A DNA stretch of 64,000 nucleotides from a virus. Taxonomy: Duplodnaviria; Heunggongvirae; Uroviricota; Caudoviricetes. How positions within the stretch are numbered: position 1 is the first letter of the stretch; each line of letters starts with the position of its first letter. A model generated the notes under the pieces. The model searched no databases. It was not told where the DNA came from and worked only from the letters and a program-made list of their open reading frames with translations. Shown here piece after piece: positions 1 through 64,000 of this stretch. Both the position numbers and the translations under genes were made by a program. Location of the stretch: positions 55,814 through 119,813 of the IMG/VR virus record IMGVR_UViG_3300042691_025398; one strand, written 5' to 3'.

Positions 1-46
1 AGAAATTTACGATTATCAAATTGGTCGTTTTGGCTTTGATGGTGAA

Positions 47-3000
47 GTGTTTGATGCACAATACTTTGATCAAGCACCGCAAACTGAAACCAGAAAAATA
101 ATTCAAGGCATCAATGAAGAATTGCTGATTGATGATCTATTGATTGAGCGCAATCGTTTATTGGTTCTGATGTTTAACTTTATACTCACAGAACAACTCA
201 CACCAAATTGGCTCATGAAAACCAGCTTGATTGATGTTGAACACAACATTCGTGAGCTGTTGCCTTATCAGACCTACAGACGAGACAACCAGGACTTTGT
301 TTTGGACTATCTGTCTGAAGTTAAACCTTATCATGTGCAAATACGTGAGTTTAACTTGAAGTATGCTGGTCAAGATTTATACTCGGGTGATATCGCGGAC
401 TTTGATGTTCCTGCTTATTTTAACACAGATTATCAGCAGTATATCAGCCCAATATTATCTGAAGTTGAAGCCGAACCTAGCGACGCTGCCAGCAACAATA
501 TCATATGGCAAACACAGCCTTATGATCAATGGTTTCAAAATTACAAGCTGACACTGAATTCCATAGTGTTGGTGTCCGGTGGGTCAGGATATACCACTGT
601 GCCTAATGTGACCATCACTGGTGTGGCTGTGAGAAATGCCACAGCAGTGGCAGTGATCAACAGTGCAGGTCAAGTGAATAGTATTGTGGTCACTGATCCA
701 GGTGAAGGGTATCTTACAACACCCACAGTGACCATTACTGGTGGTAATGGATCTGGTGCCCTGGCCTATGCAGTGCTTGATAATCTGTTGGTGCGTGGTT
801 TAAAAACCACCATGAAATATGATAGATATCAATATCAAACCACAGTTGAAGAATGGCAGCCAAACATCACTTTTGACAATGGTCAATTGGTAAGCTACGC
901 TGATAGAATTTGGGAAGCCAATAGCCCTGATAGTACCGGTGTGAACACATCTGAATTCATACCTGAAGATTGGATTTTGGTGCCCATTAGCGAACTCAGT
1001 GGTGTTGACCGAACCATGGGTTATTATGTTGCGCTGGCCACTGAGCCAGGTAAAGAACTACCGCTATTGATTTCAGGAGTTGACTATCCGGGTGTGCAGG
1101 TCAAGGGATTGAATTTCAATCAAGACACCGGTTATGCACGTGGACCATTTGACATGACTCCATGGGATAACTTGGACTTTGATGAAAACGGACGTCCTAC
1201 CTATAGCGAAACCATTATTGACAGTGTGTTTGAAAGTGCATTCTTGGATCAATATCTTGGAACCGGCGCTAATGATGTCATAGTCGACGGTGGTGCATTT
1301 GTTGATCCTTACAGCAGTCATGCTCCAGAAGAACTTGTGCCCGGAAGTGAATTTGATACCATGGACTTCAAGGTGTTCACACGACCAGGTAGTGATTGGA
1401 ACGGTCTAGGACATGGCTTTGATATTTTAACCTTGCGTGCTTCGCTGAATCTAGCTGATCCTACAATCAGTTGGGCACAAATAGCACAGTATCAGACAAA
1501 TGAAATCTATCCAGCTGCTATAAGAGTCAGCAATGCAGGACCAAATGGATACAGCCTTACTTCAAGAGATCTAGATCCAAGCGAATACACAGTTGATTGG
1601 GTAAATCAAACTGTGACAATTCTAAGTGGTGCCATTGATGATGACACCATTGTGGTTGAAGTGTTTGAAGTTGGTGGCGGCAATCAACTGCTACGACGCA
1701 ACTACAACGGTGGCGATATTGGTACCGAACTGATCGTTGATGTAAAATTCAGTGAAATTTACGAGTTGGTTTTCTATGTAAACGGACAGCGATTAATCCA
1801 AGGTGTTGACTACACCTATGCTGTTTTGGATACCACTAGAACCTTGGTGACATTTAATGTGATCTTGACCAGTCTTGATGCAGTGAACTTGACTGTGATG
1901 GGTACACAAACACCTCAGTATTCATGGAGTTTGCCTACAGTGCAAACTTTTACAATTCAAGAGCTGTCTCCAAGTGCCACAGCAGTGCTCACTTATCCAT
2001 TGACCAATAGCATGCAGGGATCAAATCCTGACAATGTGTACGTGACTGTGAATGGATTTAGAGCTAGACCCAGTCAAGGCATTGAATGGTATGGCGATGG
2101 TAGCAGTGCAGAATTCCTGTTCCCAGAACGCGGTGGCTACAGCCAAGGTCTAATCGCCGACAACGAAGTTGATGTTTATGTAAATGATGTGCCGCAGGTG
2201 TTAGGCAGTGATTTCACAGTGGTACCCTGGGATGGTTTCAGTAGACGTTCTGTTGTGCTTTCCTATACACCTGACATTGGCGATAGAATTTTGATCTGTA
2301 TCACTACCAAGGCTGATTATCTTGTGTCAGGAAATGAAATCACATTTAGACCAACTGGATCGTTTGGTGTGTTCCCTGGTGATAAAGTGGTTGTTACCAG
2401 CTACAATGACACCCGACAGCAGAGCATTGTGCAAATCGTCTGGGTTGGGCCTATTCAAGTTGGTGCCACAGCCAGCGAAGGTTTTGATTTCCTTCCGTTT
2501 GACAGCGGTGCGGTCAACAATGAATCCGGCAGTTTTGACTTCAGTGAAGGTATTATTGTAAGCGAAAATGACTTTGATTTGAGAAGACCTGAGCAACTGG
2601 CAGAGAGAATGATTGTTTCTCTCAACGGTAGAATTCTCTTCCCTGGTTTGGACTACACTATTATTTCAGAGAATGACACCACATATCTTGAACTTTTGTC
2701 TGGTCCTATCGCAGTAACCGATGTGGTAGTTGCCACTTTGTTTACTAATCAAATAGTTCCAAATGCCATGGCATTCCGTATTTTCCAAGACATGCGTGGT
2801 GTTCAATCAACTTATCGTATCACTGGTGACACAACCACCCGACTGGTGCGTGATCTTGGTGTAAACGATGATGTGATATATGTGGAAAATGCTGAAGCTT
2901 GTGGTCTGCCAAACATTGCGGCCAACTATCTTGGTGTTGTGGTTATAAATGGTGAACGAATAACCTTCAGGGCGAGAGATCTAGTGAACAACACGCTGTC

Positions 3001-3442
3001 AGGGTTAATGAGAGGAACCGCAGGCACTGCTATTGACAGTCATGTAGCAGGTACTCTGGTATATAACATGGGCAGAGAAAACATCCTAGCGGGCGGTGGC
3101 TATCAAGATTATGTGGTTCAAACCACTGTGAAATCCAATGGTTCACAAACCACGTTCACTGCTCCAAATATTAATCTACTGGGCATTGACAGTACTGAAT
3201 GGCTAGAAGCGTTGACCGTTACAGTTGGCGGTATTATACAACCCTATACTGCGTATGCGTTTGTGAGTGCAAGTCCAGCCACTGTGATGTTTTACTCTGC
3301 TCCGCCAGCGGGACGTCTGGTTACTTTAGCAGTAAAACGAGCTCAAAGTTGGTATCAACCAGGTCCGTTTGAACCCAGCGATGGTGTGCCCTTGCAGTTG
3401 CAGAACACAGCAGCAGCTAAATTCTTGAGGAATGATGACTAA
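47..3442 (+). CDS. Large phage structural protein (tail fibre/baseplate-like) with repeated GGSGYTTVPNVTITG Ig-like segments
   Basis: 1131 aa ORF with an internal near-duplicate (SGGSGYTTVPNVTITG / PGEGYLTTPTVTITG). Gly/Thr/Val-rich beta composition is typical of phage fibre and adhesin proteins. Confidence 0.5.
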   Translation: MFDAQYFDQAPQTETRKIIQGINEELLIDDLLIERNRLLVLMFNFILTEQLTPNWLMKTSLIDVEHNIRELLPYQTYRRDNQDFVLDYLSEVKPYHVQIREFNLKYAGQDLYSGDIADFDVPAYFNTDYQQYISPILSEVEAEPSDAASNNIIWQTQPYDQWFQNYKLTLNSIVLVSGGSGYTTVPNVTITGVAVRNATAVAVINSAGQVNSIVVTDPGEGYLTTPTVTITGGNGSGALAYAVLDNLLVRGLKTTMKYDRYQYQTTVEEWQPNITFDNGQLVSYADRIWEANSPDSTGVNTSEFIPEDWILVPISELSGVDRTMGYYVALATEPGKELPLLISGVDYPGVQVKGLNFNQDTGYARGPFDMTPWDNLDFDENGRPTYSETIIDSVFESAFLDQYLGTGANDVIVDGGAFVDPYSSHAPEELVPGSEFDTMDFKVFTRPGSDWNGLGHGFDILTLRASLNLADPTISWAQIAQYQTNEIYPAAIRVSNAGPNGYSLTSRDLDPSEYTVDWVNQTVTILSGAIDDDTIVVEVFEVGGGNQLLRRNYNGGDIGTELIVDVKFSEIYELVFYVNGQRLIQGVDYTYAVLDTTRTLVTFNVILTSLDAVNLTVMGTQTPQYSWSLPTVQTFTIQELSPSATAVLTYPLTNSMQGSNPDNVYVTVNGFRARPSQGIEWYGDGSSAEFLFPERGGYSQGLIADNEVDVYVNDVPQVLGSDFTVVPWDGFSRRSVVLSYTPDIGDRILICITTKADYLVSGNEITFRPTGSFGVFPGDKVVVTSYNDTRQQSIVQIVWVGPIQVGATASEGFDFLPFDSGAVNNESGSFDFSEGIIVSENDFDLRRPEQLAERMIVSLNGRILFPGLDYTIISENDTTYLELLSGPIAVTDVVVATLFTNQIVPNAMAFRIFQDMRGVQSTYRITGDTTTRLVRDLGVNDDVIYVENAEACGLPNIAANYLGVVVINGERITFRARDLVNNTLSGLMRGTAGTAIDSHVAGTLVYNMGRENILAGGGYQDYVVQTTVKSNGSQTTFTAPNINLLGIDSTEWLEALTVTVGGIIQPYTAYAFVSASPATVMFYSAPPAGRLVTLAVKRAQSWYQPGPFEPSDGVPLQLQNTAAAKFLRNDD

Positions 3443-3626
3443 GAAAAGTCAGGGTTTTTTGCCTAACTAAATATACGATCATGGAAACAAAGACAAATAA
3501 CTCAGTGCCTGTGCCAAAACCCAAGGAAAGCAACAAACCTCCCAATGAAAACGGTACGGTTCATGTTGACGAGTTTGTGCGAATACACGATCCAAACACC
3601 AAACAAGTATATCACGAGGGAAGAGC

Positions 3627-4232
3627 ATGATCCAAGGGCAATTCAAAATTGACGGCTTTTTAAAGATTTATGATCCCAAAACACAAGAAGTGTTTTTGGA
3701 CAAGCACAATGCCATTCACTATGAAAACATTTCAGTGGGCATGGCGCAAACGCTGGCAGATAGAAACACTGGTTATATCTATCAAATGGCATTTGGTAAT
3801 GGCGGTAGTTCGGTTGATCCCACTGGCGTGATTACGTATTTGCCCCCTAACACCGTGGGACAAAATGCCAGCCTGTACAACCAAACCTATCAAAAGATTG
3901 TAGACGATGCCAGTACTGACAACACAGACCCGATCAACAACAGAATGTCAGTGTTACATACACCCGGTAAATTCTACACTGATATCCTGGTTACCTGTCT
4001 GTTAGATTACGGTGAACCAGCAGGTCAGCAGGCATTTGACAACTCCACTAATTTCAGTGGCGAATTTGTATTTGATGAACTTGGCTTAAAAACTTGGAAC
4101 GGTAGCGTAGATGATCTACGCTTGATCACTCATGTAGTTTTTCACCCAGTACAAAAAAGTTTGAATCGTCAGATACAAATTGATTACACGCTAAGGATAC
4201 AGACTCTAACCAACCTTAGCAGTAATGCATAA
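3627..4232 (+). CDS. Hypothetical structural-module protein
   Basis: 201 aa ORF between two fibre-like genes. No recognisable catalytic motif. Confidence 0.35.
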   Translation: MIQGQFKIDGFLKIYDPKTQEVFLDKHNAIHYENISVGMAQTLADRNTGYIYQMAFGNGGSSVDPTGVITYLPPNTVGQNASLYNQTYQKIVDDASTDNTDPINNRMSVLHTPGKFYTDILVTCLLDYGEPAGQQAFDNSTNFSGEFVFDELGLKTWNGSVDDLRLITHVVFHPVQKSLNRQIQIDYTLRIQTLTNLSSNA

Positions 4233-4280
4233 ATATTAGCAGTTTAAAGGTGCTAAATATACAAAGGACAGTAGACTAAC

Positions 4281-5663
4281 ATGGCTTATCAGATTAATCT
4301 TACCGACGGTACACCATTTGCAACAATTGCGGACGGTACCATTAATACTTCTAGCAGCATGGTGCTGGTTGGAAAAAACTATGCTGGATATGGTGAATTT
4401 CTAGACACAAACTTTATCCACTTATTAGAAAACTCATCAGCGATTAGCCCCCCTGGTAATCCACTTGCTGGACAACTTTGGTGGGACAAATCAAATAATC
4501 TATTAAAAGTCTACAACGGAACAACTTTTAAAACCATCAGTGCTGCTACAGCGTCTACCACTCAACCAGCTAGTAATGTTACCGGTGACTTGTGGTATGA
4601 TATCACTAATCAGCAGTTGAAAGTTTATAATGGATCAGCATTTATTCTTGTTGGTCCACAGAGCACAGGCGGCGGTGGCACCACTGGTGCTGTGCCAGCA
4701 ACTATTACAGATACCCCGGCTGGTGTAAGCCACACTGTGATTGAATTAACCATTCAAGATGCAGTGGTTGGTATTGTGAGTTCAGATGCTGAATTCACCC
4801 CTGCTGGTGCTGGTATTCCTGGATTTACCACAGTGAAACCTGGTTTGAATCTAGCCAGCACAGTGAACGGACAAACTCCTTTGTTCCAGGGCACAGCAGC
4901 CAACGCAGTGTTGTTGAATGGCGTGGCCAGCACTGGTTTCATTCGCAACAGTGGCACTGGTCAAACCATGAGCACCACCCTAGGCGTATTAACTGACAGC
5001 GGACTCAGTGTTGGTGCAGACAGTGATTTTAGAGTGAGCGTTAGTGGAACTGCTGTTCAAATTGACAATCAAACTCAAGACGGTAACATTGTGTTTAGAG
5101 TAAACGATGGTGGCGTGACCACTGCTGTTCTAACTCTTGATGGTGCTAATGCTGCCGCAGTGTTTTCAGCGTTCTCAACTTCTTCAATTCAAAAATCTGG
5201 TACCAATGCTGTGGGTAATATTGGTTCCGCAAGTAACTATTTTAACCGTGTGTTTGCAACAGCTACCACAGCTTTGTATGCTGACGTTGCAGAACGCTTT
5301 GCTAGTGATACCACTTACGAGCCTGGCACTGTGGTTGAACTGGGCGGTCCTAAAGAAATCACTATCAGTCAAAACGAACTGAGCGAAAATGTGTTTGGTG
5401 TGATAAGTACTCGTGCAGCCTTCTTAATGAACGGCGGCGCAGGCGAAGACGACACTCATCCACCAGTAGCAGTCACAGGACGAGTACCAGTGCGTTGCAC
5501 TGGACTGATCAAAAAAGGTGATCGCCTAGTATCCGCAGGTAATGGTTTGGCTCGTGCAGCTCAACCCGGCGAAGCAACTGCTTTCAACACTATTGGTCGC
5601 GCTCTAGTAGACAAAGAATATTCAGATGAAGGCGTAGTAGAAGCCATCGTAATGATCAAGTAA
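4281..5663 (+). CDS. Tail-fibre-like protein
   Basis: 460 aa, Gly/Thr/Ala-rich. Repeated motif LWWDKSNNLLKVYNGTTF / LWYDITNQQLKVYNGSAF. AGGA-type RBS upstream. Confidence 0.5.
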   Translation: MAYQINLTDGTPFATIADGTINTSSSMVLVGKNYAGYGEFLDTNFIHLLENSSAISPPGNPLAGQLWWDKSNNLLKVYNGTTFKTISAATASTTQPASNVTGDLWYDITNQQLKVYNGSAFILVGPQSTGGGGTTGAVPATITDTPAGVSHTVIELTIQDAVVGIVSSDAEFTPAGAGIPGFTTVKPGLNLASTVNGQTPLFQGTAANAVLLNGVASTGFIRNSGTGQTMSTTLGVLTDSGLSVGADSDFRVSVSGTAVQIDNQTQDGNIVFRVNDGGVTTAVLTLDGANAAAVFSAFSTSSIQKSGTNAVGNIGSASNYFNRVFATATTALYADVAERFASDTTYEPGTVVELGGPKEITISQNELSENVFGVISTRAAFLMNGGAGEDDTHPPVAVTGRVPVRCTGLIKKGDRLVSAGNGLARAAQPGEATAFNTIGRALVDKEYSDEGVVEAIVMIK

Positions 5664-5674
5664 AGGAAGAACAA

Positions 5675-6640
5675 ATGACGTACTCTAGTGGTAGTTTAAT
5701 TGAAGCCACCGATTATAATGGTTTCGTAACTGGAACCGCCAATGCCAATTTAAATGATGTTTGGAGCGTGGGTTCAGGAGACAAAGGCTACGGCGAAAGC
5801 GCAGTGGCAAACGTGAGTGTTGCTGCTACCGTAACCGCTACAAACTGGGCAACGTTAGTTAATCGTATCAGTTCTTTGGGCAGTCACACTGGCACAACAA
5901 TCACATCAAGAAGTGCACCAACAGCAGGCGATCTAGTTCAAGTTCTAGCAAATGTAAACACTGACCTAACCAATATCACAACCAATCGTGGCAATGCAGT
6001 GGCATCAGGTACACAGTACACAGCATGGACAGGCACATCAGGCAAAACAGGTGACACCACAGGCGTAGGCTCAATCACTTTTACTCACACCGTTACTTTT
6101 TCCAGCGCAAATGCAGCTAGATATTTCTGGAACGCAGGTGGTATTATCAAATGGCAAGTTGGCAAAAGCTCAACAGGCAATGATGGTGATCCAGAGTGGA
6201 ATGACCTAGCAGCAACACTGTGCGGAACACTTTTTATAACTGGTAGAGTGGCCGGCCAAACAGCCAACATTGCAGGCACTAGTTATACAGGCACAACCAA
6301 ATCTGGCGGAACAGGTACACCTAACACTCTTTTAACCACCACAGGCTGGTATCAACTCACAACATCCAACACTATCTTATACAAACAGTTTGCAGACACA
6401 GCTCCTTATACCAGCAACTTTATTCAATTGCAAGCCAAAACTGGAAACACAGGCACCACGTTGGATCTCACTACCACATGGAACAATGCAGAAGGTGATA
6501 CCATTTCTGGTGGTACTGCACCGTCTGGCGCATCATTTGGCACATGTCCAACAACTCTAGTAACCTATTTCCCACCAAGTTCAACATATTTGACAAGTGC
6601 AGCGTGGGGAACACCCACAATTGTTGCAGGCGTAGCTTAA
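5675..6640 (+). CDS. Thr/Gly-rich structural (fibre/decoration) protein
   Basis: 321 aa with extreme T/G/S/A composition. Immediately downstream of the fibre gene. Confidence 0.45.
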   Translation: MTYSSGSLIEATDYNGFVTGTANANLNDVWSVGSGDKGYGESAVANVSVAATVTATNWATLVNRISSLGSHTGTTITSRSAPTAGDLVQVLANVNTDLTNITTNRGNAVASGTQYTAWTGTSGKTGDTTGVGSITFTHTVTFSSANAARYFWNAGGIIKWQVGKSSTGNDGDPEWNDLAATLCGTLFITGRVAGQTANIAGTSYTGTTKSGGTGTPNTLLTTTGWYQLTTSNTILYKQFADTAPYTSNFIQLQAKTGNTGTTLDLTTTWNNAEGDTISGGTAPSGASFGTCPTTLVTYFPPSSTYLTSAAWGTPTIVAGVA

Positions 6641-6670
6641 TTTTAGGCATTTTGATCATGTAAAGGGCCA

Positions 6671-7018
6671 TTGGCCCTTTACCTTTATGCAAGTTTATGT
6701 TATAATCTTCCCATGGATACCAATGATCTAGTGGCATACGCCCGTGCTCGTTTTGATCACGAGGCAAACAAACGCCTACTTCAAGAAAAATATGAAGCCA
6801 AATTAACATTCGCATACAAAGGCGGCATGTTTCGAGCTGATCCTGCGATGATTGCTTTTTTAAGCTTGTATGGGGATGAACCAATTGTGATACAGGATCT
6901 CTATCACAATCCCGTACAAATTAATGCACAAGAGCTGCGCACTCTGATGATGCAACGGCATCAGGAACAGATGAATGCCTGGCTAAACGAACACAGCCAA
7001 TCCAGTAGAAATCGATGA
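6671..7018 (+). CDS. Hypothetical protein
   Basis: 115 aa ORF. Start of the co-directional biosynthetic block. Confidence 0.3.
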   Translation: MALYLYASLCYNLPMDTNDLVAYARARFDHEANKRLLQEKYEAKLTFAYKGGMFRADPAMIAFLSLYGDEPIVIQDLYHNPVQINAQELRTLMMQRHQEQMNAWLNEHSQSSRNR

Positions 7019-7812
7019 CAACCGGTGTGTTATTATTTGCATTCAATAATGATCATTTTGATTATTTGCGCATAGCTGCCTGGAACTGCAAACGCATTCA
7101 TGAGTTTTTGAATTTGCCAGTAGCAGTGGTCACCAACGTTCAGGATCATGATCAAATTCACTGCTTTGATCATGTGATTTATAAAGCCAAGCCTGAATCA
7201 GGCAAACGATACTTTGAAGACGTACAAAGCACTGTGTCATGGTACAATCTAGATAGAAGCTCCGCTTGGGAGATTTCTCCATTTGATCGTACCTTGGTGT
7301 TGGATGTTGACTATGTGGTCAATAGTCAACAGTTGCTTTGTCTACTGAACTTGAATCAAGATTTTGTTTGCCACAAGCACGCGATTGATGCCAAGACTGG
7401 AAAAGAATTCAACGCCACATTTGGTCGTTACAACATGCCCATGTATTGGGCCACGGTCATGTGCTATCAACGCAGCAAAAAGGCTGAAACTGTTTTTACC
7501 TTGATGCAAATGATACAAAAACATTGGCAGCACTATAGAGAACTATATCAAATAGACAGACCAACGTTTAGAAATGATCATGCTTTGAGTATTGCTCTGA
7601 ATATTGAATCAGGGCAATTTTTAAATACCACTAACATACCTTGGAGTTTGCTCAGCGTGATGCCTTCAGACAGGCTCAGCCTTATAGACTCGGAAGATTT
7701 TAGAGTTGATTACCAACAAAACAATCGTGATCATTATGTGTTGATCAAAAATCAAGATTTTCATGCCATGGGTAAAAGTTATCTGGAGAACATAATTGCC
7801 AATCATAGCTGA
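7015..7812 (+). CDS. Hypothetical protein (possible nucleotide-sugar transferase)
   Basis: 265 aa. Its start overlaps the upstream stop. Sits in the glycan-synthesis operon. Confidence 0.3.
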   Translation: MTTGVLLFAFNNDHFDYLRIAAWNCKRIHEFLNLPVAVVTNVQDHDQIHCFDHVIYKAKPESGKRYFEDVQSTVSWYNLDRSSAWEISPFDRTLVLDVDYVVNSQQLLCLLNLNQDFVCHKHAIDAKTGKEFNATFGRYNMPMYWATVMCYQRSKKAETVFTLMQMIQKHWQHYRELYQIDRPTFRNDHALSIALNIESGQFLNTTNIPWSLLSVMPSDRLSLIDSEDFRVDYQQNNRDHYVLIKNQDFHAMGKSYLENIIANHS

Positions 7813-8527
7813 ACAGGGCTTTGTTATTCCTGCTTTCAATACCCAGCATGTGGACTATGAATCATGCGCACAGCGATTGAAGAAGTCAATACTGGATTTT
7901 CACAGCACAGCCAACGTGACTATTTTAAGCAATGCTGACTTACCAGTGACCAATCTCACAGGACAGGCATTGGATTGGTTTGCCTACAAGTTAAGTCCCT
8001 ACAGACAAACTATCAAACTAGAAGCCGACATGCTCATGGCCGGGCCTTGTGCGCATTGGTTTGACCTATTACAACATCGTGACATTTGTATCTCAACCGG
8101 TTGCTTGGATTTTTATGGACAGCAGTCTACAAGTAGATTTTATAGAAAATTCATTGACCATAACAATCTACCAGACGTGTATAATGCCATCACTTATTGG
8201 AGAGTGAGTCATGCTGCACATGAGTTTTTTACTTGGTGTAAAAGAATTTTCATGGATTGGGATGAATACCGTAGATTGGTTAAATTTGCAGATGAGGAAC
8301 CCACTACAGATTTTGTTTATGCGATAGCAGCACAAATTCTAGGCCCAGAAACAGTGACCATGCCCTTTGCTAGCTATCCAAAAATCAGACACTTCAAACA
8401 GCATATTCTTAAAACCATGACCAATGATTGGACCAAAGAACTTGTATGGGAAGTTGACCCATTGCGTATTAACACTATGGCACAATGGGGTGCAGTACAT
8501 TATGTGAATAAAACATGGACACCGTAG
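7796..8527 (+). CDS. Hypothetical protein
   Basis: 243 aa, overlapping start/stop with its neighbours. Confidence 0.3.
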   Translation: MPIIAEQGFVIPAFNTQHVDYESCAQRLKKSILDFHSTANVTILSNADLPVTNLTGQALDWFAYKLSPYRQTIKLEADMLMAGPCAHWFDLLQHRDICISTGCLDFYGQQSTSRFYRKFIDHNNLPDVYNAITYWRVSHAAHEFFTWCKRIFMDWDEYRRLVKFADEEPTTDFVYAIAAQILGPETVTMPFASYPKIRHFKQHILKTMTNDWTKELVWEVDPLRINTMAQWGAVHYVNKTWTP

Positions 8528-8859
8528 ATTTTTGGCAACAGGTAGCAGAGTTATTAGAACCAGTTACAAATCATGAGACTCATTATAGAGTGTATTATGA
8601 CTCAACTGGACAAGTGTTATTTTATACCATGGAACACCTTCCAGGTAACTATCTAGACATTGATAGAGAAACCTACGCTCGCGCAGATTCCAAAGCGAGA
8701 GTTCAAAACGGAAAACTTGTAGCAGCAGCCACTCGAGTGAGTAGTAAACTCGTTCCAGACAATCAAGGACAGCCATGTCATCCACAGAATGTTGCTATTG
8801 TAAGTGATTCAGATCAAAACACAAAATGGAAGTTGAAACATTATGACCGAGCTAGTTGA
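8515..8859 (+). CDS. Hypothetical protein
   Basis: 114 aa ORF in the operon. Confidence 0.25.
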   Translation: MDTVDFWQQVAELLEPVTNHETHYRVYYDSTGQVLFYTMEHLPGNYLDIDRETYARADSKARVQNGKLVAAATRVSSKLVPDNQGQPCHPQNVAIVSDSDQNTKWKLKHYDRAS

Positions 8860-9769
8860 TATTGCTGATTTAGACTGTGTATTTTTAACCTATGATGAAC
8901 CTAATGCTGAGGAAAATTGGGTCCGTGTTCGGAACATGGTACCCTGGGCGCGACGAGTGGATGGTATTAAAGGGTCAGACGCCGCCCACAAAGCAGCAGC
9001 GATGGCGTCAACCACTGATCGCTTTGTGCTTATTGACGGGGACAATATCCCTGATGTTGCCTTTTTTGGGTGTACACTGGAGTTGGATGATACTAACCGG
9101 GACGTTGTATATCGCTGGAGGGCTAGGAATAACGTTAATGGATTGATGTATGGCAACGGTGGTATTAGTTGTTGGACACGAGACTTTGTGATGAACATGA
9201 AAACACACGAAGCAAGTGATGGCGCAGATGAAACCGCAGTTGAATTTTGTTTCCATCCAAAGTACTGGGCCATGCATGACTGTTACTCAACCACTTGTAT
9301 CAATACCACAGACTTTCAAGCCTGGCGTGCTGGATTTAGAGAAGGTGTCAAGATGTGCTTGGACCGTGGCCGCAGACCTTCTGTAAGCGAATTTCAAGAA
9401 CGTGTGTATCAACGTAATCTTGACAATCTAACCATATGGCACAACATTGGACGTGATGTTGAAAATGGTGATTGGGCAATCGCTGGTGCACGAATGGGCA
9501 CCTACATGACCATGTTGACCGAATGGAACTACCAATTGGTGCAAGACTTTGACGAACTAATAAAAATTTGGGATACAGTAAGAGATAATCATCCAGATGT
9601 GGTTGCAGGACGGCTTGCTGAAGATCTAAACACACAGCTTGGCCTACCCATGAACAGCACACAGGGCATGGAAAGTGAATTTTTTAAACATCACTATCGT
9701 GCTAACTTTCACAACCGGGGCATCATGACCAAAGAGATTGATGTGATTCAAGCACAGGAAGGCCGGTAA
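8843..9769 (+). CDS. Hypothetical protein, paralogous to the C-terminal domain of ORF 24471-26081
   Basis: Shared motifs GSDAAHKAAAMAST..F / GREAAYKVAAEQSET..F and NVNGLMYGNGGI / NPVNGLEYGAMNI. Confidence 0.35.
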   Translation: MTELVDIADLDCVFLTYDEPNAEENWVRVRNMVPWARRVDGIKGSDAAHKAAAMASTTDRFVLIDGDNIPDVAFFGCTLELDDTNRDVVYRWRARNNVNGLMYGNGGISCWTRDFVMNMKTHEASDGADETAVEFCFHPKYWAMHDCYSTTCINTTDFQAWRAGFREGVKMCLDRGRRPSVSEFQERVYQRNLDNLTIWHNIGRDVENGDWAIAGARMGTYMTMLTEWNYQLVQDFDELIKIWDTVRDNHPDVVAGRLAEDLNTQLGLPMNSTQGMESEFFKHHYRANFHNRGIMTKEIDVIQAQEGR

Positions 9770-10836
9770 TGTCTTATTTTACGCTACCCGCAGGTTACAA
9801 ACATCAATTAGTTTCTAAACCTAGGGGTAGATTACTGTCAACTCCAATACACAATAGTTGTAATGTGCCATATAAAACTGTGGTAGTGGATTACAATTCC
9901 AACTGTTTGATATGTGGTTGCGATGGTTGGCTACCAATTCCAGTAGGACAAGTGCAAGATTTTTTCAGTTTAGAAGATGTATGGAATAGTCCTACCGCAA
10001 AAATCCTGCAACAAGATATTGATGATAAAAAATTTACTTGGTGTGCAGTAGAACACTGTGGGATCAAACATCATAATATAAAACAATCTAGATATGAATT
10101 ATCAATAAACATTGATGAAAGTTGCAATTTACACTGTCCTAGTTGTCGCAGAGAACCAGTTATGCATTTACAAGGCACAGCTTTTGACAAGAAACTACAA
10201 GACATTGAACGCATACTTGGTTGGTTAGAATCCTTTCAACATCCTATACATATTGTGTTGTCGGGCAACGGTGATCCATTAGCCAGTGCAATCATTCGTC
10301 CTCTTATAAAAAAATACAAACCAAAAAGCAATCAGAGTTTTAAATTTTTTACCAATGGATTGTTGATCAAAAAACAACTAACAGACACAGCTATATTCAA
10401 CAATATAACAGAATTTTCAATAAGTGTTGATGCAGGTAGTCAACTAGTTTATGAAAATGTTCGTAGAGGCGGCAGTTGGCCAGTACTATTAGAAAATCTT
10501 GAATATTTAAAATCCATTGGCAAATCCGGATCAACCATCTTGAATTTTGCATTGCAAAAAAGCAATTTTGCTGACTTACAAAATTTTATTGATCTGTGTC
10601 ATTGGTACAATTTTAGCGCATTTGTGCATGGGCTTGACGATTGGGGGACCTGGAACACTAATGATGTGCAAGTACCTGATGCATGGACAATTAAAAACGG
10701 AACATTTAAACAGCACAATGTTTTAGACAGTGCTCATCCTCAATATCAAGAGTGCAAAAACATGATTCAAACAATTATGTCAGCTTCGCCACAGAATGTG
10801 TTCTTTTCTTTCGATTTACAGGCCAAACTTAGATGA
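9769..10836 (+). CDS. Radical SAM enzyme (divergent first member of the array)
   Basis: CX3CX2C motif (ESCNLHCPSC) followed by VLSGNGDPL. N-terminal Cys cluster (CNVPY..CLICGCDGW). Confidence 0.6.
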   Translation: MSYFTLPAGYKHQLVSKPRGRLLSTPIHNSCNVPYKTVVVDYNSNCLICGCDGWLPIPVGQVQDFFSLEDVWNSPTAKILQQDIDDKKFTWCAVEHCGIKHHNIKQSRYELSINIDESCNLHCPSCRREPVMHLQGTAFDKKLQDIERILGWLESFQHPIHIVLSGNGDPLASAIIRPLIKKYKPKSNQSFKFFTNGLLIKKQLTDTAIFNNITEFSISVDAGSQLVYENVRRGGSWPVLLENLEYLKSIGKSGSTILNFALQKSNFADLQNFIDLCHWYNFSAFVHGLDDWGTWNTNDVQVPDAWTIKNGTFKQHNVLDSAHPQYQECKNMIQTIMSASPQNVFFSFDLQAKLR

Positions 10837-12227
10837 CACAAAACAAAGGCGATCAATCAGTTGGAACCAAAAGCCAGTTCTTAAATTCCGCAGAGCAAAT
10901 GCGAGACACACTAGGACCTGCTCGCTGCTATGCTAAATGGAAACAAGTCAGCCTGCATCTCACCACTGGTATGACCAACAGTTGCTATCATCCACCGCTG
11001 CATGAAATAGATACTACACTGCTGGCTGACAACCCCGGTGCATTACACAACACACCTTATAAAAAAGCTCAGCGCAAGATAATGTTGCGCAATGAACGTC
11101 CCACGGAATGTCAGTATTGTTGGAACATGGAAGACCTTGGTGAACTAAGTGATCGTCATTATCGTTCCGGCGAGCCATGGGCAAACATTGATCTTGATGG
11201 ATTAACTGGTGATGAGGATGTGATACCCAGCTACGTGGAAGTGAACTTTAGTAATGTTTGTAATCTCTCTTGCAGTTATTGCAGCCCTCAGTTTAGCAGC
11301 ACCTGGATGGACGAGGCCACTAGGCATGGAGCATATCCCACTAGCAATAAACATAATGATCCTGCACACTTTACCAATCGTAGGCGCCCCATACCAAACC
11401 GTGAACACAACCCTTACCTAGATGCATTTTGGCAGTGGTGGCCTTCTCTTTATCCAAAACTACGACATTTCCGTATGACCGGTGGAGAACCTCTTCTTGA
11501 CAAAAATACCTATAGAGTTTTTGATTATGTTTTGGCTTCCCCTCACCCTGAGTTGCATTTAAATGTCACAAGTAACTTTAGTGTGTCCAATGAAATATTC
11601 GTACGCTACTTGGATTATGTTAGAAAATTATGCGACACTAGGATCGAACACTTTATGCAGTACGTAAGCATTGATACTGGAGACTGGGATCAAGCAGCTT
11701 ATATTCGACGTGGGTTGATGCCAAGTCAATTCATGGTAAATGTAAATCAATATTTAGAAAAAGTTCCAAACCGCAATAGTTTGACATTCATTGTTACTTT
11801 GAATAATCTAAGTGTGTCAGGTCTAGACCAATTGTTCGATTATATCTTAGAATTGCGTTCAAGACACAGTCGTACCTATCAGCGTGTATGGTTTGATACT
11901 CCGGTGTTACGCAACCCTCGTTGGCAAAGTTTACAAATATTACCGGAATCATATCAACGTCGGATGGAGCAACACATTGACTTTATGCGACAGAATCTAA
12001 TGCCCGAAGGCAGTTTTGTCGGATTCAAGGACTACGAGATACAGAGAATGGAACGTGCATTAGCTTGGATGCGTGAACCACAAGATGCTGACATTGTAAA
12101 ACAAGATCGTGCAGACTTCTATCGTTTTTTTAACGAATATGATCAACGTAGTTACCAAAAGTTTTCAAAAGTGTTTCCAGAAATGAACAAGTTTTGGCTA
12201 GAGTGCGAATCTCATGCCAATGCCTAA
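10833..12227 (+). CDS. Radical SAM enzyme, subtype A
   Basis: NVCNLSCSYCSP (CX3CX2C) and GGEPLL. N-terminal motif AKW..GMTNSCYHPP and a CQYCW Cys pair. Start overlaps the upstream stop. Confidence 0.65.
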   Translation: MTQNKGDQSVGTKSQFLNSAEQMRDTLGPARCYAKWKQVSLHLTTGMTNSCYHPPLHEIDTTLLADNPGALHNTPYKKAQRKIMLRNERPTECQYCWNMEDLGELSDRHYRSGEPWANIDLDGLTGDEDVIPSYVEVNFSNVCNLSCSYCSPQFSSTWMDEATRHGAYPTSNKHNDPAHFTNRRRPIPNREHNPYLDAFWQWWPSLYPKLRHFRMTGGEPLLDKNTYRVFDYVLASPHPELHLNVTSNFSVSNEIFVRYLDYVRKLCDTRIEHFMQYVSIDTGDWDQAAYIRRGLMPSQFMVNVNQYLEKVPNRNSLTFIVTLNNLSVSGLDQLFDYILELRSRHSRTYQRVWFDTPVLRNPRWQSLQILPESYQRRMEQHIDFMRQNLMPEGSFVGFKDYEIQRMERALAWMREPQDADIVKQDRADFYRFFNEYDQRSYQKFSKVFPEMNKFWLECESHANA

Positions 12228-13332
12228 CCTTGTGCTCGACGAGTCTTGCGAAGTCACGGCATTGCTTAAACCCTATGCAACCGACACATTTTGGACTTTC
12301 AAGCATCTGAGTTTCGCATCCGACCGCATTTACGTGGTGGGAAGGAAACAGTTCATTGCCAATCTTGATCTTATATCTAAACTGCTAGACAGAGGGATAA
12401 AAATAGTGTATTCTAATCCATTTGAAGGCAGCGAAACTGTGGTCAGCATTTTGACCAAATTAAACTGCCAGCAGTGGTTCTTCGATCGCAAGGTACTGTT
12501 GATAAGTGGAGGAGATATTGGCCTAGAATGGTATAATTTGAGTTATGATCTTTTTCTTACCAAGGTGCACAACTATACCGAAAATCTAGATGTGATTGCA
12601 AAGTGCGATGAGATTTTTACCAAACAACATAAGCCTTACAAATTTCTTTTCTTGAATGGTCGTGGACGAGCGCATAGAAAATACATGATAGAAAAACTAC
12701 ACGCTCTTGGACTTTTAGATCAAAGTTTGTACACTTGGTTGGATCCCATGGCTCCCGAATCTTCATGGATAAATCAAGATATCATGATCACGCCAAGACC
12801 TATTCACATGTTACCAGTACAGTATGAAGTGCAAAGATATCAAGAGCGTGTGAACCTTGAATACAACACCACTGACTATGCCATGATGAAACTGTTTAAC
12901 AACGAGTGGGGAGCCATTTATCTCAATCTGCCCACTTATACAGACACCTACTTTAGCCTAGTAACTGAAACAGTGGCTGATTACCCGTTTAGTTTTCGCA
13001 CAGAAAAAATCTGGAAGCCCGTGGCCATTGGGCACCCTTGGGTATGTGTGGCCAATTCAGGTTTTTACAGAGACATGAGAAATTTAGGATTCCGTACCTT
13101 TAACGGAATCATTGACGAAGCATTTGATGCCATAGAAAACACACAACAACGATTAGATGCTGTGCTAGGTGTGGTTCAAGAAATCTGTGCCAATCCTATT
13201 GAATTCCTTGATGCCAGTAGAGATATCTGTAAATATAACCAAGCTCACATGTGTGCACTTAGAGAAAAAGTCAGTGCAGATTTTCCAAACAGATTTTTCA
13301 AATTTTTAAGAGACTATCAATGGACGACCTAG
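12214..13332 (+). CDS. GT10-like glycosyltransferase (fucosyltransferase-type C-terminal motif), paralog 1
   Basis: C-terminal YFSLVTETVADYPFSFRTEKIWKPVAIGHPWV resembles the GT10 FucT signature (FENS...YxTEKxW). Confidence 0.5.
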   Translation: MPMPNLVLDESCEVTALLKPYATDTFWTFKHLSFASDRIYVVGRKQFIANLDLISKLLDRGIKIVYSNPFEGSETVVSILTKLNCQQWFFDRKVLLISGGDIGLEWYNLSYDLFLTKVHNYTENLDVIAKCDEIFTKQHKPYKFLFLNGRGRAHRKYMIEKLHALGLLDQSLYTWLDPMAPESSWINQDIMITPRPIHMLPVQYEVQRYQERVNLEYNTTDYAMMKLFNNEWGAIYLNLPTYTDTYFSLVTETVADYPFSFRTEKIWKPVAIGHPWVCVANSGFYRDMRNLGFRTFNGIIDEAFDAIENTQQRLDAVLGVVQEICANPIEFLDASRDICKYNQAHMCALREKVSADFPNRFFKFLRDYQWTT

Positions 13333-14654
13333 AATTCAAACACACTGTCCTTGACCAGTTATCGCCAAGCTTTTGTGCAGCAAAGTGGTATAATGCAACC
13401 ATTTGGCTGGGTTCAGGCATGACCACATCCTGCCACCACCCACCGGCTCATTTAGTGGACATTGATAAAGTCCGTGCTAACCCTAGGTTACTGCACAACA
13501 CAGACCAAAAGAAACAAGACCGTGAGATGATGCAACGCGGCGAACGCCCGGCAGGTTGTGAATACTGTTGGAAAATTGAGGACATGAACCGCGACGCTAT
13601 AAGTGATCGTGTGTACAAGTCTAAGATTTACAAAATAGAGGACATAAACTATGCAAGACACACTCCCGCTTCAGGAGACATCAATCTTAAAACTTTGGAG
13701 ATCAGTTTTGATCGGACTTGTCAATTTGCTTGTAGTTATTGCAATCCCGCCTTTAGTAGCACATGGGTACGCGACATATCTAAAAATGGGCCATATGTGG
13801 GATTGGCAAGTGACGGTCGCAATCATTTCACTCATGCTCACAATAGTGCTCAACTTTATAATTTCGGTGAACAAAATCCTTACGTAGATGCTTTTTTTGC
13901 ATGGTGGGAATCAGACCTCCACAGAACTTTAGACGAACTGCGTATCACAGGAGGCGAGCCCTTGATGTCTGGGTATACATGGCAATTGATTGATTGGTTT
14001 AAAAACAATCCTGGCCGCAGTCAAACTCGTCTGGCAATAAATTCAAATCTTGGCATGGACACTGCCAAGATACAAAGACTGCTTGATGCTTGTGAAGGCA
14101 TTGAATTGGATTTGTACACCAGTAATGAAAGCATGGACATTCAGGCAGAGTATATTCGCGATGGCCTGACATGGAAACAATGGGAAGAAAATCTTTCTCT
14201 GTTGATTCGTAGTGGCAGCATAAGAGGACTGCATGTGATGAACACTGTGAATGCACTGTGTTTAGAAAGCCTGCCAGAATTTTTAACTTATCTTCTCACG
14301 TGGAAATCTCAGTATGGCGCTGACTTTCCAAACTTTACCTTGAACATTTTAAGATTCCCCAGTTTCCAGTCTCCCTTGGTACTACCTGAACACATAAGAA
14401 CTCTGCACCGTGATAGACTACAACGTTGGCTTGACACCTGGCATCATCATGTGATGCTGCAAGAACACGAGCGTAATCATATAAAACGCTTGATTGATTA
14501 TCTTGATGTGGTAAAAACTCCGCATTCTGAATCTTTTGATTTGCCTGTTTTACAAAAAGATTTCAAACAGTTTTATCAACAATATGATTTGCGTCGAGGC
14601 AAAAATTTTCAAGATACATTCCCTACATTGAAAGAGTGGTATGCGCAAATCTGA
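13320..14654 (+). CDS. Radical SAM enzyme, subtype A
   Basis: CQFACSYCNP (CX3CX2C) and ITGGEPLM. N-terminal AKWYN..GMTTSCHHPP and CEYCW, paralogous to 10833-12227. Confidence 0.65.
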   Translation: MDDLEFKHTVLDQLSPSFCAAKWYNATIWLGSGMTTSCHHPPAHLVDIDKVRANPRLLHNTDQKKQDREMMQRGERPAGCEYCWKIEDMNRDAISDRVYKSKIYKIEDINYARHTPASGDINLKTLEISFDRTCQFACSYCNPAFSSTWVRDISKNGPYVGLASDGRNHFTHAHNSAQLYNFGEQNPYVDAFFAWWESDLHRTLDELRITGGEPLMSGYTWQLIDWFKNNPGRSQTRLAINSNLGMDTAKIQRLLDACEGIELDLYTSNESMDIQAEYIRDGLTWKQWEENLSLLIRSGSIRGLHVMNTVNALCLESLPEFLTYLLTWKSQYGADFPNFTLNILRFPSFQSPLVLPEHIRTLHRDRLQRWLDTWHHHVMLQEHERNHIKRLIDYLDVVKTPHSESFDLPVLQKDFKQFYQQYDLRRGKNFQDTFPTLKEWYAQI

Positions 14655-15924
14655 GTACAACGATCCCAAGCCAGTAAAAATAGAATTTGATAGCCTAACT
14701 GATAGGCAGAAGTTTCTCTTAACTGAAAGCAAAACCTTTTGCATCTATCCATGGATACACTTGCATGCATATCCCACCGGAGAAGCACATCCCTGTTGCC
14801 ATAGCACCATGTGGCAATCAGTGGGACACTGTAAAAAGAACACTCTAGAAGAAATCTGGAATCAAGCACCCATGCGAGCATTACGCAAAAACATGCTGGA
14901 AGAAAAGCCCAGTGCAGGTTGTGTACGTTGTTATGAACAGGAAAAATCAGGTTTCATGAGTGGTCGTCAAGGTGCTAACAAACATCACGGACATCATATC
15001 AATCGTGTGGATGAAACTGATCATACCGGACATCTCAACAGATTTGAAATGACCTATTGGGATATTAGATTCAGTAATCTGTGCAATCTAAAATGTCGCA
15101 GTTGCGGATTTATTTTTTCTAGTTCTTGGTATGCAGATCAAGTGAAACTCACTGGCCCAGAGTGGCGTGATAAATTCACTGCATTAAACTATGCTGGCCG
15201 TACTGAAATTGACATGTGGGAACAGCTGATGCCTCATCTTGATTATGTTGAACAAATCTACTTTGCTGGCGGCGAACCTTTAATGATGGAAGAGCATTAC
15301 AACATTCTTGAAGAACTAGAACGTCGTGGTAGATTTGATGTTAGACTGATCTATAACACAAACTTTACACAGACCAAATTAAAGAATCGTTCGGTGTTTG
15401 ACTACTGGCGCAAGTTTGACAGTGTGAGCATTGGTGCTAGCCTAGATGCCATGGGTCCAAGAGCTGAATACATTCGCAAAGGCACTGACTGGGACACAGT
15501 TGAAAGAAATCGCAGCATGATGCTTGAAATGTGTCCTAATGTGGACTTTTATATCAGTCCCACACTCAGCTTGATGAATGCCTGGCATCTAACAGATTTT
15601 CACCGTGACTGGGTTGAACGTGGATTCATACGTGCACAAGATCTAAATGTGAACATACTTCAAGATCCTCCACATTTTAGAATTGACGTGGCTTCAGCAC
15701 ACTACAAAGACATGCTAAGACAGAGATTTACAGAACACATTGAGTGGTTAAGACCATTGGATCCTTTAAAACGTGCTAGTCAAGGATTTGAAAGTGCAAT
15801 CACATTCATGGACAGTAACGACAACAGTAACAAGCTAGATGAATTCTGGGCAAAAACACATCAGCTTGATGTGATCCGTGGAGAGAACATTTTTGACGTG
15901 TTACCTGAGTTAAATCAACTATGA
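14641..15924 (+). CDS. Radical SAM enzyme, subtype B
   Basis: NLCNLKCRSCG (CX3CX2C) and FAGGEPLM. N-terminal FCIYPW...G..HPCCHS and CVRCY. Confidence 0.65.
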   Translation: MRKSEYNDPKPVKIEFDSLTDRQKFLLTESKTFCIYPWIHLHAYPTGEAHPCCHSTMWQSVGHCKKNTLEEIWNQAPMRALRKNMLEEKPSAGCVRCYEQEKSGFMSGRQGANKHHGHHINRVDETDHTGHLNRFEMTYWDIRFSNLCNLKCRSCGFIFSSSWYADQVKLTGPEWRDKFTALNYAGRTEIDMWEQLMPHLDYVEQIYFAGGEPLMMEEHYNILEELERRGRFDVRLIYNTNFTQTKLKNRSVFDYWRKFDSVSIGASLDAMGPRAEYIRKGTDWDTVERNRSMMLEMCPNVDFYISPTLSLMNAWHLTDFHRDWVERGFIRAQDLNVNILQDPPHFRIDVASAHYKDMLRQRFTEHIEWLRPLDPLKRASQGFESAITFMDSNDNSNKLDEFWAKTHQLDVIRGENIFDVLPELNQL

Positions 15925-17156
15925 AAGTACCACATGACAAATTTTGTGTGCTGCCCTGGGTAAGTCTAGAAACATCGCCGATTGGCACAGTGCGTCCATG
16001 TTGTTTGGCCAAAGATGAAATCACAGATGACAACGGAAAAAAATTCCAACTTAAAACCTCGAGCTTCGATCAAATACGAAATAGCAGTCACATGCGAGAC
16101 CTCAGGAATCAGTTCTTGGCCCAAGATAAACTTCCGTCCACATGTGAGCGTTGTTGGGCAGTTGAAGACAGCGGAGGCACTAGTAAACGACAGCACAGTC
16201 TTGACAGACTCAAACATGTTATCCAAGAGCAAACCTGGACAGAAGAAGCAAAAGACCTAGTGTTCTTGGATCTAAAGCTGGGCAACATTTGCAACCTAAA
16301 ATGTCGTATATGTGGCCCATGGAGTTCCAGTACCTACGCCAGTGAAGAAGTTGGTCAGATAATGACTCTAGATCGTAAACAGACCTATGCATATCAAATG
16401 TTGCGTGAAGGAAGATGGCCAAGAGAGAGTCCAGACTTCTGGCAAGAACTTGATGCCATTGCAGATCAGCTGCGTTATCTTGAATTCACAGGTGGTGAAC
16501 CATTTATGATCGCAGAGCACTTTGATTTTTTACAAACACTTGTGGATCGTGGCCTTGCTCCCAACATTGAAATTCATTATAATACCAATGGTACACACTA
16601 TCCTGAACGTGGAGTAGAACTATGGCCTCACTTTAAGCTGGTAGAAGTTGCTTTCAGTATTGATGATCTTGAAGATAGATTTGAGTATCAAAGAACTGGT
16701 GCAAAGTGGTCAGAAGTTATGTCTAATCTTGAACTGTTTAGACAACTGCGAGAACAATCTAATAACATTCAATTGCAATTGTGTTGTACCATTAGCATTT
16801 GGAACGTTGTATACTTCAACGAAATTGCTGCCTGGGCTACTGGTTTCCCCTGGGACTTTGTTTATTGGAATTATCTACATGATTCACCGGTGTGGTGTAT
16901 TGCAAACGTTGTTGAACCAGTCAAAAACAACATAGCAAGGTATCTACGCGGTCAACCAATTGTGGATCAACACGCTGATGCTAGGAATCAAATAATTGAT
17001 TTTATGTATTCAAGAGAGGGATGGATGGGTTGTGGACGTGGCGGTACACTGACCTATGAAATTGAACGCTTTGATAGACTGCGCAATCAACGTTTAGGTG
17101 ATGTAGCTCCACTGTTGGCAACCATGATCTACTACAGCGGACCTTATGATGATTAG
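15921..17156 (+). CDS. Radical SAM enzyme, subtype B
   Basis: NICNLKCRICGP and FTGGEPFM. N-terminal FCVLPW...G..RPCCLA and CERCW. Confidence 0.65.
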   Translation: MKVPHDKFCVLPWVSLETSPIGTVRPCCLAKDEITDDNGKKFQLKTSSFDQIRNSSHMRDLRNQFLAQDKLPSTCERCWAVEDSGGTSKRQHSLDRLKHVIQEQTWTEEAKDLVFLDLKLGNICNLKCRICGPWSSSTYASEEVGQIMTLDRKQTYAYQMLREGRWPRESPDFWQELDAIADQLRYLEFTGGEPFMIAEHFDFLQTLVDRGLAPNIEIHYNTNGTHYPERGVELWPHFKLVEVAFSIDDLEDRFEYQRTGAKWSEVMSNLELFRQLREQSNNIQLQLCCTISIWNVVYFNEIAAWATGFPWDFVYWNYLHDSPVWCIANVVEPVKNNIARYLRGQPIVDQHADARNQIIDFMYSREGWMGCGRGGTLTYEIERFDRLRNQRLGDVAPLLATMIYYSGPYDD

Positions 17157-18438
17157 GCCAGAAACACTGTGCATGGCGCCTTGGGTGCATACCTATCTGT
17201 CCCCACAAACTGAACGTCGTATGTGCTGTGCCAGTCGTGAACCTGCGCAGAATTTTCGTCAATACATTGATACCAAAGCAGGCACAGGCAAGTACATACC
17301 CATTACATTGGAAGAACACTGGAACAGTGATCACATGCGCAGTGTGCGGCGTAGGATGCTTGCAGGTGAAACCTTGCCTGAATGTGAAGTGTGCAACGAT
17401 AAACTGCTTAACACTGACGTATATCGTGATTACTTTAATAATCTTTTTGCGCACAAATGGACTGAAGTGTTGGCCACTACAGGACCTAGCGGAGCTACCA
17501 GCATGCAGCCCGTGAGTTGGGACTATAGATTCAGTAATCTTTGCAACTTCAAATGTCGCATGTGTGGTGACATGCTGAGTTCAGCATGGGAAAGCGAACG
17601 CAGACAACATGACCTCATTGACTGGACTGATGCTAGAAACAATTGGATGCAGCCAGAAGTCAAACAAAAAATCACACAGTTTCAAGATTCAGTTATAGAA
17701 CAAGAATTCGCACAGGCAGTTGAACAACATCGTGTGGAAGAAGTATATTGGGTGGGCGGTGAACCTCTCATGTATGAACAACACTGGCGATACATGCGCA
17801 GGATTGTTGAGCTTGGTGATGGTGCAAAAATTTATGCAAGATACAATACCAATCTTTCAAGAATCAACTATCAAGGTATAAATCTTTACAACGACATACT
17901 AGCACATGTTAGAGATTGGCAAATTTGTGCAAGTCTTGACGGCACTGGTACTGTAGGAGAATACATTCGCACAGGGTTGAATTATGATCAGTGGTTAGAT
18001 AACTTTAGGCAAGGACTAGAGCATCAAAAACACCCACGACAGATGCGCATTGACTTTACACTAACACTACCAGGTTTGCTAGAAGTAGTAAACATTGAAC
18101 GATTAAGTCAAGAGCTTGGCTGCGGACTATTGTGCAAAACAGTGTTTGCTTTCAGCCCAGACAACATGTGGAGTCCACTGATACTACCAAGGCCAATTCT
18201 CAATCAAGTGGTTGACTCTCTATTGGCCAAGGTGAGTACATCGGTGGTAAAGGACATGCTCGAACAACTGAAAACTAGATCCACTTTTGAAGAAACATGG
18301 CCGGATCTTTATCCAGACGCTGTGTTAAAAGGTAAACAAACTGTGCTACAATTAGAAAACATCCGCAAGCACTCAACAACCATGTCAGACATACTGGATA
18401 AGGATGTGATACTAGGAAAGTGGTGGAATGACATCTAA
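17146..18438 (+). CDS. Radical SAM enzyme, subtype B
   Basis: NLCNFKCRMCGD and VGGEPLM. N-terminal LCMAPW....RMCCAS and CEVCN. Confidence 0.65.
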   Translation: MMIRPETLCMAPWVHTYLSPQTERRMCCASREPAQNFRQYIDTKAGTGKYIPITLEEHWNSDHMRSVRRRMLAGETLPECEVCNDKLLNTDVYRDYFNNLFAHKWTEVLATTGPSGATSMQPVSWDYRFSNLCNFKCRMCGDMLSSAWESERRQHDLIDWTDARNNWMQPEVKQKITQFQDSVIEQEFAQAVEQHRVEEVYWVGGEPLMYEQHWRYMRRIVELGDGAKIYARYNTNLSRINYQGINLYNDILAHVRDWQICASLDGTGTVGEYIRTGLNYDQWLDNFRQGLEHQKHPRQMRIDFTLTLPGLLEVVNIERLSQELGCGLLCKTVFAFSPDNMWSPLILPRPILNQVVDSLLAKVSTSVVKDMLEQLKTRSTFEETWPDLYPDAVLKGKQTVLQLENIRKHSTTMSDILDKDVILGKWWNDI

Positions 18439-19489
18439 GATTAAAATGATTTTAAGAAATCCAGTACAAAAAAACAGTACCGTGGAAGTGATCATTGACG
18501 TGCATGACACAGTGCTGTCGCAGGATTGGATCACAGCTTTGACACACTTGATACAAAAGCAATACAAAATTGAAAAGAACTTCTGTTTCATGGGATTTCC
18601 TGATGGCGCACGTGACCTTGATTTTTTATGCGCAGAACTCAATCAAGCCGTGGACACAATCAATCAAAGCGATCTAGACTACATCATACATGATCAAGTA
18701 ACACCAGAACAGTTGTTAGAAGACAAGACCATTCTAAATCATGTGCACAATCATTTTGAAATCTTGCAAGGTACTGTAAATCATCTAAGTGATTTTTACA
18801 AACAAGCTGACTATCGCACCAAATATGCCATAAGAGAATTGAACACTGTGTGTCATGAACTGGAAAGTTTGGTGTTGAGTAAACTGCGTCAACGCACTGC
18901 TCCAGAATGGGTAAGGCTCAGTCAAATCAACACCTGGCTGAATGCACCAAGACACAGTCTACTAGATCAACATCGCAGACCCTGGAGCATGGATTGTTAT
19001 GATCGCCATCTAGGCGAAGTGTACATGCATTGGGCACAGATTGGCAAAACTCTGTTTGAAGTATACAGAGATGAAGGTGCTCCAGAACTCACTGAAGCAG
19101 TGTGTGAAGCCATTACTCATCTAGAGTATTACAGTGGTGAATTTGATATTGAATGGGGCAACAATATCAAATACGCAGACCATGAATGGTGGAGATTTGA
19201 AATTGATGGATTTTATGACTGGTTGAATGCCAATGGCCTTGATCATACAGATCCTAAATTGAGTTTGGGATATTTGCCTATTGCTCAAGTTGATCTACGT
19301 GCATCTTTTGGTAGTGAAGATTATCTCCAGATATGGCCCGTGCTCAGTGATCATCTTGATGTATACAAAATTGAAGTTAACGGGCACACAGCTACATACG
19401 ACTACTGTTGGACTGATTCAGATTACAAACAGCAGCAGATTGCACAGTTGCGACCCGGATACGATCACAGCTCTAAGGACCGTGTATGA
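18428..19489 (+). CDS. Hypothetical protein
   Basis: 353 aa ORF overlapping the last radical-SAM stop. No motif recognised. Confidence 0.3.
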   Translation: MTSKIKMILRNPVQKNSTVEVIIDVHDTVLSQDWITALTHLIQKQYKIEKNFCFMGFPDGARDLDFLCAELNQAVDTINQSDLDYIIHDQVTPEQLLEDKTILNHVHNHFEILQGTVNHLSDFYKQADYRTKYAIRELNTVCHELESLVLSKLRQRTAPEWVRLSQINTWLNAPRHSLLDQHRRPWSMDCYDRHLGEVYMHWAQIGKTLFEVYRDEGAPELTEAVCEAITHLEYYSGEFDIEWGNNIKYADHEWWRFEIDGFYDWLNANGLDHTDPKLSLGYLPIAQVDLRASFGSEDYLQIWPVLSDHLDVYKIEVNGHTATYDYCWTDSDYKQQQIAQLRPGYDHSSKDRV

Positions 19490-19660
19490 ATTGGATAACA
19501 AACATTTGGAAAAGAATTGTTTTGGAAATACGATATCGTAGGAAACTGCGCGAACTGAGAAAACGAGATCCATTCATATACAAATGAACTTTTTTATTTT
19601 GAATCTTTATTTCTACTTTGCTATCCTAGCAGCAATCAGGCTAGGTGACTGGCTAGGCAT

Positions 19661-21202
19661 GTGCATTGTGGTAATTGCATACTGGGGTATGCTATCTTGG
19701 TTGGATCTAGAATGACACACATTCTTGGAGTCAGCGGTGGATTTCACGATGGAGCAGTTGCTCTGATCAACACCAATGGTGATATCTTGTATGCAGCGCA
19801 CAGTGAGAGATATAGCAAGTTAAAAAATGATCCAGGCATCAGTCCAGATCTATTACAGTATATAAAAGATTATGACATCCACACCGTGGCCTTTTATGAA
19901 AGACCCTGGTTGCACAATGTTCAACAGTTTGTAAGCGGACAAAAATCATATACACCTTGGACCACCAAGGGAAGGATTAAGGATCTAATACCAAAGATGC
20001 CTTGGACTCCAAGCACAGTAGAGAGTCATCCACATCATTTAAGTCATGCTGCCGCTGCCTTTCAAACTTCTACATTTGACACTGCTGCTGTAGTGGTAAT
20101 TGATGCCATCGGCGAGTTGGACACTATCAGTATCTATAAAGCCAGTTATAACGATCATGGCCAGGCAGTGTATAAACGAGTGTGGCGACATTTGTACCCA
20201 CACAGTATTGGTTTGTTTTACTCTGCTATGACAAAATACGTAGGCCTAAAGCCCATGGAAGATGAATATATCTTGATGGGCATGAGTGCGTATGCAAATA
20301 TAAACAGTCGTTTGGCAAAAACGCATATAAAACAAAATCTAATTGACGACATACACACAGCAACCTTCCTACGCAATCTACACATTGGCATAGAAGAAAA
20401 CGAATTTGCATTATATGAACCAGAAGACCTTGCAGGAGCAGCTCAACGAATCACCGAAGAAATGATATCTTCGATCATGCGCCTGGCACGTACTCTCACA
20501 GGCGAATCCAATCTATGTTATGGTGGAGGAGTGGCATTAAACTGTGTGGCCAACAGCCGACTGGGGGGATATTTTGATAAGATATGGATTATGCCTAATC
20601 CTGGTGATGCTGGAGCCAGTCTTGGCGCAGCCGCATTGAGTTATGGGCGTAAACTCAACTGGAAAAATGCTTATCTTGGTCATTTTATCAATGGCGACTA
20701 TCCTGTAAAATTTTTACTTGATGAACTAATCAAAAATCAAATAGTTGGTGTGGCAAGTGGCCGCGCTGAGTTTGGTCCACGTGCGCTTGGCAATAGAAGT
20801 TTATTGGCTGATCCACGTGGACATGATATAAAGGATCGTGTAAATGAAATCAAACGCAGACAAAAGTTTCGACCATTCGCACCTGTCGTACTGGAAGAAA
20901 TGGCTGATCAGTACTTTGATTTCAGCCCTGGGTGGAGTGATAGCCGTTATATGCAGTCAGTCGCTCGTTGTAGGAATCCTGACTTGTTTCCTGCTATCTG
21001 CCATGTTGATGGGACCAGTAGAGTACAAACGGTACCAAAAGACAGTTCAGGAATTAGAGAACTCCTAGAAAAATGGTTTGTAATGACTGGATGTCCAATG
21101 TTGTTGAATACTTCTTTAAACATTCGTGGTGAGCCAATGGTTAATGATCGTTATGATGCTCGGCGATTCTCCGAGCTGTATGGCATTAAAGTTTTCACTT
21201 AA
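19661..21202 (+). CDS. Carbamoyltransferase (NodU/CmcH/TobZ family)
   Basis: N-terminal HILGVSGGFHDGAVALINTNGDILYAAHSERYSKLKND is the Kae1/YgjD-like ASKHA start of O-carbamoyltransferases. Length 513 aa. Confidence 0.75.
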   Translation: MHCGNCILGYAILVGSRMTHILGVSGGFHDGAVALINTNGDILYAAHSERYSKLKNDPGISPDLLQYIKDYDIHTVAFYERPWLHNVQQFVSGQKSYTPWTTKGRIKDLIPKMPWTPSTVESHPHHLSHAAAAFQTSTFDTAAVVVIDAIGELDTISIYKASYNDHGQAVYKRVWRHLYPHSIGLFYSAMTKYVGLKPMEDEYILMGMSAYANINSRLAKTHIKQNLIDDIHTATFLRNLHIGIEENEFALYEPEDLAGAAQRITEEMISSIMRLARTLTGESNLCYGGGVALNCVANSRLGGYFDKIWIMPNPGDAGASLGAAALSYGRKLNWKNAYLGHFINGDYPVKFLLDELIKNQIVGVASGRAEFGPRALGNRSLLADPRGHDIKDRVNEIKRRQKFRPFAPVVLEEMADQYFDFSPGWSDSRYMQSVARCRNPDLFPAICHVDGTSRVQTVPKDSSGIRELLEKWFVMTGCPMLLNTSLNIRGEPMVNDRYDARRFSELYGIKVFT

Positions 21203-22229
21203 GATAGTCCTCTAGTCCACCTGAGCGTCGCACGTCCTGAGTGCAACAACTGATACCACCATCCCAGAAGTAACTGTGTCTTAGTTCACAAATCACTGGA
21301 GTGATATTATGCTTTTCGCAAAAGTCAAACACTGTTTTGTTGTATGCAGAAAATATCACTGTTTCTTCGTCTAGCACAAGACAGTTTACATCAAACACAG
21401 TTTCCGCTACATAACCTGTCCATTTGGTAAGATATGTGTTTACATACTCAGTGAATTCTGGTGTGGGTGTTTGTCCTTGTACGTACCAGGCACCTGGACT
21501 CTCTTCGTATCTGAACTTGCCCACTTCCATGGCGGCCCATATACTACTATCCCAGATTTTACACACATCCCAACCAGGAAAATCTTTGGCTAGATCAAGA
21601 TTCACATCATGTTTACTGGACAGTATCACTCCTGGTTTCAATATAGCAAACACAGCATCGCCGTGGCCATCAGTCACGGCTTCGTGAACACGATAATCAG
21701 ATCCCAGCACATTGTTTACAATCCACGCTGTTTGTTCTGGACGCAGGAAGTCGCTGTTGTCAAAGAAGATATCACGCCCCACACGCACAATGCAGCTTGC
21801 ACTGGCGCCATTAAGAACACAGTCAGGATCCCAGGGCAGATCGCCATGTGGGTTGATTACCGCATCACCATAGGCAGCACAGATATCATTGAGTTCATGA
21901 ATGGGCAAGATTCTCAAGAGTTTCTGTCCAAGAGTGATTTGCCAATCTCTTGGAGTCAACGGTGGAAGCGGAACCCCTTCTGCTCTGATTTGATTGTTTT
22001 GAAACCAATGTTTGTCAGGTAGATTGGGTCTTCTAACCACAGCACCATACTGTTCAATAGTGCGCTGAAGTATGTCAAGATCTTCAGCAGTTTCTGCTAG
22101 TATCTGCTGCAATTGATTTCTCACTTGCGCATTGTCTATGAAGTCAAAATAATCTGGATCATAGGCACGGCCAACTATCACCTCTTCAAGAGGTTGCCAA
22201 CTGGTAAAGGAATTAACTAATGGAATCAT
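21195..22229 (-). CDS. Amidinotransferase-family protein (GATM/StrB1 fold), paralog 1
   Basis: N-terminal SWQPLEEVIVGRAYDP matches the NEWDPLEEVIVG start of glycine/inosamine amidinotransferases. YRVHEAV..HGD..F and the C-terminal ISCCTQDVRRSGGLEDYL match the GGFHCWTCDVRRRG active-site Cys region. Confidence 0.7.
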   Translation of the reverse strand: MIPLVNSFTSWQPLEEVIVGRAYDPDYFDFIDNAQVRNQLQQILAETAEDLDILQRTIEQYGAVVRRPNLPDKHWFQNNQIRAEGVPLPPLTPRDWQITLGQKLLRILPIHELNDICAAYGDAVINPHGDLPWDPDCVLNGASASCIVRVGRDIFFDNSDFLRPEQTAWIVNNVLGSDYRVHEAVTDGHGDAVFAILKPGVILSSKHDVNLDLAKDFPGWDVCKIWDSSIWAAMEVGKFRYEESPGAWYVQGQTPTPEFTEYVNTYLTKWTGYVAETVFDVNCLVLDEETVIFSAYNKTVFDFCEKHNITPVICELRHSYFWDGGISCCTQDVRRSGGLEDYLK

Positions 22230-23403
22230 ATAATTGTCGAGTAAGGTTATTTAATCTGTCAGACTTTGATGATAGAAAGTTCTGTTGGTTATACACAGCA
22301 TCCTCTTCACACTGTTGAGCCCATCTAAATAGATCCAAGGATAACAATGATTGCACTGTCATTTGAGCATGCAAGTATCGTTGTGTGTTGTCTGTTATGC
22401 TGTCATATACATTTGAAATTTGAGCATCGTAAGTTCTGTATCCGAGCTCTCTTAATGTAGCCAGACTACCCGCTGGTGCAAACAGCACAAAAGGTTGTGC
22501 ATGTTTGATTGGCTTGAAAGTTTTTTCAGTTAAAAATGTACCGGTGCTTTGATCTGCATCAAACATGGTTTCAAGTACGATGTTGAAATAACTTTCTTGA
22601 AAATGTTCTGGTACCAGAGTATGATGCTGATTGTGTTCTTGTGCTGAGAGACTATCACAGGTGTAAGGTGCACCGGCAACAAATTTATCAACTGATTCAG
22701 CCAGTCCTGGAAACCAAGCCAGCTCAATTGGATTGTCTTCGGGTTGATCACTTACATCAAGCAAATTGTAACTAAAGAAACTATTATCAAGAGACCCACG
22801 TCTTTGTAGGTCGGCCAACACAGTTGCTCTCCACCATTTGTGTGTGCGACTAAGCAGTGTGAACTGACAGTTTCTTGGTGCTGGATTCCATGACAAGGCT
22901 GTTTGTTTTTTATTTGCTCTCCAATAAAACAATTCATGGTCGGCGAAATACACAAAGTTGCTCACATCACGTGCTGCGGTATTGCCACTAACAAATCTAT
23001 AACATTCAATGCTGAGACTGTGTTTTTTACACAATTCATCAAGCCTTACTTTTTCTTGCACAGGGTTGTCACCTTCGTGATAATAAAACAGCACTGTCAC
23101 TAGATTTTTCCTAACAAGATCTAACACCAACTGCGGTATTAATTCAAAGTAATCAATTGAGAAGTTGAAAAAGCCCAGTCCAATAGGATAAAAACACACA
23201 TCAGGTAATTGATCTTGCAAGCGATAAGTTTGATAAGGCACTGCATGATCTTCAACATAATACAGCAGACGCAGCGGCACCACATATGGGAAAGCACTAC
23301 CAATGTCTCCATAGCCCTGACTGAGATCACTCAGAGGCATGAGATTGGGATATGGTTTGTTGTTAATCCAACGATCAAACAAAAAGTTCAGTTTGTATAT
23401 CAT
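22213..23403 (-). CDS. GT10-like glycosyltransferase, paralog 2
   Basis: YFNIVLETMFDA...FLTEKTFKPIKHAQPFVL, same family as 12214-13332. Confidence 0.5.
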   Translation of the reverse strand: MIYKLNFLFDRWINNKPYPNLMPLSDLSQGYGDIGSAFPYVVPLRLLYYVEDHAVPYQTYRLQDQLPDVCFYPIGLGFFNFSIDYFELIPQLVLDLVRKNLVTVLFYYHEGDNPVQEKVRLDELCKKHSLSIECYRFVSGNTAARDVSNFVYFADHELFYWRANKKQTALSWNPAPRNCQFTLLSRTHKWWRATVLADLQRRGSLDNSFFSYNLLDVSDQPEDNPIELAWFPGLAESVDKFVAGAPYTCDSLSAQEHNQHHTLVPEHFQESYFNIVLETMFDADQSTGTFLTEKTFKPIKHAQPFVLFAPAGSLATLRELGYRTYDAQISNVYDSITDNTQRYLHAQMTVQSLLSLDLFRWAQQCEEDAVYNQQNFLSSKSDRLNNLTRQLYDSIS

Positions 23404-24472
23404 GTAGTACAGATTCTAATTCCTGCCATAGTCGGGCTTCAAAGCCGCCATTGTAAAAGTGATTGTAATTGTGCATCACAATGTCTTGACATTGCTGGTG
23501 TATTTTTTGTTTGTCTGTGTGTTCTAGCTCTCGCAACAACTCGGCTATTCGTTGCATACGCATGTGATCATCAGTTTCTGTATCATAACTTTCATCCCAA
23601 ACCGAATGAAATGTTTCAAAGCCATATTTTCTAAGATAACCAAGACTGTGTGCAGTACTGGCCAACACAAATGGCATTTGCATGCATATGGGTTGGAAAG
23701 TTTTTTCAGTAAGATGTTGTCTTATTCCGGATCCAACTGTTTCATTAACCACATATACCAAGCATTCACTACTTTGAGTCTGGAGACTCAGTGTGGCACT
23801 GGCATAGCTGGGTACCACCTGAGTTTCTAACTGCAAGGGCAACGGTACTTGAGCGAACACTTGATGTATGTCTGGATAACTTGAAAGCAAGGTTTCACTG
23901 GCCTGATACACTGTGACATTTTCTGCGGGACAGATCAAGGGAAAACTAATTCTATTGTGTGCTAGATCGTTTTTCACCAAATGATACATCAAGATCAATC
24001 TATGCAATCTTTCACCTGCAATAATGCGATTGGGTGATATGAAAGTGTGTTTGATAGTTCTATCTGCATAGGGTTCCAGCAAATAGGATCTATTGTAACC
24101 TCTAAACCAATCCAATGCAGCCCATCCATTGTAAAAGTAATAGAAGGATTTCCAGTTGTTCAAAGCACACAATCTAGCAACTGTGGCACTGTTGTATTCA
24201 CTGGTGATGATTGCTCCAGTGCCAGGTGCAAGGTTAGTTGACTCTTCACACTGTACAATATGGTCAATAATTGGACGTAATCTACTGATCTCAACTGGTT
24301 CTTGATCAAAGGCCAAAACATAGTTGAATTCTCCTCCTGGTGGAGCATACGACCTTAAATATTCAATGCCAACATGCCCTGGTGGATCTAAAAACCAAAA
24401 CCTAGTTCGCGGAACATAACGGCGAATATAGGCCCATAATGTATTGGCATAAATCTCCTCTATTCTAATCAT
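23375..24472 (-). CDS. GT10-like glycosyltransferase, paralog 3
   Basis: LVYVVNETVGSG...HLTEKTFQPICMQMPFVL. Confidence 0.5.
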   Translation of the reverse strand: MIRIEEIYANTLWAYIRRYVPRTRFWFLDPPGHVGIEYLRSYAPPGGEFNYVLAFDQEPVEISRLRPIIDHIVQCEESTNLAPGTGAIITSEYNSATVARLCALNNWKSFYYFYNGWAALDWFRGYNRSYLLEPYADRTIKHTFISPNRIIAGERLHRLILMYHLVKNDLAHNRISFPLICPAENVTVYQASETLLSSYPDIHQVFAQVPLPLQLETQVVPSYASATLSLQTQSSECLVYVVNETVGSGIRQHLTEKTFQPICMQMPFVLASTAHSLGYLRKYGFETFHSVWDESYDTETDDHMRMQRIAELLRELEHTDKQKIHQQCQDIVMHNYNHFYNGGFEARLWQELESVLHDIQTELFV

Positions 24473-26081
24473 GTTTGATGTATTTTATTTTGGTAACAAA
24501 CCTAACCTGTTCGCACACGAACGTAGAATCAACAGTTTAGATCAAGCAAGGCAATTGTGTAACACTAGGTTTTTTTGGATTGTTGATTACTTAGTGGATT
24601 ACTCCGGCTTTGACTTTCTTTATGAACCCGTGCCTTGGCAGCAGCATCAAAGGCATGTGTGGCCCAGTCAATGGCAGTGCGACAGCGGTACCTGGTTGGT
24701 CCCAAATCATGATTGGTCAGAATCCAATTATCAGCATCCAGTGGTCACACGCACGCCTTTCAAGGACGTGATTTATATTGATCACGGCAACAGCAATAAG
24801 CCAACAGTTGAACACCAGCGACGTACTAGATTTGTTGAAAGTTATTTAAAAACTCTAGCTCGCATAGTATCTAATCTAGATCAAGAATATGCATGGGTGT
24901 GTAGCAGTGTGTGTGATTATTCCAACTTTGATTTCAGTTGGCACCCTGAACCATGGCAAAACACCATGATACATGTGTTTGCTAGTGGCAAACAAAAGTT
25001 TGGTGACACTTTCTATATACATGTGCCTTCTGCTCAAGAACAACTTAAAAAAGTTGAACTTCTAGATTGGGCCAACGTAAACTTTGTTGAATCTATCAGT
25101 GTGCCTAGGCATCATATGCCTGTGAATTTTCATTACAAAGACAGTCACATAGAACCAATACAAAGTCATGAGTTCACAGCACCTTTAGAAATTTTTACCA
25201 GCGTTAACATTGACAACATAGATATACCAGAAATTTGTTTGTGGAGAGATCAAACCAAAACTATCACTCCCTTGAGCAAAGGTGCGTCCACGGTGATAGT
25301 TCCGCAACAGGCAGCTCCGTATATCAAAAAGCAGTTGTATGATTATGCTTACATAAACAAATCTCAAAATGATCTTGTAATTGATCAAGAGCAAGATGTG
25401 ATTTTTATCAGCAACAATGAACCCATGAGCGAACGAAACTGGGAGATATTGAAATCTCATTGTCCTAGAGCCCGACGTAGTTCAAATGTTCATGGACGTG
25501 AAGCTGCATACAAAGTCGCAGCAGAACAGAGTGAAACTCCTTGGTTCTTTGCTGTGTTTGCCAAGACCGAAGTGCTGTCTTCGTTTGATTTCAGTTTTCA
25601 ACCTGATCGCATGCAACAGCCCAAGCACTATATTTTTCACAGTCGTAATCCCGTGAATGGTCTTGAATATGGTGCCATGAACATAAATTTGTACAATCGT
25701 CAACTGGTATTGGACACAGTTCCTGGGTTGGATTTCACGCTCAGTGCCTTGCACACAGTGGTACCTGTGTGTGCAAGCATATCAAGATTTAATACTGACC
25801 CTTGGATCACTTGGCGCAGTGCTTTTAGAGAAACCATGAAACTGCAAAGGGAAGTCGAGCTAGGTGCTGATATTGAAATAGAACACAGACTTCACGTGTG
25901 GTGCACTCAAGCACAGGGAGAAAATGCTGATCATTGTCTTCAAGGAGCTCTTGACGGAGTTGAATATTATAAGTCGGTTAATGGTGACTATGATGCACTG
26001 TGTTTGAGTTTTGATTGGCAGTGGTGCCAGGATTGGTATTACAACAAGTATAAAAAACAGCCTTGGTTAGAATCGCAGTAG
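24471..26081 (+). CDS. Repeat-domain protein (three SxFDFxxxPxPWQ repeats plus a C-terminal domain paralogous to 8843-9769)
   Basis: Internal repeats SGFDFLYEPVPWQ / SNFDFSWHPEPWQ / SSFDFSFQPDRMQ. Confidence 0.4.
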   Translation: MFDVFYFGNKPNLFAHERRINSLDQARQLCNTRFFWIVDYLVDYSGFDFLYEPVPWQQHQRHVWPSQWQCDSGTWLVPNHDWSESNYQHPVVTRTPFKDVIYIDHGNSNKPTVEHQRRTRFVESYLKTLARIVSNLDQEYAWVCSSVCDYSNFDFSWHPEPWQNTMIHVFASGKQKFGDTFYIHVPSAQEQLKKVELLDWANVNFVESISVPRHHMPVNFHYKDSHIEPIQSHEFTAPLEIFTSVNIDNIDIPEICLWRDQTKTITPLSKGASTVIVPQQAAPYIKKQLYDYAYINKSQNDLVIDQEQDVIFISNNEPMSERNWEILKSHCPRARRSSNVHGREAAYKVAAEQSETPWFFAVFAKTEVLSSFDFSFQPDRMQQPKHYIFHSRNPVNGLEYGAMNINLYNRQLVLDTVPGLDFTLSALHTVVPVCASISRFNTDPWITWRSAFRETMKLQREVELGADIEIEHRLHVWCTQAQGENADHCLQGALDGVEYYKSVNGDYDALCLSFDWQWCQDWYYNKYKKQPWLESQ

Positions 26082-27035
26082 GTAAGGTTGTTTTAAAAAC
26101 CAGTCAAGATATTCTTCAATGCCTTGTTCAATATCCACAGAGGGTCGCCAGCCAGTAACCGCTGTGAGTTTTGAACTGTCAAGTGTGTCACGATTTGGAT
26201 AAAAACTATCAGCGGGTGCATATTCTACTCTACACAGAATTCTACGTTGAATAATTTCAGCTGCTTCGCCAATGGTACGTCCATTACCTCTAGTACAGTT
26301 AAAAATTTCGTTAGCAGCATCTGGGTGTAATGTAGCAGCAGCAAACGCCGCAGCAACATCGGTGACAAAACTGAAGTCCAGTCGGTTATCTGGACCGTTC
26401 ACTGTGATCACATGATCAATCATGGCGTCCACGGTCATTTTTGAAATCACACGTACTACCATATCGCGTGGTCCATACAGTGCACTGGGTCTAAGAATGG
26501 TGTAATTAAGTCCGTATTCTTTGTGCCATATTTTGCACATGCGTTCTGCTTGTAATTTATAACTGCCATAAAGGGTCAAAGGATCACATTCACTTTGCTC
26601 ATTTGGCTGACCGTCAAACTTGCCAAAATCTCCGTATACCATGGAACTGCTGGCCAGCACAAATCTGTCAACCTTGAATTGCACACACAATTCCAGTGCT
26701 AGCGCAGTTGCCGCTACCATATTAACAGTAGCATCCACAACATTTTTCTTTACCATTCTAGCATTTGGGTATGTAGCAAGATCTACCACTCGCTCTGGCT
26801 GCACTTCCAAGAATACTCTGTGCATGAAATCTTTATCAGTGACATCACCAAACCAAATTGCATGATCACCAATATAATCCACACGCTGTTTCATTACTGT
26901 ATCAAACTCCCACTGTGGATATTCGCTATAGTCATGGTGACAATCTACCACATGCACTTCATGGCCTTGATCAAGTAACATACGTGAAAGATTGTGGCCA
27001 ATGAATCCATGTCCACCTAGAATTAAGATTTTCAT
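26067..27035 (-). CDS. NAD-dependent epimerase/dehydratase (extended SDR)
   Basis: MKILILGGHGFIGHNL Rossmann GxxGxxG at the N-terminus. Length 322 aa. Confidence 0.8.
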   Translation of the reverse strand: MKILILGGHGFIGHNLSRMLLDQGHEVHVVDCHHDYSEYPQWEFDTVMKQRVDYIGDHAIWFGDVTDKDFMHRVFLEVQPERVVDLATYPNARMVKKNVVDATVNMVAATALALELCVQFKVDRFVLASSSMVYGDFGKFDGQPNEQSECDPLTLYGSYKLQAERMCKIWHKEYGLNYTILRPSALYGPRDMVVRVISKMTVDAMIDHVITVNGPDNRLDFSFVTDVAAAFAAATLHPDAANEIFNCTRGNGRTIGEAAEIIQRRILCRVEYAPADSFYPNRDTLDSSKLTAVTGWRPSVDIEQGIEEYLDWFLKQPYLLRF

Positions 27036-28075
27036 TTTAATGCCTTTGCAATTTGTTCAACTTCTTCGTCGGTTAGGGTGTGTTGATTGGGTACTGTAAA
27101 TGATTTTTGGCAGAGTTCTCTACTGCGAGCTAGCACAGCGTCTCTGTGATAAAGTGGCTCATCGTTGATCAACGGCAAATAGTGTATGGTAGTTGCTACG
27201 CCGTGGTCATATAGGTGCTGGATATAACCTGATTGATCGTTGGTTTGAAAAACCAATTTTTGAAAGCCGTTTCTTTCTATATCAAAGTCTGTGGCGCATG
27301 TGATTTTGGTACTACAAGCAAGATATCTTGCAATGTGTTCGCGACGACGATGCCAGCTGTCTGCCCGATCAAGACATGTCCAAATAGCAGCCGCTTCAAA
27401 ACTGTTGATCATGCTGTTAAGGCCAGTATGATGTGCTGCATGTTTTGAATGATATTTGCCGTGCAAGCGTAATGCTCTAGCCCTAGCAGCCACTTGGATG
27501 TCATCGGTAAACAGAGCTCCACCACTACCCCAACTGGATATGGGTTTACTTGGACTAAAACTCACACAACTTATATCACCGCACTTGACACTCCATGTGC
27601 CATTGCGGCTTTCCATGCTCTGTGCAGCATCATTAATGATAGGAATTCCCAGCTTGTCTAACTCTGACCAGTTGCTCATGTTGCCAAACATATCAGCTAC
27701 TACCACAGCACGAGCGTCAGCAGGTATTTGCGTGGGATCAATACAATAGTTGTGATTTACGTCCACTGTGTGCACTTGATACCCAGCTCTTCGTATGGCA
27801 TGTGCAGTGGCAATAAAAGTGTAGTTTGTCACTGCCACCAATGCACCTTGAGGCAAATTAAGACAAATTAATGCGATAATCAATGCATCAGTGCAACTGG
27901 CAGTGGTAACGCAATGACCACGACCGTATTGTTCTGCTAGTCTAGATTCTAGTCTCTGTACCAATCGAGTGTTTTGAGCCAACCCATTGGCATTGTCCTC
28001 ATCAACCAATTGCCAAACATTCTCGCGAATGTCTTGCCAATTCCGATTGTTTTGAAACAGAGCTATGTTATTCAT
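27032..28075 (-). CDS. DegT/DnrJ/EryC1/StrS-family PLP sugar aminotransferase
   Basis: CVSFSPSKPISSWGSGGALFTDD matches the conserved SFHxxKxxxxGEGGxxxTND block of sugar aminotransferases. Confidence 0.75.
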   Translation of the reverse strand: MNNIALFQNNRNWQDIRENVWQLVDEDNANGLAQNTRLVQRLESRLAEQYGRGHCVTTASCTDALIIALICLNLPQGALVAVTNYTFIATAHAIRRAGYQVHTVDVNHNYCIDPTQIPADARAVVVADMFGNMSNWSELDKLGIPIINDAAQSMESRNGTWSVKCGDISCVSFSPSKPISSWGSGGALFTDDIQVAARARALRLHGKYHSKHAAHHTGLNSMINSFEAAAIWTCLDRADSWHRRREHIARYLACSTKITCATDFDIERNGFQKLVFQTNDQSGYIQHLYDHGVATTIHYLPLINDEPLYHRDAVLARSRELCQKSFTVPNQHTLTDEEVEQIAKALK

Positions 28076-28697
28076 AGCTGCTGACTAGATTAAAAGTTTC
28101 TGCATATCGCGCACCAATTTTTGAAGCCGCGTATTGATTAGATATGCTTATGTCTTGAATCTCTCTCATGCCAAGATAACTGCTATAACATTCTAACAAC
28201 TGCAATTTAAACTTCCAGTGTTCACTGATGTCTATGGTAATCTGCGGACGAACAGTATGCCAGTGTTCGTATGGCCAATGATTCATGGTCCAAATTTCTC
28301 GTGCACGATTTTTCAATAAGGGCAGCACAAGACTGTAGGTGTTTCTATGATCTTGGTGACTGTCTTCGGGATTGGGCAGTATAGCAAGATCGCAATCCGC
28401 GACATAGTCAGACAGTCTTGACATGGTGACATTGTCACATACTAGATTTGGACGACCACTTCCGTGTGTGTCTGTGTTAAACAACAAGCAGTTCCAACCA
28501 CTGATGTCATAACTGCGATGCAGTTCATTAAGCACAGATTGTCTTGTGCGTTTGCGATCATCTTTCTCACTGGGTCTTACAGTGATAATACTGAATATCT
28601 CCGCACCTTCTTGTTGCCAACGGCGTAGAGATCCTGCACAACCTATCTCTAAGTCGTCAGGATGAGCTGAGAATACCATTATCTTTTTTCTGGCCAT
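28068..28697 (-). CDS. PIG-L/LmbE-family N-acetyl-sugar deacetylase
   Basis: IMVFSAHPDDLEIGCAG matches the AHPDDE motif of LmbE-like deacetylases. Confidence 0.7.
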   Translation of the reverse strand: MARKKIMVFSAHPDDLEIGCAGSLRRWQQEGAEIFSIITVRPSEKDDRKRTRQSVLNELHRSYDISGWNCLLFNTDTHGSGRPNLVCDNVTMSRLSDYVADCDLAILPNPEDSHQDHRNTYSLVLPLLKNRAREIWTMNHWPYEHWHTVRPQITIDISEHWKFKLQLLECYSSYLGMREIQDISISNQYAASKIGARYAETFNLVSSYE

Positions 28698-28924
28698 CTT
28701 AAAAAATATTCTGTAATTTTTTTAGCATCCTTGATCTCACCAGTTACTTGTACTTTGAAACCAAAACTGTTAACATCTGGATAACACTGCCATGTCAAAT
28801 CATCAGCATGTTTTCCTACCCATTTGCCATGTTCGGTTTGTTGCCACTTCCAAATTGGATCTTCTGCATACAGTTGAGGATCCTCTACATCGCCCAAGTT
28901 GAATGATAAAAATTGTATTTTCAC
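28679..28924 (-). CDS. Hypothetical small protein
   Basis: 81 aa ORF, translationally coupled with its neighbours. Confidence 0.3.
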   Translation of the reverse strand: MKIQFLSFNLGDVEDPQLYAEDPIWKWQQTEHGKWVGKHADDLTWQCYPDVNSFGFKVQVTGEIKDAKKITEYFLRWPEKR

Positions 28925-29565
28925 TTGATCAATTCAATAAATTTATCGGCCATGGCCTGATGTTGTTGTGGTCCAGGGTGCAATTGATCACTGCCTAGGT
29001 CAAGCCACTGTTGTGGACTTTGACACATCTGATGATAGTTAGGAATGTCATAAAGTTTTGCTGCGTTTTCCACATCGTAAAGCACACTCATTACAATCAG
29101 GTTAGCGCCTATACGAGTGCAAAAGTTATTGGCTCTACGTATGGCCTGTATGTTATGATACATGAGAGTTGGGTGCAAAAGCAAGTCAATTGGAAATTGT
29201 TTATCAATGCTTTTGTCATAAGCATACTCTCCAGGTGTTAAATGAAACAATGACAGTTGCTTGATCACTGGCAATCTAGGAGGAACTGTGAGAGCCCATA
29301 GCACCAGATCACCTTGCATGATCTCACTTTGACAGATTTGGTCGCTTTGCCATATCACACTGCTGCCTTCTGCACTAAGATCGCTGTAAGGCAGTTGGAT
29401 AGTTCTGCTGACTATTTCCTTCCAGGTTTGGTGGGTGTCAACACCAACACCCATAGTGACGCTACAACCCGCAGCCCAAAATTGTTTGGTGGCTTTTCTT
29501 GGTTGGCCGGATCGTATGGCAGCTAGTTGTTCTAGCTCTTGAAAGCCCGGCCCTGTGATAGGCAT
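28921..29565 (-). CDS. SGNH/GDSL-like hydrolase (tentative)
   Basis: N-terminal block AAGCSVTMGVG and C-terminal DQLHPGPQQH resemble SGNH blocks I and V (GDSxxxG ... DGxHP). Confidence 0.4.
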   Translation of the reverse strand: MPITGPGFQELEQLAAIRSGQPRKATKQFWAAGCSVTMGVGVDTHQTWKEIVSRTIQLPYSDLSAEGSSVIWQSDQICQSEIMQGDLVLWALTVPPRLPVIKQLSLFHLTPGEYAYDKSIDKQFPIDLLLHPTLMYHNIQAIRRANNFCTRIGANLIVMSVLYDVENAAKLYDIPNYHQMCQSPQQWLDLGSDQLHPGPQQHQAMADKFIELIK

Positions 29566-29574
29566 GAAAAATCC

Positions 29575-30228
29575 TTAGGTGGTATGATCAATCAAGGGAA
29601 AAATCTTGGCAATCACACCAGCGCAGGCCAAGGCAATTTCTTGATGTTCTTTTTGGGTGCCATGTGCACGGCGTAGTTCAATATAATGTACCCATGATCG
29701 CAAGGTACCATTCATGTACAAACGACTTTCAGTAAGACCTTCTGGCAGCACAACACGAGCCTGTTCTTTGGCAATGCCATTTTCTATAGCCCAAACGTAT
29801 GCCTGTTTAGCAGCTTCGATCACAAAACGCTGTCTAGCTGCCCATGTTTCATGTAAGTCTTCATTGTCTGTTTCAATGCTGTTCTGTCTGTTTTTGGGAT
29901 CTTGCAATCTTGCTTCTCTATACACAAAGTTCAAATCCTTGGTTGGATCAGCATAACGTTGACTGAATTCTTGAAAACTAAAGCTTCTATGTCGTAGCAT
30001 CTGTCTAGCAATGTCACGTGTGGTTGTGATTTCAAGACAAGCTGACACCATTTCAAGTGGACTCCAATGTTGATGCTTGATAAGATAGCGTATTAATTTT
30101 TCACTGGTCTCGGTATTGGTCTGATTATTTGGATTACTCACACGAGCACAAAACGCAATTAGTTCTTGTGCATTATCCACCCCAGGAATATCCACAGGTT
30201 GGCTATAGCTGATCAATTTTATAGTCAT
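29575..30228 (-). CDS. thyX: Flavin-dependent thymidylate synthase ThyX
   Basis: RHRSFSFQEFSQRY matches the ThyX signature RHRxxSxxxxSxRY. Length 217 aa. Confidence 0.8.
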   Translation of the reverse strand: MTIKLISYSQPVDIPGVDNAQELIAFCARVSNPNNQTNTETSEKLIRYLIKHQHWSPLEMVSACLEITTTRDIARQMLRHRSFSFQEFSQRYADPTKDLNFVYREARLQDPKNRQNSIETDNEDLHETWAARQRFVIEAAKQAYVWAIENGIAKEQARVVLPEGLTESRLYMNGTLRSWVHYIELRRAHGTQKEHQEIALACAGVIAKIFPLIDHTT

Positions 30229-30533
30229 TTAAGTCTGTTTAGAATCTTGTTGGTATGAGGTTGAACCATTTCAGCAACTGCTGGAATGTCAAGCACGAAT
30301 TCCACATCGTGAACATCGTCTGACAGTTCAGCAAGTTGTCGAGTTATGATTGCTTCTATTTCGTCTAGTGCCAGACCCTGTTTTTTCAAGGTCTGGAAGT
30401 TGATAGTTTTACGGCGGCGACCATCTAGACGTATGACCACTTTTTTAATGCATTCTAATGGTATTGCTGTTTTTTCATCAATACCGGATATGATATGCTC
30501 CCACCGTTCGAAGAAATCATCACTGAGATTCAT
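30225..30533 (-). CDS. Hypothetical protein
   Basis: 102 aa ORF. Confidence 0.3.
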   Translation of the reverse strand: MNLSDDFFERWEHIISGIDEKTAIPLECIKKVVIRLDGRRRKTINFQTLKKQGLALDEIEAIITRQLAELSDDVHDVEFVLDIPAVAEMVQPHTNKILNRLK

Positions 30534-31242
30534 GTGCCACTGCTACCTGTTTTTTTGGTCGTCCCACGGGACGTGGCTTGGTAGATGTGTCTTGTGCGAT
30601 CTCCTTTGGGAAGGCATTTGGATATAATGCTTCGGCTTCTTTTTTCATTCGTCTTGCTTCGGCAATCATGGTCTGTGCTTCACCTTCCATGCGTTTGGCC
30701 TGTGCCAACATGTTGTTGGCTAGATCTTGATCGCTTAGAGCTGAACTAGAATTAGCCTGTAGTTGACTGTTGATTGCCGCTTGTTTGGCCGCGCGATCTG
30801 CTTTGTAATCAGCTTCAGCTGCACGTTTGGTCACAGCATCCACAAGGCCTCGATTGGCATCTTCTGCTGCGAGTTTTTTCCTTGCATCTTCACCAGTCTT
30901 GAGATCTGCCAGAATTTTATTGAGCTCATCAAGTCTAACTGTGCTGCTGGTGCTAGGTGTCATGATAACCTGCTCGGTGTTGACCTTTTTTAACATACCT
31001 TCTCTATGCAGAGTTTCTAGAATGTTCCTACCATCGGGCAGTAGGTTTCTATGTAGTGCATCTGCAAACTCATCGGCCTGTTGACCAACGTCGCTTTCCA
31101 GAACTTTCATAATTGAATCGTGCCAGTGTGCTGGCAAGATTTCTGGATAGATTACCAAGCACATGTGGTCCATGCCCGGGATGGTACGAAACACAACTGC
31201 TACTTTGCGATCGTTGTGTTTGCCAATGTGTTTTATAAACAT
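30520..31242 (-). CDS. Hypothetical protein with basic C-terminal AT-hook-like tail (RPVGRPKK)
   Basis: 240 aa. Coiled-coil and charged middle region. Confidence 0.3.
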   Translation of the reverse strand: MFIKHIGKHNDRKVAVVFRTIPGMDHMCLVIYPEILPAHWHDSIMKVLESDVGQQADEFADALHRNLLPDGRNILETLHREGMLKKVNTEQVIMTPSTSSTVRLDELNKILADLKTGEDARKKLAAEDANRGLVDAVTKRAAEADYKADRAAKQAAINSQLQANSSSALSDQDLANNMLAQAKRMEGEAQTMIAEARRMKKEAEALYPNAFPKEIAQDTSTKPRPVGRPKKQVAVAHESQ

Positions 31243-31243
31243 T

Positions 31244-31528
31244 TTATTCTCCTTGTTGTGATTCTACTGGAACAGATTCATGGCCAATACCGTCCGCTTT
31301 GGTAGTTAAATCTTGTGGGGTTTCCACATATTTTAAAAAGGCGTCTAGTTTGTCAAAAGCCTTGCCAACGTTCTGCATTTCTTCGGCACGAAATGCGCCT
31401 CGCTGTGCAGCCACTTGTATACAGGATCGCAGTACAATCAAGTCTTGCACGTTGATAGATGGCAATTCAGGGGTTTCCTGTTCAGTTGCGTTTTGGGGTA
31501 GTGTATTTTCCATAGTAGTGTTTTCCAT
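31244..31528 (-). CDS. Hypothetical protein
   Basis: 94 aa ORF. Confidence 0.3.
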   Translation of the reverse strand: MENTTMENTLPQNATEQETPELPSINVQDLIVLRSCIQVAAQRGAFRAEEMQNVGKAFDKLDAFLKYVETPQDLTTKADGIGHESVPVESQQGE

Positions 31529-31539
31529 ACGGATATTTA

Positions 31540-31576
31540 CTCAAGAAAAACCCGCAGATTAAAAATATCTGCGGGG
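31540..31576. terminator. Bidirectional rho-independent terminator
   Basis: cccgcagat-loop-atctgcggg hairpin flanked by A-run and T-run. Confidence 0.55.
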
Positions 31577-31594
31577 TTTTGGGCAAATTGACTG

Positions 31595-32395
31595 TTATTT
31601 GTTTATCATCAATCCAGTCATGTTGCTGGGTACAATAATAGTCTGTACTCGACCGTTCTTGATGCCTTCGGAAATGTTTAGAGCAGCTTGTGCATTCATG
31701 TAAGCAATCGAACTTGCTGATTGTGCACTGAGAGCCTGCATCCTACGTGACTCAGCTTCGGCTGTTTTTACTTCCACTTCTTTCTGCTTGAATTCATTCT
31801 TGGCACGTACTAGAGCATTAGCTGACTCAACAACTGAATCCGCAGGTACAATGTTACGAACTAGCACTTGATTGATAGTGATTGCACCATCTAACTTTTC
31901 ATCAGCTAGAGTACGCTGAATGGTTTCACGTACCCGTTGCTCAATGGCAGCACGGTTGTCATTCATATCCAGTGCTTCATACTCACGTGCAGATTTGTAC
32001 ACAGCATTTCGAGCACTTTGAACAATGTAGTTATACATCAGATAGGTATCACCGTTGTGCTGAGCATGAAATGCCTTGCTCTTTTGGCTGTATAGTTCAC
32101 TGACCTGGCCTTGATTGATGTTGTAGATCACAACTGCATCAAAGTCTTTCATGGTGCTGTTGTCTTTGGCCAACGGAGTCATGTCATTGATAGTGACATT
32201 AACATCCTTGATTGGAAAGGTCAATACATCACCAATCAAGGTTTGATTAAAGCTACCTGGTAATAGTTCACCTTGTTGGATCTGTTTGTCAAATCCAATA
32301 CGCACACCCACTTCGCCGGTTTCAATACGAGTACAACCACCTCCCATGACAGCCAATGCAAAAATCAAAAACACAGTAAATGAAAAAATCCTCAT
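31595..32395 (-). CDS. SPFH/band-7 (stomatin/prohibitin-like) lipoprotein
   Basis: Signal peptide with a lipobox-like GGGC, then the SPFH core (EVGV...DVN...DAVVIYNI). Confidence 0.6.
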   Translation of the reverse strand: MRIFSFTVFLIFALAVMGGGCTRIETGEVGVRIGFDKQIQQGELLPGSFNQTLIGDVLTFPIKDVNVTINDMTPLAKDNSTMKDFDAVVIYNINQGQVSELYSQKSKAFHAQHNGDTYLMYNYIVQSARNAVYKSAREYEALDMNDNRAAIEQRVRETIQRTLADEKLDGAITINQVLVRNIVPADSVVESANALVRAKNEFKQKEVEVKTAEAESRRMQALSAQSASSIAYMNAQAALNISEGIKNGRVQTIIVPSNMTGLMINK

Positions 32396-32580
32396 GATGC
32401 CCTCTTAAAAAACAGTAACAATTACAAAAAGTGTCAGCAGAGCTAACACACTAAACAACATTGCAAATCCAACAGTTTTCAACAAACTTAGTCGTTCTTG
32501 GCCAGTGTATCTACTGATAGTGGTTATAGTCAAGCCAAACAGGATGCTTAGAAGCAAATAGATCAAGATTGCTTTGATCA

Positions 32581-33840
32581 TCACGTGGTTGCCTTTTCAT
32601 AATATGCATATTGTCCCCAGGGAGGTACAATTTCTTTGGTACCGTGTATGATCCACAGAGTGTCAGAGTAGTTTTCATCGCCCCACGAACCAAACGGATA
32701 ACCGTCTGTGAACACAACCAATCGCTTGGGTTCAATCTGTTCCTTTTTCAAGTAATCAAACACACAGTCAAAGTCGGTACCACCGCCTCCGGTGATTTCG
32801 TAATCGCATATGGTATCCAAATTGTCCGAAGTGTAGGTTACTGGATTGTATGCTTCTGTGTCAAATGTGACCACATGGATACGAAACTGTTGAAACTGAT
32901 CCATGATGCCCTGTACTTCACTCAAAAAGTCCTTGAGCATTTTCTCACTTATGGACCCTGATGCGTCAATTGCGATAGCAATATCAATCTGTTCGTCGTT
33001 GCGCATGCCAGGCATGATAGCATCCATGTGCCAGCCTCTACGACTGGCTCGCATCCAACTGAAATCACTCTTGATCGTGCTCTCCAAGTTCAACCTTAGC
33101 AGTTCGCGCCAGTTCAACGCTGGTTCAGTAAGATCTTTGATCAGCCTACGCACACCCAATGGGATGTTACCTGCTTCGCTGGTTGACGCTGCATTTAGTA
33201 TGGCTTCTTTGATTTCGTCGCGGATCTTTGCACGTTCTTCGTCAGTGATTTTAGGACGGTTACCATCTTCATCTTGGTCACCATCGCCGTCCATGTGTTC
33301 GTCGAGTATGCGTTCTACCAACTGGTCTATGTCGAGCTTTTCTGCATTTTCATACAGATAATCGTAAACCTGTTCGCTACTCCAGCCTTCGTATTTCTGA
33401 TCGTAAAGGCAAGGCACAGTGGTAATAAACTGGCCTACATGATGTTTTCTAAGATCTGCATTCACACAATAGTCATTGGCCACGTTCCACAACTGCGGAT
33501 CACGCGATCCACGACGTCCAAAGTGATCATATACACAGTGCAATACTTCATGTCCAAACAAGAATTCTAGTTCTCGAGGTTCGAGCATTTTAATAAACTT
33601 GGAATTGAAGTAGAAGTTTCTTCCATCTGTGGCAGCGGTGCTGCACCATTCATCAGCAGGCACCAGTTTGAGCCTTGTGGCTAGATTGCCAAAGAAACTG
33701 CTCTTGAGCAACAGTCCAATTCGCGCAGTTCTCAACTGTTCAATAACATTTTCAAGCTCGCGTCCTTGAGGACTTGGGCCAATCAAGTTTTGGAATTTTT
33801 TCGCAAGTTCTTTTGTATTCTCAGTTGTGTTATTTGACAT
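32581..33840 (-). CDS. VWA-domain protein (CobT-like partner of the AAA+ ATPase), with an HExxH motif
   Basis: VWA MIDAS-like DIAIAIDASGSIS and HEVLHCVYDH. Confidence 0.55.
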   Translation of the reverse strand: MSNNTTENTKELAKKFQNLIGPSPQGRELENVIEQLRTARIGLLLKSSFFGNLATRLKLVPADEWCSTAATDGRNFYFNSKFIKMLEPRELEFLFGHEVLHCVYDHFGRRGSRDPQLWNVANDYCVNADLRKHHVGQFITTVPCLYDQKYEGWSSEQVYDYLYENAEKLDIDQLVERILDEHMDGDGDQDEDGNRPKITDEERAKIRDEIKEAILNAASTSEAGNIPLGVRRLIKDLTEPALNWRELLRLNLESTIKSDFSWMRASRRGWHMDAIMPGMRNDEQIDIAIAIDASGSISEKMLKDFLSEVQGIMDQFQQFRIHVVTFDTEAYNPVTYTSDNLDTICDYEITGGGGTDFDCVFDYLKKEQIEPKRLVVFTDGYPFGSWGDENYSDTLWIIHGTKEIVPPWGQYAYYEKATT

Positions 33841-33883
33841 AGCAGCTCCTTGTTAGCATATCAATATTATACATGATCTGTCT

Positions 33884-34423
33884 TTATTGGTCAAGCGGAC
33901 TAGATAATGTAAAAAAAGCAACTTCTTTTTCTGAAGCACAGTATATGCGGTATTCTGTTCCGGTTTTACCATTGGTCCAACTCCAAGTGGGATTCAAAAT
34001 ATCTTTGTTTTCAAAACCGGTCAAATCTTTTATAGTCTGTCGTTTACGCCAACCCGAAAGAGTGTGTTGCAATTCACAGTGAGCCAGTATTTGACACCAT
34101 GCACGTATTTCAGCACTCCATCCATATGTTTTCTCAAACCATTTTTGAGCCTTGATAAATGTCAATGCGTCGGAACCCCGGGTACTGGTTCTGTGAAAAC
34201 TGATGTAGTACTCAAAGTGCTCATGATAATTGAATCTATGATCAAGTTTTTGTATTTTATACGGTGTCTGTTTCATATGACTTCTCGGGAAACTTAAGGT
34301 TGAAAATTGTGATATCTCGTGGATCAGTAAAATAAAAGTTAATGGTCCATATTTCATCAGGGCCAATCTTTTGATCCACCGGTACCATAAAGTGCCAGCG
34401 TTTGATAACACCTGGATTACCAA
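33884..34423 (-). CDS. Hypothetical protein
   Basis: 179 aa ORF. Confidence 0.3.
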   Translation of the reverse strand: MVIQVLSNAGTLWYRWIKRLALMKYGPLTFILLIHEISQFSTLSFPRSHMKQTPYKIQKLDHRFNYHEHFEYYISFHRTSTRGSDALTFIKAQKWFEKTYGWSAEIRAWCQILAHCELQHTLSGWRKRQTIKDLTGFENKDILNPTWSWTNGKTGTEYRIYCASEKEVAFFTLSSPLDQ

Positions 34424-34530
34424 ATGTCCGCCTTACCCCTGCGAGCAACTCACTGATGTACGTGTGATTATAACGCACTGTTCGTCTAACATTATGTAAT
34501 TGTTTCATGTTGAGAGTTTAAATAACATTA

Positions 34531-35478
34531 ATGTTTTCAATTAATAAACCTTGGGATCGATTACACACCGCGGTTGTGGGTAGTGCATACAGCACGGGCA
34601 GATTTGATTGGATAGAGTACACTGATATTCGACGTGAGTTAGAAATCATTGCACAGGAAACCCAAGAAGATCTTGACCACCTTGCCCACATACTTACATC
34701 ATTTGATGTACAAGTTCTACGCCCAGATATAAACCTGGTGCCTGCGCAGACCTTGCCTCCAGTGGCGCCGCGTGATGATCTGTTGATGTTACAAGATGTC
34801 ATGTATGTGTTAAACAATGATCGTGCAAGCGGTTACGAATCTATAGTTGCACATGTTAGATCTCAAAATAACTTGGTACACACGCATGATCAACCGGACA
34901 ATCACGGAGCCAATGTGTACGACATGGGTGATATGGTTTATTATAGCGTGGATCATATCGAAGACTTGCATAAATCGGAAACATGGTTCACTCGATTTTG
35001 TGACCAAAGGCCCAGACGCCGTTACTATAATGTTGGTCATTTGGACGGTTGGTGGTGTGCACCTACTCCGGGTGTGATAGCTGCCAGCCGTGATCATGAA
35101 CGTTTTGCATTTCAACAACTGTTTTTTCAACATCATTTTCCAGGTTGGCAAGTGCATTATCTTAATGAGACCTTTCAAGGACTAGACCAGCGTGCATGGC
35201 ACAGTGAAACTCATCCACCCGACAGTGAGTTTGCACGTTGGGTTAACAGTCATATACCGCACTGGCTTGGCTGTGCCAGTGAAACAGTTTTTGAAATCAA
35301 CATACTAGTGATTGACCATGAGCTGTGCATAACCGGACAAGATCATCCTGTGTTGCGCGATTCTCTTAAACAAAAAGGGTGCCACCTTGTGGTAGCACCC
35401 TTGCGCCATCAAACCTTTTGGGATCTAGGCATACACTGCGCCACGTCTGACCTGCATCGTGTTAGGAATTCGAACTAG
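34531..35478 (+). CDS. Amidinotransferase-family protein, paralog 2
   Basis: N-terminal WDRLHTAVVGSAY plus C-terminal GIHCATSDLHRVRNS (the Cys-containing active-site end). Collinear with 21195-22229. Confidence 0.6.
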   Translation: MFSINKPWDRLHTAVVGSAYSTGRFDWIEYTDIRRELEIIAQETQEDLDHLAHILTSFDVQVLRPDINLVPAQTLPPVAPRDDLLMLQDVMYVLNNDRASGYESIVAHVRSQNNLVHTHDQPDNHGANVYDMGDMVYYSVDHIEDLHKSETWFTRFCDQRPRRRYYNVGHLDGWWCAPTPGVIAASRDHERFAFQQLFFQHHFPGWQVHYLNETFQGLDQRAWHSETHPPDSEFARWVNSHIPHWLGCASETVFEINILVIDHELCITGQDHPVLRDSLKQKGCHLVVAPLRHQTFWDLGIHCATSDLHRVRNSN

Positions 35479-36553
35479 CAGTCAGAATGTACTTGCCGTA
35501 ACGCTCATGGAACTCATCAAAGTTCTTGAGCTTGCTGGGCTGGAAGGGCAAGTCATATGTGGTCAGTGCAACACGAGCACCCATCACAACAATTTCTGTT
35601 TCGAAGTTATCCATCATGAAACGGAAGAAGTTATCAGCCATGCTGTTAAAAGTCTTTTCGTCCATGCCGTTTTCGTGTGCATCCTTCAGCTCGTAGCACA
35701 TGGAAGTGACCAAGGAATACATGGCACTGACTTCTTTCACCTTTAGTTCTTTCACCTTGCCTGCAAGGATATCTTCTGGCTTGGGCATCTTGGCAGCAAC
35801 CTTGCGATGTGCTGCAAATTTCACTGCAAGACCTTCGCCCACGGTACCTGCAATCAAGTTGGTCGCAGTGTCATCATCAAGGTCTTCATCAGCAAGAATT
35901 TCGCTTACGAAACTCCAGGTACGTGGTGTTGCAAAAGCACGACTTGCACTCTTGCTGTCGAAGTCATACAGGTCCTGCTTGGCAAAACTCAGATAACCAA
36001 TCACGTCTTTGTGAATCTTGTGTTCAACAGCCCACTCTTGCCAGCATGCAAAGTCTTGCTTGAGCTCTTGGTGAATAAAACGATTTGCCAACGGTGTAGG
36101 CATACGATATGTTACACCTTTGTCACTTTCGCGATTGCCTGCTGCAATCATCACCACGTTGTCTGGCAAGTGATATTTGCCAATGCGTCGATTAAGAATC
36201 AATTGATAGGCAGCTGCCTGTACTGCTGGTGCCGCAGAATTCATTTCGTCCATGAATAACACGATTATAGGATACTGGTCGGCCAGTTCTTGATCAGGCA
36301 GCTCAATAGGAGGAGCCCAATCCATCTTGCCAATTTCCTTGTTGTAATATGGAATACCGCGAATGTCAGTAGGCTCCATCTGACCCAGTCGCAGATCGAT
36401 CATGAAACCGCCCATGTCTTCGGTTACCTGAGCTACCACATCACTCTTGCCAATACCAGGAGGACCCCACAAGAACAGCGGACGCTTTACCGCGAATGCC
36501 TTGTTAATGCTCTTACGAGCTTGCTTGATTGTTACTGTGCGTGAATCTGACAT
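35462..36553 (-). CDS. cobS: CobS-like AAA+ ATPase (MoxR/CobS family)
   Basis: Walker A LWGPPGIGKSD. Length and architecture fit phage CobS homologues. Adjacent VWA partner. Confidence 0.7.
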   Translation of the reverse strand: MSDSRTVTIKQARKSINKAFAVKRPLFLWGPPGIGKSDVVAQVTEDMGGFMIDLRLGQMEPTDIRGIPYYNKEIGKMDWAPPIELPDQELADQYPIIVLFMDEMNSAAPAVQAAAYQLILNRRIGKYHLPDNVVMIAAGNRESDKGVTYRMPTPLANRFIHQELKQDFACWQEWAVEHKIHKDVIGYLSFAKQDLYDFDSKSASRAFATPRTWSFVSEILADEDLDDDTATNLIAGTVGEGLAVKFAAHRKVAAKMPKPEDILAGKVKELKVKEVSAMYSLVTSMCYELKDAHENGMDEKTFNSMADNFFRFMMDNFETEIVVMGARVALTTYDLPFQPSKLKNFDEFHERYGKYILTASSNS

Positions 36554-36624
36554 TGTAGCTCCTAGAAAAATTTTATTACAGTCGTCAACTAAACATTACA
36601 GCATGTATTATACGAATATTTGAT

Positions 36625-37284
36625 TTACTGGTCAAGCACTGTGACTCTGTTCAACTGGGTACTTTTGTTCCTAAATCCTTTTATAGTGCCTTTGATTTTG
36701 GACTCTTGTCCAGTTGTCATGTTGTTCTTGTAACTAAAGAACACAAGATGTTTACAAGATGTTAACGCAGTGATAAACCAGCAGTTATAATTGTTGCTAT
36801 AGATTGATTTAACCACATGCACCTGAGCATGAACACGTTGACCTACATCTGCTAATGGTTGATTAACAATATCGGCGCTCATTTTTTCTTCATACACACC
36901 GCGACGCCATGCACTGATTTGACTGGCCACAAGAGCCATTTCTGATGCATGCGTGTCTCTGAAACTAGAGAACGCAAGCACTTCACCTAGCCTTTTTTCA
37001 AACCCGTTAGCAGTGCCTTTGAGTGCCTTGATAACAGATGCTTTGCGTAACCATTGCAATGCTTGATGTCCAACCTCACGATCGGCGTCCGTAAGCATTT
37101 CTGGATGCCTTAGTGCATCACGCATGATTTCTTTGTTAGACTTGCGCTTTTCTCGAACAACCTTGTGGTCGTCCTCCATGTAAGCTTCTAGCCATTCCGT
37201 GGCTCGCAGATATTCGCCACTGTTCATCCTATCAGCCAAGGCAGCAGCAGCCCAAACAGATTCAGCAGACCATGTGGTGCTCAT
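36625..37284 (-). CDS. Hypothetical protein
   Basis: 219 aa ORF. Confidence 0.3.
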   Translation of the reverse strand: MSTTWSAESVWAAAALADRMNSGEYLRATEWLEAYMEDDHKVVREKRKSNKEIMRDALRHPEMLTDADREVGHQALQWLRKASVIKALKGTANGFEKRLGEVLAFSSFRDTHASEMALVASQISAWRRGVYEEKMSADIVNQPLADVGQRVHAQVHVVKSIYSNNYNCWFITALTSCKHLVFFSYKNNMTTGQESKIKGTIKGFRNKSTQLNRVTVLDQ

Positions 37285-37285
37285 T

Positions 37286-37507
37286 TTATTCAGCCTCGGT
37301 AGCTTGTACAGCCATCTTCTTTACAGCTCGCTCCGCGTCTTCTCGTGCGTTGGTAAAAGCATAATCACAAGACAAGGAGTTGTGTCCACTAAACAGTTTC
37401 CATTCACCATCTTGCATCCATTCTACACGGATGTCGTATGCCCGAGACATTGGATCACCGTCATAGACGATACGAACCGTGCCAAAATCGTGTGCCACTC
37501 GCATCAA
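37286..37507 (-). CDS. Hypothetical small protein
   Basis: 73 aa. Confidence 0.3.
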   Translation of the reverse strand: MMRVAHDFGTVRIVYDGDPMSRAYDIRVEWMQDGEWKLFSGHNSLSCDYAFTNAREDAERAVKKMAVQATEAE

Positions 37508-37518
37508 TTCCTCCTTGA

Positions 37519-37824
37519 CTATTGTTTGTTTCGAATTCTTTCAATAACCGTGTCAGCACTATCAAAATCATCCACTGAGTCTAATAAGCTGAGTCGCATC
37601 AACTCGATAAGTGTGTTACAGGTATTTTGATCGTTAACTGGCAGTGTGCTGATGAAACTTTCCACACCTTCCATGGTTTCTATAGCCCACATTATTTCAC
37701 AAAAGGCCATTTGCTTTTCTGTAAGGCCGTGTAGTTCTATGATCATACAAGCTCCTGTACTAGTTAGGCTGCCTTTTTGGAAGTAAAACGATCGCCCACC
37801 AAGGCTTCTTGTTTGGCCCACCAT
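37519..37824 (-). CDS. Hypothetical protein
   Basis: 101 aa. Confidence 0.3.
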   Translation of the reverse strand: MVGQTRSLGGRSFYFQKGSLTSTGACMIIELHGLTEKQMAFCEIMWAIETMEGVESFISTLPVNDQNTCNTLIELMRLSLLDSVDDFDSADTVIERIRNKQ

Positions 37825-38162
37825 TGCTGCATAAACTCTTCTGGATCTTGTCCTTTGCGCGGCGCATCGCCTACACGTTTGACTTTCGCAACAGGAGTTG
37901 CTACTTTTGCAACAGTTGCCTTTTTAGCAGGCTTAGCAGACTGTGCAATTTTAGCAGCACGACGCCATCCAGCAGTGATGCCTTGTGAGGTGAGCCAATC
38001 TATTGCTTCGTCCTTGCCCATTGCAAACGGCAGTTTGATCATGTTTACGTCTTTAGCACCAAGTTTTTCTAGTACCGCAGCACGACCTGCATCATTTGCA
38101 AATTTGTAAACAGTTACATTATCAACAACACATGTGCCCGCAAAAGTGAAAGTTTTGGACAT
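37764..38162 (-). CDS. Lys/Ala-rich histone-H1-like DNA-binding protein (tentative)
   Basis: C-terminal AKIAQSAKPAKKATVAKVATPVAKVKRVGDAPRKG low-complexity basic tail. Confidence 0.35.
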   Translation of the reverse strand: MSKTFTFAGTCVVDNVTVYKFANDAGRAAVLEKLGAKDVNMIKLPFAMGKDEAIDWLTSQGITAGWRRAAKIAQSAKPAKKATVAKVATPVAKVKRVGDAPRKGQDPEEFMQQWWAKQEALVGDRFTSKKAA

Positions 38163-38239
38163 TTACAACTCCTTATCAGTTACTATACCAATATTATATG
38201 AAAATGGGAATAATTGGCCAACCGTTTTTATGTTGCTAA

Positions 38240-38434
38240 TCAAGCAACTTTTTCGTAACGAGCACGGAAGAAGTTATCAGGATCACCGGGCGGGTTGTTA
38301 TAATTGTAACAGAATTGTTCAGCTTCTTGTTCTGTTGTAAAATACTTAACACCCATCGGACGCTGTCCATAACCGCGTTCATACTCAGTCATTGTTACTT
38401 TATACAGAGGACCAGGGCTTTTGACTTCGGGCAT
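38240..38434 (-). CDS. Hypothetical small protein
   Basis: 64 aa. Confidence 0.25.
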   Translation of the reverse strand: MPEVKSPGPLYKVTMTEYERGYGQRPMGVKYFTTEQEAEQFCYNYNNPPGDPDNFFRARYEKVA

Positions 38435-38591
38435 GTTAATCTCCTTTAGGGCGACTTACAATCCAAATAATAATTGCTAAAACAATAAGAAACCAAAACA
38501 TCATGTGTCTCCTGTCAACTGCTACAATTACAGTATAAAGGAACTGGATTTTTTGGTCAAGGAGTGCAAGTGCGCGATGGCACTTGCAATT

Positions 38592-39881
38592 TTAATAACG
38601 GTATGTTTCTGGTTTGAAGGGACCTTGCACAGGTACATTGATGTACTCTGCTTGGGCATCAGTGAGGGTGGTAAGTTCTGCGCCCACATGTGCCAAATGA
38701 AGTCTAGCCACTTCTTCATCCATGTGCTTGGGCAGTAAATAAATCTGTCCAGGTTGATACCGGTCAGAATGTTGCCAAAGTTCAATCTGCGCCAACACCT
38801 GGTTGGTAAAACTGTTTGACATCACATAGCTTGGATGTCCTGTAGCACAGCCAAGGTTTACCAATCGTCCTTTAGCTAACACTATAATCTTAATACCGTC
38901 AGGTCGGGTAACATGATCAACCAAGGGCTTGATTTCTTGCCAATGCCACGATTGAATGCCGGCAATGTCAATCTCGCTGTCAAAGTGACCAATGTTACAC
39001 ACAATAGCATTGTTTTTCATGCGCAGCATATGATCACGATTGATCACATTGATGTTGCCTGTGGCAGTAACAAAGATATCTGCATGTTCGGCCGCATAGT
39101 CCATTGTGACCACACGATAGCCTTCCATGGCCGCTTGTAAAGCACAGATAGGGTCAATTTCAGTGATCCATACCTGTGCTGACAACGCACGTAATGCCTG
39201 AGCTGAACCCTTGCCTACATCACCATAGCCTGCTACCACAGCTATCTTGCCTGCGATCATGACATCAGTTGCACGTTTGATAGCATCAACAAGACTTTCG
39301 CGACAACCATACAGATTGTCAAACTTGGCCTTGGTCACTGAATCATTTACATTGATAGCTGGTAACTTTAGTGTGCCTGCTTGGACTCGTTCCACTAGTT
39401 TGTGAATACCAGTAGTGGTTTCCTCACTAACACCTACTATGCCAGGCAGCAGTTCTGGATGACGATCATGTACCCATGCTGTGAGATCGTGACCGTCGTC
39501 AAGCAGCATGTTGGGCAACCATCCATCAGGGCCTGACAGTGTTTGTTCAATACACCACCAGTATTCTTCTTCGGTTTCACCTTTCCATGCAAACACAGGA
39601 ATTCCACGAGCAGCTAAAGCCGCAGCCGCATGATCCTGTGTGCTGAAAATATTGCAAGAACTCCAGCGCACTTCGGCACCCAACTCAACCAAGGTTTCAA
39701 CTAGCACAGCAGTTTGAATGGTCATGTGCAAGCTGCCAGCAATGCGAGCACCTGCTAATGGTTTGGCATCACGGTATTTGTCTCGAACACTTATCAGTCC
39801 GGGCATTTCGTGTTCAGCAATGGCTATTTCTCTACGACCCCAGTCTGCTAGACCAATGTCTGCTATGCGATAATCTGTCAT
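38592..39881 (-). CDS. ahcY: S-adenosyl-L-homocysteine hydrolase
   Basis: N-terminal [26 protein letters not shown] is the canonical AhcY start. NAD-binding [10 protein letters not shown] block present. Length 429 aa. Confidence 0.9.
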
Positions 39882-40047
39882 TTATGAAAGTCCTTACGTT
39901 CGTTTCTGTTTGCTCTAGGTGGTGCCATTCTAGATTGCATTTCTGCTTGTACCATGCTGCTGATAAAATGGTGACGCTTGTTGGCATCAATAATCGTAGC
40001 GGCCTGCATTTTGCTGGGTTTGGATAGTTTAAAATGTTTGTTGGCTT

Positions 40048-40311
40048 TCATCGGCGTCCTTTGTTCCTTGAATTAGTTTCGGGCGGTTCACGCAGCAACC
40101 AGGATCTATTGACCTTGCCTGCTTGTATTTCATGCATGGTAGTGCTCAATGGTGTATTGCCTTGATTTACCATTGGTGCATGTCCGGATTTGATTTCTCT
40201 AATGCGTTGACTTAAAACTAACACAGCGTCAAACTGGTTACCCAATTTGTGCACTGTGTCCTCACTGCTTAAACTGATTGCATCTCTCTGTGGTAAATTA
40301 GACATTTTCAC
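40048..40311 (-). CDS. Hypothetical protein
   Basis: 87 aa. Confidence 0.3.
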   Translation of the reverse strand: MKMSNLPQRDAISLSSEDTVHKLGNQFDAVLVLSQRIREIKSGHAPMVNQGNTPLSTTMHEIQAGKVNRSWLLREPPETNSRNKGRR

Positions 40312-40394
40312 TCCAATTGTTTAGTTATGATTATAACACGGAAATGTCTTTCTCACAACAGATATGATAAACCCGCCACTAGGGCGGGTCAGGA

Positions 40395-42313
<1,919 letters not shown>

Positions 42314-42423
42314 CGTTGCCTTCTCCTTTAAAAATAAGCAAGAAAGTATGCACAGTCTCACCTGAGCACTGTGCAAAGGTTATTTATAACATTTTAATCA
42401 TGTGCAAAGCAAGTTTTTTGGAT

Positions 42424-42446
42424 AAAAAAAGCCCTTGCGGGCTTTT
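42424..42446 (-). terminator. Rho-independent terminator after the pstS-porin operon
   Basis: gcccgcaagggc hairpin followed by a U-run on the minus strand. Confidence 0.55.
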
Positions 42447-42487
42447 GCGGGTTACGAGTTCCCGCAGCACTCTATGCTTGTGCTCGA

Positions 42488-43897
42488 TTAGAAACTCAAT
42501 TGACCTCTTAGCATCACTGCTCGATCGCCGTTCACACGACCACCTGACGAGCCAACTGCACTGTCAAATTTGGTGTCAACATAGTTCAACAAGAAACGCA
42601 CATTATCGTTCCAGAACCAGGTCACACCATAGGTCATTGCAGTTGCACGATTGGCTTTGCCTGCTGCTACTGTGATATCACTGGCGTCAAACTCGCTGGC
42701 ACGTACACCCACTTGCCAAGCACCTGTGCCACCTGCTGTGACTGCGGTGTTTGGTTTGATCCAGTTGAACACACCATTACGATAGTTGTGATTTTCACCA
42801 GTCAGGTTGTACACTGCTTGCACATAGTTACCTTGGATTTCACGATCAACACCAGTGGTGGGATCATATTTGAAGTTGAACATTTCACCTTGTACCTTGA
42901 GAGCACGATAGGCAAATGCAGCCTCTAGTCCTTGGCGTGTGCGTTCGGTCTCACCACTTAATGCACTGCCAGTGAACCAGCCACTGTGCAATCTTGCTTC
43001 AGTGCGGCCACTTGCTGGAGTTACGCCACCTTTGATGCTGCCTTGACTGTAAGCACCGCCTAGATGCACGACCATGTCTTTGTTCTGAATGATTTCTGCA
43101 ACGTTGGTAGTTAAACGACCAATTAAATCAACACCGTCAACTGTGGCATCCTTGTTGGCACGACCACGGCTGGCTGCAAGTGCATAGGTAAAGCCCACAG
43201 CAGGCACACCATGAATCATCACACCAGTTTCTTTAGCAGGAATAAACTCACCATCAGTGTTGCCCACTAGACTGCGTTCCATGAAGTCTATATTATTAGA
43301 GCTGGTTAATTGCTCAAGACTGAATGGCATCTTGAATGTACCAAACTGCAATTGTGCAGCTGGATTGGCATCATAGTTGACCCAGAACTCATCAATGGTT
43401 GTGGAGGTTGAACCAGCGCCTACATCATTGCCAAAGTTTGCCAGCAGCTGATATTTGAAGTCCTTGGCAATTTGTCCACGAATACCAAAACGTCCACGAC
43501 GCATTTCCATGGTGTTTGCGTAAGAGTCAGTGGTTTGACCTGTAGCGTAGTCTGGGCTGTAGTTTCTATAGTCCATGTGGATACGACCAGTGAACTGAGC
43601 AGTGGTGTTTCCATCCTTGCTCTTGATGCCAAGTCCATTCTCTAGAACTGAACCATCGTTGGCCTTGCTCACACGATAGTTGTTGTTGTCGCGAATGTCT
43701 TTGTCAATTCTTGACTGGTTGAACTGTTTATTTTCTTGCTTGTCACGATAGGTTTCTAGTTTAGAATCATATTCCTTCTGTGACAGAATGCCTTTTTCTC
43801 GCAAGATATTCAGAGTATCAACATACTCATCTGCGTGTGCTGCGCCAAAACAAAAACTCAAAGCGATAGCAACACTTAGTTTTTTAAGATTTTTCAT
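42488..43897 (-). CDS. Outer-membrane porin, likely phosphate-selective (OprO/OprP-like)
   Basis: Signal peptide. Alternating beta-strand composition. C-terminal aromatic residue (…RGQLSF). Co-directional and adjacent to pstS. Confidence 0.5.
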   Translation of the reverse strand: MKNLKKLSVAIALSFCFGAAHADEYVDTLNILREKGILSQKEYDSKLETYRDKQENKQFNQSRIDKDIRDNNNYRVSKANDGSVLENGLGIKSKDGNTTAQFTGRIHMDYRNYSPDYATGQTTDSYANTMEMRRGRFGIRGQIAKDFKYQLLANFGNDVGAGSTSTTIDEFWVNYDANPAAQLQFGTFKMPFSLEQLTSSNNIDFMERSLVGNTDGEFIPAKETGVMIHGVPAVGFTYALAASRGRANKDATVDGVDLIGRLTTNVAEIIQNKDMVVHLGGAYSQGSIKGGVTPASGRTEARLHSGWFTGSALSGETERTRQGLEAAFAYRALKVQGEMFNFKYDPTTGVDREIQGNYVQAVYNLTGENHNYRNGVFNWIKPNTAVTAGGTGAWQVGVRASEFDASDITVAAGKANRATAMTYGVTWFWNDNVRFLLNYVDTKFDSAVGSSGGRVNGDRAVMLRGQLSF

Positions 43898-43906
43898 TGT
43901 TTGTCC

Positions 43907-44932
43907 TTATTTCCAAATAGGCTGACCGTCGGCACCTTTTAACTGAGCCTTCCAGTTGTCCTGTACCAATTTTACTACACTATTTGGCAAATGTACATAC
44001 TCAAGTTCTTCACTCATCTTGCTGCCATTTTTAAATGACCAATCAAAGAATTTAAGAATAGCACGACCTGTTACAGCATCCGCTTGCTGACGGTGCATGA
44101 TGATGAAACTTGCACCTGTGGCTGGCCAAGCATCTTTACCTGTTTGCCAAGTTAGCAATTGATAAAAGCCAGGAGCATTTGCCCAATCAGCACCTGCTGC
44201 TGCGGCTTTAAATGTACTGTCATCTGGTTGTACAAAGTTACCATCACGATTTTTCAATTGTGCATGGGCAATTTTGTTTTTCTTAGCGTAGGCATATTCA
44301 ATGTAACCAAACGCACCTTTGATACGCTGCACCTGTGCAGCAACACCTTCGTTGCCTTTACCGCCTACACCAGTTGGCCATTTAACTGCTGTGCCTTCGC
44401 CAACTGCTTTTTGAAAATCAGCATTGGCCTTGCTCAAATAGTTGGTCCAAATGAATGTAGTACCTGAACCATCTGCACGATGTACCACAGTGATATTCAA
44501 AGCAGGAAGACTCACACCAGGATTTAGATCTGCTATTGCACGATCATTCCATTTTGTAATTTTACCAAGGTGAATGTTGGCAATCACGTCACTGGTTAGT
44601 TTAAGTTGCCCTGCCTCGATTCCTTCAAGATTCACTACAGGCACAACGCCTCCAATGATAGCTGGGAACTGCATCAAGCCTTCTTTGTCTAGTTCTTCAA
44701 TTTTCAATGGCATGTCTGATGCGCCAAAGTCCACGGTCTTGGCCTTGATTTGACGAATACCACCACCTGATCCAATTGATTGATAATTCAGGCCAATGCC
44801 TGTGGCTGCTTTATATGATTCAGCCCATTTTGAATAGATAGGATAGGGGAAAGTTGCACCTGCTCCAGTTAAATCAGCAGCTGATGCTGAAATAGCCAAA
44901 GAAGTTGCCAATAGTGCGAGTAATTTTTTCAT
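43907..44932 (-). CDS. pstS: Periplasmic phosphate-binding protein PstS
   Basis: Signal peptide, then GAGATFPYPIYSKWAESY...GSGGGI PstS signature. Confidence 0.85.
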   Translation of the reverse strand: MKKLLALLATSLAISASAADLTGAGATFPYPIYSKWAESYKAATGIGLNYQSIGSGGGIRQIKAKTVDFGASDMPLKIEELDKEGLMQFPAIIGGVVPVVNLEGIEAGQLKLTSDVIANIHLGKITKWNDRAIADLNPGVSLPALNITVVHRADGSGTTFIWTNYLSKANADFQKAVGEGTAVKWPTGVGGKGNEGVAAQVQRIKGAFGYIEYAYAKKNKIAHAQLKNRDGNFVQPDDSTFKAAAAGADWANAPGFYQLLTWQTGKDAWPATGASFIIMHRQQADAVTGRAILKFFDWSFKNGSKMSEELEYVHLPNSVVKLVQDNWKAQLKGADGQPIWK

Positions 44933-45003
44933 ACTGTAATCTCCAATTTATGTGCAATGCACAATATATTTAAACACAGAAGTATTACAGCAGTGTTACA
45001 AAT

Positions 45004-46002
45004 TTAATGTAATTTCACCAAATTATTGCGGAAAATTTCCCAAGCAGATTCCCAGCTCCATCTGTGACTACCTTGCCATACCTGATGCCTATCCAACATG
45101 AAAGCATCTTTTACTGCTTGTTTTAGGTCAGTGTTCATACAGCCAGTGATGCCCTCATCAATCACATCTTCTGGTCCTTGACAAGGAAACGCTGCCACTG
45201 GTGTTCCACAGGCCATGGCTTCTATCATGACAATGCCAAAGGTTTCCCATTGACTAGGAAACACAAACACATCGGCATTGGCATAATATTTGGCCAAGTC
45301 AATACCAGTTTTGTATCCTGTAAAATGCACTTCGGGATACTGTTTACGATAGGTCTCCAGCATGGGGCCATCACCTACCATGATTTTTTTGTAGCCTCTA
45401 TAATCAAGCTCAAAAAATCTTTCAAGATTTTTTTCCTTGCTCACACGACTTACACACAACAGATAAGGTTCGTGTGAGCTATTTCTATGCCCTGGATGAA
45501 AAATCTCACGATCTACACCGCGTGTCCATGAAATAATTTCGCCATCAAAACCATGTTCCTTCAATTCTTTAACCATGGTGTCTGTGGTAGTTAAAACCTT
45601 ACCCGAGTGTTTGTGAAACCATCGCACTAAAGGCCAAGTAACTGCTTCAGGGATACCAAACAGTTTTCTAAGTCCTTCTGGAAACTTAGTATGATAAGCA
45701 GTGTTGTACCTATAATTGTGTTTGTCAAGATATTGTCTAACACGCAGACCCAAAGGACCTTCGGTGGCGATATGGATATGATCCGGATTGATCTCCTCAA
45801 GTATCTCGCCCACTTTCCTGGGAAAGGCAATCTTGACTTCGTTGTAGCCAGGGCAACTAACATAGCTGAACCGCCCGGGATCAAGATATACAACACGATA
45901 GTTGTCCCGAACCGCAAGCGTCTCAATATTCTTATAGGTCGTAACCACACCATTGATCTGCTCCGGTAAATTGTCTGTGACTATTAAAATTGTTTTTTGC
46001 AT
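45004..46002 (-). CDS. Glycosyltransferase family 1 (GT4-like)
   Basis: C-terminal E-x7-E type region FPSQWETFGIVMIEAMACGTPVAA. Confidence 0.75.
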   Translation of the reverse strand: MQKTILIVTDNLPEQINGVVTTYKNIETLAVRDNYRVVYLDPGRFSYVSCPGYNEVKIAFPRKVGEILEEINPDHIHIATEGPLGLRVRQYLDKHNYRYNTAYHTKFPEGLRKLFGIPEAVTWPLVRWFHKHSGKVLTTTDTMVKELKEHGFDGEIISWTRGVDREIFHPGHRNSSHEPYLLCVSRVSKEKNLERFFELDYRGYKKIMVGDGPMLETYRKQYPEVHFTGYKTGIDLAKYYANADVFVFPSQWETFGIVMIEAMACGTPVAAFPCQGPEDVIDEGITGCMNTDLKQAVKDAFMLDRHQVWQGSHRWSWESAWEIFRNNLVKLH

Positions 46003-46098
46003 TCTGCTACCACCTTAAAGGATTCAAATTTTACCCAATATGCGAGACTGCTTTTTGCACGTTCGCATGCCTGCTGAGTTTCAAACTCCATTTGCACC

Positions 46099-46932
46099 CT
46101 AGCCGGAATGTCTTTTGGATCGTTTAGGTGCACTGCTATCAATATCATCAACCACACTGTCGCTCTCCTGAGTCCAGCTTATGATTTCCCACGTCCCATT
46201 GTGATGTTCAACCAAGGCTGTGCAACTTTCAACCCAGTCACCATCGTTCATATATGTAACACCGTCTATTTCTTTGATTTCAGCATGATGTATGTGTCCG
46301 CATATCACGCCGTCAAAGCCACGCTTCTTACAATATGCGGCTAGATTTCGTTCAAACTGGAATATAAAGTCTATTGCTCTTTTGACTCTATGCTTGAGGA
46401 AAAAAGAAAGGCTCCAATAGCCAAAACCAAGCCTATGGCGCAACCAATTAAATCTGCTGTTAAGGCCAAGAATGAAATCGTATGCTTTATCTCCTAATAT
46501 ACTAAGCCAAGGCGCCAGTCTTGTAATACCATCAAACAAGTCACCGTGGGTAACCAGATAATGTTTGCCATCTGCTCCAATGTGTTCGCATTGGTTGGTC
46601 ATTTCTATCATGCCAAAGTTTAGATTGTAATTTAAAAATGGTCTTAGAAATTCATCATGGTTGCCTAGAACGTAAATCACTCGAGTGTCTCGTTTGGCAT
46701 GTCCTAGTACACGGCGCACCACATTGGTATGACTCTGTTTCCAACGCCATTTGTTCTGCTTGATTTTCCAAGCATCGATGATGTCGCCCACGAGATACAA
46801 TGTTTGGCAGGAGTTGTGTTTGAGAAAATTGTTGAGTTGTTCAGCCTTGCAGTCCTTGGTACCTAGGTGAACGTCGGATATAAAAATTGTGCGATAGGTT
46901 TTCATTTTATTTTTATTTAAACACAGTAACAT
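46099..46932 (-). CDS. Calcineurin-like metallophosphoesterase (LpxH-like)
   Basis: ISDVHLG ... LVGDIIDAW ... GNHD ... GHIH motifs. Confidence 0.6.
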   Translation of the reverse strand: MLLCLNKNKMKTYRTIFISDVHLGTKDCKAEQLNNFLKHNSCQTLYLVGDIIDAWKIKQNKWRWKQSHTNVVRRVLGHAKRDTRVIYVLGNHDEFLRPFLNYNLNFGMIEMTNQCEHIGADGKHYLVTHGDLFDGITRLAPWLSILGDKAYDFILGLNSRFNWLRHRLGFGYWSLSFFLKHRVKRAIDFIFQFERNLAAYCKKRGFDGVICGHIHHAEIKEIDGVTYMNDGDWVESCTALVEHHNGTWEIISWTQESDSVVDDIDSSAPKRSKRHSG

Positions 46933-46965
46933 TACAATCCTATTACAATTTTGAAAATATTTTCA

Positions 46966-47290
46966 TGAAAAAGCCCGCCGAAGCGGGCTTACTATTTTGG
47001 GTGACAAGGCATAGTTGCCTCGGAGGTTAGGCTGCTAGAGCGAAAACCTCGTCGTTAGCTGCGTTTGCAGTTACTATTTTGCTTGGATTACGTCCATCGC
47101 CTTTCGTGTTGCCTTCTCTACTATCTCACCCTGTCGAAACCTTGACTGGCCCATCAAAAGCATACTTGGAAGATTTATTAACCGCTGACTCTTACTCTTC
47201 CCCAGCGTCACTATAGTATGCTTTTGGTGGACCAGGCGGGAGTCGAACCCGCGTCCAGAATGCCTTCGCTTTGAAGGAATTACAACAATA
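46966..47290 (-). ncRNA. ssrA: Circularly permuted (two-piece) tmRNA
   Basis: The tRNA-like 3' end GGACGCGGGTTCGACTCCCGCCTGGTCCACCA (reverse complement of 47225-47260) lies upstream of the coding piece. The coding piece starts GGGCCAGTCAAGGTTTCGACAGGG at about 47153 and carries the tag reading frame ..GCAAACGCAGCTAACGACGAGGTTTTCGCTCTAGCAGCCTAA (ANAANDEVFALAA*). A terminator hairpin lies at 46968-46990. The 5' boundary is approximate. Confidence 0.7.
46968..46990 (-). terminator. Rho-independent terminator of tmRNA
   Basis: aagcccgcttcggcgggctt hairpin plus U-run on the minus strand. Confidence 0.6.
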
Positions 47291-47648
47291 CTTGAATTTT
47301 ACATTTATTTTTGCAGCATGTCAAATTACTCAACCTAGTATTAATCTTCATCTATTTTATGATGGTAAGTTTCATACCATAGTGCAAATAACACACCAAG
47401 CAAGCATCCCGTAAATATGGATCCTAAAAGAACTCCAATGATAAAATACAATTGTTCTGTGCCCATTGTTATTTTTCTACCAATCTTTGTTCACAACGAG
47501 CTTGAATTTTATCTTCTCTGTGATGAATCAATACTGGCAGTATTTCTTCACATTCTTCTCTGCGAGCAAAAGATTTCCAATCACGCCATTCGCCATCTGC
47601 TGCTACTAAAACAACAAGAACCCAGACGTATGATCCCACATAAGTTTC

Positions 47649-48233
47649 CTAAAATGCTGCGTGTATTCTTGCTAGTATTGTGTCCACCACTTGACTACTC
47701 AACACCACTTCATAATGATTAAAAGGCAGCTCAAGTAATTCTATATCTGATCTTTGACGCATGCTTTTGATAGTGACCACGCCATCATTTGGTTCTTTGA
47801 TCCAGGGACTTTCACCCGCTGTGGTTACTATTTGCGTCCAGTTTTTTGGCGAAGCAATTTGTCTAGCGTCTACCATGGGCATGCTCATGGTACCAATATC
47901 TTTCATTAACCTATTAAACGGTAAAAAATATTTAGCAAAATCTGCTTGTTCGCTGCCACCATAAGGTGTGCTTAGACTTACGCCGCCTCGTGTGGTTTCT
48001 TTATAGTAGTCTGCTAGATATAAACTGTAGATGCCACCCAGGCTGTGGCTGATAAAGAACAAACGTTCTGCATCATCAAGACGGCCCTTCATTAGGGCTA
48101 GATTGTTGTCAAAGCCGTTGTCACTGCGGTACTCAAGCATGATGTCAGGTTCCTCAAATTCATCCCTGACAAATTGCCTTATGAAGCTGAAGCTTTCAGC
48201 TGTGGCACTGGCTCCGTGTATGTAAACAATCAT
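47649..48233 (-). CDS. Alpha/beta-hydrolase (lipase/esterase-like)
   Basis: GxSxG nucleophile elbow ISHSLGG. 194 aa. Confidence 0.55.
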   Translation of the reverse strand: MIVYIHGASATAESFSFIRQFVRDEFEEPDIMLEYRSDNGFDNNLALMKGRLDDAERLFFISHSLGGIYSLYLADYYKETTRGGVSLSTPYGGSEQADFAKYFLPFNRLMKDIGTMSMPMVDARQIASPKNWTQIVTTAGESPWIKEPNDGVVTIKSMRQRSDIELLELPFNHYEVVLSSQVVDTILARIHAAF

Positions 48234-48236
48234 GAC

Positions 48237-48464
48237 TCACTTGGCACCTTTATTGTTATTGGAGTTGGTGTTGTTTTTTTCCAGTTCTTCTTTGGCATAG
48301 TAACGCATGCTGGTTTCATCATAGGGGTTGATACGCCAGCCCCAGGATTTCCAATATTTTGAAATCAGGTTATTGATTATAAGAACAGCGCCAACAAGCA
48401 CTATACTGCTGATAGCCAGCAGTATTGAAGAAGCTAAAAAAACAGCAGTTTGATCCATGTTCAT
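48237..48464 (-). CDS. Small membrane protein
   Basis: 75 aa with one hydrophobic helix. Confidence 0.3.
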   Translation of the reverse strand: MNMDQTAVFLASSILLAISSIVLVGAVLIINNLISKYWKSWGWRINPYDETSMRYYAKEELEKNNTNSNNNKGAK

Positions 48465-48622
48465 CTGGTTATGCCTTTTGTGAATAATTTATTTAAGAGA
48501 AAAGTATGATATTATCTGTCGTTACGCAACACAATCCAGGCGATTATTTTACATGTAAAATAACCACCCACTGCTGTGATCAAGAGTGCTATTGGGCCTT
48601 TGAAAATAGATACCAATTCCAT

Positions 48623-49093
48623 TCAATATTTAATCTCGGGCAGGCTGTACAACACAAAGTTGTGCACCACCGGATTGTATCTAATCTTGAACACACAAAC
48701 ACCTGGTTCGTCTAGGTATCCATAAGTGCGTTTTACGCCACCGGACTTCAAACGATACACAGAATAATGATCTAAATCCGCCAAAGGCTCGTTATCCAAT
48801 TCCACACGTTCCACTATCACAGCACTTTCATGATCTGATCTTTCAAGAATTTCTATTCCAATCTGTGAGATTGATCTGGGGTCATGTTCAAAATCAAAAC
48901 GTTCTGTGTCTATGTTGACTTTTTCTCGATAGACATAGTCTCCGAGAATCAACCATTTGACGTTCTCGGGGGTGCCCTTATATTTTACGTAAAACGAAAG
49001 TTTTTGCAAGTTTTTTGGCTTGGACATATTGATCATAAACCTCTTGTTGTTCACGCAACATGCGCTCGGCCTCTTGGCCATCTCTATCACCAA
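48623..49093 (-). CDS. Hypothetical protein (start uncertain because it overlaps the upstream gene)
   Basis: 156 aa ORF. Overlaps the end of the B12-radical-SAM gene by about 115 nt, so an internal start is likely. Confidence 0.3.
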   Translation of the reverse strand: MVIEMAKRPSACCVNNKRFMINMSKPKNLQKLSFYVKYKGTPENVKWLILGDYVYREKVNIDTERFDFEHDPRSISQIGIEILERSDHESAVIVERVELDNEPLADLDHYSVYRLKSGGVKRTYGYLDEPGVCVFKIRYNPVVHNFVLYSLPEIKY

Positions 49094-50525
49094 AGCCCAA
49101 TTCGTGCTGTAGCTCTAGAAATCTTTTATATCTATTGAATCGAGTTTGATAGTTGTTGTCTGGATTGGTTGGAGTGTTCCAAAAGATATGACTCCATCCC
49201 TTGACCACATGCTCTCGCTCAAATTGATAATGATCACGCAGTCGATCGTCATTGGTCAGTGGCACTTGATCGCCTAGAGTGAACGGACTGGATATGCTCA
49301 CACTCAACAGTCCATCATGTGCCCAATGCCGATATCGGCGCAGTAGATCCAGTGTTTGTTCAAAATCTTGTTCAGTCTCCATGGGATAGCCGGCCATGAA
49401 CAACCAAATTTGCTTTATACCATTGTCATGTAACTGATGTGCAGTATAATCAATGTCAGCGTTGCTGAATTTTTTACGCATGTCATAGCGCACACGCTCG
49501 CTTCCGCTCTCAACTCCAATTATCCATTCCTGACATCCAGCTTCAGCCGCAAGAGCAAAATCTCTAGGCGGTTGATTTTCTCGTCCGCGAAAGATAGCGT
49601 AGCCACTGTAACGCAAGGTTCTTGGCAAATGATCAGCCAGATATTGATTCATTTTACGATAGTTTGGTATACTACCGTTTATCAAGTTACCGCTGAATCT
49701 AAAAAAGTCAATGCCTGTGCGTTCATGGCTTGCAATCATCTCTTTGGCCAGCAGTTCTCCGTCTTTGAATATGTACTTGGGCCATAGATGTTCCACATCG
49801 CAAAATGTACAGCGACGTACACAACCTTTGCTGTCAGTGATCAAGAGATACCTGTCACCAGGATTGAATCTTTGGTAAAGATCAAAATCATAATTGTGCC
49901 AGTCTGGAATAGGCACTGCATTGAGATCCGCGGAAGTCTGCGGAGGTGAATCAACCAGTCCATACATGTCCTGTTTAATCACATCAATGATAAAGCTTTC
50001 AGCATCGCCTGTAACCGCACAGTCAATCATGCCGCGTTCTACCAACCAACGAGCTCTTGAACCTGTGGCGTGTGTATCACCGGTGTACTCACCTTGAGTC
50101 AAGATTTCTAGACCACGGCCACCTGCTAGAATCTTCACACCAGGCAACCAACGTCTAATGCTATAACACATGAGTGTGAGATAGGTTTCACTCATGACAC
50201 TGAACACACTTAGACCAATCACTTCTGGATCAAACCGATCTCGGATGGCCAGCAGTTGTTTACGGTTCCATTTTAAAATGTCTATGAGTACTCTTCTTGG
50301 CAGCTTGCGTTCATTGCTGGGACCTTGACTGATATAAAACAGCAGTTCAGGCCAGTATGGTTTATCAATAAATTCCGCAGTGAATTCTGCCGCAAGGTCT
50401 ACTGGCACAGCAGCAATGCCTGCTTGATTAAGACAGGAACTGAGCAGTGCAGGAGCAGTGGCTGGCCAACCCGGAGTCTGATATGGCAAGCTGACTATTA
50501 CAATGTGTCGCTTGTCACTGGTCAT
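48978..50525 (-). CDS. Cobalamin-binding-domain radical SAM enzyme (class B-like)
   Basis: N-terminal Rossmann-like B12-binding region (HIVIVSLPYQ...) and radical SAM CX3CX2C (GCVRRCTFCDV). 515 aa. Confidence 0.6.
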   Translation of the reverse strand: MTSDKRHIVIVSLPYQTPGWPATAPALLSSCLNQAGIAAVPVDLAAEFTAEFIDKPYWPELLFYISQGPSNERKLPRRVLIDILKWNRKQLLAIRDRFDPEVIGLSVFSVMSETYLTLMCYSIRRWLPGVKILAGGRGLEILTQGEYTGDTHATGSRARWLVERGMIDCAVTGDAESFIIDVIKQDMYGLVDSPPQTSADLNAVPIPDWHNYDFDLYQRFNPGDRYLLITDSKGCVRRCTFCDVEHLWPKYIFKDGELLAKEMIASHERTGIDFFRFSGNLINGSIPNYRKMNQYLADHLPRTLRYSGYAIFRGRENQPPRDFALAAEAGCQEWIIGVESGSERVRYDMRKKFSNADIDYTAHQLHDNGIKQIWLFMAGYPMETEQDFEQTLDLLRRYRHWAHDGLLSVSISSPFTLGDQVPLTNDDRLRDHYQFEREHVVKGWSHIFWNTPTNPDNNYQTRFNRYKRFLELQHELGFGDRDGQEAERMLREQQEVYDQYVQAKKLAKTFVLRKI

Positions 50526-51468
50526 GGTTTAAATGGTAAACTAATGTGTAAAAATCAAAAACATTGCCTTCGGTTGTGGCAGCGAAAGGAGACTGTAAAC
50601 GAGTCAAGTGATGTTTGCGTAGTGAGTAATCAAAGTCCTGCATCACAGCATCAAACCAAGCCTGATTCGGGCAGCCCACTCTGATTAGTGTGTCTGTAGC
50701 ATGATAGGCTTTCCAAGACACCTGTGTGTTTTCCTGCCACCAATAAACCAGAGGATCCAAACTATGCACAATGTTTTGCGGGCACCAGTTTTGTATGATT
50801 ACAGCAGTTGGACGATGGTGCGTGACTGCTCTCATGATACCATAATGATCAGTAACAATGTTCATGATTGCTGGCAGTATCACAGTGTCAATGTCCGTAC
50901 ATAATTGTTGAGTGTGTGATAGGTCATTGATATCACTTTTTATAGTTTGAAAACGCTTTTTATCCGGATCAATTAGAGAACACATTTCCTGCGCTATACC
51001 CAATCCAGATTCTTTAACATCTGTCAAGGTCACCCACGATGCTCCGTGGTGCAAGCACAGCGCACCAAACAATCCTATGTGTGTGGCAAAATCAATCACT
51101 GACTTGTTCTGTATTGCATCAAGATTATCTAGAATTGCTAATTGTAATCTCGTACGGTCAAAATCGTCCAGCTGCCAAGTACTATCACTTTCAAATTGAT
51201 CAAACGGAATATCTAGATCCAACCAATGATCCGCGCTGAAGTTATGCATGGTCATGCATTCTTGTTTGATAAAATCTGGCAGCAGATCAAAGTCTTTGGG
51301 TTGGTTGCAATCGGGCCAAGATTGGTCACGTATGTTTGCATAACTGCGCTGCCAACTTAGAATATTACGTTGGTCATACACAGGATCTTTGCCCACATTA
51401 TTGCGTTCTAACAAATAGGCTTTGCGAGCTGCGTATTCGTAGATTTTCAAATCAAACATATTTTGCAT
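50515..51468 (-). CDS. Class I SAM-dependent methyltransferase-like protein
   Basis: Motif I-like VIDFATHIGLFGA followed by an acidic residue (LTDV). Translationally coupled to the B12-radical-SAM gene. Confidence 0.45.
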   Translation of the reverse strand: MQNMFDLKIYEYAARKAYLLERNNVGKDPVYDQRNILSWQRSYANIRDQSWPDCNQPKDFDLLPDFIKQECMTMHNFSADHWLDLDIPFDQFESDSTWQLDDFDRTRLQLAILDNLDAIQNKSVIDFATHIGLFGALCLHHGASWVTLTDVKESGLGIAQEMCSLIDPDKKRFQTIKSDINDLSHTQQLCTDIDTVILPAIMNIVTDHYGIMRAVTHHRPTAVIIQNWCPQNIVHSLDPLVYWWQENTQVSWKAYHATDTLIRVGCPNQAWFDAVMQDFDYSLRKHHLTRLQSPFAATTEGNVFDFYTLVYHLNHDQ

Positions 51469-51508
51469 GTGGACTATTTACTGTACCACATGCGCAGATA
51501 GAAATTTG

Positions 51509-51832
51509 CTATCGGCCAGCAGAATGTGGTTTAAGATCTTGTCCCACCTGCACTAGACAGAACTGCTCGTCGTTCCACTTTTCAATTAAACTGTAGGATC
51601 CGGTATTTTTATTAGCAAACAAAATTGACTGCACCATGACTTCTTGATTGTCTATCCTACGCAAAGCAGTCATCTGCAACATGGGTTGCTCATGATAACT
51701 GGATAACATGGCATTTATAGAGTCCCAATTTGAACAATTGGTCAAAGTTGTCACAGTGAAAATTTCTTGTGCCTGCACAGATAGAGCCGCAAACAGTACC
51801 GCCGCGCCTAGGATTTTCATGATGGGTTCCAA
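51509..51832 (-). CDS. Small secreted protein
   Basis: Signal peptide MKILGAAVLFAALSVQA. Confidence 0.35.
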   Translation of the reverse strand: MEPIMKILGAAVLFAALSVQAQEIFTVTTLTNCSNWDSINAMLSSYHEQPMLQMTALRRIDNQEVMVQSILFANKNTGSYSLIEKWNDEQFCLVQVGQDLKPHSAGR

Positions 51833-51889
51833 AATTATATTTATAGGTACCCAAGAAAAAAGGCTGTGTCACTAAGGACACAGCCCGGT

Positions 51890-52453
51890 TCAACTTACAC
51901 CATGATTTCCATTTTGAAAACCCACTGACCCACCTTCTGCTTCTATACGTTTGATCACATCTTCAAACAGGATAGGGGCAAAGTCTGTTTGTTCTACGCA
52001 GACGCAATGATATCTAACGTCAACTGCACCATCTTTCATAACTCTGTTAGCATGAAGATGACCGTGTATGTTGGTACCAAAGCGACCCAGACTTTCTTCG
52101 TGTATGGGAATATGACTTAGTATCATTCCGTTCATAACATGGTATGCACGTAGTTCACGGAAGTGCTCTCTATATTCTGTGTCACGAAAGATATCGTGGT
52201 TACCACGTATCAGCACCTTGTCGCCGTTTAAACGAGAAAGTGTGGACAGAGCTCTGCGGTTGATAACAACATCACCTAGGTGATAGACTTTGTCGTTAGG
52301 CCGAACACGTTCGTTCCAAGCCTTGACCATAAACTCGTCCATCTCCTCGGGGTCGTCCCAAGGTCGCAGTTTTGTCACACCATCGTTGCGCATGAAGCGG
52401 CAAACGCCAGCGTGACCAAAATGCGTGTCACTGACTAAAAACACTGCTGGCAT
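51890..52453 (-). CDS. Calcineurin-like metallophosphoesterase
   Basis: FLVSDTHFGH ... HLGDV ... GNHD motifs. Confidence 0.65.
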   Translation of the reverse strand: MPAVFLVSDTHFGHAGVCRFMRNDGVTKLRPWDDPEEMDEFMVKAWNERVRPNDKVYHLGDVVINRRALSTLSRLNGDKVLIRGNHDIFRDTEYREHFRELRAYHVMNGMILSHIPIHEESLGRFGTNIHGHLHANRVMKDGAVDVRYHCVCVEQTDFAPILFEDVIKRIEAEGGSVGFQNGNHGVS

Positions 52454-52471
52454 CTGGTTCTCCTTGTAATA

Positions 52472-52897
52472 TTATGCTACTGACAATTCAGTAGCTGGGT
52501 AAGTAATCTTACCTTCGTACTCCAATTGACTACGTTCAAACTCAGTTAGGTAATCATCTGCTACTACTTCCCAACCAATAGCAGTCTCACGGAAGTAATC
52601 GTTGTCGCACTCGATCTTGGGTTTGACTTCTGCTAGTATCTTAAGAGCATTCTGGAAGTCAGCCTCGGTCTTCCATGAAATGTTCTTGACCACGTAGTCG
52701 TTGCCACCTTTGGCCTTCCAGTAGGCGTCATCGCCCTTGCCGATAGTGCCGTCTTCGCGCCATGCGTAGTTTTCGTAGACTTGGGTTGTAATCAGCAGTT
52801 TAGACATTGTCGACTCCTTGTTATTCACTATACTTGTATTATATAGAATTGAGAATAATTGGTCAACCAAAAAAGTTGCTAGAATTGCAATTAGCAA
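52472..52897 (-). CDS. Hypothetical protein
   Basis: 141 aa. Confidence 0.3.
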   Translation of the reverse strand: MLIAILATFLVDQLFSILYNTSIVNNKESTMSKLLITTQVYENYAWREDGTIGKGDDAYWKAKGGNDYVVKNISWKTEADFQNALKILAEVKPKIECDNDYFRETAIGWEVVADDYLTEFERSQLEYEGKITYPATELSVA

Positions 52898-52908
52898 ATC
52901 TGCAACAA

Positions 52909-53322
52909 TCAGTTGTCAAGCGTCAGAGCTTGCAGCATGCGGTTCTTGACCAAGAGATTGGGCGCTCTATATCCTTCAGTATCTTGAAAGCCCATGATCA
53001 CGCCAACTTCGCAAACAGCTCCACTGCGACAAACTCCAGCATGACAGTGCACAATCACGTTCATGCTTTGATCCAAGGCATGCTTCAAAAGTTTTACCAA
53101 CTGATTGGCCTGAAGCTCGCTGCATCGCCACTCCTCGTTGATGCTGTAATCATTGGCTTCGATGTCAAGAAAACAAAACTGATGTGTTTCACGAAACTGA
53201 TACTTGGGCGTTGGGAATTCCACTCCAGGATCCACGATTTGAATCAACATGCTGTTTATGCCAGCATCGTAGTGCCAACCTTGTTGAATTTCCTTTAATG
53301 ATATGTTTTGAATCCAGGGCAT
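52909..53322 (-). CDS. Dual-specificity/tyrosine protein phosphatase (CX5R)
   Basis: VIVHCHAGVCRSGA P-loop. Confidence 0.75.
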   Translation of the reverse strand: MPWIQNISLKEIQQGWHYDAGINSMLIQIVDPGVEFPTPKYQFRETHQFCFLDIEANDYSINEEWRCSELQANQLVKLLKHALDQSMNVIVHCHAGVCRSGAVCEVGVIMGFQDTEGYRAPNLLVKNRMLQALTLDN

Positions 53323-53547
53323 GACGCTTCCTTAAAATAATGAAATTCACGAGCAGTGATTAAAAAAAATCTGCATATGATCTTGGTTATCTGTTGTTAT
53401 AATCTTGATACATACTAGTGCAGTATGTTAATTTTAATCAAGGAGAACTAACATGGCATGGACTACACCAGCAGCTCAAGATATGCGTTTTGGTTTTGAA
53501 ATCACAATGTACATCGCAAATCGTTAATATTGAAAATGTAAAAAAGA

Positions 53548-53572
53548 AAGCCCGCACCGTGCGGGCTTTTTT
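53548..53572. terminator. Bidirectional terminator at the distal end of the tRNA array
   Basis: gcccgcaccgtgcgggc hairpin flanked by A-runs and T-runs. Confidence 0.55.
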
Positions 53573-53574
53573 AT

Positions 53575-53652
53575 TGGTACCCCCTCTCCGATTCGAACGG
53601 AGAAAACTGCTCCTTTTGAGAGAGCCGACTTTACCAATTTGTCCAAGGGGGC
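53575..53652 (-). tRNA. tRNA, anticodon CAA but short variable arm (atypical), CCA encoded
   Basis: Cloverleaf. Acceptor GCCCCCT/AGGGGGT. Anticodon stem GCTCT/GGAGC. Loop CTCAAAA. T-loop TTCGAAT. Confidence 0.55.
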
Positions 53653-53654
53653 AT

Positions 53655-53733
53655 TGGTCTCTCTGGCTGGATTCGAACCAGCGATCTCTGGTCCCCCAGA
53701 CCAGCACTCTAGACCAGACTGAGCCACAGAGAG
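53655..53733 (-). tRNA. tRNA-Pro (GGG)
   Basis: Anticodon stem CTGGT/ACCAG. Loop CTGGGGG. T-loop TTCGAAT. CCA encoded. Confidence 0.6.
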
Positions 53734-53734
53734 A

Positions 53735-54109
53735 TTAACGTAAACATCTAGCTCGTGCTTCGATCATGTGATCAACATTGCCTTTAACCACTACATTGGT
53801 ATAGGTATCAACAGTGCCACTAGCATGATCATACACTCGGTTATCCACTGCATGATAGGTACGCACACGTTCGTCACTGGCACGATAGCGTTCGGTGTCT
53901 TTGTGAAAGTGCCGCTCTACTCTAGCGCGACACACTGCTAGCGCATTTTTTCGATTGTCTTCTCTGCTGCGACTAGCAGTGCCATTGGCCTGTATGCCTG
54001 TGGGTTCATGGATACAACGGCAACAATTCTGATGTTTGTTTCGATGTTGACCACCACCACCGGTGCTGGAGAACCATTCAAATCTAAATTGGTCTTCTGT
54101 GATTTTCAT
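53735..54109 (-). CDS. arfB: ArfB-like peptidyl-tRNA hydrolase (GGQ motif, RF-1 domain protein)
   Basis: FSSTGGGGQHRNKHQNCCRCIHEPTGIQANG...SRSREDNRKNA parallels the release-factor/ArfB GGQ catalytic loop (GPGGQHVNKT..AVRLTH.PTGI...ERSQ..N). Basic C-terminal tail. Start trimmed to the internal Met MKITEDQF. The ORF track extends to 54211. Confidence 0.65.
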   Translation of the reverse strand: MKITEDQFRFEWFSSTGGGGQHRNKHQNCCRCIHEPTGIQANGTASRSREDNRKNALAVCRARVERHFHKDTERYRASDERVRTYHAVDNRVYDHASGTVDTYTNVVVKGNVDHMIEARARCLR

Positions 54110-54384
54110 TATAGATTCCTCATGCTCAACAGCAGTGCAGTTAAGTATTTTTCTTCTCGAAATGCAATAAAATGTCTGTGATCTTTCTTGGGCATGGTGT
54201 ACCATCCCCATACAGGATTTTGTATTCTATCCTGATTCCAGATAGACCAACCTTCGCCATGCTCCCAATATAATTTGTGACGCAGCTCTACAGATTTTAT
54301 CACTTCCCAACGCCAGGTTAATGCATAGATTAATCCTGCACGACCCAATTGATATCTTTTGTCTAGCTTGATAATCTTCATCAC
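54109..54384 (-). CDS. Hypothetical protein
   Basis: 91 aa. Its stop overlaps the arfB-like start. Confidence 0.3.
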   Translation of the reverse strand: MMKIIKLDKRYQLGRAGLIYALTWRWEVIKSVELRHKLYWEHGEGWSIWNQDRIQNPVWGWYTMPKKDHRHFIAFREEKYLTALLLSMRNL

Positions 54385-54395
54385 TTCCTCTATCT

Positions 54396-54480
54396 TGGTG
54401 CGACTAGCCGGAATCGAACCAGCACGACCGAAGTCGGGAGATTTTAAGTCTCCTGTGTCTACCTATTTCACCATAGTCGC
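54396..54480 (-). tRNA. tRNA-Leu (UAA), type II
   Basis: Anticodon loop CTTAAAA. Long variable arm. CCA encoded. Confidence 0.7.
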
Positions 54481-54485
54481 ATGTT

Positions 54486-54562
54486 TGGTGCGCCAGAGGG
54501 GAGTCGAACCCCTAAAATCCAGTTTCTAAGACTGACACGTATACCAGTTCCGTCACCGGCGC
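54486..54562 (-). tRNA. tRNA with anticodon UAG and short variable arm (atypical)
   Basis: Anticodon stem TCAGT/ACTGG. Loop CTTAGAA. T-arm AGGGG-TTCGACT-CCCCT. CCA encoded. Confidence 0.55.
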
Positions 54563-54568
54563 AATGTT

Positions 54569-54644
54569 TGGTGCCAACTCCCGGGATCGAACCAGGTTCC
54601 ATGCGTCTTCAGCGCACCGCAATGACCACATTTGCTAAGTTGGC
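54569..54644 (-). tRNA. tRNA-Phe (GAA)
   Basis: Loop CTGAAGA. T-loop TTCGATC. CCA encoded. Confidence 0.65.
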
Positions 54645-54645
54645 T

Positions 54646-54720
54646 TGGTGCATCGTGAGAGGGTTGAACTCCCGACCTTGGCCTTGTAAGGGCCCTGCTC
54701 TACCACTGAGCTAACGATGC
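54646..54720 (-). tRNA. tRNA-Val (UAC)
   Basis: Loop CTTACAA. Acceptor GCATCGT/ACGATGC. CCA encoded. Confidence 0.6.
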
Positions 54721-54724
54721 AGAA

Positions 54725-54958
54725 TTATTTCCAAGTGAGCACAAACAAACAACGATCTTTATCCCATTTGAATGCAACACCTAGATGATAGTATTCACCA
54801 CTATCGTTCCATGCCCATGAAGCATGATGTGAACCAACATGACGCTCTAGCCAGGACTGCACAAGATCTACACCTTGTATCCAATCCAGCTGAGGTAAAG
54901 AAGCAGTTGGCCACGGTATAGTGGCAGTATAGACAAAAGCATGTCGATCAACCAGCAT
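54725..54958 (-). CDS. Hypothetical small protein
   Basis: 77 aa ORF between tRNAs. Confidence 0.3.
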   Translation of the reverse strand: MLVDRHAFVYTATIPWPTASLPQLDWIQGVDLVQSWLERHVGSHHASWAWNDSGEYYHLGVAFKWDKDRCLFVLTWK

Positions 54959-54970
54959 GCTTGTATTTAA

Positions 54971-55049
54971 TGGTCTCGAAGGTGGGATTCGAACTCACGA
55001 TCTCCTGCTCCCAAAGCAGGCGCTTTAAGCCAGACTAAGCTACTCCGAG
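54971..55049 (-). tRNA. tRNA-Pro (UGG)
   Basis: Anticodon stem CCTGC/GCAGG. Loop TTTGGGA. Confidence 0.6.
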
Positions 55050-55132
55050 ATTAACTGTTTTGATGTATGTGATACAGAAATAAAAATACCATTACGATAA
55101 CTATGATTGCCCCATGATAGTTCTCCTTGTAT

Positions 55133-55207
55133 TGGTAGGGGATGAGGGACTCGAACCCCCGCATGGCGGAATCAAAATCCGCTGCCTTACCAACTTGGCG
55201 AATCCCC
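55133..55207 (-). tRNA. tRNA-Gln (UUG)
   Basis: Stem GCGGA/TCCGC. Loop TTTTGAT. Confidence 0.65.
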
Positions 55208-55215
55208 AACTGCTC

Positions 55216-55290
55216 TGGCCCGACCGGCAGGAATCGAACCCACATTCTGGAGGTAGAAGCTCCATGTCCTATCCATTGAACGACGGTCGG
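55216..55290 (-). tRNA. tRNA-Arg (UCU)
   Basis: Stem TGGAG/CTCCA. Loop CTTCTAC. Confidence 0.65.
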
Positions 55291-55364
55291 TTAAATCGAG
55301 AAGTCTTGACCTTGTGTTAAACATGATTCAGTGGCCTAACAACAGCGGGACAAGACATATTACT

Positions 55365-55440
55365 TGGAGCGGGTGAACAGGTTCGAACTGTCGACATTCT
55401 GCTTGGAAGGCAGACGCTCTACCAACTGAGCTACACCCGC
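55365..55440 (-). tRNA. tRNA-Gly (UCC)
   Basis: Stem TCTGC/GCAGA. Loop CTTCCAA. Confidence 0.65.
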
Positions 55441-55447
55441 ATTACTC

Positions 55448-55522
55448 TGGAGCGGATAGTCAGGTTCGAACTGACGACCTACACGTTGGCAACGTGTCGC
55501 ACTACCACTGTGCTATATCCGC
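55448..55522 (-). tRNA. tRNA-Gly (GCC)
   Basis: Stem ACACG/CGTGT. Loop TTGCCAA. Confidence 0.65.
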
Positions 55523-55528
55523 TTATAT

Positions 55529-55996
55529 CTACAATGCACCATTGGCTATTCGGTCTGCTGCATAACTTGCAGCAAATGCCCGAGGTTTCACCAAGGGAAT
55601 CACATTACATGTGCCACGAATGTAACCAATAGCTTGACTGATCACACAGCTAGAACCATGCTCTTCATTGGGGTTGATATCCAAGTGCACTTCTACTGGA
55701 AAGTCTCCCATGATTGGTGCTAGACGTTGAAACATGTCACTCACACGATACACTTCATTCATCAATCGCATGGCTGGCTTACTGGCCTTTTGATCGTAAT
55801 CGCGTTCCTTGGTGATTTCACCAAAGATTTTACAACCATTGTTGCCATTCACATGCACTACCACTGCCACGGTGTATTCTGCAAACCATACACCTTTTTC
55901 TCTAAATCGCACACTGTCTGCGCCAAGATAAACTTTTGTACCCGGACCGCAGTTGTCGATATATTGTTTTACTTCATGTAAGTTTATCTTAGGCAT
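55529..55996 (-). CDS. Hypothetical protein within the tRNA array
   Basis: 155 aa ORF. No confident motif. Confidence 0.35.
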   Translation of the reverse strand: MPKINLHEVKQYIDNCGPGTKVYLGADSVRFREKGVWFAEYTVAVVVHVNGNNGCKIFGEITKERDYDQKASKPAMRLMNEVYRVSDMFQRLAPIMGDFPVEVHLDINPNEEHGSSCVISQAIGYIRGTCNVIPLVKPRAFAASYAADRIANGAL

Positions 55997-56003
55997 TGTT
56001 TCC

Positions 56004-56078
56004 TCTCTTGGTTGGCCGGTCCGGAGAGATTCGAACTCCCGACAGCTGGTTTCGAAGACCAGAACTCTTCCGCTGAGC
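56004..56078 (-). tRNA. tRNA-Arg (UCG)
   Basis: Stem CTGGT/ACCAG. Loop CTTCGAA. Confidence 0.65.
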
Positions 56079-56085
56079 TACGGAC

Positions 56086-56173
56086 CGAATTTTTTGGCGG
56101 AGAGTATAGGATTCGAACCTATGCGCCCATTTCTGAACGACAGTTTAGCAAACTGCTGCCTTAACCACTCGGC
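56086..56173 (-). tRNA. tRNA-Ser (GCU), type II
   Basis: Loop TTGCTAA. Long variable arm. Confidence 0.65.
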
Positions 56174-56219
56174 CAACTCTCCATTTGTTTTATTTTACTA
56201 CGATGATCATTATTGATCA

Positions 56220-56293
56220 AGAATTACTTGGTGCCCCCTGACAGAATCGAACTGCCAATCCCGGGTTACAAAGCCGGTGTTATACCATTTAAC
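56220..56293 (-). tRNA. tRNA-Thr (UGU)
   Basis: Loop TTTGTAA. Confidence 0.55.
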
Positions 56294-56299
56294 TAAGGG

Positions 56300-56389
56300 G
56301 GCAAAAACTGGCGGAAGCGGTGAGATTCGAACTCACGGAGCATTTCTACTCGTCTGTTTTCAAGACAGGTGCAATCAACCGGACTCTGC
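56300..56389 (-). tRNA. tRNA-Ser (UGA), type II
   Basis: Loop CTTGAAA. Long variable arm. Confidence 0.6.
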
Positions 56390-56398
56390 CACACTTCC

Positions 56399-56605
56399 TT
56401 AACTGGGAATTATTTTTGGAATATAGGGTACATTGCGCGGCCCATGCCGCTGTTCGAATAACTGTCGTGCTTCGGTTAGATCTCGAGCATACACTCGATC
56501 TTTTACTTCACCTTGCGGTGTTCTTACTGTGGTTTCATACATTGGCATCATAATCTCCTTTGGTGCTGATGGTGGGGATTGAACCCACGGCTTCCGCCTT
56601 ACCAA
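56399..56605 (-). CDS. Hypothetical small protein
   Basis: 68 aa ORF between tRNAs. Confidence 0.3.
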   Translation of the reverse strand: MVRRKPWVQSPPSAPKEIMMPMYETTVRTPQGEVKDRVYARDLTEARQLFEQRHGPRNVPYIPKIIPS

Positions 56606-56635
56606 GGCGGTACTCTACCACTGAGTTACATCAGC
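56561..56635 (-). tRNA. tRNA-Thr (GGU)
   Basis: Stem CCGCC/GGCGG. Loop TTGGTAA. Confidence 0.65.
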
Positions 56636-56636
56636 A

Positions 56637-56711
56637 TGGTGGTGATAATTGGTAATGATCCAATCTCCTCGCCTTATGAAGGCGGTGCGCATCCATCTAC
56701 GCCATATCACC
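56637..56711 (-). tRNA. tRNA-Met/Ile2 (CAU)
   Basis: Loop TTCATAA. Unusual T-loop ATCATTA. Confidence 0.5.
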
Positions 56712-56717
56712 AGAATT

Positions 56718-56792
56718 TGGTAGCGAGTAGTGGGATTGAACCACTGACCAATGCGTTATCAACACACTGCTCTTCCGCTGAGCTAACTCGCC
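56718..56792 (-). tRNA. tRNA-Ile (GAU)
   Basis: Loop TTGATAA. Confidence 0.6.
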
Positions 56793-56794
56793 AT

Positions 56795-56868
56795 TGGCGC
56801 CGGAGGAGGGAATCGAACCCCCACTAACGGTTTTGGAGACCGCCGCACTGCCATTATACTACTCCGAC
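56795..56868 (-). tRNA. tRNA-Trp (CCA)
   Basis: Stem GCGGT/ACCGT. Loop CTCCAAA. Confidence 0.6.
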
Positions 56869-56884
56869 TTTAAACTATGTTAAT

Positions 56885-56962
56885 TGGAGCATCGGGCTGG
56901 ATTCGAACCAGCGAATCGAAGGTTTTGCAGACCCCGCCATTAGGCCTCTCTGGTACCGATGC
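56885..56962 (-). tRNA. tRNA-Cys (GCA) (tentative)
   Basis: Loop CTGCAAA. T-loop TTCGAAT. Confidence 0.5.
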
Positions 56963-56965
56963 ATG

Positions 56966-57259
56966 TTAATCTTCTTCGTCGTCAAACTCACCTGAGTTAT
57001 GACAATAGCCTTTCAATGTACCTACGAGCATTTCTCGATCTGTGATTACAAACACATTGTATTCACTCCGACGAAAAGGTTTCATTTTAGGAGGTGGTCG
57101 ACGACTATCTGTATCATAAGGCAAAGGTTCAACTTTGACATTACCTGAATCTTCGTATGTCTGTGCCACACGCCCTATGATAATTCTATTGTTATGACAG
57201 GTCAATACAGTGGAACCTGTTTGAATAGTTGTTCCTAAAATGTCTTTTAAGCCTGTCAC
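56966..57259 (-). CDS. Hypothetical protein
   Basis: 97 aa. Confidence 0.3.
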   Translation of the reverse strand: MTGLKDILGTTIQTGSTVLTCHNNRIIIGRVAQTYEDSGNVKVEPLPYDTDSRRPPPKMKPFRRSEYNVFVITDREMLVGTLKGYCHNSGEFDDEED

Positions 57260-57287
57260 AAAACCTCCATTAAAGTTTTGGTTATGT

Positions 57288-57363
57288 TGGGGTGACTGAA
57301 GGGAGTCGAACCCTCACTGTACGGAATCACAATCCGGGGCACTACCATTATGCTACAGTCACC
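57288..57363 (-). tRNA. tRNA-His (GUG)
   Basis: Loop TTGTGAT. Extra 5' G(-1). C73 discriminator. Confidence 0.65.
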
Positions 57364-57364
57364 A

Positions 57365-57629
57365 TCAAATTTTGTCAAGTGGAATTTCTTTCACTGGACT
57401 GTCAATTTTGCTCTCTACTACAAAGACATCAAACATTGTGTCATCTTCTGGATGACATATTTCTTCTAAAAAAGTTTCATTAAACTTTGTACGCCAGTGT
57501 AGAAATTTCTGTTTGTCAGCATCCCACCTGGCCACACTGGCATTGCGACATCTTCCTGCATAATATGCACCATGCTCAAGTTCAGACTTGGCAATTTTAG
57601 AAGTGTAATTGTATGGACTATGAATCATA
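57365..57629 (-). CDS. Hypothetical protein (trimmed so it does not overlap tRNA-Ala)
   Basis: The ORF track extends to 57832, through the tRNA at 57645-57720. The internal start MIHSPYNY avoids the overlap. Confidence 0.3.
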
Positions 57630-57644
57630 ACATTTCCTTGTAAG

Positions 57645-57720
57645 TGGTGGAGGTTATCGGACTCGAACCGATCACCCTCTGCTTGCAAAGCAGATGCTCT
57701 CCCAGATGAGCTAAACCCCC
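57645..57720 (-). tRNA. tRNA-Ala (UGC)
   Basis: Loop TTTGCAA. G3:U70 identity pair in the acceptor GGGGGTT/AACCTCC. Confidence 0.7.
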
Positions 57721-58211
57721 GTTTGAATAATTGTACGCAATTGATCAAGACTTTGATCAACATCACCATGGTGTAATATACCATGACCTCCGGCTGCCTG
57801 CCATTGCTCGATGTTGCTGCGACGGTCATCAATCAAGATATCACCAGGCCGAGCCCAAAGCTGTTTGTCATGACTGTAAGGACCAAACCAGATGGGTATG
57901 TCACCAAAATGTCTTTGCTTCCATGTGACCTTGTCCTGGAATGCCCAGGGAAAATCATTGTCTTGTGGCACAGCAGTTAAGAATCTAACATCTCGGTTGG
58001 TTTGATCTGCAAGATCCAACACTGTGGCTACCAAGCGCCTGGCATCAGGCATTAGTGGCAAGTCACGATAAAATCTTGGAAAGGCACGTAACTTGATCCA
58101 GTCATGATCCGGCCAACGTTCATTGGCCGAATGACTGCGTCCAATAATCTTTGATGCTTCTGCATCAAAGTCGGCTACCACACCATCCATGTCTAGATAG
58201 ATTGTTTGCAT
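57711..58211 (-). CDS. HAD-superfamily 5'(3')-nucleotidase-like hydrolase
   Basis: IYLDMDGVVADF motif I. 166 aa. The 3' end overlaps the tRNA-Ala 5' end by about 10 nt. Confidence 0.5.
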   Translation of the reverse strand: MQTIYLDMDGVVADFDAEASKIIGRSHSANERWPDHDWIKLRAFPRFYRDLPLMPDARRLVATVLDLADQTNRDVRFLTAVPQDNDFPWAFQDKVTWKQRHFGDIPIWFGPYSHDKQLWARPGDILIDDRRSNIEQWQAAGGHGILHHGDVDQSLDQLRTIIQTGV

Positions 58212-58225
58212 ACTTTCCTTTTGAT

Positions 58226-58301
58226 TGGCTCCAGCGGTTGGGATCGAACCAACGACAAACGGATTAACAGTCCGCTGCTTCTACCTCTGAGCTACGCTGG
58301 A
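58226..58301 (-). tRNA. tRNA-Asn (GUU)
   Basis: Loop CTGTTAA. Confidence 0.65.
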
Positions 58302-58308
58302 ATTGATT

Positions 58309-58401
58309 TGGTGGGTGTCCACGGATTCGAACCGCGAATGTTTACCACGAGGGACCGGATTTACAGTCCGGTGTAGCACACGCCATAGCTACAAGACACC
58401 C
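58309..58401 (-). tRNA. tRNA-Tyr (GUA), type II
   Basis: Loop CTGTAAA. Long variable arm. Confidence 0.65.
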
Positions 58402-58406
58402 AAATA

Positions 58407-58772
58407 TTATTTTTTCATTGCTTCCATGTCGGCCAGCAAGCTGGCCCACTGAATCTCTGGATTTGCACCTTTATCGAATCCATGCAAGGCCACAAGAGTT
58501 TGATCTGCACCTTCTGGTACTTTGAAATAGATGCTGGCATAGGTACAGTCAAAGTCGTCGTCTGTGTCATGTGAATACCAGGGATGACTTGTTACCCATG
58601 CAGGAAAATAATCTTCCCGATTGCCGCCACCATTGCGGGTGTAAACTACAATGTAGCCATCTTCCATGTAGACATTTCTAAAACGACCAAAATCCGCACG
58701 AGTGGCGCCAAGAATTTCCAATAAACGATCAGTGTCTGGGTTCATACCGAACACAGTGTTGTACAAGCTCAT
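58407..58772 (-). CDS. Hypothetical protein
   Basis: 121 aa. Confidence 0.3.
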   Translation of the reverse strand: MSLYNTVFGMNPDTDRLLEILGATRADFGRFRNVYMEDGYIVVYTRNGGGNREDYFPAWVTSHPWYSHDTDDDFDCTYASIYFKVPEGADQTLVALHGFDKGANPEIQWASLLADMEAMKK

Positions 58773-58790
58773 GTTGCCTCCAGATTGCTG

Positions 58791-59204
58791 TTATTTGAGA
58801 TCTTTGGAATCCACACAGGTGCCGCCTTTGAACACATAGATATCTGAGTCTATGCGGATTTGTTCAAACACGTGATTGTTCACACAAATATATGGATCTT
58901 TGTAATTTTGAGTCCAAGAATACACTCCAAAACCTATACCAGCCAGCACCATGAGTATGGGAATATACTTTAGATACTTTACTATTTCTGGCATCGCACT
59001 CAGTATTTGAGGCAGATTTTTGAGCAATTCTTTCATGCTCTTATTTACTACTTTTGGCGGTCCCAAGGGGTAACGATCCCCTTCTTTCAGCGTGACAGGC
59101 TGATGTGCGTCCATGAACACTTTGGAACCTGTGTCTGGTGCTCTGCGTCCCGCGGCGGTAATTATAGTCTGTAGTAACACCCACCGACCCTCCACCCGCT
59201 CCAC
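58791..59204 (-). CDS. Hypothetical membrane protein (start uncertain)
   Basis: 137 aa. A hydrophobic segment. The 5' part lies in a GC-rich spacer that may be non-coding. Confidence 0.3.
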   Translation of the reverse strand: MERVEGRWVLLQTIITAAGRRAPDTGSKVFMDAHQPVTLKEGDRYPLGPPKVVNKSMKELLKNLPQILSAMPEIVKYLKYIPILMVLAGIGFGVYSWTQNYKDPYICVNNHVFEQIRIDSDIYVFKGGTCVDSKDLK

Positions 59205-59318
59205 AACCGGGACCGTTCTCGCATTGCCAGCGCACTTTCGGTTTGAAGTGTACCACCCGTGCTTGTCAAGGCACTTCTCATCCTCCGGGTCAGAGTATCC
59301 AGTGACGCTGGAACGTTT

Positions 59319-59394
59319 GGTACACCGTACGGGATTCGAACCCGTCTTTACGCCTTGAAAGGGCGTTGTCCTAACCGGATAGACGAACGGTGCA
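59319..59394 (-). tRNA. tRNA-Glu (UUC)
   Basis: Stem ACGCC/GGCGT. Loop CTTTCAA. Confidence 0.65.
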
Positions 59395-59701
59395 TAAAAT
59401 TAATGCTAACAAGGAACTGACTGTTACATGATGCCGAAGTCATGGTCGCATCAAACCCTTGCTGAACCCTTGAGGGACGATCCGCATTTGATCGTTTTAT
59501 TCTAAATTTTGAATCAGCCACTTGTTTTCCACTCAAGCCCTGAAACTGAGTTGTTACCCTGTCCATCCCTTTTATTCTCTGTCTGTGTGCAGAGGGATAC
59601 TGCCTATCAGATTCTGGGTTACCCCGCTAACGGTTTTCTGCCACCGGACCTCTATCGCTAGTCAAACGCTACTTTTAGGAGAGTAGTAACCGGAACTGGT
59701 T

Positions 59702-59773
59702 GCGGGAAACAGGAATCGAACCTGATGTCTTTGGCTTATGAGACCAACGAGTAAACCGTTTCTCCCTCCCGCC
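59702..59773 (-). tRNA. tRNA-like gene with CAU anticodon (Met/Ile2-like, atypical D-arm)
   Basis: Acceptor GCGGGAG/TTCCCGC. Anticodon stem TTGGT/GCCAA. Loop CTCATAA. T-loop TTCGATT. D-arm irregular. Confidence 0.45.
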
Positions 59774-59824
59774 ATTGTTTTGCAATATTTCTAGTGTAAC
59801 AAAAAGAATTTTATTGGTCAACCA

Positions 59825-59897
59825 TATAAAAACACACTATCCTAGATAACCTCTTTGGGACGGACCTTAACCGTTCAAAATGTGTTTTTATATGGTG
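59825..59897. repeat. Long-stem hairpin element, copy 1 (CCATATAAAAACACAC ... GTGTTTTTATATGG)
   Basis: 14-bp inverted arms flank about 44 nt. The right arm abuts the CCA end of tRNA-Lys. Confidence 0.6.
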
Positions 59898-59969
59898 GGG
59901 CCACTGAGATTCGAACTCAGGCCTGACGGATTAAAAGTCCGCTGTCTTAACCGCTTGACTATAGCCCCA
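59894..59969 (-). tRNA. tRNA-Lys (UUU)
   Basis: Stem GCGGA/TCCGT. Loop CTTTTAA. Confidence 0.65.
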
Positions 59970-60009
59970 TTATCTTATCACTCTTGTCACTGTCCATGAT
60001 GGACTCTCC

Positions 60010-60237
60010 TTATAATGTTTTACCTAGTCCCATCCAGATAAGTTGGTCTAGATCTGCTTGGTAATCTTTGCCTAATCTACGTTTTTCGTAGATGGCTTTT
60101 AATATGACCTGACCATCGCCGTAGTCAGTGGTGCCTGCTCCACGACGCTCTAGCTCTAAAACCAGTTCGTCTGTGTCAAAGTCTTCCATATCAATGTCAA
60201 CATCAACTTCTTTTGATACAGTTATATAACGACTCAT
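60010..60237 (-). CDS. Hypothetical small acidic protein
   Basis: 75 aa. Confidence 0.3.
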   Translation of the reverse strand: MSRYITVSKEVDVDIDMEDFDTDELVLELERRGAGTTDYGDGQVILKAIYEKRRLGKDYQADLDQLIWMGLGKTL

Positions 60238-60458
60238 GGTATTTTTCCTTTATAGATTGTAAGGCCACCTTGTCCCCAAGGCCCCTCACTGAGTTGTTAC
60301 CCTGTCCGCACATTTGTACTTGTGGCTAGAGCGTGGACTCCACCTACGTTTTTTCTATCACCCATATATTGGGCTTTGAGGCTATCAACGTAAGAGCCCT
60401 GGCATTGTGGTGAAGCCAATTTACCCCCATGACTAACGAAGATGGGACTCCGGGATAC

Positions 60459-60530
60459 CATATTGAAACACACTACAAAACGCTGTCACGCTCAGAGTTC
60501 GTCCATTAGCGAAGCAATGTGCTTCAATAT
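60459..60530. repeat. Long-stem hairpin element, copy 2 (CCATATTGAAACACAC ... GTGCTTCAATATGG)
   Basis: Inverted arms flank about 45 nt. Abuts a tRNA-like T-arm/CCA fragment at 60531. Confidence 0.6.
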
Positions 60531-60562
60531 GGTGGACCGCGGGGATTCGAACCCTATACTAG
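60531..60562 (-). other. tRNA-like 3' fragment (T-arm plus acceptor 3' strand plus CCA), resembling the tmRNA 3' end
   Basis: Reverse complement reads GGGTTCGAATCCCCGCGGTCCACCA. No matching 5' acceptor strand was found nearby. Confidence 0.4.
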
Positions 60563-60634
60563 TTACCTAGCATATTTTCTCTCTGCGACTTCGGGTGATC
60601 ACTCCCTAGCCGGCAACCATTGCCATTACAGCCC

Positions 60635-60696
60635 ATATTGAAACACACTATGCCACGCTCTGAACCTGGACTCTTAGTAATGTGCTTCAATATGGC
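60635..60696. repeat. Long-stem hairpin element, copy 3
   Basis: CCATATTGAAACACAC - 33 nt - GTGCTTCAATATGG. Confidence 0.6.
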
Positions 60697-60796
60697 AACA
60701 ATGTTGACTACCCTTCTAGCCCACGGTCAAGTTCTGCTAGTCGCTTTAGGGTCACCGGTAGTTCTGTCGCGCAACAGGTTACCGATCATTGTTTAC

Positions 60797-60891
60797 CATA
60801 TTGAAACACACTTAGGAATTGAACCTTTTTCAGCGAGCATCGCCTGTCTACCAAGACACCCTTTCGAACGGGTCAAATGTGTTTTAATATG
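60797..60891. repeat. Long-stem hairpin element, copy 4
   Basis: CCATATTGAAACACAC - about 65 nt, containing a GGAATTGAACC T-loop-like segment - GTGTTTTAATATGG. Confidence 0.6.
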
Positions 60892-61072
60892 GCCCAACAA
60901 TTAGCAGTATATACTGCCGCCAATTATTGGTCAACCATATTGTTGGGGTCGACACCCCAACCAGGAGTCTTACTGATCGCGTTACCGCCGCGTCTTCATG
61001 TGTCCTGTCCGCCCGTTTGCAGTTTTTTGTGAACTGCTGGTCCTCGTTACCTTAAACACTACGACAATTAGC

Positions 61073-61228
61073 TAGAGTATAACTTAAACTCTTGTGATTG
61101 TCTATAGCCTTGATGCATCAGCCTTGCACGTTCTAGCTTGTCTTCAATCAGCTTGGCCACCTGTTCGGCTGTTAGTACATGTTCGTTAAACTGATGCAAT
61201 CTTGTTTCATCTTTCTTTTCTTTCATAT
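61073..61228 (-). CDS. Possible small protein (about 52 aa, MKEKKDETRLHQFNEHV...)
   Basis: Unannotated short ORF read on the minus strand. Below the ORF-track length cutoff. Confidence 0.2.
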
Positions 61229-61235
61229 CACCTTA

Positions 61236-61275
61236 TAAAAACAAAAACCCTGGAGTGTTTAGTTCCAGGGTCCTA
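61236..61275 (-). terminator. Rho-independent terminator
   Basis: ccctggagtgtttagttccaggg hairpin followed by a U-run on the minus strand. Confidence 0.45.
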
Positions 61276-61537
61276 GTAGAATGTTGCTAGACATTTGTCG
61301 ATCTACTCGGACCCTCCACGATCACTATTCTCATTCGCACGGGTATATCCAAACTGGAGCCATGATGTTAGCCCGCCCATGACAATACATGGGTGTTGTT
61401 TGGATAAGGGCGATGTCGTGTAAGTCTTCATAGCGTCTATTGTATGCTTTTATTTATACCAGGTCAATGTAAATTTTGAATTATTCAACAGCAATTTTGC
61501 CAAAATATCTTAATAAGTTTGCAACTCAGTTGTGATT

Positions 61538-61921
61538 TCAATAACTTTTTGGCAAATGGTCTACATAGTTATTAAAATTACCAAACAAGGCCATCATCAT
61601 GGCTTCTTTGCTGCCAAAAAAAGTAATACGATTCTTTCGATCAATGTGATAGGGCCATGTGTGTCCTCGATCCAAGCGTAACAGTGCACCACGAGAAATC
61701 TGCTGTTTTCTTGGAATTTCAAATTCATGACATTCTAGTTCAGCCAAATCGCGGAACACATGCAGACCTTGGTCAGTTAAAGCCAAGCCGCCTTGCGTTC
61801 TTAAATTACGCCACCAGGTTTGCATGGCTGTGTCAAAACTACACCGCTGACTATCTGGCAGTAGTTCTAGAATCTTTTTTGTGATTTCAGCTTTGCGATT
61901 CACTGGGATAGACCTGATCAC
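61538..61921 (-). CDS. Hypothetical protein
   Basis: 127 aa. Confidence 0.3.
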   Translation of the reverse strand: MIRSIPVNRKAEITKKILELLPDSQRCSFDTAMQTWWRNLRTQGGLALTDQGLHVFRDLAELECHEFEIPRKQQISRGALLRLDRGHTWPYHIDRKNRITFFGSKEAMMMALFGNFNNYVDHLPKSY

Positions 61922-62189
61922 CAGCTTGCAGTAGGACTACCGTGAATTTGTTTGTTTTGAATTGTGTGTTGAGCTTTTTGGCTAGATTTATCGCATGTCC
62001 AGGATTGCTAAAGCTGACTTTTTTGTACTTGGGACCTGGGAACTGCTGCAACATGTTGGAAGTTTTTAGATTGATAGGAGCGCCATCAAAGAACACTGCC
62101 CAGATCCCTTCACTGGCCAACACCTGCTCTGTGCGATAGGTTACTTTATCAGTGAGTTCTACTAGAATTTTTGGCTTTGGTCTTGACAC
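61887..62189 (-). CDS. Hypothetical protein
   Basis: 100 aa. Confidence 0.3.
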   Translation of the reverse strand: MSRPKPKILVELTDKVTYRTEQVLASEGIWAVFFDGAPINLKTSNMLQQFPGPKYKKVSFSNPGHAINLAKKLNTQFKTNKFTVVLLQAGDQVYPSESQS

Positions 62190-62235
62190 AGCTTCTCCTT
62201 GCTTCTATCAAATATTTATGCCAAAAACCATGTAG

Positions 62236-62436
62236 TTATTTAAAGTTGCCGCCTGTGAATTCCAGCTCTATTACCTGTGCGTCCTGTGCTTGAGCTTGCT
62301 GCAAGTCCTGTAACTGCATGAGCAGCTTGGTGATTTCAGCGTGTAGATCTCGAGCATCCTGCAAAGGCATCACAAAGTCTTTGGCTGCCCGCAGTTCATG
62401 AGCTTTTAGTCTATCCACAAATCTATTGATATGCAT
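62236..62436 (-). CDS. Hypothetical small protein
   Basis: 66 aa. Confidence 0.25.
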   Translation of the reverse strand: MHINRFVDRLKAHELRAAKDFVMPLQDARDLHAEITKLLMQLQDLQQAQAQDAQVIELEFTGGNFK

Positions 62437-62438
62437 GC

Positions 62439-62873
62439 TTATTCCGCTTCCTGTTGATTATGAAATGGTCCTTGATACGGATATCTTTGTAAAGTGATCA
62501 GCTTGGGGTTCCGCATCACTCGCCACTGTTTGTTCTGTTGCACACGATACCATCCAGCTGCATACCAACTCTTGCTTTTACGAGTCTTGGTAAACAGCGG
62601 CAACTGACGTCTTACTTCATAGATACCGTTGTATGCGGCACAGCCGGTGTCAAACCCATGCACTTGATTTGAGGGTTTTCGATTGGTCTTGAGAGCTGGT
62701 TCAAAGTCAATGCCCACACGTTGTTTGATCATGCGTACATTTTTAAAACTTTCCACTTGGCCACCAATGGTCACAGCAAATCCTGCGTCAGTGGCCTGAA
62801 TGTTTCCTACTTTTTGATCATCTTGTTTGAGAATCCAAAAACGATCAGGTATTACAGGTTTGGCTACTATCAT
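62439..62873 (-). CDS. Hypothetical protein
   Basis: 144 aa. Confidence 0.3.
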   Translation of the reverse strand: MIVAKPVIPDRFWILKQDDQKVGNIQATDAGFAVTIGGQVESFKNVRMIKQRVGIDFEPALKTNRKPSNQVHGFDTGCAAYNGIYEVRRQLPLFTKTRKSKSWYAAGWYRVQQNKQWRVMRNPKLITLQRYPYQGPFHNQQEAE

Positions 62874-63867
62874 TCAATACTCCTTGATAAACGGTGTTCA
62901 ACCAGTTGGCATATTGATCTGCCTGATCACTGATTTTTTGCAAGTCAAATTTGCCACAAAAACGCATGAAGCGGACACCAACTTGACCAATGTCCTTGTG
63001 TGCTACTTGTTCTTTAATAGCAGTGTCCACTTTGTGTTTGATATCGTCTGGTTGTGCGTTTAGATCAATCAAGTGACGATTTCGATTATAATCATCAAGC
63101 ACCCGGTGTTCAGCACCATTATGATCAGTCCAACGCTGCAACATCAGGTTGTTCCACGCATAACCACGATTGTGTCTGTCTTCAAACGCTTCAGTAAGTC
63201 CCACTTTGTTTTTAGTACCCTTGGTACGCACACCCGGATATGCAGAAAACACATTGTCAGATGCATCACCTCGCATGCATTTTTCAAACAGCAACCATTC
63301 TGGGTCAGGGATTAGTTTGGGTTCTTTGGTTTTTTTATCAACTACTTCGCGCCCGCGAGCATCAAAAATACCTTCTAGCGTGATAAGTTCATCTTGGATA
63401 CCGTTGAATTGATTTACATTGGTTGCAATCAACTGTACAAAATCAGTGTCACTGCTCACAATAGTATGATGATCGCCAGGATGTAAATGTATCCATCTAG
63501 CAATGATATCATCAGCTTCGGCTTCTGGATGACGTATTACCGAGCAGTTTGTGCCCTGCTCCAAGTATTTAGTAAACTGATCATATGTGTCCCAGAACAA
63601 GCGATCTTCTTCTTGTTCTGCTTCAGTCAAAGCAGCTCTGGACGCAGCACGATTGGCTTTGTAGGGTTTGTAAAAGTCCTTGCGCCATGAACGTCCTTCC
63701 AGTGCGAAAATCACATGGTCAGCTGAGAATTTACGAGCAACCTTGTTGATCGCGCTAAGAGTGATGTGTAGGGCATAGCCCACTTTTTCATCAGCTGAAC
63801 TTGCACGGTGGGCTACGTGTCTAGCCCGGAAAAACATATTCGCGGTATCAATCAAAAGATAGTGCAT
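62845..63867 (-). CDS. rnh: 5'-3' exonuclease / flap endonuclease (T4 RNase H-like, FEN family)
   Basis: N-terminal MHYLLIDTANMFFRARH matches the LLxDGxxxxxRAxxA start of 53EXO/FEN nucleases. Acidic clusters (DTDF, EADD) are consistent with metal-binding sites. Confidence 0.7.
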   Translation of the reverse strand: MHYLLIDTANMFFRARHVAHRASSADEKVGYALHITLSAINKVARKFSADHVIFALEGRSWRKDFYKPYKANRAASRAALTEAEQEEDRLFWDTYDQFTKYLEQGTNCSVIRHPEAEADDIIARWIHLHPGDHHTIVSSDTDFVQLIATNVNQFNGIQDELITLEGIFDARGREVVDKKTKEPKLIPDPEWLLFEKCMRGDASDNVFSAYPGVRTKGTKNKVGLTEAFEDRHNRGYAWNNLMLQRWTDHNGAEHRVLDDYNRNRHLIDLNAQPDDIKHKVDTAIKEQVAHKDIGQVGVRFMRFCGKFDLQKISDQADQYANWLNTVYQGVLNDSSQTCNT

Positions 63868-64000
63868 GATTCACCTAGATGTTGTGAGAGTGAATGTATT
63901 GTAGCACAAAGTTCGCCCAAAAGCAATGGGCTTCGGCACCAAAATGCCAACTGTGATTGTTAACAGTTTTGTAACCATTTTCACGCAGCACTGAATCATA

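Follow-up and report, generated by a model that had tools for sequence, protein, structure and literature searches.

A conserved array of N-terminal-twitch radical-SAM paralogues in a jumbo-phage operon rich in predicted glycosyltransferases

What would a phage make with six radical-SAM genes placed in a row? This question is raised by a 64,000-nucleotide stretch of viral DNA, referred to here as the window. The source genome, with 28 tRNAs, a tmRNA and GroEL, is that of an uncultivated jumbo myophage, and related contigs carrying the same module reach 345 kb. Ralstonia phage RsoM2USA and phages of the PA5oct type are distant relatives, and no cultured relative close to the source phage was found. 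The cyanophage context assumed in a preliminary description of this DNA gives way to this assignment.

The six ORFs with a CX3CX2C motif lie at 9769-18438, all on the + strand, in agreement with the coordinates and strand reported before. RS0, previously set apart as a further divergent member, is one of the six.

RS0, 9769..10836, + strand: 355 aa; CNLHCPSC, GNGDPL; short, divergent, accessory; N-terminal SPASM-like Cys domain
RSA1, 10833..12227, + strand: 464 aa; CNLSCSYC, GGEPL; N-terminal-twitch radical-SAM enzyme, subtype A; NF033640 303 bits
RSA2, 13320..14654, + strand: 444 aa; CQFACSYC, GGEPL; same type, subtype A; 288 bits
RSB1, 14641..15924, + strand: 427 aa; CNLKCRSC, GGEPL; same type, subtype B; 406 bits
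RSB2, 15921..17156, + strand: 411 aa; CNLKCRIC, GGEPF; same type, subtype B; 324 bits
RSB3, 17146..18438, + strand: 430 aa; CNFKCRMC, GGEPL; same type, subtype B; 291 bits

The GGEPL motif, said to follow CX3CX2C in every member, is present in RSA1, RSA2, RSB1 and RSB3 and replaced in RS0 and RSB2. All six ORFs matched Pfam Radical_SAM (E 1.4e-12 to 1.6e-5), and five, RS0 excepted, matched the NCBIfam model NF033640 at 288-406 bits (E 1e-86 to 1e-121), which is far above chance and well over the model's cutoff of 170 bits. The motifs thus align with radical-SAM cores, and all six are genuine radical-SAM enzymes. RS0 reached only 34 bits with NF033640, under the cutoff, while scoring 48.5 bits with Radical_SAM and 21.4 bits with SPASM (residues 31-97). 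SPASM also matched RSB1 (38 bits, residues 34-97) and RSB2 (30 bits, residues 9-79), supporting the auxiliary-cluster Cys domain that had been proposed. NF033640 itself combines an N-terminal twitch/SPASM-like four-Cys domain, the CX3CX2C core and a C-terminal helical domain. The novelty claimed for the array depended on its members not forming one common annotated family; five of the six do share a family, which counts in part against that claim, but NF033640 is a bare named model, for which no function was found in the published literature searched, and the family is named yet uncharacterised.

The division into two subfamilies by Cys-rich N-termini held, with the motifs AKW..GMTxSC(Y/H)HPP and C(Q/E)YCW in subtype A, and (F/L)C..PW...P....CC and CxxC(Y/W/N) in subtype B. 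Members of A share 34% identity and those of B 28-33%, against 21-27% across the two subtypes. In each paralogue, seven cluster Cys and at least one orthogroup-specific Cys were invariant (62-70 orthologues each); in RSA1, for example, all seven together with C267 and C458 were invariant in 65 orthologues, and the invariance of the cluster Cys also held for RSA2.

The array forms the core of an operon of 16 ORFs (6671-21202), which carries on from tail-fibre-like genes of the same orientation. All 15 junctions overlap, by 1-17 nt, as judged from first-start ORF calls, the radical-SAM N-termini being spanned by orthologue alignments; six of them have the form ATGA. This packing bears out the overlapping start and stop codons described earlier and fits translational coupling. 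The upstream genes, the single gene interrupting the array and the glycosyltransferases of a divergent arm are as follows.

c115, 6671..7018, + strand: opens the overlapping chain, with an ATGA overlap with d265; orthologue in 55 loci
d265, 7015..7812, + strand: predicted GT-A-like glycosyltransferase, e243 paralogue
e243, 7796..8527, + strand: predicted GT8/glycogenin-like GT-A glycosyltransferase, weak
f114, 8515..8859, + strand: small conserved protein; orthologue in 73 loci
g308, 8843..9769, + strand: GT2-like (GT-A), highly conserved, with an invariant IDGDN motif
h372, 12214..13332, + strand: 372-aa glycosyltransferase of GT-B fold, between RSA1 and RSA2
k396, 22213..23403, - strand: predicted GT-B; matches the h372 profile (E 4e-28)
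l365, 23375..24472, - strand: predicted GT-B, h372 paralogue (hhalign probability 99.5%, E 1.7e-22)
m536, 24471..26081, + strand: g308-like (GT-A-like) domain at residues 307-460

The array is interrupted only once, as described before, and the interrupting h372 is indeed a glycosyltransferase, of GT-B fold; its membership in GT10 was not borne out. Support for the GT-A assignments is weak (E 0.005-0.15): the e243 profile retrieved only glycogenin entries from the PDB (E 0.15-1.5), and Glyco_tranf_2_3 was weakly matched by 7 of 25 g308 orthologues (best E 0.005). g308 has a median identity of 66% over 82 loci, and m536, found in 35 loci, matches its profile (E 6e-21). d265 matches the e243 profile (E 1.6e-12), and its D97 and D99 (DxD) are invariant in 25 orthologues. 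Extra copies of l365 sit among radical-SAM genes in other loci, and neither c115 nor f114 has a Pfam match.

Downstream of the array lie further conserved genes and tailoring enzymes.

i353, 18428..19489, + strand: conserved protein, orthologue in 78 loci, no Pfam or PDB match
pep33, 19486..19587, + strand: 33-aa micro-ORF, MNWITNIWKRIVLEIRYRRKLRELRKRDPFIYK
orf43, 19584..19715, + strand: 43-aa hydrophobic ORF with two hydrophobic segments, in closest relatives only
CarbT, 19712..21202, + strand: NodU/CmcH-type O-carbamoyltransferase (Pfam Carbam_trans_N E 1e-37, Carbam_trans_C E 6e-49; PHROG 1601)
j344, 21195..22229, - strand: amidinotransferase of the AGAT/StrB1/SxtG family
Accessory sugar-nucleotide genes, 26067..28697, - strand: NAD epimerase/dehydratase (E 1e-41), DegT aminotransferase (E 2.8e-54) and PIG-L deacetylase (E 4.2e-11), all by Pfam

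CarbT probably starts at ATG 19712 rather than at GTG 19661, giving the N-terminus MTHILGVSGG. Among the module's enzymes, j344 is the best conserved (median identity 78%); it matched 2jdx (E 5.8e-27) and StrB1 (1bwd, E 2.8e-18) with the active-site Cys region aligned. On these profile matches, the module comprises the overlapping operon and a divergent arm, with seven predicted glycosyltransferases, all soluble (three of GT-B and four of GT-A-like type), together with an O-carbamoyltransferase and an amidinotransferase. Membrane segments were predicted in none of the cassette enzymes from c115 to m536, and one marginal segment was predicted in the accessory DegT aminotransferase.

Each of the five core paralogues had an orthologue in 83-90 of 90 related loci, with a median identity of 54-68% (RSA1, RSA2, RSB2 and RSB3 in 86, 88, 89 and 83 loci at 64%, 68%, 54% and 68%, respectively). 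At 21-34% identity to one another, they are ancient paralogues, each retained as a separate orthologue across a large clade of uncultivated jumbo myophages. The preliminary description inferred six sequential radical steps from the array, but only five paralogues are core, RS0 being found in 8 of the 90 loci; complete loci hold five radical-SAM genes in 48 of 67 cases and six to eight in the remainder. The array was also called very unusual, which holds against characterised systems, but the module is common and conserved in metagenomes, where RSB1 has more than 7,600 homologues. The gene order RSA1-h372-RSA2-RSB1-RSB2-RSB3-i353-CarbT is retained in essentially all related loci, and adjacent paralogues are fused in operon order (RSA1-RSA2, RSB1-RSB2 and RSB2-RSB3), although some double-domain fusions may reflect a frameshift or a miscalled gene at a 4-nt overlap. 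The retained order and the ordered fusions point to a core, constrained function.

Outside this clade, too, the family has a glycan context. Both bacterial NF033640 loci examined (plasmid records, one from a MAG) adjoin GT4 and ABC-transporter genes, and one family protein carries a fused GT2 domain. By profile, the nearest PDB sequences were viperin (E 7.5e-9), BlsE and MoaA, enzymes of nucleotides or nucleotide-linked sugars. Together with the glycosyltransferases, carbamoyltransferase and amidinotransferase in the window and the nearby epimerase/dehydratase, DegT and PIG-L genes, these relatives argue for a glycan product. RsoM2USA has a distant mini-version of the module, with homologues of d265 and g308 and an RSA1 orthologue, beside its tail sheath and baseplate genes; this location, the soluble enzymes and the tail-fibre-like genes upstream suggest a cytoplasmic, phage-directed target. 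Several observations count against a glycan. Several NF033640 proteins carry fused TPR or Sel1 repeats, and such repeats bind proteins or peptides; AGAT/StrB1-type amidinotransferases usually act in small-molecule pathways, not on glycans; the weak GT-A calls weigh on the same side. The RSB1 model (AF2, pLDDT 86) had only generic radical-SAM neighbours in the PDB by Foldseek (TM 0.3-0.4), among which the peptide-modifying anSME, SkfB, SuiB and CteB ranked level with nucleotide-acting enzymes, all weakly.

The last neighbours and the repeat fusions would suit a peptide-based product, in which pep33 could be the true substrate in place of a sugar. Like PqqA with PqqE, or MftA with MftC and the glycosyltransferase MftF, pep33 would be a substrate or scaffold cross-linked or modified by the radical-SAM enzymes and decorated by the transferases, yielding a glycosylated RiPP-like molecule or peptide-derived cofactor. 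Peptides are common substrates of SPASM/twitch enzymes, and glycosylation is known for mycofactocin. Further, no element of the module is better conserved than pep33: across 49 distinct DNA versions, its 20 C-terminal residues show no change beyond conservative I/Y and K/R replacements, with synonymous codons free to vary, which is a protein-level constraint far tighter than that of any enzyme. The peptide occurs in every clade locus that spans this site and in at least 120 contigs of IMG/VR. Its fixed context, however, is i353-pep33-CarbT (i353 lies directly upstream in 98 of 101 further loci) rather than the radical-SAM genes, and same-family arrays in Vibrio phage K566 and RsoM2USA, as well as bacterial members, do without it. 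No paralogue matched a RiPP-recognition (PqqD-like) domain in Pfam or NCBIfam, seven glycosyltransferases are many for a peptide product, and pep33 ends exactly at the ATGA overlap with the next start, so that a regulatory leader peptide would suit equally. We consider a peptide product unlikely.

Slightly more doubtful is a small carbamoylated, guanidinylated pseudo-oligosaccharide, aminoglycoside- or aminocyclitol-like, directed against the host or competitors. The enzyme families recall those of aminoglycoside pathways. Besides the twitch radical-SAM enzymes of the array (compare BtrN), the window contains another radical-SAM gene, the seventh, at 48978-50525, which matches AprD4 weakly (E 1.4e-3), as well as DegT and PIG-L (compare BtrS and BtrD), a carbamoyltransferase (compare TobZ), the StrB1-type j344 and GT-B transferases, all enzymes being soluble; in cyanophage S-SCSM2R, similar genes were termed 'antibiotic synthesis genes' (PMC12801897). 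Yet neither a 2-deoxy-scyllo-inosose synthase nor an inositol-phosphate synthase was found, relatives do not keep DegT, PIG-L and the epimerase alongside the module at this position, seven transferases imply a glycan longer than known aminoglycosides, and the module adjoins the tail gene block. Nor is it obvious why a clade of lytic jumbo phages would conserve an antibiotic pathway so strictly.

Decoration of hydroxymethyl-pyrimidines or other phage DNA bases, for evasion of host nucleases, would be served by soluble enzymes and fits the presence of the module throughout the clade, as expected of an anti-restriction trait; known thymidine hypermodification involves radical-SAM and PLP enzymes. 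T4 DNA glucosyltransferases matched h372, which also counts against a glycan, but they did so equally with other GT-B enzymes and at 7-8% identity, a generic GT-B likeness. Among those window ORFs covered by profile scans, no hydroxymethylase, base kinase or DNA-binding domain was found, the genome encodes a ThyX of normal type, and co-direction with tail-fibre genes suggests late expression, whereas DNA-modifying enzymes act early. We judge DNA modification improbable. Remodelling of host LPS or capsule during infection, through host lipid-carrier and export machinery, seems more improbable still. Bacterial family members do lie in exported-polysaccharide loci, and PstS and a phosphate porin are other host-facing auxiliary genes in the window; but no initiating phosphoglycosyltransferase, flippase, polymerase, ligase or membrane protein was detected in the module, the genome bears no sign of lysogeny, and strict conservation with tail-gene linkage is unexpected for a host-surface trait.

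We therefore favour, with middling confidence, a cytoplasmic line whose product would be a glycoconjugate tailored by radical chemistry and bearing carbamoyl and amidino groups, probably attached to a virion component. Each radical-SAM enzyme would cleave SAM reductively at its CX3CX2C cluster, and the resulting 5'-deoxyadenosyl radical would take a hydrogen from a sugar carbon of a nucleotide-sugar or growing glycan, the fully Cys-ligated N-terminal cluster carrying an electron. We know of no NF033640 member with a known substrate, and the outcome is thus a guess: oxidation, epimerisation, dehydration, or C-C or C-methyl chemistry. The five paralogues would each serve a different sugar or position, carbamoyl and amidino groups would be added afterwards, and the acceptor would most likely be a phage component, a tail fibre or other virion protein. 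In this clade of jumbo phages, the probable product of the module is a heavily decorated sugar chain, made by uncharacterised chemistry.

Six open reading frames (ORFs) in a row carry a CX3CX2C motif, as follows.

RS0, 9769-10836, + strand, 355 aa, radical-SAM ORF with CX3CX2C
RSA1, 10833-12227, + strand, 464 aa, radical-SAM ORF of subtype A with CX3CX2C
RSA2, 13320-14654, + strand, 444 aa, radical-SAM ORF of subtype A with CX3CX2C
RSB1, 14641-15924, + strand, 427 aa, radical-SAM ORF of subtype B with CX3CX2C
RSB2, 15921-17156, + strand, 411 aa, radical-SAM ORF of subtype B with CX3CX2C
RSB3, 17146-18438, + strand, 430 aa, radical-SAM ORF of subtype B with CX3CX2C

The preliminary description had read these ORFs as radical-SAM proteins, and all six indeed matched Pfam Radical_SAM (PF04055) with E values from 1.4e-12 to 1.6e-5. 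Four exceeded the Pfam gathering score of 29.5 bits, and the two just under it, RSA2 (25.6) and RSB1 (28.5), were both covered by the NCBIfam model NF033640, ‘twitch domain-containing radical SAM protein’ (N_Twi_rSAM). Over the full model length, RSA1, RSA2, RSB1, RSB2, and RSB3 scored 303, 288, 406, 324, and 291 bits against NF033640, respectively, where the curated whole-protein cutoff is 170 bits. RS0 reached 34 bits and was not placed in this family. The SAM-binding GGE motif reads GGEP(L/F) in five ORFs and GNGDPL in RS0. The five core paralogues share with NF033640 an N-terminal Cys-rich twitch domain followed by a radical-SAM core (N-twitch architecture); whereas that family at large is known only as a named model, five deeply diverged members stand here in one operon.

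The SPASM iron-sulfur domain of Pfam was matched by four of the six ORFs, unusually at the N-terminus, and lay above threshold in RSB1 (residues 34-97) and RSB2 (residues 9-79). In all six the auxiliary Cys domain precedes the radical-SAM core, and no Cys cluster motif was found in the C-terminal part, which is helical in the RSB1 model. The canonical SPASM/twitch subfamily (anSME, BtrN type) requires a C-terminal auxiliary cluster domain and was therefore rejected as a home for these proteins. The N-terminal motifs described earlier were present, and they divide five of the ORFs into subtype A (RSA1 and RSA2) and subtype B (RSB1-3). RSA1 and RSA2 are 34% identical, the three subtype-B proteins 28-33% among themselves, and proteins of different subtypes 21-27%. 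Because the paralogues are only 21-34% identical, a recent tandem duplication was ruled out as the origin of the array, whose members are old. Duplicated QueE (7-carboxy-7-deazaguanine synthase), the case that would have made the array commonplace, was likewise set aside, since QueE models were matched only in fragments and far under cutoff (RSA1 22 bits against a cutoff of 260; RSB2 against PHROG 2076, E 1.4e-5). For every core paralogue, 62-70 orthologues were compared, and in all of them the three Cys of CX3CX2C, the N-terminal Cys (four in subtype A and five in subtype B), and one or more additional Cys specific to the orthogroup (two in RSA1) are invariant. Each core protein is expected to bind two [4Fe-4S] clusters.

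An N-terminal extension of 140 aa is present in about half of the RSB1 orthologues, and one of 180 aa (MIIAFYPGAGGNRY...) in some RSA1 orthologues; examples are P0004, P0026, and P0048, and loci L007, L009, L016, L068, L069, and L083. No Pfam family was matched by these extensions in a Pfam scan. A seventh radical-SAM gene lies outside the array (48978-50525, - strand, 515 aa, motif CVRRCTFC, core at residues 232-395); it has an extra N-terminal domain, its top PDB match was 9ccb (E 7.8e-8), and the aminoglycoside enzyme AprD4 was matched weakly (E 1.4e-3).

The RSB1 model (pLDDT 86), compared with the PDB by Foldseek, found generic radical-SAM neighbours only, including anSME, SkfB, SuiB, CteB, GDGT-MAS, viperin, MoaA, NifB, and QueE; SPASM/twitch enzymes were the best of these neighbours, although BtrN was absent among the structural neighbours listed. 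Array enzymes and SPASM/twitch enzymes (anSME, BtrN, SkfB, SuiB, CteB, and MoaA) both combine a radical-SAM core with an auxiliary Cys-ligated cluster domain, but this domain is N-terminal in the array and C-terminal in the others, and the structural likeness is low (TM 0.3-0.4). No solved structure represents the N-twitch architecture. A search of the PDB with the single RSB1 sequence gave nothing at E <= 1, and a subtype-B profile matched viperin (E 7.5e-9), 8vpo (E 3.8e-8), BlsE (3.4e-4), and MoaA (2.3e-3); the viperin model also appeared as a weak secondary match in the NCBIfam scan. Viperin, BlsE, and MoaA, the best named matches of this profile in the PDB, act on nucleotides or nucleosides. 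The array scores far under the cutoffs of those families, which have neither an N-terminal twitch domain nor paralogue arrays, while the array enzymes have both.

The array belongs to a tightly packed module. All 15 successive stop/start junctions from 6671 to 21202 overlap by 1-17 nt, six of them as ATGA, and h372, a predicted GT-B transferase (12214-13332, 372 aa), sits between RSA1 and RSA2. The most likely start of the carbamoyltransferase gene CarbT is ATG at 19712 (MTHILGVSGG) rather than the GTG listed at 19661. A sigma-70 promoter scan stayed at chance level (46 sites found, 46.2 expected), terminator-like sites were hardly above chance, and the T4 late-promoter motif TATAAATA had three matches, again at chance level and none within the module.

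At E < 1e-5, RSB1 had more than 7,600 homologues, and the best 120 were 68-85% identical to it on contigs of up to 235 kb. We gathered 80 IMG/VR loci (contigs up to 345 kb) together with metagenome and MAG loci, and compared 90 related loci; IMG/VR holds clade contigs of 170-345 kb. Orthologues of RSB1 were found at all 90 (median identity 68%), of RSB2 at 89 (54%), of RSA2 at 88 (68%), of RSA1 at 86 (64%), and of RSB3 at 83 (68%); RS0 had orthologues at only eight of the 90. Among 67 loci spanning the whole module, 48 had five radical-SAM genes, 10 had six, eight had seven, and one had eight. Gene order was nearly fixed across the 90 loci: tail fibre, b321, c115, d265, e243, f114, g308, a variable stretch, RSA1, h372, RSA2, RSB1, RSB2, RSB3, i353, CarbT, and a second variable stretch, after which j344, k396, and l365 follow on the opposite strand and m536 forward. 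Additional radical-SAM genes, and additional genes resembling h372 or l365, have entered at the variable hot spots.

Seven of the partner genes are predicted glycosyltransferases. The preliminary description had labelled h372 as GT10-like; no Pfam GT10 match appeared in 25 orthologues, even with E up to 5, PDB sequences gave no match, and the Pfam scan of the same orthologues gave no consistent family. When h372 was compared with a viral structure library, transferases of giant viruses were among its fold relatives (Mimivirus LCMiAC02, Indivirus, and mimivirus L138, which is unnamed in UniProt), and the predicted GT-B transferases k396 and l365 are its paralogues. Among the GT-A-like genes, g308 is the best-conserved transferase-like gene (median identity 66%), with an invariant IDGDN and weak GT2 matches in 7 of 25 orthologues, and a g308-like domain is contained in m536; e243 had glycogenin as its sole, weak match, and its paralogue d265 has an invariant DxD. 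Profiles of g308, h372, l365, d265, and the unassigned ORF i353 gave no meaningful match to PDB sequences, and Pfam scans of i353, m536, k396, l365, and the unassigned ORFs c115 and f114 gave nothing.

The ORF at 19712-21202 (CarbT) is a NodU/CmcH-type carbamoyltransferase. The most conserved enzyme of the module is j344 (21195-22229, - strand; median identity 78%), which as a single sequence had no Pfam match at E <= 0.001 and was detected only when a profile of its orthologues was run against PDB sequences. This profile matched arginine:glycine amidinotransferase (2jdx, E 5.8e-27) as well as SxtG, HsvA, and StrB1; the alignment to 2jdx reaches the C-terminus and sets GGISC opposite GGFHC, the catalytic Cys region. 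On this full-length profile match, j344 is a predicted amidinotransferase of the AGAT/StrB1 kind. The pairing of an amidinotransferase with an N-twitch radical-SAM gene recurs beyond the clade: MH319727.1 (Marine virus AG-345-D19, 7,955 bp, single-cell-derived) has an amidinotransferase homologue at 2615-3907 and an N-twitch radical-SAM fragment at 7267-7953. Just past the module lie genes for an epimerase/dehydratase, a DegT aminotransferase, and a PIG-L deacetylase, which are not kept there in relatives.

The set of enzyme families seen here is also found in aminoglycoside clusters (butirosin, tobramycin, streptomycin, and apramycin), which share with the module twitch radical-SAM enzymes, DegT aminotransferase, PIG-L deacetylase, NodU-type carbamoyltransferase, StrB1-type amidinotransferase, and GT-B transferases. 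In contrast to those clusters, the module has no cyclitol synthase and many more transferases and radical-SAM genes, it is phage-encoded beside tail genes, and several of the shared families are only accessory in relatives. That the product is an aminoglycoside-like metabolite is in our view quite unlikely.

Two small ORFs lie between i353 and CarbT.

pep33, 19486-19587, + strand, 33-aa micro-ORF between i353 and CarbT
orf43, 19584-19715, + strand, 43-aa ORF between pep33 and CarbT, with two hydrophobic segments

orf43 is limited to the window and its closest relatives. The reading frame of pep33 has an ATGA overlap at each end. Using a degenerate DNA pattern covering 18 of its C-terminal 20 residues, we found pep33 in at least 120 IMG/VR contigs, in single copy in each, with i353 upstream in 98 of 101 cases and CarbT downstream in 94 of 102; no locus of the clade that spans both i353 and CarbT lacks the peptide. 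Among 49 different DNA versions the C-terminal 20 residues, E(I/Y)RYRKKLKELRKRDPFIYK, were invariant or changed only conservatively (I/Y, K/R), and synonymous codons varied freely: one Leu and one Arg each use six codons, and the Pro uses four. Purifying selection acts on the peptide itself, is extreme, and is tighter than on any enzyme of the module. pep33 was not found in the Vibrio phage K566, the Ralstonia phage RsoM2USA, or the bacterial loci.

pep33 may act as substrate or scaffold, arrest ribosomes as a leader peptide, or be a small basic protein. PqqA/PqqE and MftA/MftC/MftF likewise pair a very short peptide under strong conservation with auxiliary-cluster radical-SAM enzymes, and mycofactocin, made by the latter, involves a glycosyltransferase as well. 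The sequences are unrelated, however, and pep33 is tied to i353 and CarbT, not to a radical-SAM gene. Unlike those systems, the module has no detected RiPP-recognition (PqqD-like) domain in its cassette proteins at the Pfam and NCBIfam thresholds used, and its matches to RiPP maturase models were far beneath the cutoffs. We consider a peptide-based product unlikely. Its boldest form, in which pep33 would be the primer or substrate of the whole module and five radical-SAM enzymes and seven transferases would build on it a glycosylated, carbamoylated, and amidinated molecule, is rather unlikely; the phage would thereby make a cofactor, a toxin, or a signal, or else an adduct attached to its virion. 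If this were true, both the class of natural product and the role of NF033640 would be new. A less radical alternative is that pep33 could be a metabolite-sensing ribosome-arrest leader controlling CarbT, which would be unprecedented in a phage. As substrate or as translational regulator, pep33 is a separate lead.

Beyond the clade, a profile of the six window paralogues matched 5,706 of 1.84 billion cluster representatives at E <= 1e-30, a number that rises to 14,916 at E <= 1e-10. In many top matches a single chain combines two or three N-twitch radical-SAM domains, and in some of these the fused domains follow the operon order (RSA1-RSA2, RSB1-RSB2, and RSB2-RSB3). A few fused paralogue chains may have arisen from errors of assembly or gene calling where genes overlap by 4 nt; the more distant double-domain proteins argue that the paralogues work together. 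The fused forms also suggest that adjacent paralogues may form hetero-oligomers. Other fusion partners were TPR repeats (four cases), Sel1 repeats, a GT2 domain, and part of a subtilase. The Vibrio phages K566 and K567 have four N-twitch radical-SAM genes in a row and RsoM2USA has one. In K566 (L001, 255 kb), the array at 161.5-168.3 kb is clustered with unannotated genes and lacks pep33; it is of the same family and independent. In RsoM2USA, a mini-module of the order d265, e243, x, g308, RSA1, g308-like lies directly downstream of genes for the tail sheath, a confirmed structural protein, and the baseplate.

The genome carrying the module is that of an uncultivated jumbo myophage. The window has 28 tRNA genes (array at 53575-59968, - strand) and a tmRNA (46966-47338, - strand; tag ANAANDEVFALAA), besides ThyX and tail-fibre/baseplate-like proteins; tail-fibre-like proteins are encoded at 47-3442 and 4281-5663. 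Genes for GroEL chaperonin (40395-42017), a phosphate-selective porin of the OprO/P family (42488-43897), and the phosphate-binding protein PstS (43907-44932) stand in a row on the - strand, auxiliary genes that serve the folding of proteins and the uptake of phosphate. The AAA ATPase of the window is 49% identical to its counterpart in PA5oct-type jumbo phages. In view of these features, a cyanophage origin was rejected. No nucleotide-level relative was found when the array was compared by megablast with 50,697 phage records, and tblastn gave remote relatives only. A betaproteobacterial host can reasonably be guessed, since the tmRNA agrees best with the betaproteobacterial model (163 bits) and Ralstonia is the host of the closest relative in culture. 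Two near-identical complete modules on ‘Haliscomenobacter sp.’ MAG contigs of 183 and 148 kb (L010, NZ_JBBAKG010000001.1; L011, NZ_JBBAKG010000003.1) are probably on mis-binned phage contigs, or else hint at a host. Jumbo phages carrying the module are abundant and uncultivated and, by some sample origins, apparently from freshwater. The phage also encodes an S-adenosylhomocysteine hydrolase (38592-39881, - strand; Pfam E 7e-132), which hints at heavy SAM-dependent methylation in infection and may be tied to the radical-SAM load.

The best-supported reading, to which we give about an even chance, is a cytoplasmic pathway for a multi-sugar glycoconjugate, whose substrate, reaction types, and acceptor are all inferred. 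Five different N-twitch radical-SAM enzymes would tailor the sugars, carbamoyl and amidino groups would be added, and the acceptor would be a virion component. We propose the virion because of the link to tail genes, kept even in RsoM2USA, and the absence of export machinery: no membrane segments were predicted in the cassette enzymes from c115 to m536, and among the accessory enzymes the DegT aminotransferase shows a single, marginal hydrophobic stretch. As rival readings, we regard DNA hypermodification as improbable and remodelling of the host envelope as less probable still. Both bacterial family loci that we inspected, each a plasmid record and one of them MAG-derived, lie among GT4 and ABC-transporter genes; for the phage module we hold envelope remodelling to be very improbable.

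The glycoconjugate pathway has parallels in the glycans of chloroviruses and mimiviruses and in mycobacteriophage virion glycosylation, which use their own soluble transferases and sugar-tailoring enzymes, as here; for the present phage, a virion glycan is a prediction. To our knowledge, none of these virus-encoded systems has a radical-SAM array. NF033640 as a curated model and phage sugar clusters are already known. Freshwater jumbo phages (‘moraphage’) have been described with four core glycosyltransferase groups and no mention of radical SAM (PMC12619734). The closest published remark concerns the T4-like cyanophage S-SCSM2R, whose ‘antibiotic synthesis genes’, in its authors' term, comprise an amidinotransferase, a DegT-family enzyme, and a radical-SAM maturase, and which had one of its amidinotransferases detected in the virion proteome (PMC12801897). 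An amidinotransferase of this phage is 28% identical to j344. Its genes are scattered among other auxiliary genes, in contrast to the packed module here; no N-twitch array was found in it, and tblastn with the window radical-SAM genes did not match it. In the literature searched, we found neither jumbo phages described with radical-SAM arrays, nor a jumbo-phage module built around a conserved N-twitch array of five to eight members, nor the invariant micro-ORF, and searches by family name and accession returned no substrate or function for NF033640.

NF033640 is a large family, and the phage clade, with five diverged members, a fixed context, and defined partners, offers a compact test bed for its chemistry. 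RsoM2USA, which is cultured, provides an experimental entry: its minimal version of the module (ORF348-353) has a single N-twitch radical-SAM gene together with g308 and two GT-A-like genes. Should the product decorate the virion, the module would be, as far as we know, the most elaborate phage-encoded glycan pathway and the first to use radical chemistry, and it would bear on host recognition and the evasion of host defences in jumbo phages.

Follow-up and report, generated by a model that had tools for sequence, protein, structure and literature searches.

Why a phage should carry enzyme classes that are combined in aminoglycoside antibiotic clusters, and on what acceptor they would act, is the question raised by this locus. 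The window analyzed here is a stretch of 64,000 nucleotides (positions 55,814 to 119,813 of IMG/VR record IMGVR_UViG_3300042691_025398) from an uncultivated jumbo phage that is syntenic with 80+ IMG/VR viral contigs, the phage origin of the window being seen also in its tail-fibre genes and tRNA array. The initial annotation had described an aminoglycoside-like toolkit made up of a carbamoyltransferase, two amidinotransferases, a sugar aminotransferase, a deacetylase, an epimerase and an SGNH-like hydrolase, and the coordinates of all of these open reading frames hold. It had given no identity to their neighbours, which encode five glycosyltransferases as well as six radical SAM enzymes (Table 1).

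Table 1. Features of the glycan-assembly island and its surroundings, in window coordinates.
Feature	Position	Strand	Evidence or remark
Fibre block	47-8527		Always precedes the island
Tail fibre with C-terminal intramolecular-chaperone domain	4281..5663	+	Pfam Peptidase_G2 IMC 2.8e-4; PHROG virion-protein matches in block
GT-A paralogue, 308 aa	8843..9769	+	BLAST 25-32% to members of the 536-aa family
Radical SAM, Cys-rich N-terminal SPASM-like region	9769..10836	+	Pfam Radical_SAM 1.4e-12, SPASM 3e-4
N-terminal-twitch radical SAM (NF033640)	10833..12227	+	NCBIfam 303 bits, cut-off 170
Third GT-B paralogue, 372 aa	12214..13332	+	BLAST 23-26% to orthologues of the 396-aa glycosyltransferase
Four tandem N-terminal-twitch radical SAM paralogues	13320..18438 (13320-14654, 14641-15924, 15921-17156, 17146-18438)	+	NCBIfam NF033640 288, 406, 324, 291 bits, cut-off 170
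Conserved acidic protein, 353 aa	18428..19489	+	64/64 loci; no family match in profile searches, NCBIfam among them
O-carbamoyltransferase, TobZ/NodU/NovN family	19661..21202	+	Pfam, PHROG, PDB matches
AmidT1, divergent amidinotransferase	21195..22229	-	Starts MIPLVNSFTSWQPLEEVIVG; AGAT, StrB1 matches
GT-B fold glycosyltransferase, 396 aa	22213..23403	-	ET...LTEKTFKPI motif
GT-B paralogue, 365 aa	23375..24472	-	hhalign with 396-aa family: probability 99.5%, E 3.5e-23
GT-A fold glycosyltransferase, 536 aa	24471..26081	+	Homologues 533 to 1456 aa
Extended SDR on nucleotide sugar	26067..27035	-	Pfam Epimerase 1e-41
DegT/DnrJ/EryC1/StrS sugar aminotransferase	27032..28075	-	Pfam 2.8e-54
PIG-L/LmbE-type de-N-acetylase	28068..28697	-	Pfam 43.9 bits, cut-off 28.2; BshB1-like 1.7e-13
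Possible SGNH-like hydrolase, 214 aa, accessory	28921..29565	-	Motifs GCSVTMG, DQLHP only
ThyX thymidylate synthase	29575..30228	-	Pfam Thy1 1.3e-43; 48/56 loci; conserved neighbour of sugar genes
AmidT2, amidinotransferase paralogue	34531..35478	+	Between VWA/DUF2201 and MoxR ATPase genes

The island extends over about 21 kb (8843-29565), and its core is retained in 53-64 of the 56-64 related jumbo-phage loci with full flanks. Tail-fibre genes always lie directly upstream of it and in the same direction (synteny in 12/12 contigs), the first island gene after the fibre block being the 308-aa GT-A, a counterpart of the 536-aa enzyme's C-terminal domain. Five of the six radical SAM enzymes are of the N-terminal-twitch type, the remaining one (9769..10836) scoring under the N_Twi cut-off, and three to five copies of the paralogue are found per related locus. 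No transmembrane segment was predicted in any island protein.

The carbamoyltransferase was borne out as a NodU/TobZ-type enzyme. Both of its Pfam domains score above their cut-offs (Carbam_trans_C 5.8e-49, Carbam_trans_N 1.3e-37), PHROG ‘Nol-like carbamoyltransferase’ matches at 6.6e-94, and the best solved relatives are NovN (1e-51), GdmN and TobZ (3e-37). Both domains and the HHLSH metal motif are common to it and TobZ, NovN, GdmN and NodU, although at about 496 aa the phage protein is smaller than these (576-702 aa); its true start is likely the ATG at 19712 (MTHILGVSGG). All 64 related loci that have a full flank keep the gene, which overlaps AmidT1 convergently by 8 bp at its 3' end. Taken alone it is ordinary, since phages often carry members of this family (PHROG 1601).

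AmidT1 and AmidT2 matched no Pfam or NCBIfam model at E<=0.01, so the Pfam search by which the amidinotransferases were to be recognized gave nothing. Their assignment to the StrB1/GATM fold nevertheless held in profile comparison, where the AmidT family profile matches only amidinotransferases in the PDB (SxtG, HsvA, AGAT and StrB1, 2e-33 to 1e-29); AmidT1 matches AGAT at 7e-16 and StrB1 at 3e-14. An arginine deiminase or DDAH identity, named beforehand as the alternative for both proteins, was rejected on the same matches. With these pentein-fold relatives the AmidT proteins share G-x-x-C-x-T-x-D around the nucleophilic Cys, H-x-D, the PRD Asp and an N-terminal W-x-PL-x-EV-x-VG signature, while identity is about 25% or less, FPGW, W-x-G...ETVFDVN and RHxxFWDGG are specific to AmidT, and a Ser replaces the His before the Cys in AmidT1. 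Mapping of the active site gave a mixed outcome: AmidT1 retains the catalytic Cys328, His189 and the guanidino-binding Asp95 and Asp191, whereas Asp254 of the AGAT triad is not conserved (Ser143 is the aligned residue in AmidT1), nor are the carboxylate-binding Arg322 and Ser355 of AGAT, and therefore the chemistry or substrates of AmidT may differ. The anticipated rarity of such enzymes in phages was confirmed, a homologue of either protein being present in only 4 of 50,697 phage records; in cellular genomes the subfamily is nearly absent (nine MAG contigs among 185,579 species). The AmidT proteins belong to a virus-specific branch of the amidinotransferases.

The two paralogues differ in their standing. 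AmidT1 is the best-conserved core protein of the island (mean 80% identity over 81 loci) and is under strong purifying selection (dN/dS 0.08). It is the last minus-strand gene after two GT-B genes, overlapping the preceding one by 17 bp (17-29 bp for the same-strand overlaps of the three genes). AmidT2, separated from it by 12.3 kb (about 12 kb had been noted), is 28% identical to it over the full length (E 2e-32), matches HsvA (1e-3) and StrB1 (0.04) in the PDB as a single sequence, and retains the same four residues as AmidT1 (Cys, His and the two guanidino-binding Asp) together with His-Leu-Asp and GIHCAT motifs. It is a fast-evolving accessory gene, its orthologues being 66% identical against 88-92% for the flanking genes (pN 0.22, pS 0.78), and it occupies a variable MoxR-VWA hotspot in few relatives.

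Among the sugar-supplying genes, the DegT/StrS aminotransferase, the LmbE/PIG-L deacetylase and the SDR epimerase proposed earlier all found profile support. The SDR is GalE-like (SSSMVYG, YGSYK) and is without the TDE motif of 4,6-dehydratases, its NCBIfam and PDB matches being split between epimerase and dehydratase; DegT is matched in the PDB by WbpE (1.7e-31), scyllo-inositol transaminase (7e-30) and QdtB; PIG-L carries AHPDDLE and HQDH. For the SGNH-like hydrolase the reading frame and its two motifs stand, but no Pfam, PHROG or NCBIfam match supports it. PIG-L is accessory (5 of 82 loci) and the SGNH-like gene sporadic (5 of 56); with the two present in four or five of 56 related loci, the listed genes do not form one toolkit. 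Across relatives, SDR and DegT are only 36% and 29% identical, and the far higher conservation of AmidT1 is a poor fit with a simple role of tailoring the variable sugar.

The five glycosyltransferases, the six radical SAM enzymes and the link to fibre genes speak for a glycan that is assembled on a macromolecule. Our leading reading, held at somewhat less than even confidence, is that the island directs a phage-encoded, soluble assembly of a guanidinylated and carbamoylated amino-sugar glycan, likeliest on a virion component. The GalE-like SDR and DegT would turn nucleotide sugars of the host into amino sugars bearing free amines, PIG-L joining this supply in the present sublineage, and the three GT-B and two GT-A enzymes would build an oligosaccharide on a soluble acceptor. 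Through Cys328, AmidT1 would take an amidino group from a guanidino donor, presumably L-arginine, and pass it to a sugar amine to yield a guanidino sugar; the TobZ-type enzyme would O-carbamoylate a hydroxyl via carbamoyl-AMP, and the N-terminal-twitch radical SAM enzymes, five or six in number, would add further radical modifications, e.g. methylation, epimerisation or oxidation. AmidT2 would be a separate, lineage-specific accessory paralogue with a possibly different acceptor.

Soluble virus-encoded GT-A and GT-B enzymes with nucleotide-sugar enzymes, as in the island, are known from chlorovirus PBCV-1, Mimivirus and mycobacteriophage Che8, where they glycosylate capsids or fibrils, and the glycosyltransferase models match PBCV-1 A64R, A075L and B736L, Mimivirus R699/R655 and the Che8 glycosyltransferase; to our knowledge, however, these systems are all devoid of amidinotransferases, carbamoyltransferases and radical SAM arrays. 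Homologues of the 308-aa GT-A (ORF350, 38% identical), of an N-twitch radical SAM protein (36%) and of w7015/w7796 occur, in kept order, in ORF348-355 of Ralstonia jumbo phage RsoM2USA, the sole cultured phage to have them. The set lies inside the tail module, and the reduced GT-A/radical SAM/GT-A module adjoins structural proteins confirmed by mass spectrometry. It is a minimal module: the 19 kb examined contained no amidinotransferase or carbamoyltransferase, and the AmidT search returned no match from the RsoM2USA record.

A diffusible, guanidinylated and carbamoylated aminoglycoside-like compound or pseudo-oligosaccharide, made during infection, could instead act against competitors, other phages or translation in the host. 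Aminoglycoside clusters combine an amidinotransferase, a carbamoyltransferase, a DegT/StrS aminotransferase, a deacetylase, glycosyltransferases and radical SAM enzymes; the same classes as in the island occur together in those of streptomycin, bluensomycin, tobramycin and gentamicin, and the set is comparable to that which tailors streptomycin, bluensomycin and tobramycin (StrB1-, TobZ- and DegT/StrS-type enzymes, glycosyltransferases, radical SAM). The solubility of all island proteins and the scyllo-inositol transaminase among the best DegT matches also agree with such a compound. The aminoglycoside likeness drawn by the initial annotation thus extends to the tailoring enzymes but not to a cyclitol-forming step: no cyclitol synthase (DOIS/MIPS type; 2-deoxy-scyllo-inosose or inositol-phosphate synthase), exporter or self-resistance gene was found among the ORFs scanned. 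The viral island also has more glycosyltransferases than those clusters, one of variable domain count (533-1456 aa), which better suit a longer glycan, and it is stably tied to tail-fibre genes. We consider a diffusible product unlikely, even though ‘antibiotic synthesis genes’ have been proposed in print for cyanophage S-SCSM2R (PMC12801897).

S-SCSM2R likewise encodes two amidinotransferase homologues and is a T4-like cyanomyovirus outside the clade of the present phage. Its ORF309, a classical StrB1-like protein with FDAAN, has glycosyltransferase and DegT-like genes for neighbours, as well as a radical SAM enzyme weakly similar to the N-twitch paralogue of the window (E 0.004), in a cluster without a carbamoyltransferase. 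ORF266, of the same subfamily as AmidT, was detected in purified virions, where its authors deem it likely non-structural carry-over (PMC12801897). Further points count against the glycan reading: its virion-proteome support comes from this distant phage, and the link between island and fibre genes is one of position alone.

We rate as no more likely than a diffusible product the reading that AmidT1, AmidT2 or both are auxiliary metabolic enzymes acting on free metabolites. Like HsvA, AGAT and CyrA, they would form a guanidino compound from arginine and an amine (glycine, lysine or a polyamine), with the glycosyltransferases nearby by chance. Every characterised relative uses small molecules, HsvA and SxtG score no worse than StrB1 against the family profile, AmidT1 is conserved well above the sugar-supplying enzymes, and AmidT2 lies far from the sugar genes. 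AmidT1, however, overlaps a GT-B gene and invariably adjoins GT-B and carbamoyltransferase genes in related loci, distant homologues (29-33% identity) still adjoin N-twitch radical SAM genes in 5/9 MAG contigs, and the AGAT residues that bind the amino-acid carboxylate are not conserved.

Remodelling of a host envelope polysaccharide (LPS or capsule), which would block superinfection or change the receptor, resembles the proposal for LPS-type genes of cyanophages and is slightly less probable still. The host is Gram-negative, to judge from the OprO/P porin and PstS among the phage proteins, the sugar genes differ between relatives as in O-antigen loci, and the AmidT homologue of S-SCSM2R adjoins KdsA/KdsB and glycosyltransferases. 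The island, however, holds no lipid-carrier protein, polyprenyl-phosphate glycosyltransferase, flippase, polymerase or other Wzx/Wzy-type machinery, an absence that makes ordinary LPS synthesis unlikely, as had been supposed, and it is linked to fibre genes. Hypermodification of phage DNA, in which a guanidino- or carbamoyl-sugar on a modified base would evade restriction, is the least probable proposal, and we regard it as very unlikely.

Overall, the product of the island is probably made for the phage itself and not as an aminoglycoside antibiotic. We infer that the glycan is probably positively charged and that its acceptors are probably virion or tail-fibre proteins, the fibres encoded directly upstream being the likeliest. 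If a virion component is indeed the acceptor, the phage particle would gain a cationic and chemically unusual glycan coat.

The two amidinotransferase paralogues of the window, AmidT1 and AmidT2, are related over their full length (28% identity, E 2e-32). As single sequences compared with solved proteins, AmidT1 matched AGAT (7e-16) and StrB1 (3e-14) as well as HsvA and SxtG, and AmidT2 matched HsvA (1e-3). A profile of the 49-sequence family searched against the PDB recovered amidinotransferases only at E<=0.01 (SxtG 1.8e-33, HsvA, AGAT and StrB1 2.4e-30) and neither arginine deiminase nor DDAH, the two enzymes that the initial annotation had set against its own interpretation; a deiminase or DDAH reading was therefore discarded and both proteins are taken as StrB1/AGAT-type. 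The PF02274 match that had been anticipated did not appear, as no family was returned for either protein by Pfam (E<=0.01) or NCBIfam, and the PHROG scan gave PHROG 25854, a family with no assigned function, as the sole match.

The catalytic mapping to AGAT upheld the expected Cys and His and failed for the triad Asp. The nucleophilic Cys (AGAT Cys407) corresponds to Cys328 of AmidT1, is invariant across the 49 sequences and lies in GIHCAT in AmidT2, while the catalytic His (AGAT His303) corresponds to His189 and is kept in at least 90% of family sequences. Both guanidino-binding Asp residues (AGAT Asp170 and Asp305) are invariant, as Asp95 within PRD and Asp191 of AmidT1, and GHLD and PRD are also present in AmidT2. 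The triad Asp254 of the AGAT FDAAD motif is not conserved, being Ser143 in AmidT1, His in AmidT2 and E, D, N, Q or S across the subfamily; Glu276 is a candidate to stand in for it in the structure. AGAT Arg322 and Ser355, which bind the substrate carboxylate, are replaced in the alignment; AmidT1 orthologues show S-C-C at a site where relatives show H-C, and the motifs FPGW, ETVFDVN and RHxxFWDGG are peculiar to the subfamily. Purifying selection was observed on AmidT1 (dN/dS 0.08 against its closest relative) and on AmidT2 (pN 0.22, with pS saturated at 0.78).

Features of the window, with coordinates, strand and supporting matches
Feature	Coordinates	Strand	Remarks
Tail fibre with C-terminal intramolecular-chaperone domain	4281-5663	+	In fibre block (47-8527)
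Conserved gene w7015	7015-7812	+	Between fibre genes and island
Conserved gene w7796	7796-8527	+	Between fibre genes and island
Sugar-gene island	8843-29565		About 21 kb
Six tandem radical SAM genes	9769-18438	+	Five NCBIfam NF033640
Carbamoyltransferase	19661-21202	+	Pfam carbamoyltransferase domains 5.8e-49, 1.3e-37; solved structures NovN, GdmN, TobZ 1e-51 to 3e-37
AmidT1	21195-22229	-	Amidinotransferase
396-aa GT-B	22213-23403	-	Glycosyltransferase
365-aa GT-B	23375-24472	-	Glycosyltransferase
536-aa GT-A	24471-26081	+	Glycosyltransferase
AmidT2	34531-35478	+	Amidinotransferase
S-adenosyl-L-homocysteine hydrolase	38592-39881	-	
OprO/P-type phosphate-selective outer-membrane porin and PstS phosphate-binding protein	42488-44932	-	Porin Pfam 2.7e-46
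Two-piece (permuted) tmRNA, betaproteobacterial type	46936-47338	-	Rfam RF01850, 163 bits; ARAGORN tag peptide ANAANDEVFALAA
515-aa radical SAM protein	48978-50525	-	
28 tRNA genes	53575-59968	-	All 20 amino acids; small ORFs interspersed
RF-1 domain (ArfB-like) protein	53735-54211		Within tRNA array
NT5C deoxynucleotidase	57711-58211		Within tRNA array

The open reading frames to which the initial annotation had assigned tailoring functions were found at the positions it gave them. The carbamoyltransferase is of the TobZ/NodU O-carbamoyl type, with Kae1-like N-terminal and YrdC-like C-terminal domains (130.5 and 166.4 bits against Pfam cut-offs of 24 and 27) and the HxxxH metal motif as HHLSH; translation probably begins at the ATG at position 19712. 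The DegT/DnrJ/EryC1/StrS aminotransferase matches PF01041 over its full length (residues 16-346, 2.8e-54, 185 bits against a cut-off of 19.8), with C3 and C4 as the candidate positions of amination, and the PIG-L/LmbE deacetylase matches PF02585 (43.9 bits against 28.2) with the zinc motifs AHPDDLE and HQDH. The extended SDR (Pfam 1e-41) carries GalE-like SSSMVYG and YGSYK, and its best NCBIfam matches fall far under the equivalog cut-offs; a 4,6-dehydratase name was rejected because the T-D-E motif ahead of YxxxK is missing, so that "epimerase-like" is the safer label. The candidate SGNH-like ORF (28921-29565) has two motif-like strings, the block-I-like GCSVTMG and the block-V-like DQLHP, and was without a match in Pfam, PHROG and NCBIfam scans.

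The three ORFs that separate AmidT1 from the SDR gene, unannotated before, are glycosyltransferases. The two GT-B proteins are paralogues (hhalign 99.5%) with a third copy at 12214-13332, and the ET...LTEKTFKPI motif of the 396-aa protein may resemble the GT10 fucosyltransferase motif. Profile searches of the PDB with the 396-, 365-, 536- and 265-aa families gave nothing usable, and structure prediction was therefore applied to two of these four. The model of the 536-aa protein (pLDDT 87.7) has a GT-A fold matching B4GALNT1, WrtF, chondroitin polymerase and SunS, as well as viral proteins including PBCV-1 A64R, Mimivirus R699 and the glycosyltransferase of mycobacteriophage Che8. Homologues of this protein differ in length, from 533 to 1456 aa, even between closely related phages (the window, L018, L024 and L046), and an FDW-x-W-x-P string is repeated in the family consensus, a hint that whole domains are gained and lost. 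The C-terminal domain of the protein has a paralogue in the ORF at 8843-9769. There is a 17-bp overlap between AmidT1 and the stop of the GT-B gene before it, and one of 29 bp between that gene and the other GT-B, an arrangement that looks like a GT-B/GT-B/AmidT1 operon.

Five of the tandem radical SAM paralogues score 288-406 bits against the curated cut-off of 170 for NF033640 ("N-terminal twitch domain radical SAM"), and the remaining ORF (9769-10836) reaches 34 bits, under that cut-off. The family, itself uncharacterised, places a twitch/SPASM-like Cys-rich domain N-terminal to the radical SAM core; it is also seen beside distant AmidT homologues and in the Vibrio jumbo phages K566/K567 (L169, L172, L174, L177). 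Outside the island, the window encodes the further 515-aa radical SAM protein and a full-length S-adenosyl-L-homocysteine hydrolase (7e-132), the latter suggesting heavy SAM-dependent methylation during infection.

The AmidT1 island is conserved across hundreds of environmental jumbo-phage contigs. More than 1,900 AmidT1 relatives were found in a large protein collection, many 80-86% identical and on contigs up to 350 kb, and 161 IMG/VR stretches encode one, on contigs up to 364 kb; a megablast comparison of the region with 50,697 phage records gave no match. AmidT1 is the most constrained island protein: its mean identity to the window across the IMG/VR loci is 80%; the other means are ThyX (72%), carbamoyltransferase (59%), the four 3'-most N-twitch radical SAM paralogues (54-68%), glycosyltransferases (45%), the radical SAM proteins at 9769-10836 (38%) and 10833-12227 (32%), SDR (36%) and DegT (29%). 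In loci with full flanks, the carbamoyltransferase, a 353-aa protein of unknown function and N-twitch radical SAM genes (3-5 copies per locus) were present in 64/64, GT-A and SDR in 56/56, GT-B in 53-56/56, DegT in 53/56 and ThyX in 48/56; two genes are sporadic, PIG-L (4/56, or 5/82 by HMM) and the SGNH-like one (5/56).

Among representatives of clusters at 50% identity, nearly all full-length AmidT1 orthologues group together in a single cluster, beyond which no full-length relative exceeds 41% identity. The subfamily is nearly absent from cellular genomes, with nine loci, all on MAG contigs, among 185,579 species genomes. Five of these nine have the homologue (identity of full-length copies 29-33%) adjoining N-twitch radical SAM paralogues, and a sixth carries ThyX and carbamoyltransferase; in one locus radical SAM genes are densely packed and include that of a B12-dependent enzyme.

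AmidT2 does not belong to the island. It occupies, with a 179-aa ORF of no assigned function, the gap between the VWA/DUF2201 and MoxR AAA ATPase genes, a gap that is as short as 62 bp and as long as 5 kb among 65 related loci (window 32581-36553; L087-L166) and holds an AmidT-like gene in only three of them, at 31-34% identity in two. An orthologue was found in four IMG/VR loci only and is 66% identical, against 88-92% for the flanking VWA and MoxR proteins; this lower identity and the variable gap mark AmidT2 as a rapidly evolving accessory gene at a variable insertion hotspot.

The nearest relatives of the MoxR ATPase (49%) are in PA5oct-like Pseudomonas jumbo phages. A phage-encoded two-piece tmRNA is unusual phage cargo and a clue to the host, and the porin, also unusual in a phage and lying with PstS next to GroEL (40395-42017), implies that the host is Gram-negative and limited for phosphate. 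Taken together, the tmRNA, the 28 tRNA genes, the porin and PstS suggest a Gram-negative host, probably betaproteobacterial.

The plus-strand half of the island (8843-21202) lies directly 3' of the fibre-type gene block on the same strand, and this order is the same in 12/12 related contigs retrieved with w7015. Besides the tail fibre, the block contains four smaller conserved genes and the gene of a 1131-aa acidic protein, in which a short segment (residues ~170-246) matches structural proteins of virions, those of tail fibres and baseplates among them. The products of w7015 and w7796 belong to conserved 243-265-aa proteins with invariant Asp97 and Asp99; a GT8-like assignment, suggested by strings seen by eye (FAxNNxxxDY, including FAFNNxxxDY; LDxDY, including LVLDVDYVV), found no support in Pfam, hhalign and PDB profile searches. 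The Ralstonia jumbo phage RsoM2USA is the only cultured phage with homologues of w7015, w7796, the GT-A (38% identical) and the N-twitch radical SAM (36%), and its ORF348-355 lie next to ORF356, a structural protein, and ORF359, the tail sheath; mass spectrometry confirmed these two in virions.

A comparable gene combination occurs in the cultured cyanomyovirus Synechococcus phage S-SCSM2R, where ORF302-310 (L176, 3580-10333) encode three glycosyltransferases, a DegT-like protein, a radical SAM protein, a glycosyltransferase, a 2OG oxygenase, a classical StrB1-like amidinotransferase (ORF309) and a GT2. Since that amidinotransferase is only remotely related to those of the window (E 4e-06), the combination may have been assembled independently. 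A homologue of the AmidT subfamily itself, S-SCSM2R ORF266, was detected in CsCl-purified virions (PMC12801897).

A soluble, phage-encoded glycan-assembly island is the best-supported reading. The SDR and DegT enzymes, with or without PIG-L, would make amino sugars; their tailoring would fall to the carbamoyltransferase and to AmidT1, which is predicted to use L-arginine as donor of an amidino group for an amine; the five glycosyltransferases would build the glycan chain, and other modifications would come from the radical SAM enzymes. A virion or tail-fibre protein is the most likely acceptor, going by the position of the genes, the missing lipid-carrier machinery and the analogy with viral glycosylation. 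The main weakness of the glycan reading is the far stronger conservation of AmidT1 than of the enzymes presumed to provide its amine; the substrate-binding residues of AmidT1 also differ from those of AGAT. One rival is a free-metabolite role of the amidinotransferases.

A diffusible aminoglycoside-like product, with the island making a phage-encoded antibiotic, is an alternative novel reading, and the genes of the S-SCSM2R ORF309 cluster were named "antibiotic synthesis genes" by their authors (PMC12801897). The cyclitol step of an aminocyclitol-type cluster, the likeness drawn in the initial annotation, was not seen: among the window's larger ORFs (genome ~190 kb), Pfam scans found no cyclitol-forming enzyme, neither 2-deoxy-scyllo-inosose synthase nor myo-inositol-1-phosphate synthase. 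Remodelling of the host surface is a further rival. Of a lipid-carrier (Und-P) surface polysaccharide pathway, neither the membrane-bound priming glycosyltransferase nor the flippase or polymerase was found by Pfam among the scanned ORFs, and hydrophobic segments of transmembrane strength are absent from all island proteins. An Rfam scan of the island found no riboswitch of guanidine or SAM type. DNA hypermodification is the last rival. In its widest form the glycan reading, which we consider tentative and rather doubtful, is that uncultivated aquatic jumbo phages of a widespread clade employ a virus-specific amidinotransferase branch, coupled in function to N-terminal-twitch radical SAM enzymes, to build guanidino- and carbamoyl-sugars for their own particles or possibly their DNA.

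What is known of virus-encoded glycosylation comes mainly from giant viruses of eukaryotes and from a small number of phages, where the sugars are ordinary ones. Carbamoyltransferases are common in phages (PHROG 1601), and phage amidinotransferases have been annotated earlier (PMC12801897; KEGG K00613 in AMG surveys). A literature search on NF033640 and on phage, amidinotransferase and carbamoyltransferase together found no account of this system, and three elements appear new, with no prior description found: the divergent, essentially virus-borne amidinotransferase subfamily, its repeated association with NF033640 radical SAM arrays, and the conserved 21-kb glycosyltransferase-rich island in a widespread jumbo-phage clade.

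Overall, the repeated pairing of the AmidT subfamily with NF033640 offers a first lead to the function of the two families, neither of them characterised, and the island adds amidino transfer, carbamoylation and a radical SAM battery to virus-encoded glycosylation. The widest form of the glycan reading, if true, would amount to a viral glycan chemistry not yet described. Should the product be a small molecule, it would be an antibiotic-like compound made by a phage; should it decorate virions, a cationic glycan would offer a new means of tuning adsorption or masking the particle.

What the first reader, a model, noticed from the sequence alone, without database searches (positions are those of the whole stretch)
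38592..51468. SAM-cycle and methylation module: AhcY, B12-binding radical SAM, class I methyltransferase, CobS/CobT-like
A phage-encoded S-adenosylhomocysteine hydrolase (38592-39881) is uncommon. Together with a cobalamin-domain radical SAM translationally coupled to a methyltransferase-like ORF (48978-51468) and the CobS/VWA pair, it suggests the phage sustains heavy SAM flux. That flux could feed methylation and the six radical-SAM enzymes by removing inhibitory SAH.
Basis: partly seen in the sequence, partly recalled or inferred. Interest (0 to 1): 0.6.

Follow-up and report, generated by a model that had tools for sequence, protein, structure and literature searches.

The report
Phage SAH hydrolase, separate radical-SAM operon
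A large uncultured freshwater phage carries an intact S-adenosylhomocysteine hydrolase, and 9 kb away a separate radical-SAM/methyltransferase-like operon, but the two are not one module, the genes between them deal with phosphate uptake and protein folding, and phage SAM-cycle genes of this kind have already been described.

Summary
The individual gene calls mostly hold; the "module" does not.

- **AhcY (38592-39881, -)** is a bona fide adenosylhomocysteinase. All catalytic and NAD-binding residues are intact. It is conserved at 72-100% identity, and forms a single clade, in at least 143 IMG/VR contigs.
- **Radical SAM (48978-50525)** has CX3CX2C and a predicted class-B architecture (B12-like Rossmann domain plus rSAM core). 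PF02310 itself stays below threshold, and cobalamin use cannot be decided.
- **The 317-aa ORF** overlaps it by 11 nt and has a predicted class I methyltransferase fold, but a non-canonical motif I.
- **Between AhcY and this operon** lie GroES/GroEL, a phosphate porin, PstS, a GT4 glycosyltransferase and phosphoesterases.
- **The "CobS/VWA pair"** lies outside the interval (32581-36553) and matches no CobS/CobT model.
- **Synteny** links AhcY to the radical SAM only in the closest relatives. The radical SAM's real conserved partner is an uncharacterised ~135-aa protein encoded just downstream (62 of 79 loci).
- **Biochemistry:** radical SAM enzymes release 5'-deoxyadenosine and methionine, not SAH, so AhcY can only serve methyltransferases. 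Sister phages carry a MetK-AhcY operon; this window has no MetK.

Phage SAM-cycle genes are already published (Lake Baikal viromes).

The parts
38592..39881 (-). AhcY, S-adenosyl-L-homocysteine hydrolase (429 aa), short type without the ~40-aa insertion
   Evidence: TIGR00936 608.5 bits (cutoff 497.6), PF05221 and PF00670. About 70% identical to PDB 8wwg. Aligned to rat SAHH 1b3r, H52, D129, E154, K184, D188, N189, H299, H349, K423 and Y427 correspond to rat H54, D130, E155, K185, D189, N190, H300, H352, K425 and Y429. These are conserved in all 81 viral copies.
40048..40311 (-). RNA polymerase omega (RpoZ/Rpb6)-like ORF, probably co-transcribed with AhcY
   Evidence: PF01192 33.9 bits (cutoff 26). 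Directly upstream of AhcY in 26 of 80 loci. A promoter-like site lies at 40358-40330 and a hairpin at 38565-38588 follows AhcY.
40395..42376 (-). GroES (42029-42376) and GroEL (40395-42017) chaperonin pair; unrelated to SAM
   Evidence: GroEL NF009488 881 bits, phrog_5725 606 bits. Cpn10 PF00166 114 bits.
42488..44932 (-). Phosphate-selective porin O/P (42488-43897) and phosphate-binding protein PstS (43907-44932); phosphate-uptake auxiliary genes
   Evidence: PF07396 159 bits; PstS NF008171 437.7 bits (cutoff 339).
45004..46932 (-). GT4 glycosyltransferase (45004-46002) and calcineurin-like metallophosphoesterase (46099-46932)
   Evidence: PF00534 86.8 bits and PF13439; PF00149 47.1 bits.
47649..48233 (-). 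194-aa ORF with a weak alpha/beta-hydrolase match
   Evidence: PF12697 E=0.004, below cutoff. Conserved at 82% in the closest relatives.
48623..49036 (-). 137-aa conserved partner of the radical SAM enzyme. Its start overlaps the radical SAM 3' end by 59 nt, and AAGAGG precedes the ATG.
   Evidence: A homologous ~130-145-aa ORF lies immediately downstream of, or overlapping, the radical SAM homologue in 62 of 79 viral loci. No Pfam, PHROG or PDB match.
48978..50525 (-). 515-aa radical SAM enzyme ('rSAM515') with class-B architecture: N-terminal B12-like Rossmann domain, radical SAM core and a C-terminal helical region
50515..51468 (-). 317-aa protein ('orf317') with a predicted class I methyltransferase fold, a helical N-terminal domain and a non-canonical motif I (VIDFATHIGLFG); translationally coupled to rSAM515
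   Evidence: 11-nt overlap. No Pfam hit. Profile against PDB gives MJ0882 at E=0.004 and ToxA at 0.013. Model pLDDT 87.9; all top 50 Foldseek hits are class I SAM methyltransferases at probability 1.0. Only about 12 full-length homologues among 5.8 billion proteins. Adjacent to the radical SAM in only 6 of 79 loci.
51509..51820 (-). Small ORF with a signal-peptide-like N-terminus (MKILGAAVLFAALSVQAQ), first gene of the operon
   Evidence: Read from the sequence. 32% identical copies occupy the same position in L002-L005.
51861..51886 (-). Terminator-like hairpin with a T-run, marking the upstream boundary of the radical SAM operon
   Evidence: 10-bp stem with 6 GC pairs, followed by TTTTTCTT.
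35462..36553 (-).
   Evidence: PF00004, PF07726 and PF07728 weak. phrog_1297 'ATPase' 335 bits, against 22 bits over 35 residues to the CobS-type phrog_249. No NCBIfam hit.
32581..33840 (-).
   Evidence: PF13203 127 bits, PF09967 70.7 bits. phrog_1314 374 bits. No NCBIfam hit.

Best explanation
The interval is a stretch of the accessory-gene region of a large (contig 192 kb) uncultured T4-like freshwater phage. It holds several independent cassettes rather than one SAM module.

1. **rpoZ-like + ahcY unit.** It encodes a fully functional-looking SAH hydrolase. This is an old backbone gene of the phage lineage. Its inferred job during infection is to hydrolyse SAH, the product inhibitor of SAM-dependent methyltransferases, to adenosine and homocysteine. 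That keeps methylation running and returns both products to host salvage. In sister phages the same gene forms an operon with the SAM synthetase MetK.
2. **Unrelated cassettes in between.** GroES/GroEL, a phosphate porin with PstS, and GT4 with a phosphoesterase.
3. **A separate four-gene operon.** It runs small secreted ORF, methyltransferase-fold protein, class-B-type radical SAM enzyme, 137-aa partner. Its conserved core is the radical SAM + partner pair, a mobile two-gene cassette found at many positions in related phages, often beside N-terminal-twitch radical SAM arrays and sugar-nucleotide genes. I infer that it tailors a glycan or protein substrate, most likely by radical C-methylation or a related radical step, with the methyltransferase-fold protein as a lineage-specific extra step.

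AhcY could serve this operon only insofar as it methylates. It does nothing for ordinary radical SAM turnover.

Shown: gene identities, residue conservation, folds (predicted), synteny and overlaps. Inferred: direction and purpose of the AhcY flux, cobalamin use, and the substrates.
For: - **AhcY identity and intact active site:**
- **Viral AhcY clade:** the copies form a single clade in an NJ tree against the 79 best bacterial sequences. Viral-viral identity is at least 72.6%; viral-bacterial identity is at most 77.2%.
- **Recurring backbone order:** RNaseH-like, RpoZ-like, AhcY, DSP, PdeM, AAA, x, VWA, ThyX.
- **MetK-AhcY adjacency:** 10 of 80 AhcY loci and 11 of 68 MetK loci.
- **Intervening genes identified:**
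- **Separate transcription signals:**
- **Radical SAM + partner:** conserved in 62 of 79 loci, and the cassette sits in different neighbourhoods (TerL|gp32-UvsX; between AAA and VWA; beside N-twitch radical SAMs in 30 of 79).
- **The 317-aa ORF is accessory:** adjacent in only 6 of 79 loci, and absent from L086, whose radical SAM is 85% identical.
- **Folds:**
- **Proximity within 3 kb:** AhcY next to radical SAM genes in 3 of 80 loci, MetK next to N-twitch radical SAMs in 15 of 80.
- **Published precedent for phage SAM-cycle genes:** PMC7678222; bioRxiv 10.1101/2021.01.05.425418.
Against: - No expression or biochemical data exist. All folds are predictions.
- Only 64 kb of a 192-kb contig was visible, so MetK or DNA methyltransferases elsewhere in this genome cannot be excluded.
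- In the closest relatives (L002-L005, L088-L092) AhcY and the radical SAM operon do stay within about 9 kb in the same order, so a loose functional association in this sublineage is not excluded.
- Promoter and terminator calls are consensus matches only. Promoter-like sites were no more frequent than in shuffled sequence (34 against 29.7).
- Locus counts are not phylogenetically independent.
Confidence: 0.8

Rival explanations
1. One reading: AhcY, the B12-type radical SAM, the methyltransferase-like ORF and a CobS/CobT pair form one integrated module. It sustains SAM flux and relieves SAH inhibition for methylation and for all seven radical SAM enzymes.
For: - All these genes sit within about 20 kb on one strand.
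- The arrangement is kept in the 5-6 closest relatives.
- The lineage also carries MetK and methyltransferases.
- In L096, L101 and L125 the radical SAM cassette sits between the AAA and VWA genes.
Against: - Radical SAM enzymes release 5'-deoxyadenosine and methionine, not SAH (established chemistry).
- About 9 kb of unrelated genes and separate hairpins lie between the parts.
- AhcY is within 3 kb of any radical SAM gene in only 3 of 80 loci.
- The AAA/VWA pair hits no CobS/CobT model and lies outside the interval.
- The window has no MetK.
Confidence: 0.1
2. AhcY serves mainly as a salvage enzyme, not as a methylation aid. It releases adenosine for phage nucleotide synthesis and homocysteine for methionine regeneration from the host's SAH pool.
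For: - AhcY lies in a backbone region rich in nucleotide-metabolism genes: ThyX at 29575-30228, an NT5C nucleotidase at 57711-58211, a 5'-3' exonuclease and an RNaseH-like gene.
- QueF-like genes flank it in 13 sister loci.
- No canonical methyltransferase is present in the window.
- The Baikal study argues for redirection toward nucleotide synthesis.
Against: - The SAH pool is small relative to nucleotide demand (general knowledge).
- The operon with MetK in sister phages and the nearby class I methyltransferases point to the methyl cycle.
- The two roles are not mutually exclusive.
Confidence: 0.15
3. The host-like genes (AhcY, GroEL, PstS, porin) reflect a chimeric assembly or a bacterial island, not phage genes.
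For: Very high scores to bacterial families: GroEL 881 bits, PstS 438 bits, AhcY 608 bits.
Against: - The same order is found in independent IMG/VR contigs from different samples, flanked by phage genes on both sides.
- GC content is uniform at 0.39-0.46.
- The viral AhcY copies form a single clade distinct from 79 bacterial sequences.
- Tail-fibre and baseplate-like genes are in the same window.
Confidence: 0.03
4. The 515-aa enzyme does not use cobalamin. Like AprD4, it would use the B12-like domain only as a scaffold and catalyse a non-methylating radical reaction such as a sugar dehydration or rearrangement, so it would produce no SAH at all.
For: - PF02310 is sub-threshold in all 8 family members tested.
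- Sugar-modifying genes (GT4, DegT, epimerase, PIG-L, carbamoyltransferase) are in the window and beside homologues.
Against: - TsrM, MgmA, CysS, TokK and OxsB, all cobalamin enzymes, score almost as well.
- The best sequence-profile hit is the methylase MgmA (E=4.6e-12).
- The N-domain matches true cobalamin-binding domains better than CheY-like domains.
- The adjacent methyltransferase-fold gene hints at methyl chemistry.
Confidence: 0.35

Closest known systems
SAM-cycle auxiliary genes of Lake Baikal phages of methylotrophs (VP_139; Coutinho et al. 2020, Microbiome 8:163, PMC7678222)
   Same: Freshwater phages reported to encode an S-adenosylhomocysteine hydrolase, methyltransferases, radical SAM proteins and a cytidylyltransferase. 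They were interpreted as boosting the SAM cycle. Sister loci found here show the same set, including MetK-AhcY operons and a cytidylyltransferase-cupin gene.
   Different: This window has no MetK and no canonical methyltransferase. The Baikal text equates the hydrolase with the MTA/SAH nucleosidase reaction, whereas the gene here is the NAD-dependent AhcY type. Whether the two belong to the same phage lineage was not tested.
ahcY as a viral organosulfur auxiliary gene family (Kieft et al. 2021, bioRxiv 10.1101/2021.01.05.425418)
   Same: ahcY is listed with metK, dcm, mtnN and luxS among virus-encoded genes acting on methionine and homocysteine.
   Different: That survey gives no residue-level, clade-level or synteny analysis of this lineage.
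Class B (cobalamin-dependent) radical SAM enzymes: TsrM, MgmA, TokK, CysS, OxsB; and the B12-independent look-alike AprD4
   Different: - Only 13-18% identity.
- Far below every NCBIfam equivalog cutoff (best is the PhpK family, 67.8 against 600 bits).
- PF02310 is sub-threshold.
- It has a dedicated ~135-aa partner with no known homologue.
Radical SAM gene cassettes in the host-recognition cluster of pelagimyophages (Zaragoza-Solas et al. 2020, PMC7029224)
   Same: T4-like aquatic phages in which radical SAM cassettes come and go in a variable region next to tail-fibre genes. The window has such an array at 9769-19489, downstream of tail-fibre-like genes.
   Different: That paper does not describe the class-B-type enzyme, its partner or AhcY. 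It reports that the freshwater SAR11 phages lack radical SAM genes.
Cyanophage/pelagiphage CobS-CobT and MoxR-VWA ATPase pairs
   Same: An AAA+ ATPase followed by a VWA-domain protein in a phage backbone.
   Different: The ATPase belongs to phrog_1297, not the CobS-type phrog_249. The VWA protein is a DUF2201 metallopeptidase-like type. Neither hits an NCBIfam CobS/CobT model.

Membership tests
Adenosylhomocysteinase (AhcY/SAHH, TIGR00936) | Full-length match to the equivalog model above its curated cutoff | tested here: met
   608.5 bits against a cutoff of 497.6. PF05221 439.5 bits and PF00670 257.7 bits.
Adenosylhomocysteinase (AhcY/SAHH, TIGR00936) | Catalytic residues (rat H54, D130, E155, K185, D189, N190, H300, H352) | tested here: met
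   H52, D129, E154, K184, D188, N189, H299 and H349 in the alignment to 1b3r. Invariant in 81 viral copies.
Adenosylhomocysteinase (AhcY/SAHH, TIGR00936) | NAD-binding Rossmann motif and the C-terminal Lys/Tyr that reach the neighbouring subunit's NAD | tested here: met
   GYGDVGKG at 218-225; K423 and Y427 in ...FKPETYRY.
Adenosylhomocysteinase (AhcY/SAHH, TIGR00936) | SAH hydrolase activity | not testable with these tools
   Needs an enzyme assay.
Class B cobalamin-dependent radical SAM enzymes | Radical SAM core with the CX3CX2C cluster motif | tested here: met
   PF04055 62.7 bits (cutoff 29.5). C235, C239 and C242 are invariant in 41 homologues.
Class B cobalamin-dependent radical SAM enzymes | N-terminal B12-binding domain by profile (PF02310 at or above the gathering score) | tested here: not met
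   18.2 bits, E=0.0023, against a cutoff of 32.1. Homologues score 17.6-27.3 bits.
Class B cobalamin-dependent radical SAM enzymes | N-terminal Rossmann domain structurally like cobalamin-binding domains, fused to the core | tested here: met
Class B cobalamin-dependent radical SAM enzymes | Cobalamin binding and methyl transfer with SAH formation | not testable with these tools
   No sequence motif is diagnostic. Needs reconstitution.
MiaB/RimO methylthiotransferases | Three conserved Cys in the N-terminal domain for the auxiliary Fe-S cluster | tested here: not met
Class I SAM-dependent methyltransferases | Seven-stranded Rossmann-like methyltransferase fold | tested here: met
   Predicted model, pLDDT 87.9. 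All top 50 Foldseek PDB hits are class I methyltransferases (ChlM, PNMT, GNMT, EvdMO1 and others), probability 1.0.
Class I SAM-dependent methyltransferases | Match to a curated methyltransferase profile | tested here: not met
   No Pfam family. NCBIfam gives only RSP_2647 at 17.1 bits against a cutoff of 600. Profile against PDB is weak: MJ0882 E=0.004.
Class I SAM-dependent methyltransferases | Glycine-rich motif I (E/DxGxGxG) and an acidic residue at the end of strand 2 | tested here: inconclusive
   Motif I reads V-I-D-F-A-T-H-x-G-L-x-G, with D126, T129, H130, G132 and G135 invariant. The strand-2 end is D150 in the window but N in most homologues.
CobS/CobT cobaltochelatase-like pair | Present in the stated interval | tested here: not met
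   None of the ORFs in 38592-51468 is an AAA or VWA protein.
CobS/CobT cobaltochelatase-like pair | Match to CobS/CobT family models | tested here: not met
   The AAA protein scores 335 bits to phrog_1297 'ATPase' but only 22 bits over 35 residues to phrog_249. Neither protein has an NCBIfam hit at E<=0.001.
Phage SAM-cycle gene set (MetK + AhcY + methyltransferases) | SAM synthetase MetK encoded with AhcY | tested here: not met
   No MetK in the 64-kb window (best tblastn E=0.38). Present next to AhcY in 10 of 80 sister loci. The rest of the 192-kb contig could not be read.

The most novel reading that the evidence does not exclude
The class-B-type radical SAM enzyme and its overlapping ~135-aa beta-rich partner could be an undescribed two-component radical SAM system, so far seen mainly on viral contigs (at least 428 IMG/VR stretches; no PHROG, Pfam or PDB relative for the partner). 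The system may be cobalamin-dependent. It would C-methylate or otherwise radically modify a virion or host-surface protein or glycan. The 45-residue 'SWPDC...LP..I..EC' module, shared between the methyltransferase-fold protein and unrelated radical SAM enzymes, would then mark enzymes that dock on one common substrate or scaffold. In that picture, phage MetK and AhcY supply and clean up SAM for a phage-run modification pathway.
Probability: 0.2. Interest if true: 0.6.

Novelty: new member of a known kind. Interest (0 to 1): 0.35.

Why it matters
- **AhcY.** Phage-encoded AhcY is rare in cultured phages: 3 of 50,697 records, and no PHROG family. It is nevertheless a stable backbone gene of an abundant group of large freshwater phages. 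These viruses therefore actively manage the host methyl cycle, sometimes with their own SAM synthetase. This extends published virome observations with residue-level, clade-level and synteny evidence.
- **A correction to the tempting link.** SAH hydrolase supports methyltransferases, not radical SAM turnover.
- **The more open lead.** The widespread radical SAM + small partner cassette has an unknown substrate and unknown cobalamin dependence. A B12-requiring phage enzyme would tie phage fitness to cobalamin availability in B12-poor waters.

Tried and rejected
- **DNA search.** Megablast of 38000-52000 against 50,697 phage records found nothing.
- **PHROGs.** No family for AhcY, the radical SAM enzyme, the 317-aa ORF or the partner.
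- **The partner protein.** A profile of 20 sequences against PDB gave only a chance hit (uL24, E=0.6). Pfam on 20 members gave nothing consistent.
- **AlphaFold database search.** The AFDB50 fold search for the 317-aa protein was unavailable.
- **Literature.** 'A novel lineage of large aquatic bacteriophages' (PMC12619734) mentions none of these genes. The search 'S-adenosylhomocysteine hydrolase' + 'phage-encoded' returned no paper.
- **Methylthiotransferase reading of the radical SAM enzyme.** Rejected, because there are no conserved N-terminal cysteines.
- **S-inosylhomocysteine hydrolase reading of AhcY.** Rejected. The match to 7r3a is far weaker than to true SAHH (E 1e-90 against 4e-212).
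- **Host inference from AhcY.** Inconclusive. The best bacterial matches, up to 77% identity, are scattered Gammaproteobacteria and others.
- **Other SAM-related genes in the window.** A search for canonical GxGxG, DPPY and Dcm motifs and for MetK, the sister-phage methyltransferases and QueF found none.

Full report
**What the window is.** All genes in and around the finding lie on the minus strand of a region with even GC content (0.39-0.46).
- The window carries tail-fibre- and baseplate-like proteins, ThyX, a 5'-3' exonuclease, an RNaseH-like gene and an NT5C nucleotidase.
- Its proteins recur on IMG/VR contigs of up to 355 kb, together with gp32, UvsX and TerL homologues.
- The 317-aa ORF is found with an identical sequence on a 192,332-bp metagenome contig.
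- No deposited phage genome matches at the DNA level.
- I therefore treat the window as part of a large, uncultured T4-like freshwater phage.

**Observation check, gene by gene.** Pfam and NCBIfam give this order on the minus strand, reading downward from 51.9 kb:

| Coordinates | Call |
|---|---|
| 51886-51861 | strong terminator-like hairpin |
| 51509-51820 | small signal-peptide ORF |
| 50515-51468 | 317-aa ORF ("orf317") |
| 48978-50525 | 515-aa radical SAM enzyme ("rSAM515") |
| 48623-49036 | 137-aa ORF overlapping the radical SAM 3' end |
| 48237-48464 | 75-aa ORF |
| 47649-48233 | weak alpha/beta-hydrolase match |
| 46099-46932 | metallophosphoesterase |
| 45004-46002 | GT4 glycosyltransferase |
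| 43907-44932 | PstS (438 bits) |
| 42488-43897 | phosphate-selective porin O/P |
| 42029-42376 | GroES |
| 40395-42017 | GroEL (881 bits) |
| 40048-40311 | RNA-polymerase-omega-like ORF |
| 38592-39881 | AhcY |

- Nothing in the stated interval is CobS- or CobT-like.
- These belong to phrog_1297 and phrog_1314. The ATPase touches the CobS-type phrog_249 only over a 35-residue Walker-A stretch (22 bits). Neither hits any NCBIfam model.

**AhcY.**
- The protein passes the TIGR00936 equivalog cutoff (608.5 against 497.6 bits) and is about 70% identical to a solved SAHH (8wwg).
- Aligned to rat SAHH (1b3r), every catalytic residue is present: H52, D129, E154, K184, D188, N189, H299 and H349.
- The [11 protein letters not shown] loop is present, as are the C-terminal K423 and Y427.
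- Among 50,697 deposited phage records only three carry an AhcY, and PHROGs has no family for it. "Uncommon" is fair for cultured phages.
- A scan of IMG/VR nevertheless found 143 contigs with copies 77-85% identical.
- In an alignment of 81 viral and 79 best bacterial copies, the viral sequences form one clade in an NJ tree.
- Viral-viral identity is at least 72.6%; viral-bacterial identity is at most 77.2%. All ten functional residues are invariant in the viral copies.
- This is an old, selectively maintained gene of a phage lineage, not a recent capture or an assembly artefact.

**Is it a module?** I compared gene order in 80 AhcY loci (+-10 kb), 79 loci of the radical SAM family (+-10 kb) and 80 MetK loci (+-3 kb).
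- The recurring neighbourhood of AhcY is RNaseH-like, RpoZ-like, AhcY, DSP phosphatase, PdeM-like phosphoesterase, AAA, x, VWA, ThyX.
- A relative of rSAM515 lies within 10 kb of AhcY in about 8-12 of 80 loci.
- The close, syntenic copy (85-87% identical) is confined to the six nearest relatives. Five of these (L002-L005, L011) share the GroEL/PstS-type insert; the sixth is L001. Only four carry orf317. Within 3 kb the count is 1 of 80.
- In the window the two are separated by about 9 kb of chaperonin, phosphate-uptake and glycosyltransferase genes.
- A promoter-like site precedes the rpoZ-like gene and a hairpin follows AhcY. A strong hairpin precedes the radical SAM operon.
- These signals are consensus matches only; promoter-like sites were no more frequent than in shuffles.
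- The evidence favours independent cassettes in an accessory-gene region.

**The SAM-cycle idea.** Part of it is right at the lineage level.
- MetK lies directly upstream of AhcY in 10 of 80 AhcY loci. Examples are L026, with a 14-nt gap, and L030 and L079, with a QueF-like gene between.
- AhcY follows MetK in 11 of 68 MetK loci.
- A class I methyltransferase (Methyltransf_11/12/23) sits about 3 kb from AhcY in 19-23 of 80 loci.
- This matches what Coutinho et al. described for Baikal phages of methylotrophs: MetK, an SAH hydrolase, three methyltransferases, radical SAM proteins and a cytidylyltransferase (PMC7678222). It also matches the listing of ahcY as a viral auxiliary gene family by Kieft et al..
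- The window itself has no MetK and no canonical methyltransferase or DNA-methyltransferase motif.

**The biochemical flaw.**
- By established radical SAM chemistry, reductive cleavage of SAM gives 5'-deoxyadenosine and methionine. That product is cleared by MTA/SAH nucleosidase-type enzymes, not by AhcY.
- SAH arises only from methyl transfer, by class I methyltransferases and by the second SAM of class B radical SAM methylases.
- The six N-terminal-twitch radical SAM enzymes cannot therefore benefit from SAH removal. They lie at 9769-18438, match NF033640 with up to 406 bits, and all carry CX3CX2C.
- The loci agree. Within 3 kb, N-twitch radical SAM genes accompany MetK in 15 of 80 loci but AhcY in only 2 of 80. 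These counts are not phylogenetically independent.

**The radical SAM operon.** rSAM515 has a canonical cluster motif (C235, C239, C242) and a significant PF04055 match.
- PF02310 fails on the whole protein. On the N-terminal domain alone it reaches 18.2 bits, against a cutoff of 32.1. Seven relatives score 17.6-27.3 bits, so the match is always sub-threshold but always the top hit.
- The AlphaFold model built from 41 homologues (pLDDT 89.9) aligns over nearly its full length to cobalamin-dependent radical SAM enzymes.
- There are no conserved N-terminal cysteines, so it is not a methylthiotransferase.
- Conclusion: class-B architecture, cobalamin use undecided.
- The family is abundant in viral contigs: 428 confirmed stretches and 236 proteins at E<=0.001, limited to 8,000 candidates.
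- It is absent from PHROGs. Among cultured phages there is only a distant hit in Streptomyces phage SF3.

**Its conserved partner.**
- The constant companion of rSAM515 is not the methyltransferase-like ORF. It is a ~130-145-aa ORF directly downstream, usually overlapping the 3' end, found in 62 of 79 loci.
- In the window this is 48623-49036. An AAGAGG precedes the ATG, and the overlap is 59 nt.
- The family carries a loosely conserved C-terminal TYG[YF]...G...F motif. It has no Pfam, PHROG or PDB relative.
- The two-gene cassette appears in different places in related phages: between TerL and gp32/UvsX, between the AAA and VWA genes (L096, L101, L125), and beside N-twitch radical SAM arrays (30 of 79) and sugar-nucleotide genes.

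**The methyltransferase-like ORF.**
- orf317 overlaps the radical SAM start by 11 nt (ATGACCAGTGA). The same overlap is seen in L084.
- It is adjacent to the radical SAM gene in only 6 of 79 loci. It is missing in L086, whose radical SAM enzyme is 85% identical.
- It has about 12 full-length homologues among 5.8 billion proteins.
- Its model (pLDDT 87.9) matches only class I SAM methyltransferases. A profile search gives weak methyltransferase hits (E=0.004).
- Motif I reads D-F-A-T-H-x-G-L-x-G rather than GxGxG. The strand-2 acidic residue is N in most homologues. Five cysteines are invariant. SAM binding is therefore plausible but unproven.
- Its N-terminal domain carries a ~45-residue segment, WxxSYxxIRDxSWPDC...LPxxIxxEC...H. 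This segment recurs at 55-60% identity inside or at the N-terminus of otherwise unrelated radical SAM proteins. That suggests a shared docking or metal-binding module.

**Most likely mechanism.** AhcY, probably co-transcribed with the omega-like ORF, hydrolyses SAH made by phage and host methyltransferases during infection.
- That would relieve product inhibition and return adenosine and homocysteine.
- This step is inferred from the enzyme family and from the MetK and methyltransferase neighbours in sister phages.
- The radical SAM operon is a separate tailoring unit. The enzyme and its partner are inferred to act on a glycan or protein substrate, with the methyltransferase-fold protein as an optional extra step.
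- The window also holds GT4, DegT, an epimerase, a PIG-L deacetylase and a carbamoyltransferase.
- Solved structural relatives include protein methylases (MgmA) and aminoglycoside-sugar enzymes (AprD4).
- If the enzyme is a class B methylase it would be one SAH source for AhcY. If it is AprD4-like it would produce none.

**Novelty and verdict.** The AhcY call is correct and well supported, but phage AhcY and phage "SAM-cycle" gene sets are already in the literature. The proposed module, the CobS/CobT link and the radical SAM rationale do not hold. The undescribed element is the radical SAM + partner cassette and the shared mini-domain. These deserve follow-up but are outside what the finding claimed. 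Interest is modest (0.35): a new member of a known kind.

Noticed in passing
window 40048-40311 (-): An 87-aa ORF matches RNA polymerase omega/Rpb6 (PF01192, 33.9 bits, above the cutoff of 26). It sits directly upstream of AhcY here and in 26 of 80 related viral loci. A phage-encoded omega-like subunit paired with AhcY has no obvious explanation.
   Followed up: partly
window 48623-49036 (-); e.g. L094 8892-9278, L116 11481-11915: A ~130-145-aa family lies immediately downstream of, and overlapping, the class-B-type radical SAM gene in 62 of 79 viral loci. It has no Pfam, PHROG or PDB relative and a loosely conserved C-terminal TYG[YF]...G...F motif. It could be a substrate or a subunit.
   Followed up: partly
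window ~51230-51370 (-), residues 34-80 of the 317-aa ORF; P0129, P0153, P0154, P0156; L020 ~1051 (-): A ~45-residue module (W..SY..IRD.SWPDC, 8-9 residues, LP..I..EC...H) is shared at 55-60% identity between the methyltransferase-fold protein and otherwise unrelated radical SAM proteins. In those it is internal or N-terminal.
   Followed up: partly
window 9769-19489 (+): A tandem array of eight same-strand ORFs, at least six of them homologous. Six are radical SAM enzymes with CX3CX2C; three of them hit SPASM N-terminal to the core, and two match NF033640 above its cutoff (up to 406 bits). Two (12214-13332, 18428-19489) lack the motif. The array lies just downstream of tail-fibre-like genes, as in the pelagimyophage 'host recognition cluster'.
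   Followed up: partly
window 42488-44932 (-): A phosphate-selective porin O/P gene lies next to PstS. PstS is a familiar phage auxiliary gene, and here it is paired with an outer-membrane phosphate porin. The pair is conserved in related contigs (L002-L005, L011, L016, L058).
   Followed up: no
window 40395-42376 (-): A complete GroES/GroEL pair with very high similarity to bacterial chaperonins (881 bits; 90% identical in the closest phage relatives).
   Followed up: no
L026 6565-8951; L025 603-2998; L030 3747-6556; L079 8486-11281: Sister phages carry a MetK-AhcY operon, sometimes with a QueF-like gene in between. QueF-like genes abut AhcY in 13 of 80 loci. AhpC- and AhpD-like genes also recur near AhcY.
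   Followed up: partly
L096, L101, L125 (around 10001-11900 in L096 and L125, 5651-7508 in L101): In three loci the radical SAM + partner cassette is inserted exactly between the AAA ATPase and the VWA/DUF2201 gene. That suggests either an insertion hot spot or a link between these systems.
   Followed up: no
window 19661-21202 (+), 26067-28697 (-), 45004-46002 (-): The window holds a carbamoyltransferase (NodU/TobZ type), an NAD-dependent epimerase/dehydratase, a DegT aminotransferase, a PIG-L deacetylase and a GT4 glycosyltransferase. Together they look like an amino-sugar tailoring pathway and could supply the substrate of the radical SAM enzymes.
   Followed up: no
window 51890-54211 (-): A PdeM-like metallophosphoesterase (51890-52453), a dual-specificity phosphatase-like ORF (52909-53322) and an RF-1-domain (ArfB-like) protein (53735-54211). 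The first two usually lie downstream of AhcY in relatives but are upstream here, which indicates a local rearrangement.
   Followed up: no
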